Assembly (NCBI RefSeq): GCF_004010195.1
Contig: NC_057757.1
Span: 9,170,815-9,234,814, forward strand
DNA from: Chiloscyllium plagiosum
Lineage: Eukaryota
Reading direction: 5' to 3'
DNA length: 64,000 nt
A program made the position numbers and the translations under genes. Positions 1-64,000 of the stretch are shown in pieces; position 1 is the stretch's first letter; every line of letters begins with the position of its first letter. The notes under the pieces are model-generated. The model ran no database searches. It saw nothing but the letters and a program-made list of their open reading frames with translations, and was not told the DNA's origin.

Positions 1-323
1 CTTATCCCAGATCCAACCCTCCAACTCAGCACTGCCCTCTTGAACTGTCCCACCTATCCATCTTCCTTCCCACCTATCCAGTCCTCCCTTCTCTCCGACC
101 TATCACCATCACTCCCCCACCTCCATCTACCTATCGCACTCTCAGCTATTTTCTCCCCAGCCCCATACCCCCTCCCATGTATCTCTCAGCCCCCGTGGGC
201 CTCCCAACATTCCTGATGAAGACATTGATGCTCCTGCTCCTCGGATACTGCCTGACCTGCTGTGCTTTTCCAGCACCACACTCTCAACTCTAATCGCCAG
301 CATCTGCAGTCCTCCTTTTCTCC
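1..323 (+). mobile_element. Penelope-like element 3' portion (family A), ribozyme core internally deleted
   Basis: Ends in the family A tail (CTCCTGCTCCTCGGAT.CTGCCTGACCTGCTGTGCTTTTCCAGC...CATCTGCAGTCCTC) shared by many copies in the window; ATTCCTGATGAAG at ~209-221 lacks stem II and GAAA. Confidence 0.7.
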
Positions 324-485
324 CAGATTTACCCCCCCAGTCAGGGTAGGATTTTCCTGTGGGTTTCCCGGCTTCCGAAACTTGGCCTATAGTGAGCATT
401 AGTAAGCTGAACTGCAGCTGTCACATGTGAGTGGGTAGCCTGCTCCCTCCTCTGGGTAAATGGCTTTGAGCAGAGAGAGAGAGCT

Positions 486-783
486 TAGATTAGATTCCTT
501 ACAATGTGGAAACAGGCCCTTCAGCCCAACAAGTCCACACTGACCCTCCAAAGAGTAACTCACGCAGATCCATTTTCCTCTGACTAATACACCTAACACT
601 ATGGGCAATTTAGCGTGGCCAATTCACCTGGTCTGCACATCTTTGGACTGTGGAAGGAAACCGGAGCAAATCCACACAGACACGGGGAGAATGTGCAAAC
701 TCCACGCAGACAGTTATCCAAGGCTGCAATTGAACCTGAGTCTCTGGTGCTGTGAGGCAGCAGTGATAACCACAGAGCCACTG
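486..783 (-). mobile_element. tRNA-derived V-SINE (HE1-like)
   Basis: Reverse complement has a tRNA-like head, the V-domain TGTGCGTGGAGTTTGCACATTCTCCCCGTGTCT and an (AATCT)n tail. Confidence 0.85.
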
Positions 784-1004
784 AGTGTGAGAGAGAGAGA
801 CTTAGGATTACCTGACAACTGAAAATTCCTCTCCCTCACCTTCCCCCACCCCACCCACCCCTGCCCCTATTAGTGGCTGAACATACAGTATTTTGCCTCT
901 GATTGCGAACGATGGTTCCTTCAAAGGTGACAGTGAGGAAGGCTAGTGAAGGAGGTGACAATAGTCTAACTACCAATGTTGAGAAAGGACAGAGTATTTT
1001 ATAA

Positions 1005-1150
1005 GGCAAAGTGAGGGCTGCAGATGCTGGAAATCAGAGTCTAGATCAGAGTGGTGCTGGAAAAGCACAACAGGTCAGGCAGCATCCGAGGGAGCAGGAG
1101 CATTGACATTTTGGGCAAAAGCCCTTCATCAGGAATCACACCACTCTAAT
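1005..1150 (-). mobile_element. Short Penelope-like insertion (family A) with CpG-decayed hammerhead motif
   Basis: Minus strand reads ATTCCTGATGAAGGGCTTTTGCCCAAAATGTC (GAAA changed to AAAA) followed by the family A tail. Confidence 0.75.
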
Positions 1151-1269
1151 CGAGAGTATTTTATGATGCCAGTAATTGAGATGTGGGGGGCAAAGAAGAT
1201 TACCTGACCGAGTCACAACGTTCCTATATCCCGTGATAAACTAGTCATTGGCTGGTTGACCCAATGAAA

Positions 1270-1680
1270 GCAGCAACAACAGTTTGCAATGATACAGCTC
1301 CTTCACTGTCATTAAACATGCCAATGCAATTCACAAAAGCATCATCTGCAAAATTTGACATCGAGTCATGTGAGGACAGATGAGTAAGCGAAAGCTTGAT
1401 CACAGAGCTAGGTTCTAAAGCGCGGTTTAAGGAAGGAAGGTGAGAGAGAGAGAGATGAAAGAGGCAAGTGGTCTAAGGAGGGAGTTGTACAACTTGGGAG
1501 CCAGGCACCTGAAGGCAAAGCCACCAGGGGTGGAGGGATTATTCTCTGAGATGTACAAGAGGGTCGTAGGGCTGGAGGGGGTTACAGAGATAAGGAGGGG
1601 GTATAGGGGCTGCGGGGAGTTACAGAGATAGGGAGGGGCTGGAGGAGGTTACAGAGATATGGAGGGGGTGTAGGGGGAAA
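1270..1680 (-). mobile_element. L2-like LINE 3' fragment ending in a G-rich ~37-bp tandem repeat
   Basis: Resembles vertebrate L2 3' region from memory; unit GGGCTGGAGGGGGTTACAGAGATAGGGAGG repeated about 3 times at 1565-1680. Confidence 0.5.
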
Positions 1681-1804
1681 AGCGAGGGGAAACACCTTCT
1701 GCACACCTTCCCCGTCAAGTCCCTTAAGAATCTTGAATGTTTCGATTCTTCTAAGTTCCAATGAGTAAGGCCCATCCTACTCAACCTCTCCTCCTTTAAC
1801 AGTC

Positions 1805-2042
1805 CATCCACATCCCATGGCTAATCCACCCAGCCTGCACATTCCTGGACAGCTTAGCATGGCCAATCCACCCTAACCTACACATCTTTGGACTGTGGGG
1901 GAAAACTAGAGCACCCGGAAACAACCCACACAGACACGGGGAGAATGTGCAAACTCCACACAGACAGTCACTTGAGGTGGGAATCGAAGCGGGGACCCTG
2001 GTGCTGTGAGAGAGTAGTGCTAACCACTGAGCCATCGTGCCA
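1805..2042 (-). mobile_element. V-SINE (HE1-like)
   Basis: Same head and V-domain as the other copies. Confidence 0.85.
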
Positions 2043-2289
2043 TCCTACTGAAAGGAGAGTGGGGAGGGGTCTTTTTTGAAATTCTGAGGCTGGGTAGCTG
2101 CCAAAAGGATGCTTTTCCGTGAACGAGGGGACCGAGATTAAAAATAAAAGGTTCCCCAATTATGACAGAGATGCAATGAAATCTTGTCTGGCCAAAAGTC
2201 ATTAGCCTTTAGAGTTCTCTCCCTCAGAGCACAGTAGGGGCGTCAGGACATTGGCTGTACTCAAAGCAAGGTGAGACAAATTTTTTTTA

Positions 2290-3047
2290 AGAATAGAATC
2301 CCTACAGTGCGGAAACAGCCCCTTCAACACAACAAGTCCACACCAACCCTCCGAAGAGTAACCTACCTGGACCTATTTCCCTCCCCTATTATCCTATAAT
2401 AAAACATGACTAATGCACCAACCTGCACATCCCTGAACACTATGGGGTAATTTAGCATGGCCAATCCACCCGAACCCACACATCCCTGAACACTGAGGGG
2501 TAATTTAGCATGGCCAATCCACCCTAATCTGCACATCCCTGAACACTGTGGGGTAATTTAGCATGGCCAATCCACCCTAACCCACACATCCCTGAACACT
2601 GTGGGGTAATTTAGCATTGCTAATCCACCCTAACCCACACATGCTTGAACACTATTGGCGATTTAGCATGGCCAATCCACCCTAACCTACACATCCCTGA
2701 ACACTGTGGGGTAATTTAGCATGGGCGGAGATGGGTACTGCAGATGCTGGCGATTAGAGTCAAGTTTAGGGTGGTGCTGGAAAAGCACAGCAGATCAGGC
2801 AGCATCCGAGGAGCAGGAAAATGTATGTTTCCGGCAAAATTCCTGAAGAAGGGCTTGACGGATATTTCCCACGGCCAATCCACCCTAACGTGCACATCTT
2901 TGGACTATGGGGGGGATCCAGAGCTCCCGGAGGAAACCCACGCAGACACGGGGAGAATGTGCAACCTCCACACAGACAGTCGCCCGAGGGTGGAATCGAA
3001 CCCGGGTCCCTGGCGCTGGGAGGCAGCAGTGCTAACCACTGAGCCAT
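2290..3047 (-). mobile_element. V-SINE with internal 53-bp tandem array (~2420-2725) and nested Penelope-like insertion (~2728-2858)
   Basis: SINE tail at 2290, about 6 array units, family A sequence with short inverted ATTCCTGAAGAAGGGCTT, then SINE body and head to 3047. Confidence 0.8.
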
Positions 3048-3109
3048 CAAAAGGACGACCAGGAAGTGGAGTTGAGGCCAGAACCTGGTCAGTCATGGTC
3101 TAACCGAAA

Positions 3110-3318
3110 GAATGATGTGGAGGAGCCGGTGTTGGACTGGGATGGGCAAAGTTTAAAATCACACACTGCCAGGTTATAGTCCAACAGGTTTAATTGGTTG
3201 ATTTGTGAAGTATTAGAGTTATTCTCCACAACCACCTGATGAAGGAGCAGCGCTCCGAAAGCCAGTGCTTCCAACCAAACCTGTCGGACTCTAACCTGGC
3301 GTTGTGTGATTTTTAACG
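3110..3318. mobile_element. Inverted-repeat Penelope-like insertion (family C)
   Basis: AAAATCACACACTGCCAGGTTATAGTCCAACAGGTTT (3155-3191) is the reverse complement of AAACCTGTCGGACTCTAACCTGGCGTTGTGTGATTTT (3277-3313); contains a hammerhead motif. Confidence 0.75.
3233..3267 (+). ncRNA. Minimal hammerhead ribozyme motif, U16.1 mutated to C
   Basis: CAC-CTGATGA-A-GGAGC-agc-GCTCC-GAAA-GC-CA-GTG: stem I CAC/GTG, perfect 5-bp stem II. Confidence 0.7.
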
Positions 3319-5200
3319 CGGTCACCCAGAGAAGCTGGTGGAGGCGGGGGGGAGGGGTGGTGCTGAGCGACCTCTGGCCGCCTGGTGGGTCTCCTTCCCT
3401 CGCTGCTGGCCAGTGGGACTCAGGCGGAGCTTCGGGGGAGTCACTTTACCGGCAAACGCCCCCACCCCCCCCCCCCTCCCCCCCTCGCTTCCCCCCCCCC
3501 CCCCCCCCCCCACCCTGCCGCCTTCCCCAGCACCACTCCCTCCCACACCCACACTCCCACCCCTCACCAACGACCTGTCGGATCGGGACATCTGAGAAAC
3601 CCTCAGGTGCAGGAGTGAGGGGCGCACAGTTAACCTGGAAGATAAGAGAGAGAGTGTGGAGGCAGCAGCATACTTGACTGGCTGTGCAGTTGCTGAGCGG
3701 TTGATTTGGAGCCAAAGTTGGTAGGCGGTTGGTGCCAACCAGGACTCCTTCGGTCCATCAGAGGAAGGGGGTCTGAAAAGAAAAGGCAAGAGAGGGAGAG
3801 AACTGAAAAAAGTAAGTAAAATAGAATCTTTCAAAATAACAACAGATTCCACACCCGTTCCCTCCCACCCCAAACACACCCCACTCCCAACTACCAACTC
3901 TACTTTGCTCCTCTTCAAGCCCACAACAAAGGGCACCACCAAAATGACTAGAGGCCCCACATGGAGCCTTTGATTGGGATTCACGGTGAACCACATCAAT
4001 GTTGACTCTTCCCTCATCTCCAGGGGCTCCGCCACGGAAACCGAGGCTGGCCAGCAGAGCCGAAACGGCCGCTCGTGCCTGACGGAGCTGCGCGCGCTGC
4101 CAAACCAGGCGCAAGGAATCAAACGCCGCCCCATTGACCGCCAAGGGCTGGCGCAAGGTGCCAAGGGCAATGTGACACAATCCAATTTCTCTCTCTTTTT
4201 TTTTTGCCATAGAAAGATCAGTGGATGGAGTCTGGAGAGCCCCCTCCCCTCCTCCTCTGAGGAGAACACGGCCTCAGGCAAAGGGTCGGCCGCCTCAAAC
4301 TCAGATGAGGAAGCTAACCTTCACTCCAAGGGCAGGGAATTCTCAACCCCAAAAGAGTTTACGGTTGCTCCATCTTTGACTGCGTGGGATTGGCCGACCT
4401 TTGCACTCCAACGGGAACCGAGGAACGTTGTGGGGGGTGGTGGGGGTCAGGTTCGGGAAACGGACTTGAGGTAGATCAACTCCGATCCCACTGAAGGGCA
4501 GAGCGGCGTGTTCATGATTAGTATCTCTGACCAAATGTTCACAGTGCCAGCTACATGATCCTCGTTAAACCACCCCCCCCCAGGTTCACTCATCTCCCGA
4601 GGGAAGGAAATCAGCTATCCTTCACCAGTCTCGGCTGGATCATGACTCCAGGCCCCCTCAGCGAATGTGGTTGACTCTGAAGAGCCCTCTGAAATGGCTG
4701 AGGGAGTCACTCGGATATGAATGCAAGAAGGTAGCTCACTGTCACCTTCTCAAGAACCAGAGATCTTTTTTATGAAGTACCCCTCATGGAATCTTGCTAC
4801 GTGCACGCAGACTGTCACAATGTCTTCCACTTTGATAATGACTGAAAGTATATGCAATCATACTCCACCCATCCTATGTGTGTCATAGCTTTGGCTATGT
4901 AATGCCTGGGGATGCCTTGTGACAGGAAAGAAGTTAGGAAAACCTAACTTTTTTTTAACCCTCCTCTCAGAAGGGGCTATTAGGGATGGGAAATAAATGC
5001 TGACCCAGCGAGTGACACCCGTCTCTCTAACGAGGTGGTGAAGAGTCTTTGGTGAGTTGGTTGCCGTAGGATTCCCACGTCGGCAATTCTCCGAGCTGAG
5101 GTTCGATTCAGAGCTGGTCGCGACCCTGGTTGGACAGATCGCAAGTTCGCCTGAGACGGTGGCAACCCTTTAATGCTCAGTGGGGGACAGGCCAAGAGGG

Positions 5201-5660
5201 CTGGTTGTGGGTTTGCTCGCTGAGCTGGAAGGCTCGTTTTCAGATGTTTCGTCAGCATACTAGGTAACATCTTCAGTGAGCCTCCGAATGAAGCACTGGT
5301 GGTGCAGTCCGCTTTCTATTTATGTATTTAGGTTTCCTTGGGTCGGTTATGTCATTTCCTGTGGTGACATCATTTCCTATGGTGATATAATTTCCTGTGA
5401 TGATGTCATTTCCTGTTATTTTCTCAGGGGTGGTAAATGGGATCCATAGGAAATGATGTCACCACAGGAACTGATGTCAACGACCCAAGGAAACTCAAAC
5501 ATATAAACAGAAGGCAGGGTACAGCCCCAGTGCTTCATTCGGAGACTCACTGAAGATGTTACCTAGTATGGTGACGAAACGTCTGAAAACGATCCTTCCA
5601 GCTCAACGAGCAAACCTACATCCAGAACCTCAACCTGAGCTACAAATCTTCCCAAAACTC
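5201..5660. mobile_element. Penelope-like element as inverted pseudo-LTR pair (family B)
   Basis: 5201-~5385 is the reverse complement of ~5446-5625; right arm has a 35-nt extension; internal ~20-bp tandem ATGTCATTTCCTGTGGTGAC x4; hammerhead motif in each arm. Confidence 0.85.
5547..5586 (+). ncRNA. Minimal type I hammerhead ribozyme motif, core intact
   Basis: TCA-CTGAAGA-T-GTTACC-tagtat-GGTGAC-GAAAC-GTC-TGA; stem I TCA/TGA, 6-bp stem II with one G-U, GUC triplet, predicted cut after 5583. Confidence 0.8.
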
Positions 5661-5784
5661 CCACACCAGTCACAGCTTAGGAGATGAAGAGGACTCTCTT
5701 TTTTCAGGACAATGGATTTTTGGGTAATTAAAGAGTTGAGGATTTTAGGGAATATCCTCATAACCTAAATGCACCTCAGTCGTA

Positions 5785-6430
5785 TTACCATCACTCAATC
5801 CTCCACTATCAGCATTCTGGGAGTTATCATTGACCAGAAGCTGAACTCTAGAGTTACAATATAAACACAGTCAGAGGCTGGGAATCCTGCAGTGAGTAAC
5901 TCACCTCCTGACTCCCCAAAGCCTGTACACTAGGCCCAAGTCAGGAGGGTGAGGGAATACTCCCCACTTGCCTAGATGGGGGCAGCTCCAACAACACTCA
6001 AGAAGCTCGATACCATCCAGGACAAAGCAGCCCCTTGATTGGCACAACATCCACAAACATCCACTCCCTCCACCACTGACGCTCAGTAGCAGCAATGTGT
6101 ACCATCTACAAGAGGCGCTGCAGAAATTCACCAAAGATCATCAGACAGCACCTTCCAAACCCACAACCACTTCCACCTAGAAGGACCAGGGCAGCAGCAG
6201 ATGCATGGGAACACCACCTCCTGCCAGGTCCCCTCCAAGCTACTCCCCATCCTGACTTGGAAATATTATCGCTGTTCCTTCAGTGTGGCGGGGTCAACAT
6301 CCTGAAATGCCCTCCCTAAAGACACTGTGGGTCTACCTACAGCACACAGACGACAGCTCACCACCACCTTCTCAAGAAGCAGTTAGGGATGGGAATTAAT
6401 GCTGACCTAGCAAGTGATACACATCTCTCA
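5785..6430 (+). mobile_element. Non-LTR retrotransposon 3' fragment (second LINE family)
   Basis: RT C-terminal-like remnants (ILGV.IDQKL, Y..QVR...EYSP..W) and tail CACCACCTTCTCAAG...TAGGGATGGG..TAATGCTG; related copies at ~11320-11500 and ~45540-46050 on minus. Confidence 0.65.
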
Positions 6431-6826
6431 TAAGTGACTTGCGGATGGTGAATAGTCCTTGGTGAGCTGTTTGCTGCAGAATTCCCAATCCCTGAGCTGG
6501 TCTGTAGCCCAAGGAGTGGATGTTGTGGATTCAGTGCACAGTTGGATGGATGAGACAATAAAACTCCTTGGAATCTGAGATTTGAAATGGAGAGAGATGA
6601 CTCTGAGGTAATGGATTCAGAATTCACTCCAGGGAGTATCGCAGTTTCAGATTTCCTAACCAAAGGTTTTGCCCCATAGTAGGGGAGGGGAAACCAGAGG
6701 GCATAGCTTTAAGCTGAGAAAGGAGAGACATATGAAAGAGTCCAGGGGTGGGGGCAACCTTTTTCGTACAGAGGGTGGTGAGTGGAACAGGAACAGGCTG
6801 TCAGAGATAGTGGTGGAAGCGAGTAC

Positions 6827-7582
6827 AATTTAGCGTGGCCAATCCACCCTAACCCACACATCCCTGAACACTATGGGGCAATTTAGCATGGCCAATCCAC
6901 CCTAACCAACACATCCCTGAATACTGTGGGGTAATTTAGCATGGCCAATCCACCCTAACCGACACATCCCTGAACACTATGGCGTAATTTAGCATGACCA
7001 ATCCACCTTAACCCACACATCCCTGAATACCAAGGGGCAATTTAGCATGACCAATCCACCCTAACCTACACATCCATGAATACCAAGGGGCAATTTAGCA
7101 CAGCCAATCCACCCTAACCCACACATCCCTGAACACTATGGGGCAATTTAGCACAGCCAACCCACCCTAACCTACACATCCCTGAACACTATGGGGCAAT
7201 TTAGCATGGCCAATCCACCCTAACCTACACATCCCTGAACACTATGGGGTAATTTAGCATGGCCAATCCACCCTACCCACACATCCCTGAACACTATGGG
7301 GTAATTTAGCATGGCCAATCCACCCTAACCTACACATCCCTGAACACTATGGGACAATTTAGCATGGCCAATCCACCCTACTCACACATCCCTGAACACT
7401 ATGGGGCAATTTAGCATGGCCAATCCACCCTAACCTACACATCTTTGGATTGTGGGAGGAAACTGGAGCATCTAGAGGGCACCCACGCAGACACGGGGAG
7501 AATGTGCGTCAGGCTGGATTCGAACCCGGGTCTCCCTTGGCCCTGGGAGGCAGCGGGTGCTAACCACTGAGCCACCGTGCCA
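6827..7582 (-). repeat. 53-bp minisatellite (~11-12 units) continuous with V-SINE body and head
   Basis: Unit AATTTAGCATGGCCAATCCACCCTAACCTACACATCCCTGAACACTATGGGGC repeated 6827-7445, then SINE 5' half. Confidence 0.9.
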
Positions 7583-7835
7583 CACTAGTAAAGGGCACGA
7601 TTTCCAAGTTTGTGAATGAAACCAAATTCAGGAGCATTGTGAACTGTGAAAAAAAACAATGCTCCACTTCCTAGTGACCTGGTAAGCTGGGAGAACGGGC
7701 AGACAGCACAAAGACAATAGTAGAAGCGGTTTGAGTTGTTTCATAGTTTCATAGGAATCGAAGCAGGAGTGGGCCATTCGGCCTGTCGTCTCAGCTCCTG
7801 CTCCATGCAATATCCCCATAACCCTTCATTCCCCT

Positions 7836-8476
7836 TGTCATAAAGCTGGTCTCCTTTTTTCGAAAATCTGTTCCTTTTCTCAAGGATACTGTGCCCTTGT
7901 TTCTTTCTCAGAGGGGTTGTAAACAGCTCCCGGTTCCGATTAGACTGGTACAGAGACTGACGAGTATTGAGAGGCCTTTCTGTTTATCTGTAAACAGATG
8001 AGAGTTCAGGCCAAAGTGGTCATGTTTTAGAAGTGACCTGTATAATGAAAGGGAAATGGTCAGCTCTCTAGCTGAGCAGGTCAGTGCAGAACTAGTTAGG
8101 GAGTTCAGTAGTGAGCTGTGTGGAAACAGGCTGGTAAAGTCTCTCTCTCTCCTTCTGCCCTTCTGACTTCAACCTGTAAGCATTTGTTCCATTTTTTACA
8201 TTTGTTAAAGGGGTTTGCTTATTGTGTATATTCGGAGCAGCATAATTAATTCTAGTTTGGATAGACTGAGTTCTGGAGGGGTTATTTATCCTGTTCGTTG
8301 TGTTCAATAGTGTAATTTTGAGAATAAATTTTTTTGTCTGTTTTAAAACCTGGTAGTCAACCTCGCTAACTTACTCCAGGTAATTTTCACTGCACACTTA
8401 CCGAGACAAACTGCAAAGTTATCATCTGGACTGCCTGCTTAAGAATGTTTTGAGTGGTCTGGCCCAGTCCATAACA
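7836..8476 (+). mobile_element. Solo LTR of a Gmr1-type Gypsy family, inserted in a CR1 3' fragment
   Basis: TGTCATAAAG...CCATAACA termini, AATAAA at ~8323; homologous along its length to the reverse complement of 59702-60353 (e.g. GGCCAAAGTGGTCATGT.TTAGAAGTGACCTGTATAATGAAAGG). Confidence 0.85.
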
Positions 8477-8739
8477 ACTTACCATGCAAATACCCATCCT
8501 ACTGTGTCTTGAATATATTTAACGAAGAGGTCTCGGTTGCTTTCTTGGGCAGAGAATTCCATGGATTCACTACTCTCCGGGAAAAGCAGTTCCTCCTCAT
8601 CTCTGTCCTAACTCTCCACCTCCTAATCTTGAGGCAATGTCCCCTCGTCTGAGTCTCACTCACCAGCAGAAACAACATGTCTGCCTCCATCTTACCTATC
8701 CCTTCCATAGTTTTATATGTTTCTATAAGAAATGTTTTA

Positions 8740-9000
8740 GGTGGCTCAGTGGTTAGCACTGCTGCCTCCCAGCGCCAGCGACCCGGGTTCGATTCCAGCC
8801 TTGGGTGACTGACTGTGTGGAGATTGCACACCCTCCCCATGTCTGTGTGGGTTTGCTCCGGTTTCCTCCCATAGTCTAAAGATGTGCAGGTTAGGGTGGA
8901 TTGGCTGTGCTAAATTGCCCATAGTGCTAGGTGCATGAGTAAGAGGATGGGTCTGGGTGTGGACCTTTTGGGCTGGGAGAGCCTGTTTCCATGCTGTAGG
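8740..9000 (+). mobile_element. V-SINE inserted in a minus-strand CR1 fragment (~8480-9155)
   Basis: GGTGGCTCAGTGGTTAGCACTGC head and GGTTCGATTCC B-box; flanks translate to CR1 ORF2 C-terminus (YRERLNRLGLFSLE, RVVNPWNSLP). Confidence 0.8.
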
Positions 9001-9714
9001 GAAAATACAGTCTGTTTACCCTATCCATGCCCCTCATGATTTTATAAACCTCTATAAGGCCACCCCTCAGCCTCCGAAGCTCCAGGGAAAACAGCCCCAG
9101 CCTGTTCAGCCTCTCCCTGTAGCTCAAATCCTCCGACCCTGGCAACATCCTTTTCTGAACCTTTTCAGATTTTTTCAACTGCTCATTTGGAGGGGAACTG
9201 ATGCAGGCACAATATGCTGAATGGGTTGCTTCCAGACTGCAGCAATCCTGTGCTAGGTTACAGCTGTACTGAACCCTGGCTAAACCATGCTCCCGAGTGA
9301 CTGTGAATGGTTCTCGGCTTCCATTGACCATTGGAGAGACACTCAAAGATGTGCTGTAAGTGTTACAGCAAAATACACAGGAACTGAGAGGTTCCGCAAA
9401 GCCGGAACAGGGTGGGGCTTGCTCCTGTACAGAAAGCGTAACCTGAGGGGTGCAATACCATGGCGTGTCATAAATTTATTGAGTACGTTAATAGGGCAGG
9501 TGGAGAGGGGAAGAAACAACATGGGGATCATCAATCCTCACAAATCCCATCAGGAATTCCAGAAAAAAAAACATCTCCACCCAGAGAGGGAGGAGAACAT
9601 GGGACTCACTTCCACAGGGAATGAGTGAGGGGAATGATATGGAAGGGGGAAGCTGGATAAATGCGCAAGGAAGAGAAGGAATAAGAGGATAGGCTAACGA
9701 GAGAAGATGTCAAG

Positions 9715-9808
9715 ATCGGGGAGTGGTGCTGGAAAAGCACAGCAGGTCAGGCAGCATCCGAGGAGCAGGAGAGTCGACGTTTCGGGCAAAAGCCCTTCAT
9801 CAGGAATT
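9715..9808 (-). ncRNA. Family A Penelope-like fragment with intact hammerhead core (9771-9808)
   Basis: Minus strand: TTC-CTGATGA-A-GGGC-tttt-GCCC-GAAAC-GTC-GAC. A more decayed copy lies at ~9990-10112. Confidence 0.75.
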
Positions 9809-10239
9809 AGGGAAGATTAAGAGGGGTTTGGAAGAGGTTTGCCTGGAGCAGGATACCAGCATTTGCCAGATGGGCTGAAAGGTCCATTTCCCTGTGCTGT
9901 ATAACTCAATGTAACTTTGAGAACCAGTAGAATGTGGAGGCCCAGTGCAAGTTGTGTGGAAGTTACTCTGGCAGTTATGTAGTCAGGCGGAAGTGGGTAC
10001 TGCAGATGCTGGAGATTGGAGTCAAGATTAGAGTGTTGCTGGAAAAGCACAGCAGGTCAGGCAGCATCCGAGGAGCAGGAGAGTCGACGTTTTGGGGAAA
10101 CGCCCTTCAGGAGGAACGAGGCTGGGTTATGTAGTTAACTTACTGCATGTCTGGGATCATGTTACAGGGCACCAGTAACAGAGAGTGGTAGTGCACTGTG
10201 ATGGGCTAGTTAATCACTGGGAGATGAGCTAATGCTGAC

Positions 10240-10745
10240 CTAGGGAGTGTTGCTGAACAAAGAGACCTTGGAGTGCAGGTTCATAGCTCCTCGAAAGTGG
10301 AGTCACAGGTAGATAGGATAGTGAAGAAGGCGTTTGGTATGCTTTCCTTTATTGGTCAGAGTATTGAGTACAGGAGTTGGGAGGTCATGTTGCGGCTGTA
10401 CAGGACATTGGTTAGGCCACTGTTGGAATATTGTGTGCAATTCTGGTCTCCTTCCTATCGGAAAGATGTTGTGAAACTTGAAAGNNNNNNNNNNNNNNNN
10501 NNNNNNNNNNNNNNNNNNNNNNNNNNNNNNNNNNNNNNNNNNNNNNNNNNNNNNNNNNNNNNNNNNNNNNNNNNNNTGGTACAATTGCAACATTTAAGAG
10601 GCATTTGGATGGGTATATGAATAGGAAGGGTTTGGAGGGATATGGGCCGGGTGCTGGCAGGTGGGACTAGATTGGGTTGGGATATCTGGTCGGCATGGAC
10701 GGGTTGGACCGAAGGGTCTGTTTCCGTGCTGTACATCTCTGTGAC
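10240..10745 (+). mobile_element. CR1/HER1 LINE 3' end (spans a gap)
   Basis: LYRTLVRPLLEYCVQFWSP motif and CR1 tail ending CTCTGTGACTCT. Confidence 0.9.
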
Positions 10746-11634
10746 TCTGTGATGGTGGGGTCATGTGATAGGTTAAGTGTAGTGTAGGGAACCAGTGTGG
10801 CAGACGATGATTTGTTCAGAAAGACAAAGCAAGCCAGCATGATTGGTTACGCTGATGTTATCCAGTAAGCGGTAACCAAAAAATTGTATCAACTGCAGTG
10901 AGACAAAGGATTGGGAGGCAATCAGGAAGCCTTTAGCTGACTGCCCACAGCCTTCCTTTTGCAAATTACAGCTTAACCTTGTGAGGGATTTTCTGGTAAT
11001 TTTTTACAGAATGTTGAGTGACTCTTCCACAACATTTGCAGGGAGGTATTGTGCCAATTCAGTGAGTGCAGCACCCATGGGACAAGCTGTATGAACAGTC
11101 CAACGTTGAACACATGCTGTGCCAGTACGGAGGGGGTGCTGCCCAGTCAGAGAAACCGCTTTTGGTTTGTGTGCTCGTGGGATGCCTACCTGAGCCAGGC
11201 GTTTATCGCACACCCCCTCAGTCCCCCTGGAGTGGTTGGTGGGTGAGCTGCCAACATGCACTCCACGTGGTGTAACTCGATCCCCTTAGAGAGGGAGCCG
11301 CAGGATTTCGACCCCCAATGTTAGTGAAGGAGCAGCGATATATTTCCAAGTCAGGGGGCAATTGCTTGGATAGGGTGGTGTTCCCATGTACCTTCTGCTC
11401 TTGTCTTTCTAGATGGGGGTGGCCGCGGGTTTGGAAGGGATCATCCTTGATGGAATTTTGCAGTTGGATCTTGTAGCTGGTACACACTGCTGCTACTGAG
11501 ACGGAGGCAGGGGACATTGAAGGAGGCAGAGGGGGGTGTCGATCAATCGGGGTACAGTCAAACTCCGACAACACTGCTGCACCTGTACAACAGCCTCCTC
11601 TGCAGAGCCAAGATGTACTCATCCCACTGAATTC

Positions 11635-12590
11635 TCCAGTTCCCCTTCAACATTGCCACCCAGGTGGATAGTGCTGTTAAGAAGGCATACGATGTGTTGG
11701 GTTTCATTGGGAGAGGGATTGAGTTCCGGAACTGCAATATCATGCTGCAACTATACAAAACGCTGGTGCGGCCGCACTTGGAATATTGTGCACAGTTCTG
11801 GTCCCCATATTTCGGGAAGGATGTGGAAGCATTGGAAAAGGTGCAGAGGAGATTTGCCAGGATGTTGCCTGGTCTGGAGGGAAGGTCTTATGAGGAAAGG
11901 CTGAGAGACTTAGGTCTGTTCTCATTGGAAAGAAGAAGGCTAAGGGGGGATTTGATAGAGACATACAAGATTACTTACAGTGTGGAAACAGGCCCTTCAG
12001 CCCAACAAGTCCACACCGACCCGCTGAAGCACACCCACCCAGACCCATTCCCCTGCACCTAACACTACGGGCAATTGAGCCTGGCCAATTCACCTTACCT
12101 GCACATTTTTGGACTGTGGGAGGAAAGCGGAGCACCCAGAGGGGACCCACACAGACACGGGGAGAACGTGCAAACTCCACACAGACAGTCGCCTGAGGCG
12201 GGAATTGAACCCGGGTCTCAGGCCCTGTGAGGCAGCAGTGCTAACCACTGTGCCAGATGATCAGATAGGGTAGACAGCGAAAGCCTTTTTCCGAGGATGA
12301 TGATGTCAGCTTGTACGAGGGGGCATAATTACAAATTGCGGGGTGATAGATTTAAGACAGATGTCAGAGGCAGGTTCTTTACTCAGAGAGTGGTAAGGGC
12401 ATGGAATGCCCTGCCTGCTAATGTAGTCAACTCAGCCACATTAGGGAGATTTAAACAATCCTTAGATAAGCACATGGATGATTTTGGGATAGTGTAGGGG
12501 GACGAGCTGAGAATAGTTCACAGCTTGGCGCAACATCGAGGGCCGAAGGGCCTGTTCTGCGCTGTATTGTTGTATGTTGTGTGTTCTATG
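11635..12590 (+). mobile_element. CR1/HER1 LINE 3' end interrupted by a minus-strand V-SINE (~11969-12255)
   Basis: LYKTLVRPHLEYCAQFWSPY...LGLFSLERRRLRGDLIETYK, resuming after the SINE as TRGHNYKL...FFTQRVVRAWNALP. Confidence 0.9.
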
Positions 12591-13149
12591 ATCGGGTTCA
12601 TTCACGGGTGCCATTGGGGAACGACAGACAGCCCCAAGTAAAGTGGGGGGGTCACTGTAACATGGAGGTGGCAAGTAATCCAATTCCCATGGGCCATCAG
12701 CTGAATGGAGGCTGCTGGGGAGGACTGCTCTTTGACCCGGAACCAATCTGTCCCTTGAGCATCACCACAGCCAGTGGGGGACCACTGGCTCAGGCTGACT
12801 CCACTGTTGCTACAACTCAGAGCTCAACACAGCGCAGGGCCGCTGTGAAAATAATCTGTTTACTGCCAGCACATCAGCAAGGTTTTTGTCCGACAATTTA
12901 TCTAAATAAACGGCACAGAGGTATAATTACAAGCCCACATTAACCTCAGATGCGGAGAGACTCCAACATCCCTTAGATTGCGCAGGTGGTAAACAGCAGA
13001 GAATCAGGTCTGTAGATTCCTGAGCTCTGTAATGACCATGAATTGACAGTACTGTGGGAGAGTGTAGAGAGAGCTTTACTCTCTTACTGAACCCTGTGTT
13101 GCACTTGCCCTGGGAGTGTTAAATGGGCAGTGTGGAAAGGGGACCATCG

Positions 13150-13440
13150 CACCTGCACTGACCCTCTGAAGAGCACCACCCAGACCTAACTCCCCACCCT
13201 ATCTCTATGATCCCACATTTCCCATGGCTAATCCACCCAGCCTGAACATTCCTGGACAACGTAGCACGGTCAATCCGCCCTGACCTGCACATCTATGGAC
13301 TGTGGGAGGCAACCCGAGGAAACCCACACAGACACAAGGTGAATGTGCAAACACCACACAGACAGTCACCCGAGGCTGGAATCAATCCCTGGTCCCTGGT
13401 ACTGTGAGGCAGCAGTGCTAACCACTCAGCCACTGTGCCT
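13150..13440 (-). mobile_element. V-SINE (diverged)
   Basis: Head GCAGCAGTGCTAACCACT on plus strand and V-domain remnants. Confidence 0.75.
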
Positions 13441-13762
13441 CCCCGCAGTGCCTGTCCTGGGAGTGTTTGATGGGGGACAGTGTAGAGGGAGCTTTACTCT
13501 GTATCTAACCCCGTGCTGTCCCTGTCCTGGGAGTGTTTGATGGGGACAGTGTAGAGGAAGCTTTATCTGTATCTAACCCTGTGCTGTCCCTACCCTGGGA
13601 ATGTTTGATGGGGATAGTGTAGAGAGAGCTTTACTCTGTATCTAACCCTGTGCTGTCCTTGCCCTGGGAGTGTTTGATGGGGACAGTGTAGAGGGAGCTT
13701 TACTCTGTATCTAACCCCGTGCTGTCCCTGTCCTGGGAGTGTTTGATGGGGACAGTGTACAG
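13440..13762. repeat. ~69-bp tandem repeat, about 4.5 units
   Basis: Unit CTGGGAGTGTTTGATGGGGACAGTGTAGAGGGAGCTTTACTCTGTATCTAACCCCGTGCTGTCCCTGTC; a diverged single unit at ~13055-13135. Confidence 0.9.
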
Positions 13763-13924
13763 ATCAGTCATACCAGAATGGAAACATTGACTCTATCTGC
13801 CTCTCATCATGGGCGCTGCCAGCCCTGCTGAGTTTCTCTATATTCATTTCATATTTCTAGCATCTGCAGTAATTTGCTTTTAACCAAGACTGAGAGGGGA
13901 CTTGACAGGATGGAAGGGGATGGG

Positions 13925-14001
13925 ATCCTGATGAAGGCCTTCAGCCTGAAACGTGGACTCTCCTGCTCCTCGGATGCTGCCTGACCTGCTGTGCTTTTCC
14001 A
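13925..14001 (+). mobile_element. Family A Penelope-like fragment with hammerhead core and non-cleavable GUG triplet
   Basis: CTGATGA-AGGC-cttca-GCCT-GAAAC-GTG at 13928-13955. Confidence 0.65.
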
Positions 14002-14599
14002 ACATGATCATATTGAATGGCGGTGCGAGCTTGAAGGGCCGAATGGCCTCCCCCTGCACCTGTTTTCTCTGTTTCTAATCCCTCAAAGTATCTGAGGAGA
14101 GCAGGGAGCAGGTCCACATGGATTAGGTAGATAGAAAGCACCCTGCATTTGTATAGCGCCTGTCAGCCGCTTCAGAAGATCCCAAAAATACCTGGAGTGG
14201 AGAGAGTTGCCTCGTGAGGAAGGATTGGACAGTTTGGGCTTAGACCTGCAGGAGTTTAGAAGCGTTAAGGAGCGACTCGGTCATGATACTTAAGATTCTG
14301 AAGGGACGTTGAGAGTTCTGATGTCGGGTCTCTGGAACTCGAAACATTAATTGTTTTTTCCTGTCCACAGATGCTGCCCAGATCTGCTGAGTTTCTCCAT
14401 TATTCTCTGAGTTTTTGTTTGATCAACTGTCCAGCGTCTACAGTGCTTTGCTTTTACGTGGATATGGGAGAATCTGGAACGAGAGACCACCGCTAAACAA
14501 AAAATCAGAGGGCACTGTTTCATCCAGAGATGATAAAGAGTTCCATTCTTACAGAGTGCAGGGGAGTTTTTTTGGAACTCTGTGCCTCTGTGCCCCACA

Positions 14600-14885
14600 G
14601 AGACAGGGACCCAGGTTCAATTTCAGCCTCCGGTGACTGTCTGTGTAGAGTTTGCACATTCTCCCTGTGTCTGCGTGGGTTTCCTCCGGGTGCTCCGGTT
14701 TCCTCCCACAGTCCAAAGCTGTGCATGTCAGGGTGGATTGGCCCGGCTAAATTGCCTGTAGTATTAGGTGGATAAGTCAGAGGGAAATGGGTCTGGGTGG
14801 GTTACTCTTCGGAGGGTCGGTGTGGACTGGTTGGGACAAAGGGCCTGTTTTCACACTGTCGGGTATCTAATCTAATCTAATCTAA
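14600..14885 (+). mobile_element. V-SINE, 5'-truncated
   Basis: B-box region, V-domain and (TCTAA)n tail. Confidence 0.85.
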
Positions 14886-15134
14886 GGCAGTGGAAACACA
14901 TACTTGGTTATTCTTCAGGCTAAGTGGACGGATTTTCGTTATACAAATGTTATCAGGATTGAACTCTGGAACAGGTTCCAGGGTCAGAGTGGCCTCTACC
15001 TGATATCTGTGTTTGTACATGATCTTGACTAGTCATTCTAGTTTACTGAGGGTAATTGATGAGTAATTACTGTCCCCCAGTGTTAACAGACCAGGAGCCA
15101 GAATTGTGGATGGGGGCCAGCAAAGAACAGAATG

Positions 15135-16300
15135 GGGTGGCACGGTGGCTCAGTGGTTAGCACTGCTGCCTCACGGCACCAGGGACCCGGGTTCGATTCC
15201 AGCCTCGGGCAGCTGTCTGTGTGGAGTTTACACATTCTCCCCGTGTCTGTGTGGGTTTACTCCGGGTGCTCCGGTTTCCTCCCACAGTCCCAAGATGTGC
15301 AGGTTAGGATGGATTGGCCATGCTAAATTGCCCCATAGTGTTCAGGGATGTGTAGGTTAGGGTGGATTGGCCATGGGAAATTGTCCCATAGTGTTCAGGG
15401 ATGTGTAGGTTCGGGTGGATTGGCCATGGGAAATTGTCCCATAGTGTTCAGGGATGTGTAGGTTAGGGTGGATTGGCCATGGGAAATTGTCCCATAGTGT
15501 TCAGGGATGTGTAGGTTAGGGTGGATTGGCCATGCTAAATTACCCCATAGTGTTCAGGGATGTGTAGGTTAGGGTGGATTGGCCATGCTAAATTNNNNNN
15601 NNNNNNNNNNNNNNNNNNNNNNNNNNNNNNNNNNNNNNNNNNNNNNNNNNNNNNNNNNNNNNNNNNNNNNNNNNNNNNNNNNNNNNNNNNNNNNNNNNNN
15701 NNNNNNNNNNNNNNNNNNNNNNNNNNNNNNNNNNNNNNNNNNNNNNNNNNNNNNNNNNNNNNNNNNNNNNNNNNNNNNNNNNNNNNNNNNNNNNNNNNNN
15801 NNNNNNNNNNNNNNNNNNNNNNNNNNNNNNNNNNNNNNNNNNNNNNNNNNNNNNNNNNNNNNNNNNNNNNNNNNNNNNNNNNNNNNNNNNNNNNNNNNNN
15901 NNNNNNNNNNNNNNNNNNNNNNNNNNNNNNNNNNNNNNNNNNNNNNNNNNNNNTTAGGGTGGATTGGTCGTGCTAAATTGGCCCATAGTGTTCAGGGATG
16001 TGTAGGTTAGGGTGGATTGGCCATGGGAAATTGTCCCATAGTGTTCAGGGATGTGTAGGTTAGGGTGGATTGGCCATGCTAAATTGTCCCATAGTGTTCA
16101 GGGATGTGCAGGTTAGGGTGGATTGGCCATGGGAAATTGTCCCATAGTGTTCAGGGATGTGTCGGTTGGATGCATTAGTCAGGGGGAAATGTAGAGTAAT
16201 AGGGTGTGGGAATGGGTCTGGGTGTGTTACCCTTCAGAGGGTCAGTGTGGACTTGTTGGGCCAAATGGCCTGTTTCCACACTGTAGGGATTCTCTGATCT
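15135..16300 (+). mobile_element. V-SINE with large internal 53-bp array spanning an assembly gap
   Basis: Head at 15135, array ~15295-16165 (gap 15595-15953), SINE tail to ~16300. Confidence 0.85.
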
Positions 16301-18207
16301 GGAACTCCCAGGAATGGAGGGATGAACAACAACTTGGAACCATGACCTGCAGTAGTCCTATTGACAAACGGGGTGTGGTTAGTAATGGAGCGAAGGATAC
16401 ACCTCTAGAGTTCTGGGAATATTATGAGGAAAAGAACAACGCATTAGGAATGGGACAGATCTGAAGCAGCCAGCAAGTGGGATTAGAGTGCTCAGGAAGA
16501 GGGAGCTGGGGCACAGATCCGGAAGGAGATGGGATGGTGACCTGGAGTGACCCACAGTGGAGATTGTGAGTGTCCATTGAGATTGTAGGTATAAGGATGT
16601 AACAACAGAGATCTTGGGTAAGTAGGAACTGAGATCTCGAATGGAGTTCTGGAGTTATCAGGAAGTGGGAGCTGCAGTGAGCAGGGCAGCTTGAGAGAAC
16701 AAGGGACAGGAGCTAGACTGGGAAACCATCTCGCAAATGTAAGTACGTGCTTGCCAGGAATGGGAATGGACTGCAAACAGACATTCGGAACACTATGAGG
16801 ACGGAGCAAAGGTGCGAGAGGGGCTGATCTTCCAGAAGCCTGGAAACACTACCCGGTGCTCTCCCCCCAGATGGGGAGCGGGTACTCCCAGCCTTTTCTG
16901 CTTTTGTTTCAGATTTCCGGAAGGTGTTTCCTCCAACTTTGCTCCGACCAGCAGGAATGGGATGGGGGAGGGGGGTTGCAGAAGGGCAAGCGACAAGCCT
17001 GGAACAGTGGCCCAGCGTAAACCTGGGAATTGAACTCTGGGGTGGTTAACGCACTGATGGAATCGAGGCTGCGGGAGGGAGCAGGGATGTTGTGAATGGC
17101 TAGGGGTTCGTTTCTACAAAACGCGAAGAAGGGTAAAGTAATTGCCCGAGAGGGAGGTCATCAGGAACTCCCTCTAACATCGTTAGGAACTGCCCATCAG
17201 CAAGTAAGCAGCAAGCACATAGCGAGACCCAGGATTAGCCGATGGGTTTGTCCCCGTGAGGAGTGATTGAGGAGACTAGGCCTGTTTTCCCTCTGGCTTT
17301 TGGGAGCAGGGGAGTGGTGCAGAGCTCAGAACGAAGGGCCCACTGCTGAGGGGAAGGGATGAGGAGGGATTTCTTCACTCAGAAAGCAGCGAGGGTTTGG
17401 AACTCTCTGCTCCTGAGAGCTGTGGAGCCTCAAACATTGACTGGGTTCAGGACAGACAGAGATCAACAGCTTCCGAGATCTTAAACTTACATGACAGATA
17501 ATCAGGCAGGAAAACGACACTGAGGTAAAAAAGATCAAAAATATTTTAGCTGGATTGTCAAGCAGACTGAACGGGCTGAATGGTCTCCTGCTCCTATCAC
17601 TCATGTTCTTATGGCTCCAGACGGGCCCACTAAGGTCAAAGTGGGTAATGTGGACTTCGAGGCACATTGAAAGTAGGGAAGGGGAATGTTTTTCCACCAC
17701 GAGGATGTTGACAAATTACTTGAAGAGGCAGAGATGGGAGGAGCAATGCAGGGGATAGAAACTGAGAAACAGGCAGTTCAGGAGAGGCTGATATTACTCC
17801 AGGTTGGTCGGTCCTTCCCTGATCCCCAGATTACATCCCAGATTATTCACAGGACCGGGGAGCTGAAGGGCTGGCCATAATCTTCCAGCGTTCCCCTGGA
17901 GATGGGCAAGGGTTCAGCTCCATTATATGAGGAAGATAGTAACGACACCCCTCACCAATACAGTCCAGTCAGTCTGAAGTCACTGAGGGTAAGACTTCAG
18001 AAGGAGAATCCTGCGTAGACCAGTAACAAGCTGGTTACTTCTAACCTATCAGAGTAACTTCTTGATTAAGTGATGTGAGGGAAATGTGGCGTATATTGCC
18101 CATAGGCATTACAAACTTTATCAAAGTATTTGTCAGGGTCCCACCAGGCTAGGGGAACATGCAAAGTGCTGGCTACACCCGAACTCGAACTTTGTGTACC
18201 AACCTCC

Positions 18208-18209
<2 letters not shown>

Positions 18210-18250
<41 letters not shown>

Positions 18251-18271
18251 GGGGGAGGGGGGAGGGGTGCT

Positions 18272-18317
<46 letters not shown>

Positions 18318-18740
18318 GGTGGGGGAGGGGTGCTGGATATATATATATATTTATATATATATAGAGAGAGACAGACAGACAGACAGACAGAGAAAGATAG
18401 AGATGGAGAGAGAGGGAGAGAGAGACAGAGACAGAGACACAGAAAGCAGAGATTTCCCAGAATGGTTCCAAGGATGAGGGATTCTAACTATCTATATCTA
18501 TCCATGCCAACTATATCTATCTATATCAGTATCTCTATCTATCTATCTATATCTTATCATTCTATCTATCCATCCGTCTATCAATCTATTTATCTCTTAT
18601 CATTCTATCTATATATATATCCACATCATCTATATCTATCTATCGCAATATCTATCTCTATCTATCTATATTTTATCATTCTATCTATATCATCTATATC
18701 TATCTCTCTATCCATCACTATCTCTCTATCCATCGCTATC

Positions 18741-18782
<42 letters not shown>

Positions 18783-18790
18783 ATCTACAT
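18210..18790. repeat. Compound microsatellite (GA)n/(TA)n/(GACA)n and degenerate (TATC)n
   Basis: Directly visible simple repeats. Confidence 0.95.
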
Positions 18791-19432
18791 CAGACTCTGC
18801 CCCTATTGCTCTTAGTGAGAAGAGCAGGGCATTCAGAATGGTGAGCCAACAGCCTCACTACATTATAGCTTCTCTTTTTACACCAGGTAAGGTCATCTTC
18901 TGGAGAATCCTTTCAATTCCAGCAAGGTGGAATTTGAATTCAAGAGAAAATTAAGAGTCCGACAGTGATCATGAAACTGTCGTCGATTGTTGGGAAACCC
19001 CATTTAGGGCCATAGGAACAGGAGAGGGCCCTTCAGCCCCTTAAACGGGTTGTCCCATTCAATGGTTGACAGACCCACCTTTGGCCCATATCCCTTAAGA
19101 TCATTGCTCGGCAAATATTTATCGATCTCAGATTCAAGATTAATAATCGATCCAGCAAATGCTGCCATTTTTGGAAGAGACTCTCCAAACTACTACCACC
19201 TTTGGTGAGCAGAGTTTATCATAGTCTCAGAAGAAGGGGCATCAATCTGAGACTGGGATGGGGAGGAATTTCTTCCCTCAGAGGGGGCGGGGGGTGAGTC
19301 TTTGGAACACCTTGAGCAGTGAGCAAGAGAGTGGGAAACAGGGTCCTGGGCAGTGGATCTGAAATAGTGTTCTGCAGTAGACAAACAGAGTGCCCAGTCA
19401 CAGGAACCAGAAACCAACAGCCAGGAACAGAT

Positions 19433-19620
19433 AAGAGAGAGAGAGAAAGACAGAGACTGAGAGAGACATAGAGAGAGAGAGAGAGAGACAGAGAGAGATA
19501 GAGAGAGAGACAGAGAGAGAGACAGAGAGAGACAGAGTGAGACAGAGACAGAGATAGGTAAAGAGAGAGAGAGAGACAGAGACTGAGAGAGACAGAGACA
19601 GAGACAGAGAGAGACAGAGG
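19433..19620. repeat. (GA)n/(GAGACA)n microsatellite
   Basis: Directly visible. Confidence 0.95.
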
Positions 19621-19801
19621 GATGTGACATTTAGTCGTAACAGACTTGAGGAAACTGCATAGCAAACCCTGCTCCTATTTTGACTGTAGGAATGAAGTAA
19701 GGCAGAGAAAGAGGCCGGTCATAGAGATCAGGGGTGGTCAATAACAGAGACTCGGGGTGGACAATCCTGGGGGCGGGGGGGGGGGCTAATTACTGCAGAT
19801 G

Positions 19802-19997
19802 CTGGAACCACAGATGCTGGAGATCACTGTGGGTCAGGCAGCGTCCGCGGAGAGAGAGAGAGAGCCAGCTAACGTTTCGAGTCTGAACGACTCTTCATCA
19901 GACGAATGAACAGTCATCTAAGCTGGGAATGTTAGCTGGCCCTCTCTCTGCAGACGCTGCCTGACCCGCTGTGATCTCCAGCATCTGTTGGTTCCAG
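19802..19997. mobile_element. Inverted-repeat Penelope-like insertion (family D) with hammerhead core on minus (19869-19902)
   Basis: Arms CTGGAACCACAGATGCTGGAGATCAC... and ...GTGATCTCCAGCATCTGTTGGTTCCAG; minus strand CTGATGA-A-GAGTC-gttca-GACTC-GAAAC-GTT. Confidence 0.8.
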
Positions 19998-20493
19998 AGC
20001 AATGCTGGAGGTTTGGATAAAACAGAATCCCGGAGCGGGATTGGAACAAGTCATGGTGCTCTGTAGCGGCTACACCGAAAGGCCCTGGGCCGCTGGAGCT
20101 GGACGCTCGGGACGTCAACCAACTGGAGGCAGGAGCATTGTGAAAACTGGGAATGGGATGTCGACAGAATCGCATATAGGAATGGAGCAGTTGTGGCTTC
20201 ATGACAGGGCTTAATGACTGAGAGCAACTTGGCCCCACTCACCAAATTCTCCTCCTTCTGAACAATAAGGGACCAGTTCTATCTCCAACAGCTGTTAAAA
20301 CTACACGGGGAGGAGGGGGGGGGGGGGGGGGAACCTGGGGTCACCAGATCTCCCCAACTGACGCACAAAGACAACTTTCAATTTGGGAGATTCCAGGGTT
20401 CAGAGAGATCATGACTGGGCCATAGGAGAAAGTGAGGGCTGCAGATGCTGGAGATCAGAGCTGAAAATGTGTTGCTGGAAAAGCGCAGCATCC

Positions 20494-20993
20494 NNNNNNN
20501 NNNNNNNNNNNNNNNNNNNNNNNNNNNNNNNNNNNNNNNNNNNNNNNNNNNNNNNNNNNNNNNNNNNNNNNNNNNNNNNNNNNNNNNNNNNNNNNNNNNN
20601 NNNNNNNNNNNNNNNNNNNNNNNNNNNNNNNNNNNNNNNNNNNNNNNNNNNNNNNNNNNNNNNNNNNNNNNNNNNNNNNNNNNNNNNNNNNNNNNNNNNN
20701 NNNNNNNNNNNNNNNNNNNNNNNNNNNNNNNNNNNNNNNNNNNNNNNNNNNNNNNNNNNNNNNNNNNNNNNNNNNNNNNNNNNNNNNNNNNNNNNNNNNN
20801 NNNNNNNNNNNNNNNNNNNNNNNNNNNNNNNNNNNNNNNNNNNNNNNNNNNNNNNNNNNNNNNNNNNNNNNNNNNNNNNNNNNNNNNNNNNNNNNNNNNN
20901 NNNNNNNNNNNNNNNNNNNNNNNNNNNNNNNNNNNNNNNNNNNNNNNNNNNNNNNNNNNNNNNNNNNNNNNNNNNNNNNNNNNNNNNNNNNNN
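20494..20993. other. Fixed-size 500-N scaffold gap (likewise 37129-37628 and 54189-54688)
   Basis: Three runs of exactly 500 N suggest joins of unknown length; smaller gaps at ~10485-10576, 15595-15953, 31855-32187, ~42978-43014. Confidence 0.9.
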
Positions 20994-21066
20994 TGCCTCA
21001 CAGCGCCAGGGGCCTGGGTTCAATTCCAGCCTCGGGCAATTGTCTGTGTGGAGTTTGTACATTCTC

Positions 21067-21350
21067 TGTTGTTGTGGTTCTGTTCGCCGAGCTGGGAATT
21101 TGTGTTGCTGACGTTTTGTCCCCTGTCTAGGGGACATCCTCAGTGCTGGGGAGCCTCCTGTGAAGCACTGAGGATGTCACCTAGACAGGGGACGAAACGT
21201 CTGCAACACAAATTCCCAGCTCAGCGAACAGAACCACAACAACGAGCACCCGAGCTACAAATCTTCTCACAGACTTTGACCACCTACGGGCGAGAGACAC
21301 TAAGACAAGCCAGGAAATGGGAATCCTGTGCCAACTACCTAAGCGCCACA
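21067..21350. mobile_element. Penelope-like inverted pseudo-LTR insertion (family B2) with ORF-start tail and 12-bp TSD
   Basis: TTGTACATTCTC duplicated at 21055-21066 and 21351-21362; inverted arms; tail translates TTYGRETLRQARKWESCANYLSAT, resembling Penelope/Poseidon ORF N-termini. Confidence 0.85.
21165..21204 (+). ncRNA. Minimal type I hammerhead ribozyme motif, core intact
   Basis: GCA-CTGAGGA-T-GTCACC-tagaca-GGGGAC-GAAAC-GTC-TGC; stem I GCA/TGC; predicted cut after 21201. Confidence 0.8.
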
Positions 21351-21904
21351 TTGTACATTCTCCCCTGTGTCTGCGTGGGCTTCCTCCCACAATCCGAAGA
21401 TGTATAGGTTAGGGTGGATTGGCCATGCTAAATTCCCCCATAGTGTTCAGGGATGTGTAGGTTAGGGTGGATTGGCCATGCTCAATTACCCCATAGTGTT
21501 CAGGGATGTGTAGGTTAGTGTGGATTGGCCATGCTAAATTACCCCATAGTGTTCAGGGATGTGTAGGTTAGGGTGGATTGGCCATGCTAAATTGCCCCAT
21601 AGTGTTCAGGGATGTGTAGGTTAGGGTAGATTGGCCATGCTAAATTGCCCATAGTGTTAGGTGCATTAGTCAGGGGGAAATGGGTCTGGGTGGGTTACTC
21701 TTCAGCGGGTCGGTGTGGGCTTTTGGGCTGAAGGGCCTGTTTCCACACTGTAGGGAATCTGATCTGAACTCTTCCATAACGACTTTGAAACATGCAGTGT
21801 TATGGTCACTATTCCCAAAATACCTGCCCGCTGAAACTTCATCCACTTGACTAGTTTTATTCCCTGGGATTAGGTCCAGTGCTACTCCATCTCTGGTAGG
21901 AGTA

Positions 21905-22079
21905 CAGAGAAACCTCTGTTATCCGGCATTCAATTATCCAAATTTCGGATTATCCAGCAAGTTCGCAAGGCCCCAATGCTCGGCCAAACTCTGTTATCCG
22001 GCATTCAATTATCCAAACATGTGATTTTCTGAAGAAAATGCCCCCTGACCGTGCCGTTCGGATAATCGAGGTTCCTCTG
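21905..22079. mobile_element. Tc1/mariner (Tigger/pogo-like) MITE inserted in a CR1 endonuclease-region fragment
   Basis: TA-CAGAGAAACCTCTGTTATCCG ... CGGATAATCGAGGTTCCTCTG-TA: 21-bp imperfect TIRs and TA duplication. Confidence 0.85.
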
Positions 22080-22719
22080 TATTTACAGACTGGCACAGAA
22101 AGCTCTCCGGGACGCCCTTTTTCACAATTCTACCCCATCCAACCCGTTCACATTGAGGTGATCCCAGTTAATGTCAGCATAGTTGAAGTTCCCTACAACT
22201 ATAAGCCTGTTTTCATCACGTCTTCCTGTAATTTGCCTCCATGTTGCTCCTCTGTCTCCCTCTGGCTGTCGAGAGGCCTGAAATATAATCCCAGCAAAGT
22301 TGTGATCCCCCTTCTTTTATTTCTAAGTTTTTTTATTTCAAAAATATACTTTATTCATAAAATTATTTTGACAGCTATACCCATTTCATCTGTATATATT
22401 GCATTTCTTTACACACACATATCAGACTGAATTATTTGTATATACAAGTCTATATGTTGACCATCCAGATGTTTAGCTGAGGTGTCAGTGGAGCCCAATT
22501 ATTGAGTAGGCCTCTACCCTTCTTTTATTTCTAAGATGGCCTTATTTGAAGACACCCTCCCTCATCGTTGCAGTCCTCCTGTCCTTCCTTCAACCAGGTT
22601 TCAGTGATTGCAACCATACCGTATTCACCTGTGCTGATTAATGCTCGAAGTTCATCCATCTTACGACTTAGTAGGATTTCACTGAGCCTGATCAGAGGGC
22701 AGAACGGTCACTGCTCAGA

Positions 22720-22888
22720 CCCGCATCTTCGGACTGGTGGGAGGAAACCGGAGCACCCGGAGGAAACCCACGCAGACGCGGGGGAGAATGTGCAAACTCC
22801 ACACAGTCAGTCAGTCGCCCGAGGCTGGAATCGAACCCGGGCCCCTGTAACGCAGTAGTGCTAACCGCTGAGCCACTGTGCCACCCCG
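22720..22888 (-). mobile_element. V-SINE 5' half
   Basis: Head and V-domain on minus strand. Confidence 0.8.
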
Positions 22889-23029
22889 TGTGCTCACCTC
22901 CCCTCTCTCCTGCCACCCCCCACACCCCCACCTCCCAACTGGAAGTCCAGGGCCACCTTCTTGACTGGTGGATAGCTTCTCACTGAGTCATCCCAGAAAG
23001 AGGCCTTTTGACCCATCTACACAACTTAG

Positions 23030-23785
23030 TCATAGAGTCATAGAGTCCTCCAGCAGAGAGACAGGCCCTTTGGTCCAAACTCGTCCATGCCGACCAAACT
23101 GGCCATCCACACTAACCCCATTACCCTGCACTTGGCCCATATCCTCCTAATCCTTCCCTATCCATGTATTTGTCCAAATACCTTTTAAATGTTGTTAATG
23201 TACCCGCCCCAACCACTTCCCCTGGCAGCTCATTCCATCTGCGTACCACCCTCTGGGTAAAAACATTGCCCCCTCACGTTCCCTTTTATTCTTTCCCCTC
23301 TCACCATAAACTGATGCCCTCTCGTCCTCGATTCCCCAACCCTGGGAAACAGACTGAGTGCGTTCACCCTATCCATGCCTCTCATGATCTTATACACCTC
23401 TATAACATCCCCTCCTCAGTCTCCTACGCTCTAAAGAGAAAAAGTCCTCATTTGTCCAACCTCTCCCTGGAACTCAGTCCCTTCAGACCTGGCAACATCC
23501 TTGTAAACCTCCCCTGCACACTGTCCAGTTTAATAACGTCCTTCCAATAGCAAGGTGACCAAACCTGAACACAGTACTCCAAGTGCGGCCTCACCAACGG
23601 CCCTGTATAACTGCAACATAACTTCCCAACTTCTACACTCAGTGCCCTGACTGATGAAGGCCAGTGTGCCTAAAGCCTCCTTCCCTGCCCTGTCTACCTG
23701 GGACTCCACTTGCAGAGAACCCTGCACCTGAACTCCAAGGTCCCTCTGTTCCACTACACTCCTTAAAGGCCCTACCATTCACCAA
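23030..23785 (-). mobile_element. CR1/HER1 LINE 3' end
   Basis: Tail CATAGAGTCATAGAGTC at 23031; minus translation EQRDLGVQV...SWEVMLQLY. Confidence 0.9.
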
Positions 23786-24294
23786 CATAATTTGCTTTTC
23801 ATGGTGTTTTTTTTTAATGGCATGGAGAGAGGCCATTCGGCCCATCATGTCCACACCAGTGATCCATTCTAATCCCATTTTCCATCACTTGGCCCACAGC
23901 CTTCTCAGTTTCCCCAACTCTTGTATGCACATCCCAGCGCATGATCAGAGGCTCATCGAGGCAAGGTATTTGATCCTTTGTGACTCTCACATTCCGCTCC
24001 CCCTGCCCACTGTTCATCCTTCAACACTTTCCTTTTGAAATCGGTCCCCATTTTGAAATTGGGGCATTCCCCAATGACACTATTTTGACCACTTAGTAAA
24101 CAATCAGTGCCCTTTTCTCTGGCAGGGATATGGCTGTTGCTCTGAAATTTGGTATTCTTGCATGTGTCCTGACGAGTGCCGGATGACAGTCTTTGAAAAC
24201 ACAGCTCGCGTTCGGCGGAATTGTAAAGGTTCCTGTTGGATCTGCTCCCACCGCTGTTTCAGACAGCATTTTTCCAGATCACGCTAACCCTTCG

Positions 24295-24599
24295 GGGCGG
24301 CGCAGTGGCTCAGTGGTTAGCACTGCTGCCTCACAGCACCAGGGTCCCAGGTTCGATTCCAGCCTCGGGCGACTGTCTGTGTGGAGTTTGCACATTCTCC
24401 CCGTGTCTGCGTGGGTTTCCTCCGGGTGCTCCGGTTTCCTCCCTCAGGTCAGGTGAATTGGCCGTGCTAAATTTCCCCAGAGTGATCGGTGCATTAGTCA
24501 GAGGGAAATGGGTCTGGGTGGGTTACTCTTCGGAGGGTCGGTGTGGACTGGTTGGGCTGTAGGGCCTGTTTCCACACTGTAGGGAATCTAATCTAATCT
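24295..24599 (+). mobile_element. V-SINE
   Basis: Head, B-box GGTTCGATTCC, V-domain, (AATCT)n tail. Confidence 0.9.
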
Positions 24600-24814
24600 C
24601 ACTGCATTTGGAATAAAAACTCATTGGGCACAATCCTCTCATGGCGTCCTTATTAAAGTTTAACATAACTTCCTTGCTTTATAACCATCTCCGTCCATAT
24701 AAAACACCGAGAACCCCATGTGCATTTTTTCCTTCCACAGCCATGATCATACCTTGTCATAGCCAATTGGAACAGGGTTTGCCAATGATCTTTACTTTGT
24801 GGGAAAGATCTTAT

Positions 24815-25390
24815 CGAGCTGCAGAGGGTTCAGAGGAGGTTTACCAGGATGTTGCCGGGTATGGAAGGTTTGATTTCTAAGGAAAGCCTGGGACTTTTTC
24901 CACTGAAGCCCAGGAGGTTGAGAGGCGACGGTATAGAAGCCTATAAAATAATGATGGGTGTAGCTAAAACTTAATGGTAGTTGGCTCTTCCCTAGGATGG
25001 GTGGATTGCAAGACTAGAGGGCACACGTTCTTAAGCTGAGAGGAGAGAGATTTGGGAAAGACGCAAAGGCCTTTTTTGGTTTACGTAGAGGGTGGCCCGC
25101 GTGTGGAATGTGGGCAAGTGGTGGATGTGGGGACAGTTACAGACCTCTGGAGAAGTGCGTGAACGGGAAAGGTTTGCCTGGACCTGGCCAGGAGCAGGCA
25201 CTGTTTTGGTTTGGGATTACGTTCAGCATGGACCGGTTGGATCGAAGGGGGTCTGGATCAGAGCGGTGCTGGAAAAGCACAGCAGGTCAGGCAGCATCCG
25301 AGGAGCAGGAAAATCGACCTTTCGGGCAAAAGCATTTTACCTTGTCGGATCGAAGGGTCTGCTTCTGTGTTGTTGTGTGACTTTATGTCT
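24815..25390 (+). mobile_element. Degraded CR1 3' end with nested family A Penelope-like fragment (~25250-25335)
   Basis: CR1 tail split by the insertion, with GGATCGAAGGG repeated on both sides. Confidence 0.7.
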
Positions 25391-25800
25391 CTGAAAACGA
25401 GCAGGGGGAATAAAATGCATTGAGTTTTGCTATGTCAACTGTCATGCTGCAGTTGCAGGTACTGGCCACTGGGTAGCTCCACAGAGCATTGGTTTTGTCT
25501 CTTCCAACTCAGCCTTAGACTTGAAGATAGAGCCTGACATTCATCAGGTGGTTTTTGACAAATACCACATAGTTTCCGTCTACAGGGACAGTCCCTTGGA
25601 TGCAAAGGGGAATCGTTGGAGAATCATTGGTCAAAGTGCCTCTTATCATCTGTCGCACTTTCAAAAGTCAGTGTTTGTTAGCAGACGAAATGAAGCAGTT
25701 TTTCAACAATGTATTCCTGGCGTGCTGCTGAGAACGGTCACTGTTTTATCCCGGATTTTTCCTCTAATGCTGAATCAAAATGCAGAAAGAACTGCCGACA

Positions 25801-25980
25801 CTGTAAATGAGAAACAAAGGCAGGAGTTGCTGGAAAGGCTCAGCAGGCCTGGCAGCACCCGTGAAGAGCAATCAGAGTTAACGTTTCAGGTCCGCTATTC
25901 TGAGGAAGGGTCAACACACCCGGAAACGTTAACTCCGTGCTGCCGGACCTGCTGAGCTTTTCCAGCAACTTCTGCCTTTG
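25801..25980. mobile_element. Inverted-repeat Penelope-like insertion (family E) with hammerhead-like core at 25900-25930
   Basis: Arms CAAAGGCAGGAGTTGCTGGAAAGGCTCAGCAGG and CCTGCTGAGCTTTTCCAGCAACTTCTGCCTTTG; CTGAGGA-A-GGGT-caacac-ACCC-G-GAAAC-GTT. Confidence 0.7.
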
Positions 25981-27020
25981 CTTGTGTCTCATACTTAATG
26001 GGACATTCCCAAAACCTCTGGTGCCCTCATGCAGTGTAAAAATAGCCTTTCACTGGAATTGTGATTCTTGTGAGCGGTCCTGATGAGTGCACGACTTTGA
26101 CGAGACGTGCCCTTTTGTGGCGATAATCGTGCTCCACTCTGTCAAGTGGTAATCGGTTTACTTTGTAAATGTTGCAGAAAGCAGGATTTGGAACAGAAAG
26201 CGGGAATGTATAAGCAGCTGAAACCATGCTCGTCAGGTTCTACTTGAGCTCAGAGTTTATCCAGCCTGAAGTCTGTACGGGGAGCAGGTTTGTTCACAGC
26301 TAAACATCAGGCAGAGTGCCCAGCGCATGTCCAGAACTAAGGCATCATATGGTAGTGGCAGAGGCCATTCATGCTTGACTTTGGTAGTGCTACCCGAATA
26401 GATCCACTCCACCCCAATTCCATGTAAGATTTGTTGCAGTCAAGTATTTTTGGAGACCCCCTTTTGACAGTTCCTACCGAATCTGCTTCCCCTGCTCTCT
26501 GAGGCCTTGCGTTCCAGATCACAACAATTTCGCCCTTACGTTAACCTGCAAGCCTCTTCCCACTTGCCTCAAATCTATGCTGCTCTGGTCGCTGGCGTTA
26601 AATGGTTGCAGCCCATCAAGTCTGGGCAGGAGTAGGCCATTCGAGCCCTCATGCCTGCCCCACCTTCCAACGGATCCTCTACCTCGACACCATGTGCTTT
26701 TCCCCACGCCCCTCAGCACCTTCTGAAAAGCTGTTCCTTCCTTCCTTTCTCCATGATGTGGCCTCCATGGCTCTCTGCAGCAGAAAACTCTGCAGAGTCG
26801 CCCAGCACTACCCCCCCTCCCCCCACCGAGTGAAGAAACGTGTCAATCCAAAATGGCCGACCATGTATACGGAGATTGTGGCCCTTAGTTCTTTCCGGAA
26901 GAAATACCATTCCTGTATCCAGCAAATTTTGTCAGTGGTTTGTTCTAGTTAGATGTTTCTGCACTCCCCCTTTCAATGGTCCCTATTTGTGATTACTTTC
27001 ACTGTTGCCCTAGACAATAC

Positions 27021-27340
27021 GGTGGCACGGTGGCTCAGTGGTTAGCACTGCTGCCTCACAGCGCTAGGGAGCCAGGTTCAATTCCAGCCTCGGGCGACTG
27101 TCTGTGTGGAGTTTACACATTCTCCCCGTGTCTGCGTGGTTTTCCTCCGGGTGCTCCGGTTTCCTCCCACATTCCAAAGATGTACAGGTCAGGGTGGATT
27201 GGCCGTGCTAAATTGCCCCGTAGTGTTAGGTGTGTTAGTCAGAGGGAAATGGGTCTGGGTTGGGTTACTCTTTGGAGGGTCGGTGTGGACTTGTTGGGCC
27301 GAAGGGCCTGTTTCCACACTGTAAGTAATCTAATCTGATC
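27021..27340 (+). mobile_element. V-SINE, followed by a family A Penelope-like fragment at ~27405-27527 (minus)
   Basis: Complete head-to-tail SINE; downstream fragment ends inside the hammerhead core. Confidence 0.85.
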
Positions 27341-28349
27341 AGATCGCAACAGCTCCCTGAATCAAAATACTGGCCTAATGCTAATCTGGGGCCCTTCTCC
27401 CAGTTAGGCGAAAGTGAGGACTGCAGATACTGGAGATCAGAGCTTAAATATGTGTTGCTGGAAAAGCGCAGCAGGTCAGGCAGCATCCAAGGAACAGGAG
27501 AATCGACGTTTCGGGCATAAGCCCTTCTGCCAGTCGTCTCAAATCTTGCCCTCTTGATCTGTCCAGCCCTGTTAGAGTTCTACACGTTTCAATTAGATCC
27601 CATCTCGCCCTTCTAAGCTCCGGTGAAGACAAGCCCAGTCGAGCCAATCTCTACCAGGAATCAGTCTGGTGGCCCTTAGCTGTACTCTCTGTGCAGCAAG
27701 TATAGATAAAGAGACCAAAACTGCACACCACACTTCAGGTGTGGTCTCACCAAGTCCCTGTATATGATTCTCAGGATTTTGATCACCTTGTTAAATTACA
27801 CCCCACCCCCCGGCCCCATCTCAGTCACCCTCAGCCCTTCTGCGCTATGCCATCATCGCTGGGATATTTCTGGGAAATCTCCTCTGCCCTGTTACTTTGA
27901 TATCCTCCCCAACAACGATGCGCATACCTGGAAATGAACTTGCTCACCTCCATATGAATTAGAGGCACTTAGTTCCCTCCTGTACCATTCAATAGAACCC
28001 TGTCTGATCAGATTGAGGTTTAATTCCACATTTCCGCCCACTCCAGATACCCTTCTCACTCAACGTTGTCAGTCAGAAATCGATCCACCTTCCTCCCTTG
28101 AACATATTCACTGGGTCTGCCTGCCCCGATCCCTGGGGAAGACAATCCCAAACGCTCACTACTCTCTGAGAGTAAAAAGGCTTCTCGTCTCTGTGTTGAA
28201 TGGGGAACCCTTTATTTTGAAATAATGTACCCCCCCCCCCCCACCCAGTTCTGTCGTTAAGCGATTGTGTAGTGATTGTAATGAGGTCAGCCTGGAGGAC
28301 GTTGTAGACTAGGAGTTCCCTGATTGGTGCTGTTCAGGGGAGGTAATAG

Positions 28350-28622
28350 CCTTAATGCTATCACCGCTGGACTGTTATTCCAAGCAATTTTCGGGGGACC
28401 CGGTGTCGAAACCTGCCATGACAGATGGGTGAATTCAAAGGGAAAGAAAATGTCGCTGTTATGGGTCTAATCGTGGCTATGAATCCATTGATGGAAAATC
28501 CCATCTGGTTCACCCAATGTCCTTCAGGGAAGGAAACTGCCATCTCTTCTGGGTCTTGGCCTACATGTGGTTAACTCTTAACTGCCCTTTGGGCAATTAG
28601 GGATGGGCAATTAATGCTGCCT
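28350..28622 (+). mobile_element. Second SINE family (tail shared with the second LINE family)
   Basis: CCCATCTGGTTCAC...AGGGAAGGAAA core also at ~4580-4720; tail GGGCAATTAGGGATGGGCAATTAATGCTG. Confidence 0.6.
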
Positions 28623-28859
28623 GATCCAGTGAGGGTGGTATGTGTATGGAATGAGCTGCCAGAGGATGTGGTGGTGGCTGGTACAATTGCAACATTTAAG
28701 AGGCATCTGGATGGGTATATGAATAGGAAGGGTTTGGAGGGATATGGGCTGGGTACTGGCAGGTGGGAATAGATTGGGTTGGGATATCTGGTCGGCATGG
28801 ACGGGTTAGACCAAAGGGTCTGTTTCCATGCTGTACATCTCTATGACTCTATGAGTATA

Positions 28860-29100
28860 GAGGCTGGACGGGTTTACAGAGATAGGGAGGGGGTGTAGGG
28901 TCTGCAGGGGGTTACAGAGATAGGGAGGGGGTGTAGGGGCTGGTGGGGGTTACAGAGATAGGGAGGGGGTGTGGGGTTTCATTCAGTGAGTGACCTAGGG
29001 GCTGGAGGGGGTTACAGAGATAGGGAGGGGTGTAGGGGCTGGAGGGGACTATAGAGATAGGGACGGGTGTAGGGCTGTGGGGTTACAGAGATAGGGAGGA
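28860..29100. repeat. G-rich ~37-bp minisatellite
   Basis: GGGTTACAGAGATAGGGAGGGGGTGTAGGGGCTGGAG x~6; same unit as at 1565-1680. Confidence 0.85.
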
Positions 29101-31359
29101 ACAGGAGTGTCAGACACCGTGTTCACTCTGAGTGTGGGCTCTGAGGGAGCTGGATCAGTGTCAAGCACTCTCTACGTGTCAGGAAAAGATGACTTGGTGA
29201 CGGGATACCAGCTTCTGGGGAGTTATTTCCACGCCGATGAGAGAGAAAAGCAAGCTCTTAAATAAATAAATTGTCTTGGAGTTCATAAAATCATGGAATC
29301 CCTGCTGTGCGGACACAGGTCATTCGGCTTATCGAGTCCACACTGACCCTCCGAAGAGCATCCCATCCCATCCCATCCCTTTAACCCCGCAGTGCCCATG
29401 GCTATCCCACCAGGCCTGCACATCCCTGGACCCTACGAGACAATTTAGCACAGCCAATCCACCTAATCTGCACATCTTTGGTCATAATATTTATCAAATA
29501 TTATTTTATTTTGGAAGCTTGACTCCTCCGATCTTGCCATTGAAGATGGGATCTGCTATGTGGAAAGAATAGGATAATTTTTCTGGGCCACTAACATTGG
29601 GGGGGTGGGGGGTGGGGGGGCAATTGTAAAGCAATGAGCAATTCTCCTGACAGCTTGTGGACCTGCAGCTTTTTCGGTTATTCGGAGCTTCGCTTTCCTC
29701 GAGACACCAGAAGCTAAAACCTTTCAAGAATTGATGGATTTAGTTAAGGAGTATTGTGACCCCCCCCCCCAAGCCTCCCCTAATTCTGAGACACTATTGG
29801 TTTTACCTGGCAATTCGAGATCCAGGGGAATCCATGTTGATATTTTTGACGAGGTGAAGACAACGGGCAGAGACATCTGACTTTGCTTCAACCCTGATAA
29901 TGAGATGCTCAGAGGCCATTTAGTCCGTGGGATTAATGACGTAACCATGCGCAAGCGCCTACCAGCTGAAGCCCAACTGAGCTTCAAAACAGGCCCTACA
30001 ATTGGCTTTCTCATTGGAAAATGGGGCAAGATGCGCATATCAATTCCAGAAGATTCTGATAGAAGTGGACACCCTCACATGGCTGACTGAGCTTGGGGAA
30101 CGCTGCTTGAGTGAAGACAGTTGCGCAGCCTCACGTGGGACACATCCTGCACAAGAGCGGCTCTCGCTCAGCCCAAAGCAAAGCCCCCAAAATACAGCCA
30201 AGCCTCGGCCAAACGGTGAAGACTTTCCTCAGCATCTGGGCCAGCAAGCCATTGTAGTCAACAGCGAGCAGGAACTGAGTAAGAGAAATCACGGGGCCAG
30301 AATTCAGGAGCACGCATCTGGTTCGGCAAAGTTAAATTGCTTAGCAACATCCAAATCAGAACCAATCAAAGTACAAGGTCGGGTTAAATGGTCACCCGGT
30401 TCGAGTGGAGATCAATACTCGGCACGGCCGTGAAATGAACTTTTTCTCTCATTGAATTTAACTTAATCCCGTCGGGGTTTGTATTAATTAGCTCATGGGT
30501 GGCTCAATGATCAGGAGGACCTGCTTGAACCCAGGACATTGGCGTAAAAAAAATGCCCAGTAGAGAAGGAAGGTTTGGCTGGTCCTATCCTGAGTCAGGA
30601 CGTTCCACCAATACCTTTATGGATGTCAATCTGTAATAATAACAGACCACAGACCACCCCACCCCCCACTAGGTCAACTTAAAGAGGACTAGGCAATGCT
30701 GCCCAGAGCTTCAGGCTGAATTCGGCGCTGGGCCCGAACTCTAAGGGCGTGTACAAGTTTGTCCAGGGGTCGGATGGTTAAATACAGATGCATTGAGCTG
30801 TCCCCACCCCACCCTCTACAGCCCCTGCAAGAGTGGTTTGACATTTTCTGGACACACTTTCAGTCATGTCTGACAGTCTCAGACTGGGACGGAGACAGAT
30901 CCAGGTCCTGGCGAAACCGAAACAGCCGGGGGGGGGGGGGACCAAAGTTAGCTTTGTGGGCCTGGAGAGACCAGGTCAGTGCAGAGGATGGCACGTCATC
31001 ACAGAGAGGCAAGGGTGATTGGTGCAGAGCAAAGGTACCGGCTGACCTCCCCCAAGGTCATCCGGAGATTTCCAAAATGAAGATGTTGGGAAGAGGTTCC
31101 ATCTGGTGGCCAGGATAGGATGCCCGCTTTGGTGGGGAGTGCTCAGAGTACCAACGAGGATAAAACTGACCATCAGCAGCTCCCCCCACACTCCTGTGAA
31201 CGGCTCGGACTTGTTACACATTGGCCTTTCACTGTCTCGATGTTCTCAGACATTGTGGATATCCATTCAAATTGGCTGGATGTGCACAGAAGCTATTTGT
31301 CCAACACAGGGACAATGACAGAGAAACTGCGAGCGCACACGGACTTCCAGAAGTGATCA

Positions 31360-33185
31360 CAGAATCCCAACAGTGTGAAAACAGGCCCAACACGTCCACA
31401 TCCCACCCAGAAACATTCCCATAACCTATTGCTCTACATTCAACCCTGACTCATGCATCTAACCTGCACATCCCTGAACACTAAGGGGCAATTTAGCACG
31501 GCCAATCCACCCTAACCTAAACATCCCTGAGCACTATGGGGTAATTTAGCACGGCCAATCCACCCTCACCTGCACATCCCTGAACACTATGGGGTAATTT
31601 AGCACGGCCAATCCACCCTAAACCACACATCCCTGAACACTATGGGTAATTTAGCACGGCCAATCCACCCTAATCTACACATCCCTGAACACTATGGGTA
31701 ATTTAGCACGGCCAATCCACCCTAAACCACACATCCCTGAACACTATGGGTAATTTAGCACGGCCAATCCACCCTAAACCACACATCCCTGAACACTATG
31801 GGTAATTTAGCACGGCCAATCCACCCTAACCTAAACATCCCTGAGCACTATGGGNNNNNNNNNNNNNNNNNNNNNNNNNNNNNNNNNNNNNNNNNNNNNN
31901 NNNNNNNNNNNNNNNNNNNNNNNNNNNNNNNNNNNNNNNNNNNNNNNNNNNNNNNNNNNNNNNNNNNNNNNNNNNNNNNNNNNNNNNNNNNNNNNNNNNN
32001 NNNNNNNNNNNNNNNNNNNNNNNNNNNNNNNNNNNNNNNNNNNNNNNNNNNNNNNNNNNNNNNNNNNNNNNNNNNNNNNNNNNNNNNNNNNNNNNNNNNN
32101 NNNNNNNNNNNNNNNNNNNNNNNNNNNNNNNNNNNNNNNNNNNNNNNNNNNNNNNNNNNNNNNNNNNNNNNNNNNNNNNNNNNNNNNCATGGCGAATCCA
32201 CCTTAACCTACACATCCCTGAACACTATGGGGTAATTTAGCATGGCCACTCCACCCTAACCTGCACATCCCTGAACACTATGGGGTAATTTAGCATGGCC
32301 ACTCCACCCTAACCTGCACATCCCTGAACACTATGGGGTAATTTAGCATGGCCAATCCACCCTAACCTGCACATCCCTGAACACTATGGGGTAATTTAGC
32401 ATGGCCAATCCACCCTAACCTGCACATCCCTGAACACTATGGGGTAATTTAGCATGGCCAATCCACCCTAACCTACACATCCCTGAACACTATGGGGTAA
32501 TTTAGCATGGTCAATTCACCCTAACCTACACATCCCTGAGCACTATGAGTAATTTAGCATGGCCAGTCCACCCTAACCTACACATCCCTGAACACTATGG
32601 GGTAATTTAGCATGGCCAATCCACCCTAACCTGCACATCCCTGAACACTATGGGGTAATTTAGCATGGCCAATCCACCCTAACCTGCACATCCCTGAACA
32701 CTATGGGGTAATTTAGCATGGCCAATCCACCCTAACCTGCACATCCCTGAACACTATGGGGTAATTTAGCATGGCCAATCCACCCTAACCTGCACATCCC
32801 TGAACACTATGGGGTAATTTAGCATGGCCAATCCACCCTAACCTGCACATCCCTGAACACTATGGGGCAATTTAGCATGGCCAATCCACCCTAACCTACA
32901 CATCCCTGAACACTATGGGTAATTTAGCATGGCCAATCCACCCTAACCTACACATCCCTGAACACTATGGGTCATTTAGCATGGCCAATCCACCCTAACC
33001 TACACATCCCTGAACACTATGGGGTAATTTAGCATGGCCAATCTACCCTAGCCTTCACATCCCTGAACACTATGGGGTAATTTAGCATGGCCAATCCACC
33101 CTAACCTACACGTTTTTGGACTGTGGGAGGAAACCAGAGCACCCGGAGGAAACCCACGCAGACACGGGGAGAATGTGCAAACTCA
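31360..33185 (-). repeat. V-SINE expanded by a >1.6-kb 53-bp tandem array (gap inside)
   Basis: SINE tail ~31360-31460, array ~31461-33112 with period 52-53, SINE body to 33185. Confidence 0.9.
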
Positions 33186-33993
33186 CCGTTAAATTAACCT
33201 CCAAAATGAAATGCATCACCCATGCTTTTTTTTACTCCGGAGTTGGGGGTCACGAGTTCAAAATGAGAGGGGAGGTTTTCAGGGAGATAAATGTGGAAAG
33301 TTCTTTACGCAGAGGGTGGTGTGTGACTGGAATGTGTTGCCAGCAGGGGTTGGTAGATGCGGGAGCGATAGCGTCATTTAAGATGTATCTAGACAGATAC
33401 GTGAATGGGCAGGGAGATGAGGGATACAGATCCTGAGAAAGTAGGCGACAGGTTTAGATAGAGGATCTGGATCAGCACAGGCTTGGAGGGCCGAAGGGCC
33501 TGTTCCTGGTCAGGAATTTGTTTTGTCCTTTGGATCAGCATCAAGGGCTCTCCACGTGTGAGTAAAGGCTGACCTGGTGTCGGTCTCTGTGGCGTTTCTT
33601 CACTTCAGAACCAGGGTCAGCAAACCAAAATGGAATCGCGATGGGGAAAAGTTCAAGAAGCCCTCATTTTTCAGCCAACAAAATGGACGCCAAGTCCAGT
33701 CCCGTGGTTTAGAACTGGCTTAGCATAATCCCCTTGCTTTCGGACTCAATGTCGCGATCTATGAAGCCTCAAAGATTGATGTGAATATACCTCTATATCC
33801 ACACCACCCCTACTGCCATCGCCACCCTAACCCCACCCACACCTTTGTACACGATGACGTGAGTGTTTCTGTGTCACTCTGCACCTCTAGTCTGAAAAGC
33901 AGCTGTTTCTCCTGCATCCTGTCCCCTTGTAAATTATGCTACCAACCATTCTCCTCATTTCAGTGGCCTTGACTTGGCTAAAAGGTCCTTTAC

Positions 33994-34191
33994 AGGAGAA
34001 AATGAGGACCGCAGACGCTGGAGATCAGAGTCGCGAGTGTGGTGCTGGGAAAGCACAGCAGGGTCAGGCAGCATCCGAGGAGCAGGAGAGTCGAGCAAGT
34101 CAGGAATGGGCCTGATGAAGGCCTTATTCCCGAAACGTCGACGCTCCTGCTCCTCGGATGCTGCCTGACCTCCAGCGCCACACTCGCGACT
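33994..34191. mobile_element. Inverted-repeat family A Penelope-like insertion
   Basis: Left arm on minus, right arm starting CCTGATGAAGGCCTTATTCCCGAAACGTCGA (34111-34141; stem II damaged). Confidence 0.8.
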
Positions 34192-34199
34192 AAAAACTC

Positions 34200-36636
34200 C
34201 GTTATGTTGGATTTGATCCAACACCTTTTTGAAAGTCTACACATGCCAGAGCAGCCACAGTATTCTCCATGTCACCCACGTATCTCTGAGGACAAACCAT
34301 GCATCTCAGCAACAATGAGGCAGTGAATTATCGGGCTAACTATGACAAGAGACTCACATGCGTTACTTAAATTCAACATCAAATCGAACAGCAACGCTGC
34401 GCCATTAGTAGATACTCAAGATCTTGTCCCGCTTTAAAATATTCCAGTCAGGCGTTCACCAGACGCTGATGGTGATACCCAAATAAATAAGATGAAGCAT
34501 TCTCATAATAGATAAATGACCTTTGACAGCAACCTAGCAAGCTTTGAAGCCTCAGGAAAAATTGGTAATCACTCCCCCTCCCTGCAAATGGGCAATAGAG
34601 TCAGTGATCTTTCTATTAATGAAGATCCAAGTCCTGGTAGAGTGGTTTCTCCATCCTTTGCCGTGACCACCCAAAGTCAAAAGCAAAAGGCTTGTTGTCA
34701 AAGTCCTTTGAAGTCAGGCCAGGATCTAACTGGAGTTGGACGAGGAGAGATTTCTCTTTGTCCTCGGGCCCTGAGTAGGATCCCAAACTCTTCTGACCAG
34801 CTCGGGCTCCACTGAGTACCTCAGAGGGTGTGTCTCCTCAGGGTGGGCAGGACCCCTGCCGACAGGAAACGGGTAAGATGCTCGCCTCACTTTGCCTTCT
34901 CTTCCATGGCCAGTTAACCTTTGGCGATGAATGCTTGGGGCTGTCCATGACCAGTGGAGATAAGGCTTGGCTTATCCACGCTTGATTCACTATTGCTGTT
35001 TCCTTTTCTGTTGCATTATTTGAAGACAGTTTTTTATTTGGAACCCCAACCCCATCCCCGACCTTCCCACACCCACCCACCACCTCATCGATCTTCTATC
35101 ATACTATTGGTGCCCATAAAGAATGGGACACGTAACAAGTGACTGTGGCAAACGCGTTGAGATGGGTAGGCCCTGAAGCCTCAATCTACAGGCCACTGAG
35201 GAGCAACGTTGACCCTATGAGGCAAATGGCCGCCTTGGGGGGAGGGGTCAGTGAGGAGTTTTCTTCTCCATTTTCTTTTTTTGTTTTTTTTTTTATCTTT
35301 TTACGAAGAGAGCTTTTCTTTCAAATGCTTGTCTGCAATGTGCATCTCAAACACGGACCCAAAACAGTTCGACCATCCCTGGGAAGCGAGGCCCGCAGCC
35401 GATAGAAACCAAACGTTGCCAACTAACAGAACGACAACCTTTTGAAATATTTTTGAGTGGGTTAAAGAGGGGGGTGGAAGAAATCCAAGATTTCAAAAAC
35501 TCCAAGATTTCATTATTTGTGAGTAGAAAAATCTTGATGTGAAATTCTTGAAAAAAATACACATGCAGTTGGTTGACCTTCTTGTCAATCTAGTTTGCTC
35601 TCTTTTTTGTGTGTGTGTTTGCGGGGTATGGGGTGGGAGAGGGGCGGGATGTGAGGCTTGTTCTTTTTCAATTGTCTAACTTTTTTTTAAAACTCTCGCT
35701 CTTGCTCAAATTGAGTTTAAAACGGAAGTGTTCTTGCCTTGTGTATTTTGATGCTTGTCTTTTTTATTCTTATAGAACAAATTGAATCATCTTCTGAGGT
35801 TTTTTTTTCGTGCAATCCATTCTTGACTGTATCTTTTTTTTTAAAAAAAAACAAAAGAACAAATGATTGAGGAAAAAGAAAGCACAAAATGTTGTTTTTT
35901 GAAATCTCTTTTTCTCTCCTCCCGTTTTTTCTGGTCTTAGGTCCACTCACAAAAAAATCAGATGATAACGACGCATTTGGCAATCTTGAAGATGAAGGTA
36001 TTTTTTTTCCAATGCATGTTAACAAAACCACCCCCCCCCTCCCCACCCCCCCAACCAACCCCCAACCCCACTCCACTCCTTCAAGTTTTTTTTCTTTTTT
36101 TGTAAGACAAAGACAAAATACAATCTTTTATTTTCAAAGCTTCTTCCTTTCATTTTTTACATCTTCTGAAACTTTTTGCACTCTCTTTCAATGTGCTTTT
36201 TTTTTCGTTCTTTTCAGTAATATGTTTTTTTTGTGTGTATATATATATATATATATATAAAAATATAACTACGGTTGATTTCATGTTCCGTAAGCTTTTG
36301 AGAGTGGCGTTTTGCAAGAAAATTGTTGCTTTTAAAATTTTCTAAGAATGGTATGCAGAAGTTAAATCGATTGGTGGTTGAGTCTCGCTCCCATGACCTG
36401 TTTGATGAACTGTTTTTGGTGGTCGTGGTTTTCGAATCATTCTTGGTTACAATCTGTGTTTGTGTGCGCGTTTGAGTGTGAGTGAGGGAGTGTTTGTGTG
36501 GGTTTGCGTGTCTCACTTTCTGGTCTGTTGTGGAAAGTACTGGTTATTAAATGGCTAGATGTCATGGCGGGTTTCAGACATTTTGTAATGCCTTCCCCTC
36601 CTATGATTCCTGCTCAGCGTCATCTGAGACTAAACT
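34200..36636 (-). other. Candidate last exon (SLVSDDAEQES-stop, 36636-36601) with long 3' UTR-like region of an unidentified gene
   Basis: TTTCAG acceptor at 36642-36637, 11 codons then TAG; 2.4 kb free of recognisable transposons, with homopolymer-rich UTR-like texture and minus-strand AATAAA near 36130, 35765 and 35035. Confidence 0.4.
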
Positions 36637-36648
36637 CTGAAACGACAT

Positions 36649-37112
36649 GATGGTTAGCGCTGCTGCCTCACAGCACCAGGGACCCGGATTCAATTTCCCG
36701 CTCAGGCATCTTTCTGTGTGGAGTTTGCACATTCTGCCCCATGACTGTGTGGGTTTCCTCCGGGAGCTCCAGTTCCCTCCCGCTGATGTGTAGGTTAGGG
36801 TGGAATGGCCATGCTAAATTATCAATAGTGCTCAGGGATGTGTAGGTTAGGGTGGATTGGCCATGCTACATTGTCCCATAGTGTTCAGGGATGTGTAGGT
36901 TAGGGTGGGTTGGCCGTGCTAAATTACCCCATAATGTTCAGGGATGTGTAGGTTAGGGTGGATTGGTCGTGCTGAATTGCCCCATAGTGTTTAGGGATGT
37001 GCTGGCTCGGGTGGAATAGTTGTGGGAAATGCAGGGCACGTCTTGGTGGGATGCTCTTCGGAGAGTCAGTGTCGACTTGATGGGCCGAATGGTCTACTTC
37101 CACACTGCAGGG
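36649..37112 (+). mobile_element. V-SINE with ~4-unit 53-bp array
   Basis: Head, V-domain, array ~36787-37000, diverged tail. Confidence 0.8.
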
Positions 37113-37808
37113 CTTTGGTGATACATGTNNNNNNNNNNNNNNNNNNNNNNNNNNNNNNNNNNNNNNNNNNNNNNNNNNNNNNNNNNNNNNNNNNNNNNNN
37201 NNNNNNNNNNNNNNNNNNNNNNNNNNNNNNNNNNNNNNNNNNNNNNNNNNNNNNNNNNNNNNNNNNNNNNNNNNNNNNNNNNNNNNNNNNNNNNNNNNNN
37301 NNNNNNNNNNNNNNNNNNNNNNNNNNNNNNNNNNNNNNNNNNNNNNNNNNNNNNNNNNNNNNNNNNNNNNNNNNNNNNNNNNNNNNNNNNNNNNNNNNNN
37401 NNNNNNNNNNNNNNNNNNNNNNNNNNNNNNNNNNNNNNNNNNNNNNNNNNNNNNNNNNNNNNNNNNNNNNNNNNNNNNNNNNNNNNNNNNNNNNNNNNNN
37501 NNNNNNNNNNNNNNNNNNNNNNNNNNNNNNNNNNNNNNNNNNNNNNNNNNNNNNNNNNNNNNNNNNNNNNNNNNNNNNNNNNNNNNNNNNNNNNNNNNNN
37601 NNNNNNNNNNNNNNNNNNNNNNNNNNNNTGCCAAACAATCTGCCATGAGAAACGTGTTACTGAAGTCCATATAGATCACATCCACTGCTCTGCCCTCATC
37701 AATCCTCTTTGTTACTTCCTCAAAAAACTCAACCAAGTTTGTGAGACGTGATGTCCCACGCACAAAGCCGTGTTGATTATCCCTAATCAGTCCTTGCCTT
37801 TCCAACTA

Positions 37809-38240
37809 CAGGGGAACCTTGATTATCCGAATACCAAATATCCAAAAATTGGATTCTGCAAAGGAGATCTCGAGGTCCTGATAGAAACATTGCATCAAAG
37901 ACGTGTTTCCTGCAGTGATCGCATCTTTTGTTTACACTGATTAAACAGGGACCGTCTCCAAATGACTGACCTCCCGCCCTCTCTCTCTCCCCACATCTTC
38001 CCTGGAGATCTACAGAGGGGTGTACCCTAACACCCCTCCCGCCTCCCAGGAATAATCTCTCCAACATTGTCCTGTGCAGGGCAAAAGTGGAACCTGTCAA
38101 AAATGTGTGTAAAATGTTGTGTGCGTGGCTGTGGCTGTGACTGTGACTGCATGTGTGTGCTGTTTGGAGACTTACCCCACAAAGGCAGCAGCAGCAGTTT
38201 TGTTGTTGGCGTTGGTGGGGTGGAGGCAGGGGGGGGGGGC
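37809..38240. mobile_element. One end of a Tc1/mariner-type non-autonomous element
   Basis: TA-CAGGGGAACCTTGATTATCCG matches the TIR of the 21905-22079 MITE; it interrupts a CR1 RT fragment (37629-37806); no second TIR seen. Confidence 0.6.
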
Positions 38241-39720
38241 TGTCCGTGTCAGGTAGGTAATCCCTGGAATCCAAGTCAGCAGCCTCACTAGGGTCTGGAC
38301 TTGGAGGCTTAGAGCTCAGAGGCTTCGTGTTAACGTGAGGGTTCACTGGGACAGGGATTTTAACCAATTGAGCTATTGTTGGGGTGGAGGGCAGCAGCAA
38401 TGAGCTGCAGCACGCGCAACACTGTTTGAGGAAAGCATTCCAGAGCGTGGTGACCACCAGGGCAATAACCAGCACTATGAGACCCTGAACAATGGCGCTC
38501 CTTGAAGACACAAGCCACCCAATGGGAGTTGGCATTGTGGACCGTAATGGCCGCCTCTCGGATGTGGTCAGCAAGAGATTGGTGATATTTTCACTGGCAT
38601 CTGGGATGTAGGTGCAACGGGTGGAGCCAATGAGGGCACATGTGACCCCCCTTTTCAGGCAGTAGGCAATCCAGAGCTATCCGGTTTGGGGAGCAACTGT
38701 GCAGATGGCAACCATCTCCACATTAATGTCCATAAAGACTAAGGCTGTGTCGTTTGTCGCTTCCTCGAGGAGGGACGTCAGGGGTTTGGCTTCGATGGTC
38801 AGCCAGGTGGTTGCATAAAAGGGAGTTGATACAGCGAGGGACTGCTCAATTGCAGTTAGAACTCTTTTGGTGCGAGTCCTGAGCTGCCAAATGGGGATGA
38901 GTGGAAATGGTAGATTAAGGGGATTACATACCCAACATAGCAGCTCCCAACCCAGGAGACTGGCAGCCAAGGGTAGGCCTTATGGTTGCAAATAAAGTAG
39001 ATGCCATTATAGGTTCCCAGATGGTCCATCTGGGTGCCAGTACAAAAAGTCCTAAAAATAGTATTGCCTGCAGTCTTGTCGGGGTCATAAGGTTGAGTAT
39101 ACTTCCCTTTACTGTGCGCCGAATTGCCTTTGAGGTAAGGAGCAGGGAGTATTCTGGAGCAGAGAATCCAGCATTCTATCCACTGGGAGAGATGCTCCTA
39201 AAACAAATGGTTCCCATGGTGTGCCCAGGCCCGTGGTATTCGTAAGGACCCCAGCAGGGGGTGTACGAGAGAAGTTGTACCGGGGTTGGACCCAGCCTTT
39301 GTACTTGTCCAAGGCATAGCCCGCTGAGTTCCAGCGAGGGCGACTGTTATCTGGTTGGAGGACGTCCAATCCCTCCAACCCACTCGGAAGTTGCACCTCG
39401 GAGGACCGATTCCGCTCCAACCACCACTCGGCAGTGTCGGGTTGATTGAATGGGATGGGTCAGAGATTGATTCCCCTTTGAGAATGGATGGGAATATGAG
39501 CACATACCCAGCAGTGGGAACGGTGAATCTCTTTGGCATAGGTGTGCGGGAAAGTGTCAGTGTGTAATTTCCGAACAATAACATTCAGTGCCCAATTCCC
39601 TTCGCCTCATTCAGGCCCTATCAAAGTGTACAGGGCTATGAGGGTCACAGAGCAAAGGCAGTAACTTCCTGCATGATGCAGCTGGTGGACACTCTGGTGC
39701 TTACCGGGTCTTCCGTTCAG
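38240..39720 (-). pseudogene. env: Endogenous retrovirus env (gamma-type), frameshifted
   Basis: Furin site RTKR (38874-38863), immunosuppressive-domain-like Q(N)RIALDCLLPEKGG, decayed CX6CC (CALIGSTRC-TYIPD), membrane anchor IVQGLIVLVIALVVTTLW; SU motif GIYFICNHKAYPWLP.SWVGSCYVG. Confidence 0.85.
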
Positions 39721-39729
39721 GGCTCTTCT

Positions 39730-42380
39730 GCTCAGGTTGTTCTGGTGAAGGCGCTCTCTTGCAACGGCGGCGTGTGTCCACTCAGGTACGCCTTCGAGCT
39801 TGACAGCCGTCCGGCTCACAAAGAGGACGAGGTATGGGCCTTTCCACCTCGGAGAAAGAGAACCCTTTCCAAATGATTTTATCATCACGTAATTCCCCGG
39901 GGTGGAACAGATGCATGGGGCCATCACTCGGTGTGGGAAAGCCCTCCTTGATCGAGCCATGGTTTTTGATTAGATTCCCGCCAGTGTGGAAACAGGCCCT
40001 TCAGCCCAACAAGTCCACACTGATCCCTCCGAAGAGTAACCCACCCACACCCATTCCCTCTACCCTGTATTTACCCCTGACTAATGCACCTAACACTATG
40101 GGCAATCCACCCTGACCTGCATATCCGTGGTTGCGGGTGATAACCTGGCACAGTGACTTGGCATAGTCCTGAAGGGACTCATGAGTAAGAAGGATTTTTG
40201 GGGGTGGCTTCTGAGGGTGTTAGTCCCGTAGTTCGACTTACTTGGTTCCTGAGAGTGTAAAGGGCTAGCGGCAATCCCTCTGGCCAGGGCAAACCCGTGT
40301 CCTGGGTGACCTTGGTTAAGGTGGTTTTAAGGGTGCTGTTCATCTGTTCCACCATCCCCGAGGACTATGGCTGAAATGGAATGTGACAATACCCAGAATT
40401 TTACTAACCCCTTTTTTAACCTCAGCGGTGAAACGTGTTCCCTCTGTCACTATTAAAACTATTTGGGACACCAAACCGAGGAATCACATCCTTCATAAGA
40501 CCCTTAACCACTGCCCAAGCATCAACTTTTCATGTACAGAAAGCTTCCTCCCATTTAGTAAACATGTTCACTCGAACGGACATGTATTTGAAACCCTGTT
40601 CGGGTGGCATATGGGCAAAGTCAGTCTGCAGGTGATGAAAGGGGCCAATCTAGGATGGGCAGGGGATCATAATTGGCCAATGGTTGAGCATTATTATTCT
40701 GTATGAAAAAGTGAGGACTGCAGATGCTGGAGATCAGAGTCAATATCAGAGTGGTGCTGGAAAGGGACAGCAGGTCAGGCAGCACCCGAGGAGCAGGAAA
40801 ATCGATGTTTCGGGCAAAAGCCCTTCATGCTCTGCAGGCACATCAGGTAGCAGGGAACTAGTGCTTGTGCTGCTCCCGCGAAGCCAGGAGCATACCAGCT
40901 TTGTCTTACTGCAGGTATCATTCCCCGCTTCCCTGCGTGACTGACTCCATGGGCAGCATGCAGGTGTGATTGGGGACAGACGATTTTATCATCCGGCTGT
41001 TGTACCTTCTCTAAGCTGCCTGATTCCCTAGCTCCTATACGTGCCCAACTATCTTTCTCAGCTGGAGGGGTGTCCCGCTGAGCAGCTGATATCCCATCAG
41101 GTCTAAAGCCTTTTCTGACTTCCTTGCTTTGAGAGCCTGTGAGACATACACAGTGGGAGCTAAGGCTGCTCGTTTAGGAGCTTGGTCGGTATAGGCATTG
41201 CCTTGGAAGACTGCAGCAGTATGGACAGCACACCTAAACACAGCCACAGTAGAGGGGAGCATAATAGCCTGCAAGAGGTTGTTGATGAGTAGGGCTCTCC
41301 GCGTACCCTTAGGGAAGCCGTGTCCATGTATGTTGGCGACTACTGTAAGTAAAAGCAAAAAGGGCGGCACGGTGGCACAGTGGTTAGCACTGCTGCCTCC
41401 CAGCGCCAGAGACCCGGGTTCAATTCCCGACTCAGGCGACTGACTGTGTGGAGTTTGCACATTCTCCCCGTGTCTGTGTGGGTTTCCTCCGGGTGCTCCG
41501 GTTTCCTCCCACAGTCCAAAGATATGCAGGTCAGGTGAATTGGCCACGCTAAATTGCCCGTAGTGTTAGGTAAAGGGGTAAATGCAGGGGTATGGGTGGG
41601 TTGCGCTTCGGCGGGTCGGTGTGGACTTGTTGGGCCGAAGGGCCTGTTTCCACACTGTAAGTAATCTAGTCTAAAAAAAGGTATTGAATCTTGTGGGAAT
41701 AATTTAATGGAGGAAAGGCTGAGCAGCGGTGTATTACAGGAAAAACAGGTAATGGTAGCAGGAAGGCTTGTAATGATAACATTAGTATCTGGCACCATTA
41801 GAGAGCAGGGTATAACGATGGTGTTAATTGCCCTGCACAAACCTCCATTGGCCCAGTTTTGTTGGCTTGGGGATAGGGAGTTCAGGCGAGTTGCAAGGGT
41901 TAACAGTAGGGACCAAGATTCCCTGTTGCAGAAGGGAGTCGATAACAGGTTTAATCCCTTTGGCAGCAGCCGGTGACAAATTGTACTGTTGTATAGAAGG
42001 CACCTGGTTTCACAGTGACTGTGTGAGGCAGGGCTGATAACACTGGGCCTGCATGGTTGGAACGTCTTACCCATAATGACAGAGGCAGAGTACTGAGGAG
42101 TATAGGGTTGGCATAGGTCAGGGTGGGTAGTGGTGCCTGCAGGACCAAAACTGTAGACACAGAGGAGGGGCACAATTCCACCGGTCCTAAACCAGCAATC
42201 TGTAAGGAGCCGGGGTCCGACGGCTGTATGGGCTGAAATTCCCGTGGCAAACTCTGGACCTTGTATCAGTATCAGAGCTGGCAGGAAGAGGGAGGCTCCG
42301 AGAAATGGGTGGTTCAGGAGTACACCACAACTGAAGCTACAAGGCACTCCCCCCCCCATCTCAACGTCCATCATGGTTTT
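39730..42380 (-). pseudogene. pol: Endogenous retrovirus pro-pol (class I, gamma/epsilon-like), deleted and interrupted
   Basis: RT QYNLSPAAAKGIKPVIDSLLQQGIL...WRFVQ and QYLFAFTY...TWTRLP*GYAESPT; RNase H end LLQAIMLP..VAV..C..H...GNAYTD; IN PFHHLQTDF...VIPRFGVP...SDRG...GMVEQMN; GPY module PRWKGPYLVL. SINEs at ~39968-40122 and 41362-41672; Penelope-like insert ~40704-40829. Confidence 0.9.
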
Positions 42381-42499
42381 CTCAGATTCTCAGTGTGGGA
42401 GAGCCGTATGGAAGCGGCCTGCGAAACTTCCCTCACGCGGCAGCCCGAGGAGTGTTGTGGGGTAGGGGGGAATGGGTCGCTGTCAGAGTAGCTGGCTGG

Positions 42500-44000
42500 C
42501 AAAGGCTGCCATGGGAAAGTGGGTCGCTACTGATGAACCTGCTCAGGAGGTGGATTGCGTCTGTCCCGCGCCCAGTGACCAAAGTTCCGACACGACTGAC
42601 ACTGATCCTGACTAATATCTAACTGCTGCTGTTTCTGCCCCTGCCAGCCCCCTTCCTTGGGCCGCTGGTCTGACCCTGACCCCACGCCTGTGTGAAGTGG
42701 GGAATGATGCCTCTGTCATACACCAGCAATCGGAAAGGCCCTGCTGATCCATGGTAATGAGAGAGGTAAGGAGCTGATCCCAAGACTTAGATTGCTGATT
42801 AAGGTTAAGGGATTTGGTGGGCGGCACGGTGGTACAGTGGTTAGCACTGCTGCCTCACAGTGCTATAGACCCAGGTTCAATTCCCGTCTCAGGCGACTGA
42901 CTGTGTGGAGTTTGCACATTCTCCCCGTGTCTGCGTGGGTTTCCTCCGGGTGCTCCGGTTTCCTCCCACAGTCCAANNNNNNNNNNNNNNNNNNNNNNNN
43001 NNNNNNNNNNNNNNGGGTCGGTGTGGACTTGTTGGGCCGAAGGGCCTGTTTCCACACTGTAAGTAATCTAATCTTAAAGAAATATGGGCATGTCAGGGTT
43101 GCATGCAATGAGTAAGAGTCTGGGAGGCCAATTTGTCATTGGTCGCGAGGGGGATGCCTGCAGAAGATTCCCAAACCTCCTTGAAGGGGCAAGAAAATCA
43201 GGGAAGGGCTCATCCTTCTTCTGCAGATAGAGGGTGACCTCACCAAGGTCTGCCTGATGCCTCGCAGCTGCCAGGATGATGGGCTGAACGTTGTCTCTAA
43301 GCCAATCCACCCGCACCTCCCCATCAGCCCACAGATCTGCAGGAAACATGAGGGCGCCCTTGACAGAAGCCCAGTGAGCCACATACACCAAGCGCTATTA
43401 GGTGCTAACATCTTGTGACAGGCAGTTGTAAATATCACAGGGCTCAACAAGCTAACGAGAGAAGGTAGTGGGAACGCTTAACCAGATCAGGGCCATCCTT
43501 GGAGCATAGTATGGACCTCAGCGTGAGTCCAGGACATCCCCAGTCATGAGGCGGGGGGCTTGGTTGGAGTATGTTGCTGCATCCTTGGAGCAGAGAGTCA
43601 TACTGGAATGACCAGCCTACACAGTAACAACGCCGTCAGTGGAAGAGGAGACAGCAGTCTCTGAACTGGACTCAGCGGGGGGGGAGGCTGGCATCGGGAC
43701 CAGTCGGCCGAGCGCTGGTTCCCCGCGGAGCATGTGAGGCAGTGCCGGATTGTTGCAGCATCACAGCCATGCAGCCGGGAGGCCTCGGGAGCAGCAATTT
43801 CATCAACCTGAGGGTCCGAGTCCGGAGTAGGGACGGCAAGTTTGGGATCCTGGCTGGAAGGAGGTGGAGGAGCGGTAGAAGGGCGATTAACAGGAACAGA
43901 AGGGCCATCGGCTTCACCGGAACGCTGACAGAGGTTCTTAGTCTTTGGGGGCACTGATGGCCTTTAGCGACTTCCTTAAACTTCTCCAGACACATTATCT
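42500..44000 (-). pseudogene. gag: Endogenous retrovirus gag remnant
   Basis: Pro-rich segment (PSTAPPPPS), MHR-like LQKKDEPFPDFL (~43225-43190), zinc knuckle CQSCRNFGHWARD (42601-42563, last Cys lost); V-SINE inserted at 42819-43073. Confidence 0.75.
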
Positions 44001-44129
44001 CACATTATCACTGAGGGAGCCCTGCATGCTCTGTTATGTTGCACTTGTGTAAGACTCATGGAGTAGTCCTGTTTAAAATCTCACACATGTTCTGATGACC
44101 TGTTTCTTGATCCTGCTGTGGCTCCAATC

Positions 44130-44299
44130 ATGATTGGGACCAATACTGAGAGCAAGGGGTGACCTGATCCAAGCATAAGAGGAGAGTTTGGTTTATTGAC
44201 AGTCCATGCGCGAGTTGTATGACTGAGTTGGGAATGAGTTTTCTAATGGGGTTCTGTACCTGCCAGAGTTGGAGCTGAGAACTGTCAGAATCCATTACA
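44130..44299 (-). mobile_element. Possible partial 5' LTR of the ERV
   Basis: Minus strand starts TGTAATGG at 44299, has AATAAA (44197-44192) and is followed by TGGAGCCACAGCAGGATC (44126-44109, PBS-like); no matching 3' LTR seen. Confidence 0.35.
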
Positions 44300-44583
44300 C
44301 TCATTCAAGTGGTAACTAAATACAATCACAGACTTCCTTCTGCTCTCTGAAGAGGGGCTGTGAAGTCAGTCTCTGTACAAACTCCATAATCTCTGGAGTG
44401 ATTGGGTTGGAGGACAATCTGAGGTGGGGGTGAAAGTCTAACAATTCCAACTTACTCACCCACAACCAAGTCCACTCACTGTGTGCCAGTTTTTGATGGT
44501 AAAATCTTATCATTGCTCTGTGGAAATGTAGGGGGGTTTTCTGAACAATAATTCACTGCTACTTTTCATTTTGACTTCCATAG

Positions 44584-45475
44584 TTAATTATCTGGTGATT
44601 GGTATCCTTTCTCAGGGAAAGTGCAGTACGTCCCCTTGCACAATTCGCCATGTGGTGACAATGGGTCTGATGGTCATTATCACTGAGATTATACTGTGGG
44701 GCTTTCCCTATTATTATTACCCGCGGTCTTTCCTGGACATCACTCCAGTGTGCAATGTTACTGGGGTCTTGCATCGTGCTGCCAGGGACTGCTCTGTCTG
44801 GTTCACCGTCACTTTCGCCTTTGACCAATTTGTGACCATTTGTTGTCAGAAGCTGGGAACAAAATATTGTACTGAGAAAGCTGCGACTGTGGTTCTGGCA
44901 ACAACCTGCACCCTGTTCTGTCTGAAAAATATCCCCTTCTACTTTCAGTATGAACCTTGGATGATAATCAACCATGTGCCATTTTACTGTAAAACAAAGT
45001 TGAGCTACTATACTGAGATTTGGTGGGTGGCATTAGATTGGCTTGATACGGTTTTGACCCCTTTACTGCAATTCATTTTAATTATTTGCTCAATGCTCTG
45101 ACAGTCCGACACAGTTTAGTGACCAGTCTGAGTCCGGAAGAGGCTGAAAGGTGAGAGCAAAGGAGAGAATCACAGAGACCCAGAGAAGGTGAACAGTAAA
45201 ATCACAGCCTTCCTTCTGCTCTCCATCACTGGCAGCTTCATCCTCCCGTGACTAATATTTGCTGTAGATTTCTTATATTACATCATTCAAAGAACCAATG
45301 CTCACAAATCCCGCCTTTTCTAGGTCACCTCAATGCAATTGGTTACATGCTGCGGAACCTAAGCTGTTGCACAAACACATTTATTTATGCAGCAACATTG
45401 TCCCAGTTCAGAGCGAAGACCAGTAACACAGTAAAATACCAGGTTACACAAATTCCTTGCGTTGTGAATAAATAA
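44584..45475 (+). pseudogene. GPR139-like class A GPCR pseudogene (main exon)
   Basis: After acceptor TTCCATAG: NYLVIGILSQGKC...DCSVWFTVTFAFDQFVTICCQKL.TKYCTEK...LTPLL.F; frameshifts near 45085-45130, stop near 45250; TM7 LSCCTNTFIY. DRF motif changed to DQF. Confidence 0.85.
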
Positions 45476-46734
45476 AACTCCTCAGTGTAACCCACAGGAG
45501 GGTCCTATTGTTTCCAGACCATGAAATGATTTTTTAAAATTCACTTGTGGGATGCTGCATCAATAGCTGAGTCAGCATTTAACTCCCATCATCAGTTGCC
45601 CCTTGAGAAGGTTGCGGTGAGCAGTTTCTGAACCACTGCAGTCCAAGTGCAGTAGGTAGGGCACAATGTTGTTAGGAACATGGGGAGAATTTCTCAAATT
45701 TTGACCCAGTGACCATAAAGGAACAGCAACGCATTTCCAAGTCAGAGTGGTGAGTGGCTTGGAGAGGAACCTGCAGTCGGTGGTGTTCCCACGTATCTGC
45801 TTCCCTGGTCCTTCTGCATAGAAGTAGCCGTGGGTTTGGAAGGTGCTGTATAAGGACCTATGGTGAATTCCTGCAGTGTATCTTGCAGCTGCTGCAACTG
45901 AGTGCTGGTGTTGGAGGGAGTGGATGTTTGTGGATGAGATGCCAATCAAGCAAGCTGCTTTAGTCCTGGATGGTGTTGACCTACATTGAGTGATATTGCA
46001 GCTGTACACACTCAGGCAGTTGGGGAGTTTTCCATCACATCCTGACAGAGAGTTCTTATCCCACCGAAGGGAGCTGGGAACCTGCAGATTCCACTTTGTA
46101 GCACAATACCAAGGAACTGTCGTGGGAAATGGAATTTGCTCCTGGATAATTGTTATCAGTTTGGAACCCTCTGTAAGTCTCCAACAAAATCGAGTCCTTC
46201 CGAGGGTTCTGATGAAATTGAATAGAATAGATCATCAGAAAAGGTTCCAATATTAAATACCTGGTCTCAGTAACAATCCAACGCTCTAATGTCACAAACA
46301 GTTGACTATGAGCTGTTTCGATGTCAGATACTGTTTCAGGTGATTACATGACTTAGCAGAGCCCACCCAATAAACATGTATTCATGCAGCAACATTATCT
46401 GGGTTCAGAGCAAATTTCAGTCATGCAGTAAAACATCTTGTTGCATGAATTTCTTGCTTTTTGAATAAATGAAATACATGTATTGTAACAAATGGCTGGG
46501 TTTCCTAATTTTCAGCGTCAAGCTGACCAAGTGCAATGCACTGCCATTCCAAAAAGGTTTAATCAGGTGTTTTCCAAAATGGGATGAAGAGTCAAACCAT
46601 TACGAAAATAATCCCTGAGTTGAAAATGATACACTGCCGCCCTCTGCTGACATCCCCAAGCCACTGCACAGTGCGTGGTCGAAGTTTCAAACCCTTAAGA
46701 AATTCAGACAGAGGGAGAGAGGGAGGGAAACAGC

Positions 46735-47235
46735 TCACAGCAACATCCAAATTGACAGCACCATCAACCCAGTCACAGACGCACAGAGAGTTGCAATTGG
46801 ACTGAAGTCCCTCAGTGGGGAAGATACTGATGTGGAGAAATTGTGGGCTTCCTCTACAATGTCTATGAGCAGTATTCCTGACACATTAAATGGAGTTTTT
46901 CCACGGCAATTATATCCAGGCACCTCTGAGTGAACCGTTTGTGAGGAGACAGTGTGAATTTTTTGCACTTTCTGCAGTTTACAATGTTGTCTGATGTACT
47001 CTCACAAAATCTATGTAAGAAAGGATTCAAAGATAGACGGTCGAGAACAACAATGGGCATGCCCATATCCTTCTCCTCATATCTCAGGGACAACGTTGCA
47101 ACAGGTTGGACAAAACTGCTATGTATCTCCATAGACAATCTTTGAAAAATGAAACATGGAATGTGAGAGATTCAAAAGCGATCTATTGCTTGAACAGTGG
47201 TGTGGGGAGTCTTGTCAAGGGTGGAGCTATATCAC
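46735..47235 (-). pseudogene. Unidentified exon-like coding remnant, paralogous to 53970-54188 (+)
   Basis: Pyrimidine tract plus AG at 47237-47236; LSLRYEEKDMGMPIV here versus LSLRFEEKEMSIPSV at 54.1 kb; stops and frameshifts present. Confidence 0.45.
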
Positions 47236-47399
47236 CTCGAACACAAGAGGGACAGACAGAGACAGAGAAAGAAAGAAAGGATTCAACCCCAAAGCAAGAA
47301 AGACCCAATGGGACAGAGATAACCACAAACGTATAAACACACTGATAAATTCCTAGACTAAAGTAAGTCTCAGGAGCAGCGTCTGTCACTCATGTGAGA

Positions 47400-50300
47400 G
47401 CAATAGAGCCATAGAGCATGGAAAAACATCTTTTGGGCCAATTCATCCATGCCAACCAGATATCCTAAATTAATCTAGTCCCATTTCCCAGCACTTGGCC
47501 CATATCCCTCTGAACCCTTTCTGTTCATATAACCATCCAGCTGTCTTTTAAATGCTGTAACTGTACAAGCGTCCACCACTTCCTCTGGCAGCACGTTCCA
47601 TACACACACCACCATCTGTGTGAAAAAGTTGCCCTTTAGGTCCCTTCCAAATCTTTTGCCTCTCACCCTAAACTTCTGCCTTCTAGTTCTGGACTCTCCC
47701 AACTCAGGAAAAAGACCTTGTCTATCCACACTCCTCATGATTTTATAAACCTCAATAAGGTCACCTTCTGCCTCCGACGCTCCAGGGAAAACAGCCCCAG
47801 CCTATTCAGCCTCTCCCTTTGGCTCAAACCCTCCAACCCTGGCAACATCCTTGTAAACCTTTTCTGAACCCTTTCAAGTTTGACAACATCTTTCCGATAG
47901 CAGCGAGACCAGAATTGCACGCAACATTCGAAAAGTGGCCTGACCAACATCCCGTAAAGCTGCAACAAGATTTCTCAACTGCTATACTCAGTGCTCTGAT
48001 CAATAAAGGAAAGCATACCAACACCTTCTTCACTATCCTACCTATCTGCGACTCCACTTTCAAGGAGCTATAAATCCACACTTCAAGGTGTCTTTGTTCA
48101 GCAACACTCTCCAGGACCTTACCATGAAGTGTATAAGTCCTGTCTTTCCAATATGCAGCACCTCGCATTTATCTAAACTAAACTCCATCTGCTACTCCTC
48201 GGCATATTGGCCCATCTGATCAAGTTCTTATTTTACTCTAACCTTCTTCACTATCCACGACATCTCCAATTTTGCTGTTATCTGCAAACTTGTGAACTAT
48301 ACCTCCTATGAAAAGTCATTTATATAAATAACGAAAAGTAGTGGACCCAGCAGCGATCCTTGTAACTCACCATTGGGCACAGGCCAGGTATGAAAAACAG
48401 CCCTCCACCACCACCTTTGAGCAAGTTCTGTATCCAAATGATTAGTTCTCCCTGTATTCCATGTGATCTAACCTTGCTAACCAGACTCCCATGGGGAACC
48501 TTGTTGAACCTTTCTAAAGTCCATATAGATCACATCCATCGCTCTGCCCTCATCACACCTCTTTGTTACTTCTTCCAAAAACGCAATCAAGTTAGTGAGG
48601 TATGATTTCCCACACACAAAGCCATGTTGACTATTCCAAATCAGTCCTTGCCTTTCCAAACACATGTACATCCTGTCCTTTAGGAGTCCCTCCCACAATT
48701 TGCCCACCACAGATATCAGGCTCACTGGTCTATAGTTCCCTGGCTTGCCCTTAACACCTTTCTTAAACAGTGATACCACATTAGCTAACCTCCACCTCAC
48801 CTGTGCCTATTGATGATCCAAATATCTCAGCAAGGGGCCCAGCAAACACTTCCATTGCTTCCCACAGGGTAAAACTGATTAGGTCCTGGGGATTTATCCA
48901 CTTTTATGCATTTTAAGGCATCCATCTCACACACACCCCTGTAATATGGACATTCTTCAAGATGTCACCATCTATTGCCCCACATTCTGTATTTTCCACA
49001 GTAAACACTAATGCAAAATACTCATTTAGTATCTCCCCAGTCTCCTGCAGTCACATGCATATTCCGCCTTGCTGATCTTTGAATGGTCTTATTCTCTCCC
49101 TAGTTACCCTGTTGTCCTTAGTGTTTTTGGAAACTGCCTTTGGATTCTCCTTAATTCTATTTGCCAAAGCTATCTCATGTCCCCCTTTCGCCTTCTTGAT
49201 TTCCCCCTTAAGTATACTACCATTACCTTTATACTCTTCGAAGGATTCACTCGGTGTCTGCTGTCTAACCCTGACATATGCTTCCTTCTTTTTCTTAACT
49301 GACACCTCAATTTTTCTAGTCATCCAGCATTCCCTGCACCTACCAGCCTTGCCTTCCACCCTAACAGAAACACTCTGTCTTTGGACTCTCGTTATCTGAT
49401 TTCTGAAGGCTTCCCATTTTCCAACTGTCCCTTTACCTGCGAACATCTGCCTCCAATCAATTTGTGAAAGCTCTTGCCTAATACTGTCAAAATTGGCCTT
49501 CCTCCAAATTATATCTTCAACTTTTGGATTGGTCTATTCTTTTCCATCACTGTTTTAAAATTTACAGAATTATGGTCACTGGCCCCAAAGTGCTCCCCCA
49601 TTGACACCTCAGTCACCTCAGTCGCCTTATTTCCCAACAGTAGGTCAAGTTTTGCACCTTCTCTCGTAGGTACATCCACATACTGAATCAGAACATTTCC
49701 TTGTAACACTTAATAAATTCCTCTCCATCTAAACCATTAACAATATGGCAGTCCCAGTCTGTGTTTGGAAAGTTAAAATCCCCCACCATAATGACCCTAT
49801 TGTTCTTACAGATCTCTGAGATCTCCTTACAAATTTGTTTCTCAATTTCCCGTTGACTATTGGGGGGTCTATAATACAATCCCAATAGGTCATCATCTCT
49901 TTTATATTTCTTCGTTCCACCCAAATAACTTCCCTGGATGTATTCCCAGGATTATCTTACCCAAGTACAGCTGTAATGCTATCCCTTACCAAAAACACGA
50001 CTACTCCTCCTCTCTTGCACCCCCCCACTTTTTATCCTTCCTGTAGCATTTGTATCCTGGAACATTAAGCTGCCAGTCCTGTCCATCCCTGAGCCATGTT
50101 TCTGTAATTGCTATGACATCCCAGTCCCATATTTCTAACCATGCCCTGAGTTTATCTGCCTTCCCTGCTCGGCTTCTTGCATTGAAATAAATGCAGTTTT
50201 ATTTATCAGTCCTACCTTGTTCTCTGCTTTGTCCCTGCCTGTCCTGACTGTTTGACTCGCTTCTTTTTTCAACTGTACCAGTCTCAGATTGATCTCTTTC

Positions 50301-50600
50301 CTCACTATCTCCCTGGGTCCCACCCCTTCACCTTATTGTTTAAATCCTCCTGAGCAGCTCCCTGCCAATATATTAGTCCCCTTCCACTTCAGGTGCAATC
50401 CATCCTTCTTGTACAGGTCATTTCTTCCCTAAAAGAGATTCCAATGATGCAAATATGTGAACCCTTCTCCCCTGCACCAGCTCCTCAGCCACACATTCAT
50501 TCTATCCTACTGAGCACCAGGTGTAATCCAGATATTACTACCCTCGAGGACCTCCTTTTTAAATTCCTGCCTAACTTCCTATGTTCTCCCTTCAGAATCC
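47400..50600 (-). mobile_element. Near full-length degraded CR1/HER1 LINE (ORF2 EN-RT plus ORF1 end)
   Basis: EN motifs GLYYRPP, MVGDFNFP, LDLLLGN, SDHNSV; RT PGNYRPVSL, QHGF, DVIYMDF; 3' tail at 47400-47500. Confidence 0.95.
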
Positions 50601-50866
50601 CATCCTACCACCTATTCACTCATCTATTCACAATCATTCGAAGGCTGAGCCTATAAACTTACCATCTGATATCTAGGAGGAGAAAGTGAGGTCTCCTACT
50701 GAGCACCAGGTGTAATCCAGATATTACTACCCTCGAGGACCTCCTTTTTAAATTCCTGCCTAACTTCCTATGTTCTCCCTTCTGAATCCCATCCTACCAC
50801 CTATTCACTCATCTATTCACAATCATTCGAAGGCTGAGCCTATAAACTTACAATCTGATATCTAGG
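50505..50866. repeat. 173-bp direct duplication flanking an 18-nt Penelope-like terminus
   Basis: 50505-50677 and 50694-50866 differ at 2 positions; spacer GAGGAGAAAGTGAGGTCT equals the reverse complement of 58797-58814. Confidence 0.9.
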
Positions 50867-52207
50867 GCCATACAGAGGAGAGGTATCTGTCTTCTAACTC
50901 TGTTCCACCATTGCTACCTGATGGAGACTGCACTGCACATTTGTTGGAAATCTGGGATTGGGAATTGCCAAACGAAATGTTCAGTGATGTCGGCTTTGCA
51001 GGAGGTTGAGCGCGGCAGTAAACCACTTATCTGCAGAGTTGCTTGAAAGATTCAGGACCACATTTCTTGTCGTCTGAAATCTGCCCATGCTCTTCGTCGT
51101 TACATTCACTGGACCAGCACTAACTGCATCAGTCCTTTTATTAGCGCATTCTAACCTCTTGCTGAAGCAGAGCACAAACACAAAATATTCAGTAATAGGA
51201 AGCAAAGAGCAGCCACAGGACAGTGGTCCATAAGTGAGGGGGCTTAACTTGCCCCACAAGGTGATATTAGATTAGACAATTAATACCGGTCACTAAAAGT
51301 GACTTTTCACTCAGAATTCCTGCTGCTGTCTCAAAAAGACTTGGAAGTTGGTGCCTCACTTGTGAGCTCAGTCAGTACTTTAATTAACGTGGTACCACAG
51401 TCATCTGGGATATAAAAATCTGATCTAACAGCCCATTGGGCATTCTCAGTGAGTGCAGAAATACAGCAGCCAGAGTTCCTGAGTAAACCTGGTGAAATGA
51501 ATCTAGAAATTTCCAACAATCCACATATGTGTGAGTCTTTGCTCTGGGAATATTTCTCAAAATTCCCACAGCTAAAATAAATATAGGCTCAATTTTTTAA
51601 AAAAAAGCAGAAATTGCTGGTATTAGAATGAGGAAATGAGCTCCAAAACTGAAAAAAAAACCTGAAAAAAAGGAGCAGCTCTCACAGCTACAATATTTTC
51701 CCATCCTCCATCTTGGATTACCCAGAATCCTCTGATGTTCTTCATTTAAATGATACCTTTTTTCATATTTTCTGCCGACTTCACATTTTCTCATGATACT
51801 TCATACACGATTTCTTCTGGTCACTCAGCCTGCCTATACCTACCTGCAAATTGCTGATGGCTTCTTCACAAGATATTTGCGTACCCAACTTGGTGTCTGC
51901 AAATTTAGCTGCTATGCCTTATCTCCATTCATCCAAATCAAACCGTTCTGGACAGACAATTTCGTTTTCACTTCCACCCAGTGCGGAATAATTCGTACTG
52001 AAACAGGAATTTTAAATCTTTCAGAAACAGCCAAACTCAATCAAATATCACATTGATCAATTGTGGTCTCTGACAAATAATTAGCCATAATATTTCTAAT
52101 TCGACAAGTCAAAATGACAATTGCAGGCAAACACCATTTTGTTGATTATTTGTGTACCCCCTGTATTTTGAGGCTAAAATAGCTATACTGTTCTCTCTAT
52201 CCTGTAT

Positions 52208-52653
52208 AGCTCAGTGGTTGGCACTGCTGTCTCATAGCACCAGGGATCCTGGTTTGATCCCCACCTTGGGCAACTGTCTATGCAGTTTAATTTATCAGTC
52301 CTGCTTTGTTCCTGCCTGTCTTGACTGTTCGACTCACTTCTTTTCCCAAGTGCACCAGTCTCAGATTGATCTCTTTCCTCACCATCTCCCTGGGTCCCAC
52401 CTTACGAGTTTGCACATTGTCTCCGTATCTGTGTGGGTTCCCTCCAGATGCTCCAGTTTCTTCCCACAATCCAAAGATGTGCAGGTTAGCGTGAACTGGC
52501 CATGCTAAGTTGCCCATAGTTTCCAGGGATGTGTAGGTTGGGTGCATTAGTCAGGGATATATATCTGGTAGGGGTAATGGGTCTGGAGTGGGTTCAGAGG
52601 GTTTGTGTGGACTTATTGGGATGAAGGGCCTGTTTGCACACAATAGGGATTCT
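52208..52653 (+). mobile_element. V-SINE containing an internal CR1 segment (~52280-52402)
   Basis: Insert matches 50191-50323 (CCAGTCTCAGATTGATCTCTTTCCTCAC.ATCTCCCTGGGTCCCACC). Confidence 0.8.
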
Positions 52654-54688
52654 GTGGATTCTGTGAATTTAATAGGAATCAAGTAAAAAGCCTTCACTTC
52701 CCTGTAAACCAATACTGTGACATTTAAGAATTGCTCTTCTTACAAACATTCCTGAGAGATGGGAACTTAAAATAGCTACAGAAAAGCAATCTAGTCTTTG
52801 CATTTGCCTACAATACACTGCACCCCAGGGGCTGGAACAGAGCAAGTGGGAAGTGTATTGTGAATGGTATGGAGATGCAGAGGGAGGCTATTACATGCAC
52901 TGGGTGCGTAATTGAGGAGCTACTGAGGGGACAGTTCAGGCAAGTTGATGCTACACAGGAGAGGTCAATTATACAGGGGCTATGGAGGGAGAGATGCGAC
53001 ATTCGAAAGACTGCAGATTTTGAGGAGGGAGGATGCAGAATTGGTGGGTTTCCAGTTTCAGGACTGAAAGACAGAAACAGGGAAGAAAGAAAGGAGGAGG
53101 AAAGAAAACGAAGGGAGAAAGTGAGAGAAGAAGAAGAAGAGAAAGGGGGAGAGTGGAAAAGAGCTTACACAAAGGTAGAAAGAAGAGGCAAGAGAGAGAA
53201 ATATAAAAGAAGAGGCAGTCGGTAAGAAAGAGAGAGCAAGTTTGACAAAGAGAGAGACAGACAGAATGAGAGAGAAACAGATTGAAAATGAGAGACAGAG
53301 GGAAAAGCATAATAATCAGGTAAATACAAGCAGGAGTCAAGGAAGAAATGGCGAGATTAGAGAGGTAATACCCACCATTCTGATTGTTCCTAGCTCTCTG
53401 TCTCTCTCACTCCCTTTCTCTCATTAGGGACAGACCGTCCTATAGAAACTTGCATTAGCAGGGGTGGTTCACGGAGGGGATGAGATTAAAGGATCAAAAC
53501 AGGTATTGAGATTCAAACACTACTCATAGAACCTCACACAGAGACAGACAGAAACGCACAGATACTCACAGATGAGGAAGGGTCATCAGATCCGAAAAAT
53601 TAACTCCTGTTTCTTTGCTTGTGTGCTGTCTCGATCTCTTTGTGTTTGCGTCCAGTGTGTCTTAACACTACAGTATGTGTCTATGTTTGTGTGTAACTCA
53701 ATGTCTGTATCTCTGTGCAATGGGGTCCCTGTTGTTGTCGGGGTGAATCCTTTGAAAACGGGGTCAAACCCCTCTCTGTCTGTCCCTCTGTGTTTAAGGT
53801 GATAATGTTGATGCTCATGTTTACGCGGGTCTCTGTGTTCATGTGTTGGTGTCTGTGTCTGTGTCCATCTCTCAGCAATGGGAATCACTCTGTCCAGATG
53901 GAAGTTTGAAAGGATGAGTCAAAGTCAGAGTCTCTCTCACTCTTTCTCTCTTTGTCCCTCTTGCATTTAAAGTGATGCAGTGATACTCTCTGCTGGATTC
54001 CGCACATCACTGCACAGGCAGAAGATTGCTTTCCAAAAAACCATCGAAGTCTGTGAATCTCACACATTTTACCAATGTTTTGTTCTTGAAAGAATGTCTT
54101 TGGAGGCGAGATAGTTTTGCCTGATCGCTTGCAGTTTTGTCCCTGAGATTTGAGGAGAAGGAGATGAGCATACCCAGTGTGTTTCTTANNNNNNNNNNNN
54201 NNNNNNNNNNNNNNNNNNNNNNNNNNNNNNNNNNNNNNNNNNNNNNNNNNNNNNNNNNNNNNNNNNNNNNNNNNNNNNNNNNNNNNNNNNNNNNNNNNNN
54301 NNNNNNNNNNNNNNNNNNNNNNNNNNNNNNNNNNNNNNNNNNNNNNNNNNNNNNNNNNNNNNNNNNNNNNNNNNNNNNNNNNNNNNNNNNNNNNNNNNNN
54401 NNNNNNNNNNNNNNNNNNNNNNNNNNNNNNNNNNNNNNNNNNNNNNNNNNNNNNNNNNNNNNNNNNNNNNNNNNNNNNNNNNNNNNNNNNNNNNNNNNNN
54501 NNNNNNNNNNNNNNNNNNNNNNNNNNNNNNNNNNNNNNNNNNNNNNNNNNNNNNNNNNNNNNNNNNNNNNNNNNNNNNNNNNNNNNNNNNNNNNNNNNNN
54601 NNNNNNNNNNNNNNNNNNNNNNNNNNNNNNNNNNNNNNNNNNNNNNNNNNNNNNNNNNNNNNNNNNNNNNNNNNNNNNNNNNNNNNNN

Positions 54689-57600
54689 ACTGGCATCGAT
54701 AGCCACCTTGAAAGGCTTTGTGTAATCCAGTGTGGCTAATACTGGGGAACTGGTTAACACAGTTTTTAGGCTGTTAAGTGCCTCTTGACAGTCCATTGTC
54801 CACTGAAACTTCTGTCCTTTTTTTTTAACAATTCGGTGATTGGAGCAGCCACACTGCTAAAGTTCGGTACAAACTTTCGGTAAGATCCACTCGACCCCAG
54901 AACCGTAGTACTGCTTTTTTTTCATCAAAATTCTCCAATTACTTTCATTTTTGCATCTCCTGGGGCTATTTGTCCATGTCCAATCTCATGGCCCAGGAAG
55001 GTGACTTGGGTTTTGGCCAGGTTTCCCACCAAGCCTGCCTTCCGAAGTCAATCGAACAAGTCCGATAAATCCTGTAAATGTACCTTCCACGAGTGACTTG
55101 AAATCACCAGGTCATCAATATATACCACACAGTTGAGTAATCTGGCAATGACCTTATTGGTCAGTCTCTGAAATGTGGCTGGAGTACTTTTCATTCCAAA
55201 TGACATGACTTTGAACTGATATAGTCCATTTGGCGTGACGAAAGCCAAAATTACCTGTGCTCTCTCTGACAGAGGTACTTGCCTCTGAGCAAGTCCAATT
55301 TAGTAAGTTGCTTGTCCCACTTTTTTGACACAGTCCTCCAATCATAGAATTGGATATGCATCAGTCTTTGTAACGGCACTGACTTTGCGAGAGCCCACAC
55401 ATAACCATTGGATACCATCTAGTTTTGGCACCATGACTATGAGTGAGCTCCAGTCACTGTAACACACTTTGATTATGTCATCTTGGAGCATGCGCTCTAT
55501 CTCCTTCTGAACTTGTGCCAACTTTAGAGGGTTTTGCCTATAAGGATGTTGCTTAATTGGAACAGCGTCGCCTGTATCTACATCATGCACAATTAGGTTA
55601 GTACTTCCCAGTTTGTTTCCACACATCTCCCCACGTGATGGTAATAACTCTTTCAGGTCATTTCAATTTTCTTGTGGTAATTCAATAATTTATCCCAATT
55701 TTTGACAACTTCCTCATTGTCCAATTTGTTTTGAGGAACGTCCAATTCAGAATCCTCTGAACTTGGTTCTTCACTCTGTGCTGTAATGATGAACACCGTA
55801 TCCTCTTGCTTTCCTTCCTTGTCAAAATACCTTTTGAGCATATTCACATGACACACTCTGTGAGATTTCTTCCTGTCGGGAGTCCTTATCAAGTAGTTCA
55901 TCTCACTCAATTTTCTCTCGATTTGATAAGGTTCACGAAACCTTGCTTTTCAAAGCTCACCTATTACTAGAAGTAACACCCATACCTTATCCCCAATTGA
56001 AAAATTGCAAATTTCTTATCCGCTGCTTGTTTCATTTAATGCTATGATACTTTTAAATGCTGTCCAGCTCTATTTAATCATTCTCTAAAATTTGACACAT
56101 AGTCCAAATGGGTGGTCTCCGAATTCTGACTTATTAATTTCTCCTCAATCATTTTTAATGGTCCTTGAACTTCATGCCCAAAAATTAATTCAAATGGACT
56201 GAATTTGGTCAATTCATTTGGTGCATGTCTGATCGCCAGAAGTACAAATGGAACTTCCTTATCCCAATCATCTGGATAATCCCGATCATAAGCCCTCAAT
56301 ATGGTCTTCAGTGCTTGCTGTTATCTTTCTAGCACTCCCTGATTCCGGATGGTACGCAGTAGATTTGAATTGCTTTATTCCCAGATTATCCATAACCTCC
56401 TTGAATAGTTTGGATGTGAAGTTTGATCCTTGATCTGATTGGTAGCCCGCATCTAGTAAAAAATTAAGTAATTCTTCCACAACCCTTTTAGTTGTGATAT
56501 GGCGTAATGGGATTGCTTTTGGAAATCTAGTCGACACATCCGTTATTGTTTATAAATACTTATTCCCATGTTTTGTTTGAGGTAGGGGACCTATGCAATC
56601 AATAAAGACTCTTGTGAAAGGTTCCTCAAATGCTGGAATAGGTACTAAAGGTGCAGGTTTTATTACTACCTGTGTTTTTCCAATTAGCTGACATGTATGA
56701 AACATCTGGCAAAATTCAACTACACCTTTGTGTAGTCCAGGCCAGTAAAAATGTCTTTGTGCTTTAGCCTGTGTTTTCTTCACTCTGAAATGACCTCCAA
56801 GTGGTTGTTCATGCACCACTCGCAGCACCTACTGGAAAAACAATTTGATGAATCTCTGCCCATTTCTCATCTACTTGAGTGTGCAAATGTCGATTAGATT
56901 CCCTACAGTATGGAAACAGGCCTTCAGCCCAACAAGTCCACACCGACCCTCCAAAGAGTAACCCACCCAGACCCATTACCCTGCCTGATATTTACCCCTG
57001 AATAATGCACCTAACACTATGGGTAATTTAGCATGGCCAATCCACCCTAACCTGCACATCTTTGGATTGTGGGAGGAAACCGGAGCACCCGGAGGAAACC
57101 CATGCAGACACGGGGAGAATGTGCACACTCCACACAGACAGTCGCCCGAGGCGGGAATCGAACCTGGGTTCCTGGCGCTGTGAGGCAGCAGTGCTAACCA
57201 CTGCTTGATAAGGCATCATTTGTGTAGTAATAACACACAGGAATGCATTCACTTTCTCTCTTTGTAAATGCCTTTTGATATAACTGTTTTAACTCCTCAT
57301 CTTTCTGCTGTAATTCAATCAGCATAATAGAGCTAAAGATGCTTGCATGTTTACCTATTTGCTCCCTCTCTGTCCCACTTATCTGATCAAAGAAAGTTTT
57401 GGATAACACTTCATCAGCTTTGTTATCTGTGTGGTTTGATCTCTCCTGCTTCAACTTGTGCCTCTATGATCTTGTGATCACACACTCGGGGAAAATTCCT
57501 GGATAAACATCTGTCATGTCTTCAGCTGTCTGTGTCTCCACTAGCTTTTCAACTAGAGTAGGCAGCACACCTAGCGGTGAATCAGCGATATCATTTGCAA

Positions 57601-60353
57601 GGACAAATTGTATTCCTGGAGGTGAGAGTTTGTCCAATACTCCTACCACAGATTCTCCACTCTTCTCTAGACCCTCTAGCCTCACTTTACATAACTGAGC
57701 ACTTTTTGTCTCACCATGGATTCTGTTACCAGTACCATTTCTGGCAATAGTCCCTCAGGAGTCCATATCTCCTCATCCTTCAGCATCACAAACTGAGAGG
57801 ATCCTGTGTCCTTTAATATTGTAACCTCTTTACCTGCTGCTCCTGGCCTATGTGAATAAACGTTACCCTTGCATGTATATTTTTTAAGCAGATCCGGCAC
57901 TTCCTCCTTAACCAATCTCTGATCATCTTGTGCACTCTGAGGCAGTTGTCTAACTTCCTTTGTGCTTTTTGTTACTAGCCCAACAAAACTCCCAGCCTTG
58001 TCTGGTTTCCCTACATCTGGCTTTCTCCTAGCCCACCAACACTGTGATTTTGTGTGGCCCACTTTATGACATTGAAAACACTGGAGCTTTTTAATTTCTT
58101 TGTCTCCCTCTAGGGTGTCTTTTTTACCCTGTAGCAAGTTATCCTTGTGATCTTCACTCAAATCTACCTTTCCCTTTTCACGTGAGGCTTTCTCTTTGCC
58201 CCAGTTTCTATCCCTCATGGACTGAAATTGATTCTGGAAGCCAAATTATGTTTTACGGACCAGGTCATGATCATCAGCCCCTTCAGCTGCTAACATCGCT
58301 GCTTTAACTCTCTGCTCTTCCACATGTGTTCGCACTACTTCAGGCAGTGAATTTCTGAATTCCGTCAAAATAATTACCTCTCTAAAGGCATCATAGGTTT
58401 GCTCGATTTTTAAAGCTATTATCCATCTATTGAAATTACTCTGTTTGATCCTTTCAATATAGGTTTGACCAGGGTCCCACTTTAGATTCCTAAAACGTTG
58501 TCTATAGGCATCTGGTACAAGCTCATATGCACTTGGAATGGCTATTTTCACCTCCTCATACTCCCCCGATACCTCCTCTGATAGTGATGTGAATATCTCA
58601 CTAGCTGAAAATGTGTTGCTGGAACAGCGCAGCAGGTCAGGCAGCATCCAGGGAACAGGAGAATCGACGTTTCGGGCATAAGCCCTTCTTCAGGAAGGCT
58701 TATGCCCGAAACGTCGATTCTCCTGTTCCCTGGATGCTGCCTGACCTGCTGGGCTTTTCCAGCAACACATTTTCAGCTCTGATCTCCAGCATCTGCAGAC
58801 CTCACTTTCTCCTCGAATATCTCACTAGCCCTACTGACAAATTTTGTTTGGATCAACAAAACCCACATTGCCACTGGCAATTGCATTTGTTTAGCCACCT
58901 TTTCAAATGAGATGAAAAAGGCTTCCACATCCTTCTCATCAAATTGAGGCAATGCCTGAACATACGTAACCAGTTTCTCACTCGGCTCCTGACCACCAGG
59001 GGCTTGCTCATCCTCACTCTCCTCCTCACTAAGCCTACCCTCAGCCTTTATCTCCAGCCTTTTCAGCTGACTTTCCTTTTTAAGTGTCAGTTTTTGAAGT
59101 TCAAAAGCTCTCTCTTTTTATTTCTCTGCTCTCATTCCCCCTCTTTTCTGCTGCTGCTCTCTTTTTCCCTCTCTTCTGCTTTTGATCATAACTCAAACTG
59201 TCCCATTTCTGCTGCCTTTTCCTTATCTGTCCCCTCTAACTCAAGCTGCTTCACTGGCAGTTGTATTCTTGCCATCTCGATAGATTCTGATGATTTCTCT
59301 GGCATTTTTAAATGCTGAGCTACTGCTGTAATTATCTCTCCTTTCCTCACATAGCACATAGAACATTACAGCGCAGTACAGGTCCTTCGGCCCTCGATGT
59401 TGCGCCAACCTGTCATACCAATCTGAAGCCCATCTAACCTACACTATTCCATGTACGTCCATATGCTTGTCCAATGACGACTTAAATGTCCAATCCAGTC
59501 AGGTCAGCTAATTCCTGCAATTTGGTCTTATTCACCTTTTGCAAAACTTCCAAGGCCACTGCGTCCACATCCAGTAAACTTCTGATGACTGAAAGAGCCA
59601 TTACTGTCCCAAACTTTGTCTACCCAACCAAACCAACACCCGAAATCAAGACACTAGTACCTACCACTTGCTGTTTAAAATCCCACAAAGAGCCCTCAGT
59701 CTATTATGGACTAGGCCAGACCACTCAGAACATTTTTAAGATGGCAGCCCCAGACCATAACTTTGCAATTTGTTTTGGTCAGTGGACAGTGAAAATTACC
59801 CAGATTAAGTTAGCTAGGTTGACTACTAGATTTTAAAACAGACAAAACATTATTCACAAAATTACACAATGAAACACAAAGAACAGAATAAAAAACCCCG
59901 ACAGAACTCAAGCAATCCAACTAGACTGAATTATGCTGTTTCCAAATAGACACAACAGTCCCAATAAGCAAACTCCCTTTAAAACCCAGTATAAATGGAA
60001 CACATGCTTACAGGTTGAAGATGAAGGGCAGAAAAGAGAGAGTTTCCACACAGCTCACTGTTGAGCTCCTCACCAGTTCAAAACTGAACTAAAAACTGCT
60101 CAGCTCAGCTAGAGAGCTGACCACTCTCCTTTCATTATACAGGTCACTTCTAAGACATGACCACTTTGGCCTGAAGTCTCATTTGTTTACATATAAACAA
60201 AAGGCCCCTCAAAACCCTTTTCATCTCTGTACCAAACCAGACTGATCGGAGCCCGGCCCGGTTTATTGCCCCTCTAAAAAAAAAGCCAAGGACACAGAGT
60301 CAATTTGAGCTCAGGAACAGCTTTTAGAAAAAAAAGGGACTAGCTTTGTGACA
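54689..60353 (-). mobile_element. Gmr1-type Ty3/Gypsy LTR retrotransposon (LTR-gag-PR-IN-RT-RH), degraded, cut by gap
   Basis: LTR 60353-59702; gag AYELVPDAYRQRFRNL and knuckle CFQCHKVGHTKSQC; PR ILKDTGSSQ; IN GGHF...HFYWPGL, IDCIGPLP, QSDQGSNFTS (56.9-55.8 kb); RT PIKQHPYR, PATFQRL, YIDD (55.6-54.8 kb); RH DYTKPFKVAIDAS. Nested V-SINE 56893-57204, hairpin 58606-58814, CR1 tail ~59355-59490. Confidence 0.95.
58606..58814. mobile_element. Young family A Penelope-like hairpin insertion with up to 15-bp TSD and intact hammerhead core (58661-58696, minus)
   Basis: GAATATCTCACTAGC at 58591-58605 and 58815-58829; near-perfect inverted arms; TTC-CTGAAGA-A-GGGC-ttat-GCCC-GAAAC-GTC-GAT. Confidence 0.9.
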
Positions 60354-63300
60354 CACTCTCTGTAAAACAAAATCCTTAGCCCCTCACATCTGGTTTGAAC
60401 TTGCCCCTCTCACCTTAAAAGCGTGTCCCCCAGTCTTAAACATTTCAACTCTGGGAAAAATGTTCTGATTGCCAACTCTATCAAGCACCTCATAATTTAA
60501 CAGATTTTTATCAAATCTCCACCACAGCTTTTGCCACTGCCAATAACATACCCTGAGTTTTTCCAGCCTCTCTTTATAGCTCATACCCTCTCATCCAGGC
60601 AGCATCCTGGGAAACCTCTTCTGTTCCCTCTTCAAGGTCTCCACACTCTTCCTGGCGTGGAATGGCCAGAATTGAATGCAATCGTCCAAGTGTGGCCTAA
60701 CCAAAGTCTTACAAAGCTACAACGTGACATCCTGACTCTTGTACTCATTGCCCTGACTAATAAAAGTGAGCATGCTGGGTATATGAATAGGAAGGGTTTG
60801 GAGGGATATGGCCAGGTTCTGGCAGGTGGGACTAGATTGGGTTGGGATATCTGGTCGGCATGGACGGGTTGGGCTGAAGGGTCTGTTTCCATGCTGTACA
60901 TCTCTATGACTCTATGCCATATGCCTTCTTTACCATCCAATCTAATTGTGCGACCAACTTCAAGGAGGTATAGACTTGGACTGCAAGATCCCTCTGGACA
61001 TCAATGTTGTTCAGGGTCCTGCCAAAACTGTATACTTTTTCTTCATATTTGATCTCTGAAAGTGCATCACCTCACTCTTACGCAGATTAAGCTTCATCTG
61101 TCATTACTCAGCACATATCTGCAGCTATATCCTTTGACAACCTTCCACACTATCCACAACCCCACCAATCTTTGTGTCATCTACAAATGTACTGAATCAT
61201 CCCTCCACATTTTCAGCCAAGTAATTTATATACATCACAAACTGCAGAGGAACACCACTAGCCACAGACCTCCAGTCAGAGAAACACTCTTCCACCACTA
61301 CCCTCTGCCTTCTATGGTCAAGCCAATTCTCAATCCACATGGCCAAGTCACTATGGAAACCACGCACCTTAATCTTCTGGATGAGCCTATCATGAGCGAC
61401 CTTGTCGAAAGCCTTACTATAATCCATGTAGACAACATTCACTGCTCCACCCTCATTGATCACCTTTGTCACCTCCACGTAAAATCCAATCAAGTTAGTA
61501 AAACATGCCCTCCCTCACATAAAGCAATGCTGACTGTCCCTAATTAGGGCATGCTTTTCCAAATGCATGTAAATCCTATCCCTAAGAATTCTCTCCAATA
61601 ACTTGAAAACCATCGATGTGAGACCCACAAATCTACAGTTTCCTGGATTATCCCTATTTCCCGTATTTGAACAGAGGAGCAACATTAGCTCCTTGCCAGT
61701 CCTCCAAGACCTCTCCAGTGGCTAGTGAGGGCACAAAGATCTTGGTCATGATCCCAGCAATCTCCTCTCTTGTGTCTCTCAATAACCTGGGGTAGATACC
61801 ATCGGGCCCTGGGGACTTTTCCACCTTAATGCTTGTCAAGAGACCCAACACCATTTTCTTTCTTGATTTCAAAATGCCTGAGCACATGAGCATATAGAAC
61901 ATAGAATATTACAGCGCAGTACAGGCCCTTCGGCCCTCGATGTTGCGCGGACCTGTCATACCAATCTGAAGCCCATCTAACCTACACTATTCCACGTACA
62001 TCCATACGCTCCACACTAATCTCACCGTCCTCCATATCCTTCTCCTGGGTGATTACCGACATAAAGTATTCAGTTAGGATCTCACCCACATCTTCTCCCT
62101 CCAAACACAAGTTCCCTCCTTGACCCTGGAGTGGGCCTACCCTCTCTCTAGTTACTCTCTTGTTTTTAATGTATGTATAGAATATCTCGAGACTCTCTCT
62201 AACCCTATTTGCCACGATCATTTCATGCTCCCTCCTCATTATCCTTATTCCCTGCTTGAGTACTCTCCTGCTTTCTTTATGTTCCTCATGGGCCCTGTCC
62301 GATTTTAGCCTAAAACTTACAAATGCTTCTGTTGTCCTTTTGACTAAAATCACAACCTCCCTCGTCATCCAAGGGACCCTTACCTTGCCATCCTTGTCCT
62401 TCCTCCTTCCTGGAACATGCTGGTCCTGGACTCTTGAACAGTAGGTCTTCAAACAGCTCCCACATGTCAAATGTGGACTTGCCTGAGAATCACCCCCTCC
62501 CAATTAACCCTCCCTAGCTCCTGCCGAATACTGATGTAATGTGCCCTCCCCCCAATTTAGTACCTTCCTCCAAGGTCTTGACTTATCCTTATAGCTATCT
62601 TAAAATGCAAGGAGTTGTGATCACTGTTTGCAAAATGCACTCCCGCTGAAAGGTCAGTCACATGACCAGGCTCATTCACCAATACAGGGTCTGGTATGGC
62701 CCCTCCTTTAGTTGGACAGTCCACGCACTGTTTCAAGAAACCCTCTTGGATGCACTTAACAAATTCAACCCTGTCTCAGTCTCTTACTCTAAGGGAATCC
62801 CAGTCAATATTGGGGAAATTAAAGTCACCCACACCATGCTGTTATTGCATTTTTCCATAATCTGCCCACACGTCTGTTCCTCAATATCTTGGTGGCTGTT
62901 TGGGGGCCTGTCGTATAATCCCATCAAAGTGATTGCACCCATTTTATTTTTGAGCTCTCCCCATACTGCCTCAGGGGATTAGCTCTCCTGTGTGCCCTCT
63001 CTGACTGCAGATGTGACATTCCCCCTAGTTGGTCACACAGCTCCTCCACCTCTTCTATTCCCCCCCAGCCACCCGCCCCTCTCTATCTCATCCAAAACAA
63101 CAAAACCCTGGAATTTTGAGCAGCCAGTCCTATCCCTCTCTCACCCAAGTCTCTGTAATGGCCACAACATCATAGTCCCATGTACTGATACAAGCTCTCA
63201 GCTCATCTGCATAACCTATAATAATCGTTGCTTTGATATAAACACGCTTCAGCCCATCAGTCCCATCGTGTTCATTTACCTGTCTCTGCCTGTCCTCCCC

Positions 63301-63522
63301 TTCCTAACATTGACCTTTCCCTCAATCCATCAACTTGCTGCTCTGGTTCCCAGACCCCTGCCACTCTCGGTTAAACCCTCCCTGTGAGGATATTTATTCC
63401 CCCTCCAGTTTAGGTGCAACCCGTCGCTCTTGTACAGGTCACCCCTTGCCCCAGAAGAGATCCCAATGCTCCAGGAACCTGAAGCCCAGCCCCCTGCAGC
63501 AGCTCCTCGGCCATGCATTCAT
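60354..63522 (-). mobile_element. Near full-length degraded CR1 LINE with ORF1 esterase (SGNH) end
   Basis: ORF1 WDLFWG.GDLYKSDGLHLN; ORF2 KSPGPDGIYPRLL, VYMDYSKAFDKV, WLDHRRQRV; short CR1 tails nested at ~60778-60916 (opposite strand) and ~61893-62007. Confidence 0.9.
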
Positions 63523-64000
63523 GATTGGCCAAGGAATTGAGCCGGTTGAGTGAAACAGAAAACTATAGGCTCCCCAAGGTCTCAAGGCCCGAGCGCATGT
63601 GAGGAATGGATCGGACACAGAAAGGAACCAACTCACCTTGGCCGTCTGCGTGGCTCCCAGCGCACTCGGGATTGTTCAGAGTCTTCAGGAGCCTCTCGTT
63701 TCCCAGGGTTGTGACATCTTTGTCGCTTTCTTTCTGAAAAGGTAGTGGAGGCCGAATATTTATAAGTTTGAGATAGATGCTCGACAAAGAAGGAGGCAAA
63801 AGGTTAACGGGGTTCGACAGGAACGAGATTTGAGGCTGTCATCAGGTCAGTCAGGATTTTGGCGAAGGCAGGGCAAACCCCAACAGCTGATTGGCCAACC
63901 CCTGGTTCATTATCATCATTTATTGCTGAAAAGGGCGTAAGTCAGTTTACTTGTGGAACCAAACAGCACCCTTTCCTCATAAATTGTTGTGGTAGTTTGA

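Follow-up and report, generated by a model that had tools for sequence, protein, structure and literature searches.

Minimal hammerhead motifs in a shark genome lie in short, 5′-truncated copies of six Penelope-like families, most of them probably made from uncleaved RNA

A 64,000-nucleotide stretch of the Chiloscyllium plagiosum genome (the window, numbered from its first base) contains 18 insertions with 25 arms (Table 1) from six families, A to F, each with a minimal hammerhead motif. Each short piece is the pLTR end (pLTR plus tail) of a 5′-truncated Penelope-like element (PLE), often in a head-to-head pair. We read them as 5′-truncated pLTR copies of six hammerhead-bearing PLE families, most of the short ones likely being run-off products of uncleaved RNA, and put the probability of this reading at about 0.8. 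A first-pass annotation made from the sequence alone had described about 20 copies or remnants in 64 kb, with minimal hammerheads of the Penelope type I kind in at least six covarying families at very high copy number. That description holds; its view of the pieces as separate non-autonomous derivatives is not supported (see below).

Table 1. Insertions and hammerhead motifs in the 64-kb window. C3, position of nucleotide C3 of the core; starts (+/−) are relative to the core.
Feature	Position	Strand	C3	Remarks
Longer family A copy	1..323	+		Native sequence for at least 212 nt upstream, continuing past the window edge; stem II region deleted
Family A arm with tail	1008..1136	−	1132	Starts at −3; decayed
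Family A remnant	2738..2839	−		
Family C head-to-head pair	3115..3317			
Family C arm with tail	3115..3197	−		Starts at +36
Family C tail-less arm	3224..3317	+	3236	GGAGC/GCTCC; U16.1→C (broken)
Family B (Penelope/Poseidon-type) inverted pair	5201..5660			Two arms
Family B arm with tail	within 5201..5660	+	5550	Intact hammerhead; GTTACC/GGTGAC; predicted cut after 5583
Family B tail-less arm	within 5201..5660	−	5276	Decayed motif
Family B TATAAA box	within 5201..5660			47 nt upstream of + core
Family A single tail-less arm	9722..9816	−	9803	Intact core; GGGC/GCCC; predicted cut after 9776
Family A single arm with tail	9985..10126	−		Decayed core; 10-bp target-site duplication
Family A single arm	13926..14004	+	13928	Decayed; H17=G
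Old F-like arm	14314..14449	+		Decayed
Family E inverted pair	19788..19997			
Family E arm with tail	within 19788..19997	−	19901	Intact core; GAGTC/GACTC; H17=U; 5′ strand of native stem I replaced at inversion junction
Family A tail fragment	20422..20490	−		Adjoins assembly gap
Family D (Penelope/Poseidon-type) inverted pair	21067..21277			Two arms
Family D arm	within 21067..21277	−	21143	G12→A
Family D arm with tail	within 21067..21277	+	21168	Core intact; A·G mismatch in stem II
Family A remnant	25254..25333	−		Starts within stem II
Family F inverted pair	25785..25986			Tail on − arm
Family F arm	within 25785..25986	+	25900	One additional G before GAAA
Family A arm with tail	27405..27528	−		Starts at +5
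Family A inverted pair	33994..34178	+ (core)	34112	Stem II decayed
Family A arm with tail	40702..40828	−		Starts at +4
Young family A inverted pair	58603..58813			99% to genomic copies; 13–15 bp target-site duplication
Family A tail-less arm	within 58603..58813	−	58693	Intact hammerhead; predicted cut after 58666
Family A arm with tail	within 58603..58813	+		Starts at +10

All eight CTGANGA...GAAA motifs cited in the first-pass annotation were found (C3 at 3236, 5550, 9803, 19901, 21143, 21168, 25900 and 58693), as were four additional cores (5276, 13928, 34112 and 1132) and a remnant at +213. A strict descriptor (core, stem II of at least 4 bp, palindromic stem III and NUH, with stem I optional) gave four matches in the window against a shuffle mean of 0.08 (maximum 2, 100 shuffles). 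In 100 arbitrary 10-kb stretches from elsewhere in the genome (958,712 non-N bases, ∼0.96 Mb) it gave 55 matches against 0.7 (maximum 2, 10 shuffles). Because these counts lie far above those of the shuffles, the recurrence of the motif is not due to chance. A descriptor search had been suggested as a check; in it, exactly one additional base was present after A9 in 52 of the 55 sample matches, and all six families have it.

The family majorities keep CTGANGA-H, GAAA and U16.1, and all have the G10.1–C11.1 pair; pair 15.2–16.2 is C-G or G-C. Stem I (2–4 bp) and stem II (4–6 bp) differ in sequence between families with pairing retained; stem I is TC/GA, ATTC/GAAT, CAC/GTG, GCA/TGC, TCA/TGA, AGTT/AACT or AGCT/AGCT (covariation was counted by eye on the family majorities). 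Only five of the eight cited copies (5550, 9803, 19901, 21168 and 58693) keep both core and stem II. For family D the GTCACC form is the most frequent (GTCACC/GGGGAC) and has one A·G mismatch; the first-pass annotation had put fully paired GTCCCC/GGGGAC first and noted GTCACC in one copy. Stem III is a loopless palindrome, ACGU in A, B, D, E and F and AGCU in C; the AACGTT listed earlier as a further palindrome is ACGU plus H17=U. These features match the minimal PLE hammerhead consensus, CUGANGAH G..C GAAAN-palindrome-NUH, reported with an extra base between positions 9 and 10.1, G10.1–C11.1, a palindromic loopless helix III and a short helix I (Cervera & de la Peña, 2014; PMC4209133). The CChMVd viroid invoked as precedent for the additional base is not needed, since that base is itself listed there as a conserved feature of PLE hammerheads.

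The comparison supports the assignment of all six families as minimal type I hammerheads of Penelope type, predicted to be self-cutting; we predict that they cut only as dimers or with the help of protein. Nearest-neighbour folding, with dimer energies computed for 11 of 16 copies, places the double hammerhead 8–11 kcal/mol above the dimer minimum in four of the five intact copies and 27 kcal/mol above it in copy 19901, and is uninformative on cleavage. Among copies, the expected excess of core over flank conservation was significant in family A (p=0.001–0.005) but not in C (p=0.05–0.07) or F (p=0.2–0.5), in a test biased upward by the choice of arms that reach the core. Since inserted copies decay neutrally, this test has little power; the informative signal is the comparison between families. 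An Rfam scan of the window yielded no hammerhead family match. Its 15 rows, all under the gathering score and mostly on inverted pairs, comprise a CRISPR repeat and 14 microRNA families; the microRNA matches were rejected as artefacts of these pairs, and such pairs, which score as false microRNA hairpins, are a hazard for annotation.

Candidate counts from genome searches were rejected as copy numbers (family D gave 16 with its DNA and 94,177 with its protein), and arbitrary 10-kb stretches were used instead. This sample, which ended at 1.146 Mb with small counts for B, D and E, holds 277 insertions, ∼240 per Mb or ∼5% of the sampled DNA. Extrapolation gives roughly 8×10^5 insertions in the genome and about 2×10^5 descriptor-intact motifs; ∼4,000 motifs were reported for the coelacanth and ∼9,000 for Xenopus with different descriptors (PMC4209133). 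Seventy-five inverted pairs were found in the 1.146 Mb, 70 of them with a tail on exactly one arm, and target-site duplications of at least 8 bp flank 29 of 74 pairs versus 0 of 71 controls. The 3′ ends are bimodal, with two end points ∼30–40 nt apart, and 5′ lengths vary continuously. Variable 5′ truncation, an adjoining inverted truncated copy and a 30–40 bp tail at one end are the layout described for EN+ PLEs (Craig et al., 2021; PMC8557442), from which the shark differs in that very short arms dominate: only 39 of 305 A/C/E/F arms extend more than 50 nt upstream.

Longer copies of all six families are contiguous with GIY-YIG coding remnants, and in most with RT remnants too; both lie upstream of the family B motif. 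GIY-YIG remnants were found upstream in A, B, D and E, and coding remnants by another search in A, C, E and F. Starting from GIY-YIG matches, the family motif follows on the same strand at 11 of 12 loci in D and 6 of 12 in A, and the single D miss and three of the six A misses run into N gaps. Atlas scores were 0.96 to eukaryotic GIY-YIG/HTH_animal clusters, this being a single source in which those families are on less than half of the members. Pfam matches to the coding fragments were below cut-off (GIY-YIG, E=7e-4; RVT_1, E=5.5e-3), with five of eight fragments giving none. In the window tblastn detected no PLE coding remnants. No intact ORF was found in the genome search: the 12 long-frame candidates inspected are N gaps and were ruled out. 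The remnants upstream of the pLTR, all broken, match an EN+ Penelope-like element, whose single ORF carries RT and ends in GIY-YIG. Judged by a Zn-finger-like linker ahead of GIY-YIG, present in A, C, E and F and absent from B and D, the former fit Neptune/Nematis and the latter Penelope/Poseidon.

The 5′ ends of A/C/E/F arms pile up next to the core. Half of them (152/305, 8.0 per nt) start at −13 to +5, compared with 14 (0.4 per nt) at −50 to −14. The hammerhead cut site was considered as the 5′ end of copies and rejected, as there is no enrichment there (16 arms at +25 to +33, 1.8 per nt, with neighbours at 2.5 and 0.9). TATAAA or CATAAA boxes lie at −31 to −39 in C, E and F, at −47 in B and at −52 in D; family A has TTATCT at −33/−35 and no canonical TATA box. 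Fly Penelope is described otherwise, with an intron and an internal promoter that lacks a TATA box (Schostak 2008). The pile, ∼30 nt below a TATA-like box and away from the cut site, suggests run-off copies of uncleaved RNA. Run-off is not general: despite their TATA boxes, B and D show no pile (0 of 22 sampled arms start within −50 to +33). One raw RNA run shows a roughly tenfold step up in depth at the core, with 108 loose ends of mixed sequence at −3; its 1,856 reads come from both strands, as would fit copies carried along in host transcripts, and show no pile of molecule ends, in a library type uninformative on cleavage and start site. A second sequencing run gave no reads, and two others consisted of contigs.

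A more specific version, that the Neptune-type transcript starts 3–13 nt before the hammerhead and that priming on the first pLTR of uncleaved RNA yields 90–130 nt run-off copies, is tentative, at a little under even odds in our judgement. A competing view, which we consider unlikely though worth weighing, attributes the pile to the structured hammerhead itself, as a barrier to reverse transcription or a hotspot of microhomology, and not to the 5′ end of the RNA. The pile is indeed 19 nt wide rather than a single base, junctions recur at short inverted microhomologies (e.g. TTC/GAA), and B and D lack it despite their TATA boxes; no cap-derived G was seen in 10 cases, too small a number to decide on. 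Single non-inverted arms, however, pile up as much as paired ones (72/165 and 80/140), the fall-off is seen upstream of the hairpin, at a position that tracks the distance from the TATA-like box. Upstream sequence is common to another arm in only nine of the 72 single pile arms, two of which have native sequence from an unreferenced subfamily.

Less probable again is that the short pieces are true non-autonomous, SINE-like elements, that is, pLTR-only RNAs from truncated promoter-keeping copies or fixed palindromic masters, mobilised in trans by PLE protein. Non-autonomous PLE derivatives are on record (Chlamys, animal retrozymes), short copies far outnumber coding ones (the 39 of 305 arms above), none of the 12 inspected candidates had an intact ORF, and 19 of 30 loci share one exact junction. 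Those loci, however, were chosen with a junction-spanning query, and the junction occurs once in the random sample; it arises from two sequence variants with matching arms (13 A/A, 5 C/C, 1 mixed), and either arm may carry the tail, a pattern that agrees with independent formation and disfavours a fixed palindromic master for the 58603–58813 type. Every family is linked to coding copies, and 5′ lengths are continuous in B and D. A fixed 5′ end and a lineage apart from the coding copies, as expected of a SINE, were not found; with the contiguous coding remnants, continuous 5′ lengths and ordinary PLE layout, the separate non-autonomous families of the first-pass annotation are not supported. 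A share of the copies may nevertheless be mobilised in trans from pLTR-only donor RNA, which would leave the same sequence as a full-length donor.

Rolling-circle propagation of the retrozyme type, in which the hammerhead would cut tandem units that then circularise and re-insert, would fit the type I hammerhead with palindromic stem III and the non-LTR retrozymes reported in one cartilaginous fish, but is highly improbable given that the 377 arms include only eight same-strand neighbour pairs within 600 nt and no multi-unit array, that ends do not coincide with the cut site and that Tandem Repeats Finder detected no hammerhead-bearing array in the window. Animal non-LTR retrozymes are defined by head-to-tail repetition of units that all bear a hammerhead, of type I and within pLTR-derived sequence (Li, Clavereau & Pollet, bioRxiv 10.64898/2026.07.22.740005); the shark copies are solo or inverted.

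The origin of 5′-truncated copies from uncleaved RNA that we favour borrows its first step from lizard Poseidon (Anolis carolinensis; Frangieh et al., 2024; PMC11167929). There two internal priming sites are reported to define the tail, both target strands are extended, unprocessed RNA is the main template, and the hammerhead is protein-dependent and dispensable for insertion, with no RNA-seq ends at the cut site and an ORF that starts in stem II. The shark families, which are different ones, would resemble this Poseidon in tail, priming and use of an uncleaved template. By analogy, the PLE protein would nick both target strands and prime at two internal RNA sites, giving one tail-less and one tailed cDNA that would join head to head via short microhomologies. 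If the element RNA starts 3–13 nt before the core, ∼30 nt below the TATA-like box, priming on the first pLTR would produce promoter-less, dead copies of 90–130 nt. The ribozyme would be under selection in active master elements, and inserted copies would decay.

The observation is real and abundant, and its kind is known: a 2014 paper already describes the motif, the extra base, the diversity and the layout. Its hosts share with the shark several covarying families per genome, a majority of solo motifs from truncated PLEs, and opposite-strand pairs 100–700 bp apart (PMC4209133); the available text of that paper names no shark or ray among the hosts and does not mention a 5′-end pile. The one paper found that links hammerhead ribozyme, Penelope and shark mentions the shark for its shape only. 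As a ribozyme finding it adds little; its value is a large natural data set in which PLE insertion ends are statistically readable. If the tentative Neptune-type origin is true, several hundred thousand copies in the genome would be fossils that record where PLE transcription starts, where priming occurs and how strands join; they would be in vivo evidence that ribozyme cleavage does not set these insertion ends, with Poseidon-type families differing. If the pile marks the RNA start, it would lend in vivo support to the 2024 in vitro result on the uncleaved template and would sharpen the question of what purpose the conserved hammerhead serves.

Every CTGANGA...GAAA motif cited in the first-pass annotation was located in the window (see table), where a strict descriptor found four motifs versus 0.08 across 100 shuffles. 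Over 100 arbitrary 10-kb genomic stretches (958,712 non-N bases) it found 55 versus 0.7 in 10 shuffles, or ∼ 2 × 10^5 descriptor-intact motifs when scaled to 3.56 Gb, a rough figure from large contigs only. The single extra base after A9, which the annotation had also described, is present in 52 of the 55. Core and stem II are kept in five of the eight cited copies and broken in those at 3236, 21143 and 25900. An Rfam search of the window returned no matching hammerhead model. CTGATGA at 23651 was rejected as a hammerhead; it sits in a different dispersed repeat, which we take to be CR1-like. The 53-bp tandem arrays are expansions inside a dispersed SINE-like repeat (repeat families D8, D10, D11 and D13), presumably HE1/V-SINE, and ARAGORN found no tRNA gene in the window.

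Clustering of 2,027 relaxed matches, all loci pooled and unpaired clusters from other repeats left out, gave majorities for six families (A–F) in which the core is invariant and the paired stems differ. Conservation of core over flank among genomic copies, a comparison with an ascertainment bias favouring the core, held clearly for A only (0.965 versus 0.882, p = 0.001, 125 copies); the core is slightly better kept, with p = 0.05 for C (32 copies) and p = 0.2 for F (27 copies). All 11 core bases are intact in 82/125, 19/32 and 8/27 copies of A, C and F respectively. Since the core is barely better kept than the flank among inserted copies, selection is visible between families, not among copies. 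Further hammerheads at four loci outside the window (L205:9486-9567 and 9709-9792, L250:4716, L268:9762(-), L302:5652(-)), for example with stem I AGTC/GACT and stem II GGGT/ACCC, and including B-like variants, bring the genome to more than six families.

Hammerhead family majorities from the pooled loci, and repeat features of the window (sign, strand; C3, core position used as motif coordinate)
Feature	Position	Stem I	Stem II	Stem III	Residue 17
Cited motifs (C3)	+3236, +5550, -9803, -19901, -21143, +21168, +25900, -58693
Family A		TC/GA (ATTC/GAAT in one subfamily)	GGGC/GCCC	ACGU	C17
Family B		TCA/TGA	GTTACC/GGTGAC
Family C		CAC/GTG	GGAGC/GCTCC	AGCU	A17
Family D		GCA/TGC	GTCACC/GGGGAC, one mismatch
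Family E		AGCT/AGCT	GAGTC/GACTC		U17
Family F		AGTT/AACT	GGGTC/GACCC		U17
53-bp arrays (one 52-bp), 4-17 units	2426-2724, 6826-7443, 15294-15594, 15954-16167, 21399-21658, 31459-33111, 36785-37015
Other tandem arrays, periods 69, 189, 37-38 bp	13451-13763, 50505-50866, 28870-29099
Dispersed repeat (CTGATGA at 23651)	23531-23810, 10241-10470, 47885-48109

We put at about 90% the probability that these elements are the ends of Penelope-like elements (PLEs). The family majorities match the PLE minimal hammerhead consensus of Cervera & de la Peña (2014, PMC4209133). That paper describes the extra base, a G10.1-C11.1 pair, a palindromic helix III and genomes with several covarying families; most motifs there occur singly, derived from truncated PLEs, and paired ones lie on opposite strands. 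In genome searches with each family, the shared sequence upstream of the motif varies in length between loci; in B it is contiguous through GIY-YIG into reverse transcriptase (RT) motifs. GIY-YIG remnants lie 290–560 nt 5' of the motif in A, B, D and E; a Cys-rich linker precedes GIY-YIG in A, C, E and F, and RT-side sequence occurs in C, E and F. Searching from the protein, the family hammerhead was found downstream on the same strand at 11/12 top D loci and 6/12 top A loci, and four of the seven loci lacking it run into assembly gaps. Both protein fragments group with eukaryotic GIY-YIG/HTH_animal clusters in the atlas (score 0.96); Pfam matches were weak, in 3/8 fragments, all below cut-off and one unrelated. 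By the linker criterion that separates PLE clades in Craig (2021, PMC8557442), rather than by a tree, A, C, E and F would be Neptune/Nematis-type and B and D Penelope/Poseidon-type. No coding remnant was found within the window itself, and no intact ORF was recovered among 12 long frames inspected because these were assembly gaps.

The window holds 18 insertions (25 arms, i.e. element copies), seven of them head-to-head pairs. A random sample of 120 stretches (1,145,934 non-N bases) contained 277 (A 150, F 59, C 43, B 12, D 7, E 6), a density of 242 per Mb that extrapolates to ∼ 8.6 × 10^5 genome-wide and occupies 4.8% of sampled bases. Arm 3' ends are bimodal, the modes about 30–40 nt apart, and the longer end (tail) is on exactly one arm in 70/75 inverted pairs of this sample. 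Target-site duplications of 8–21 bp flank 29/74 inverted pairs versus 0/71 shifted controls, and 14/193 single arms versus 1/185 controls. This arrangement is the PLE insertion pattern described by Craig (2021, PMC8557442), and two internal priming sites with extension of both target strands, as in Frangieh (2024, PMC11167929), would generate it. Leaving aside 12 ties, the tail-less arm extends further 5' than the tailed arm in 39 of the other 58 pairs (p = 0.012), which may hint at which priming event came first. The elements are not retrozymes, since tandem arrays of hammerhead units are absent.

The suggestion of separate non-autonomous families was not supported: no lineage apart from coding copies was found. 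RNAs consisting only of the terminal repeat (pLTR) may nevertheless be mobilized in trans. The junction type of the element at 58603-58813 recurs at 19/30 loci, but a query spanning it favoured such loci; this type arises from two sequence variants with concordant arms, has the tail on either side, and occurs once in the random sample. Only at 58603-58813, among the 19 loci, do the arms differ at a subfamily-diagnostic site, reflecting either later mutation or two RNA templates in one insertion.

Arm 5' ends pile up just upstream of the core. Among 305 uncensored A/C/E/F arms, 152 begin at -13 to +5 of C3, 14 at -50 to -14, 48 at +6 to +24, and 16 at +25 to +33, where the cut site lies; 36 start deeper in the element and 39 more than 50 nt upstream of C3. 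None of 22 B/D arms begins between -50 and +33. In C, E and F the pile is preceded, by ∼ 30 nt, by a TATA-like box, in A by a conserved TTATCT; TATAAA is found at -47 in B and -52 in D. We infer that element RNA may begin just upstream of the hammerhead, and that priming on the first pLTR of uncleaved RNA would give short cDNAs running off its 5' end, in agreement with Frangieh (2024, PMC11167929). We rate this run-off step at roughly even odds. The pile is broad, B and D lack it, and no cap-derived G was seen in 10 cases; the TATA-less promoter of fly Penelope (Schostak 2008) and its intron ending at helix I (Cervera & de la Peña 2014, PMC4209133) also count against run-off here. A pyrimidine tract and AG resembling a 3' splice site occur 12–27 nt upstream of the core in A and F (L253, L280, L098). 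Splicing is ruled out as the cause of the pile in every family, because C lacks an AG in the 40 nt upstream of its core; it could act in some families at most. In one public RNA run (same or related organism), read depth on both strands rises tenfold at the core, and 108 loose ends of mixed sequence fall at -3; these features echo the genomic pile via passenger copies and carry no information on start site or cleavage. A reference artefact was rejected, as only 9/72 singles have upstream sequence in common with another arm, two of these being native sequence of a subfamily absent from the references.

We found no description of the 5' pile in the literature, Lünse et al., Dfam and Repbase lying outside that scope. 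The parts of Cervera & de la Peña (2014, PMC4209133) that were consulted do not mention cartilaginous fishes; a 2026 retrozyme survey includes one (bioRxiv 10.64898/2026.07.22.740005). Motif and architecture are already known, and the Chiloscyllium plagiosum elements are new members.
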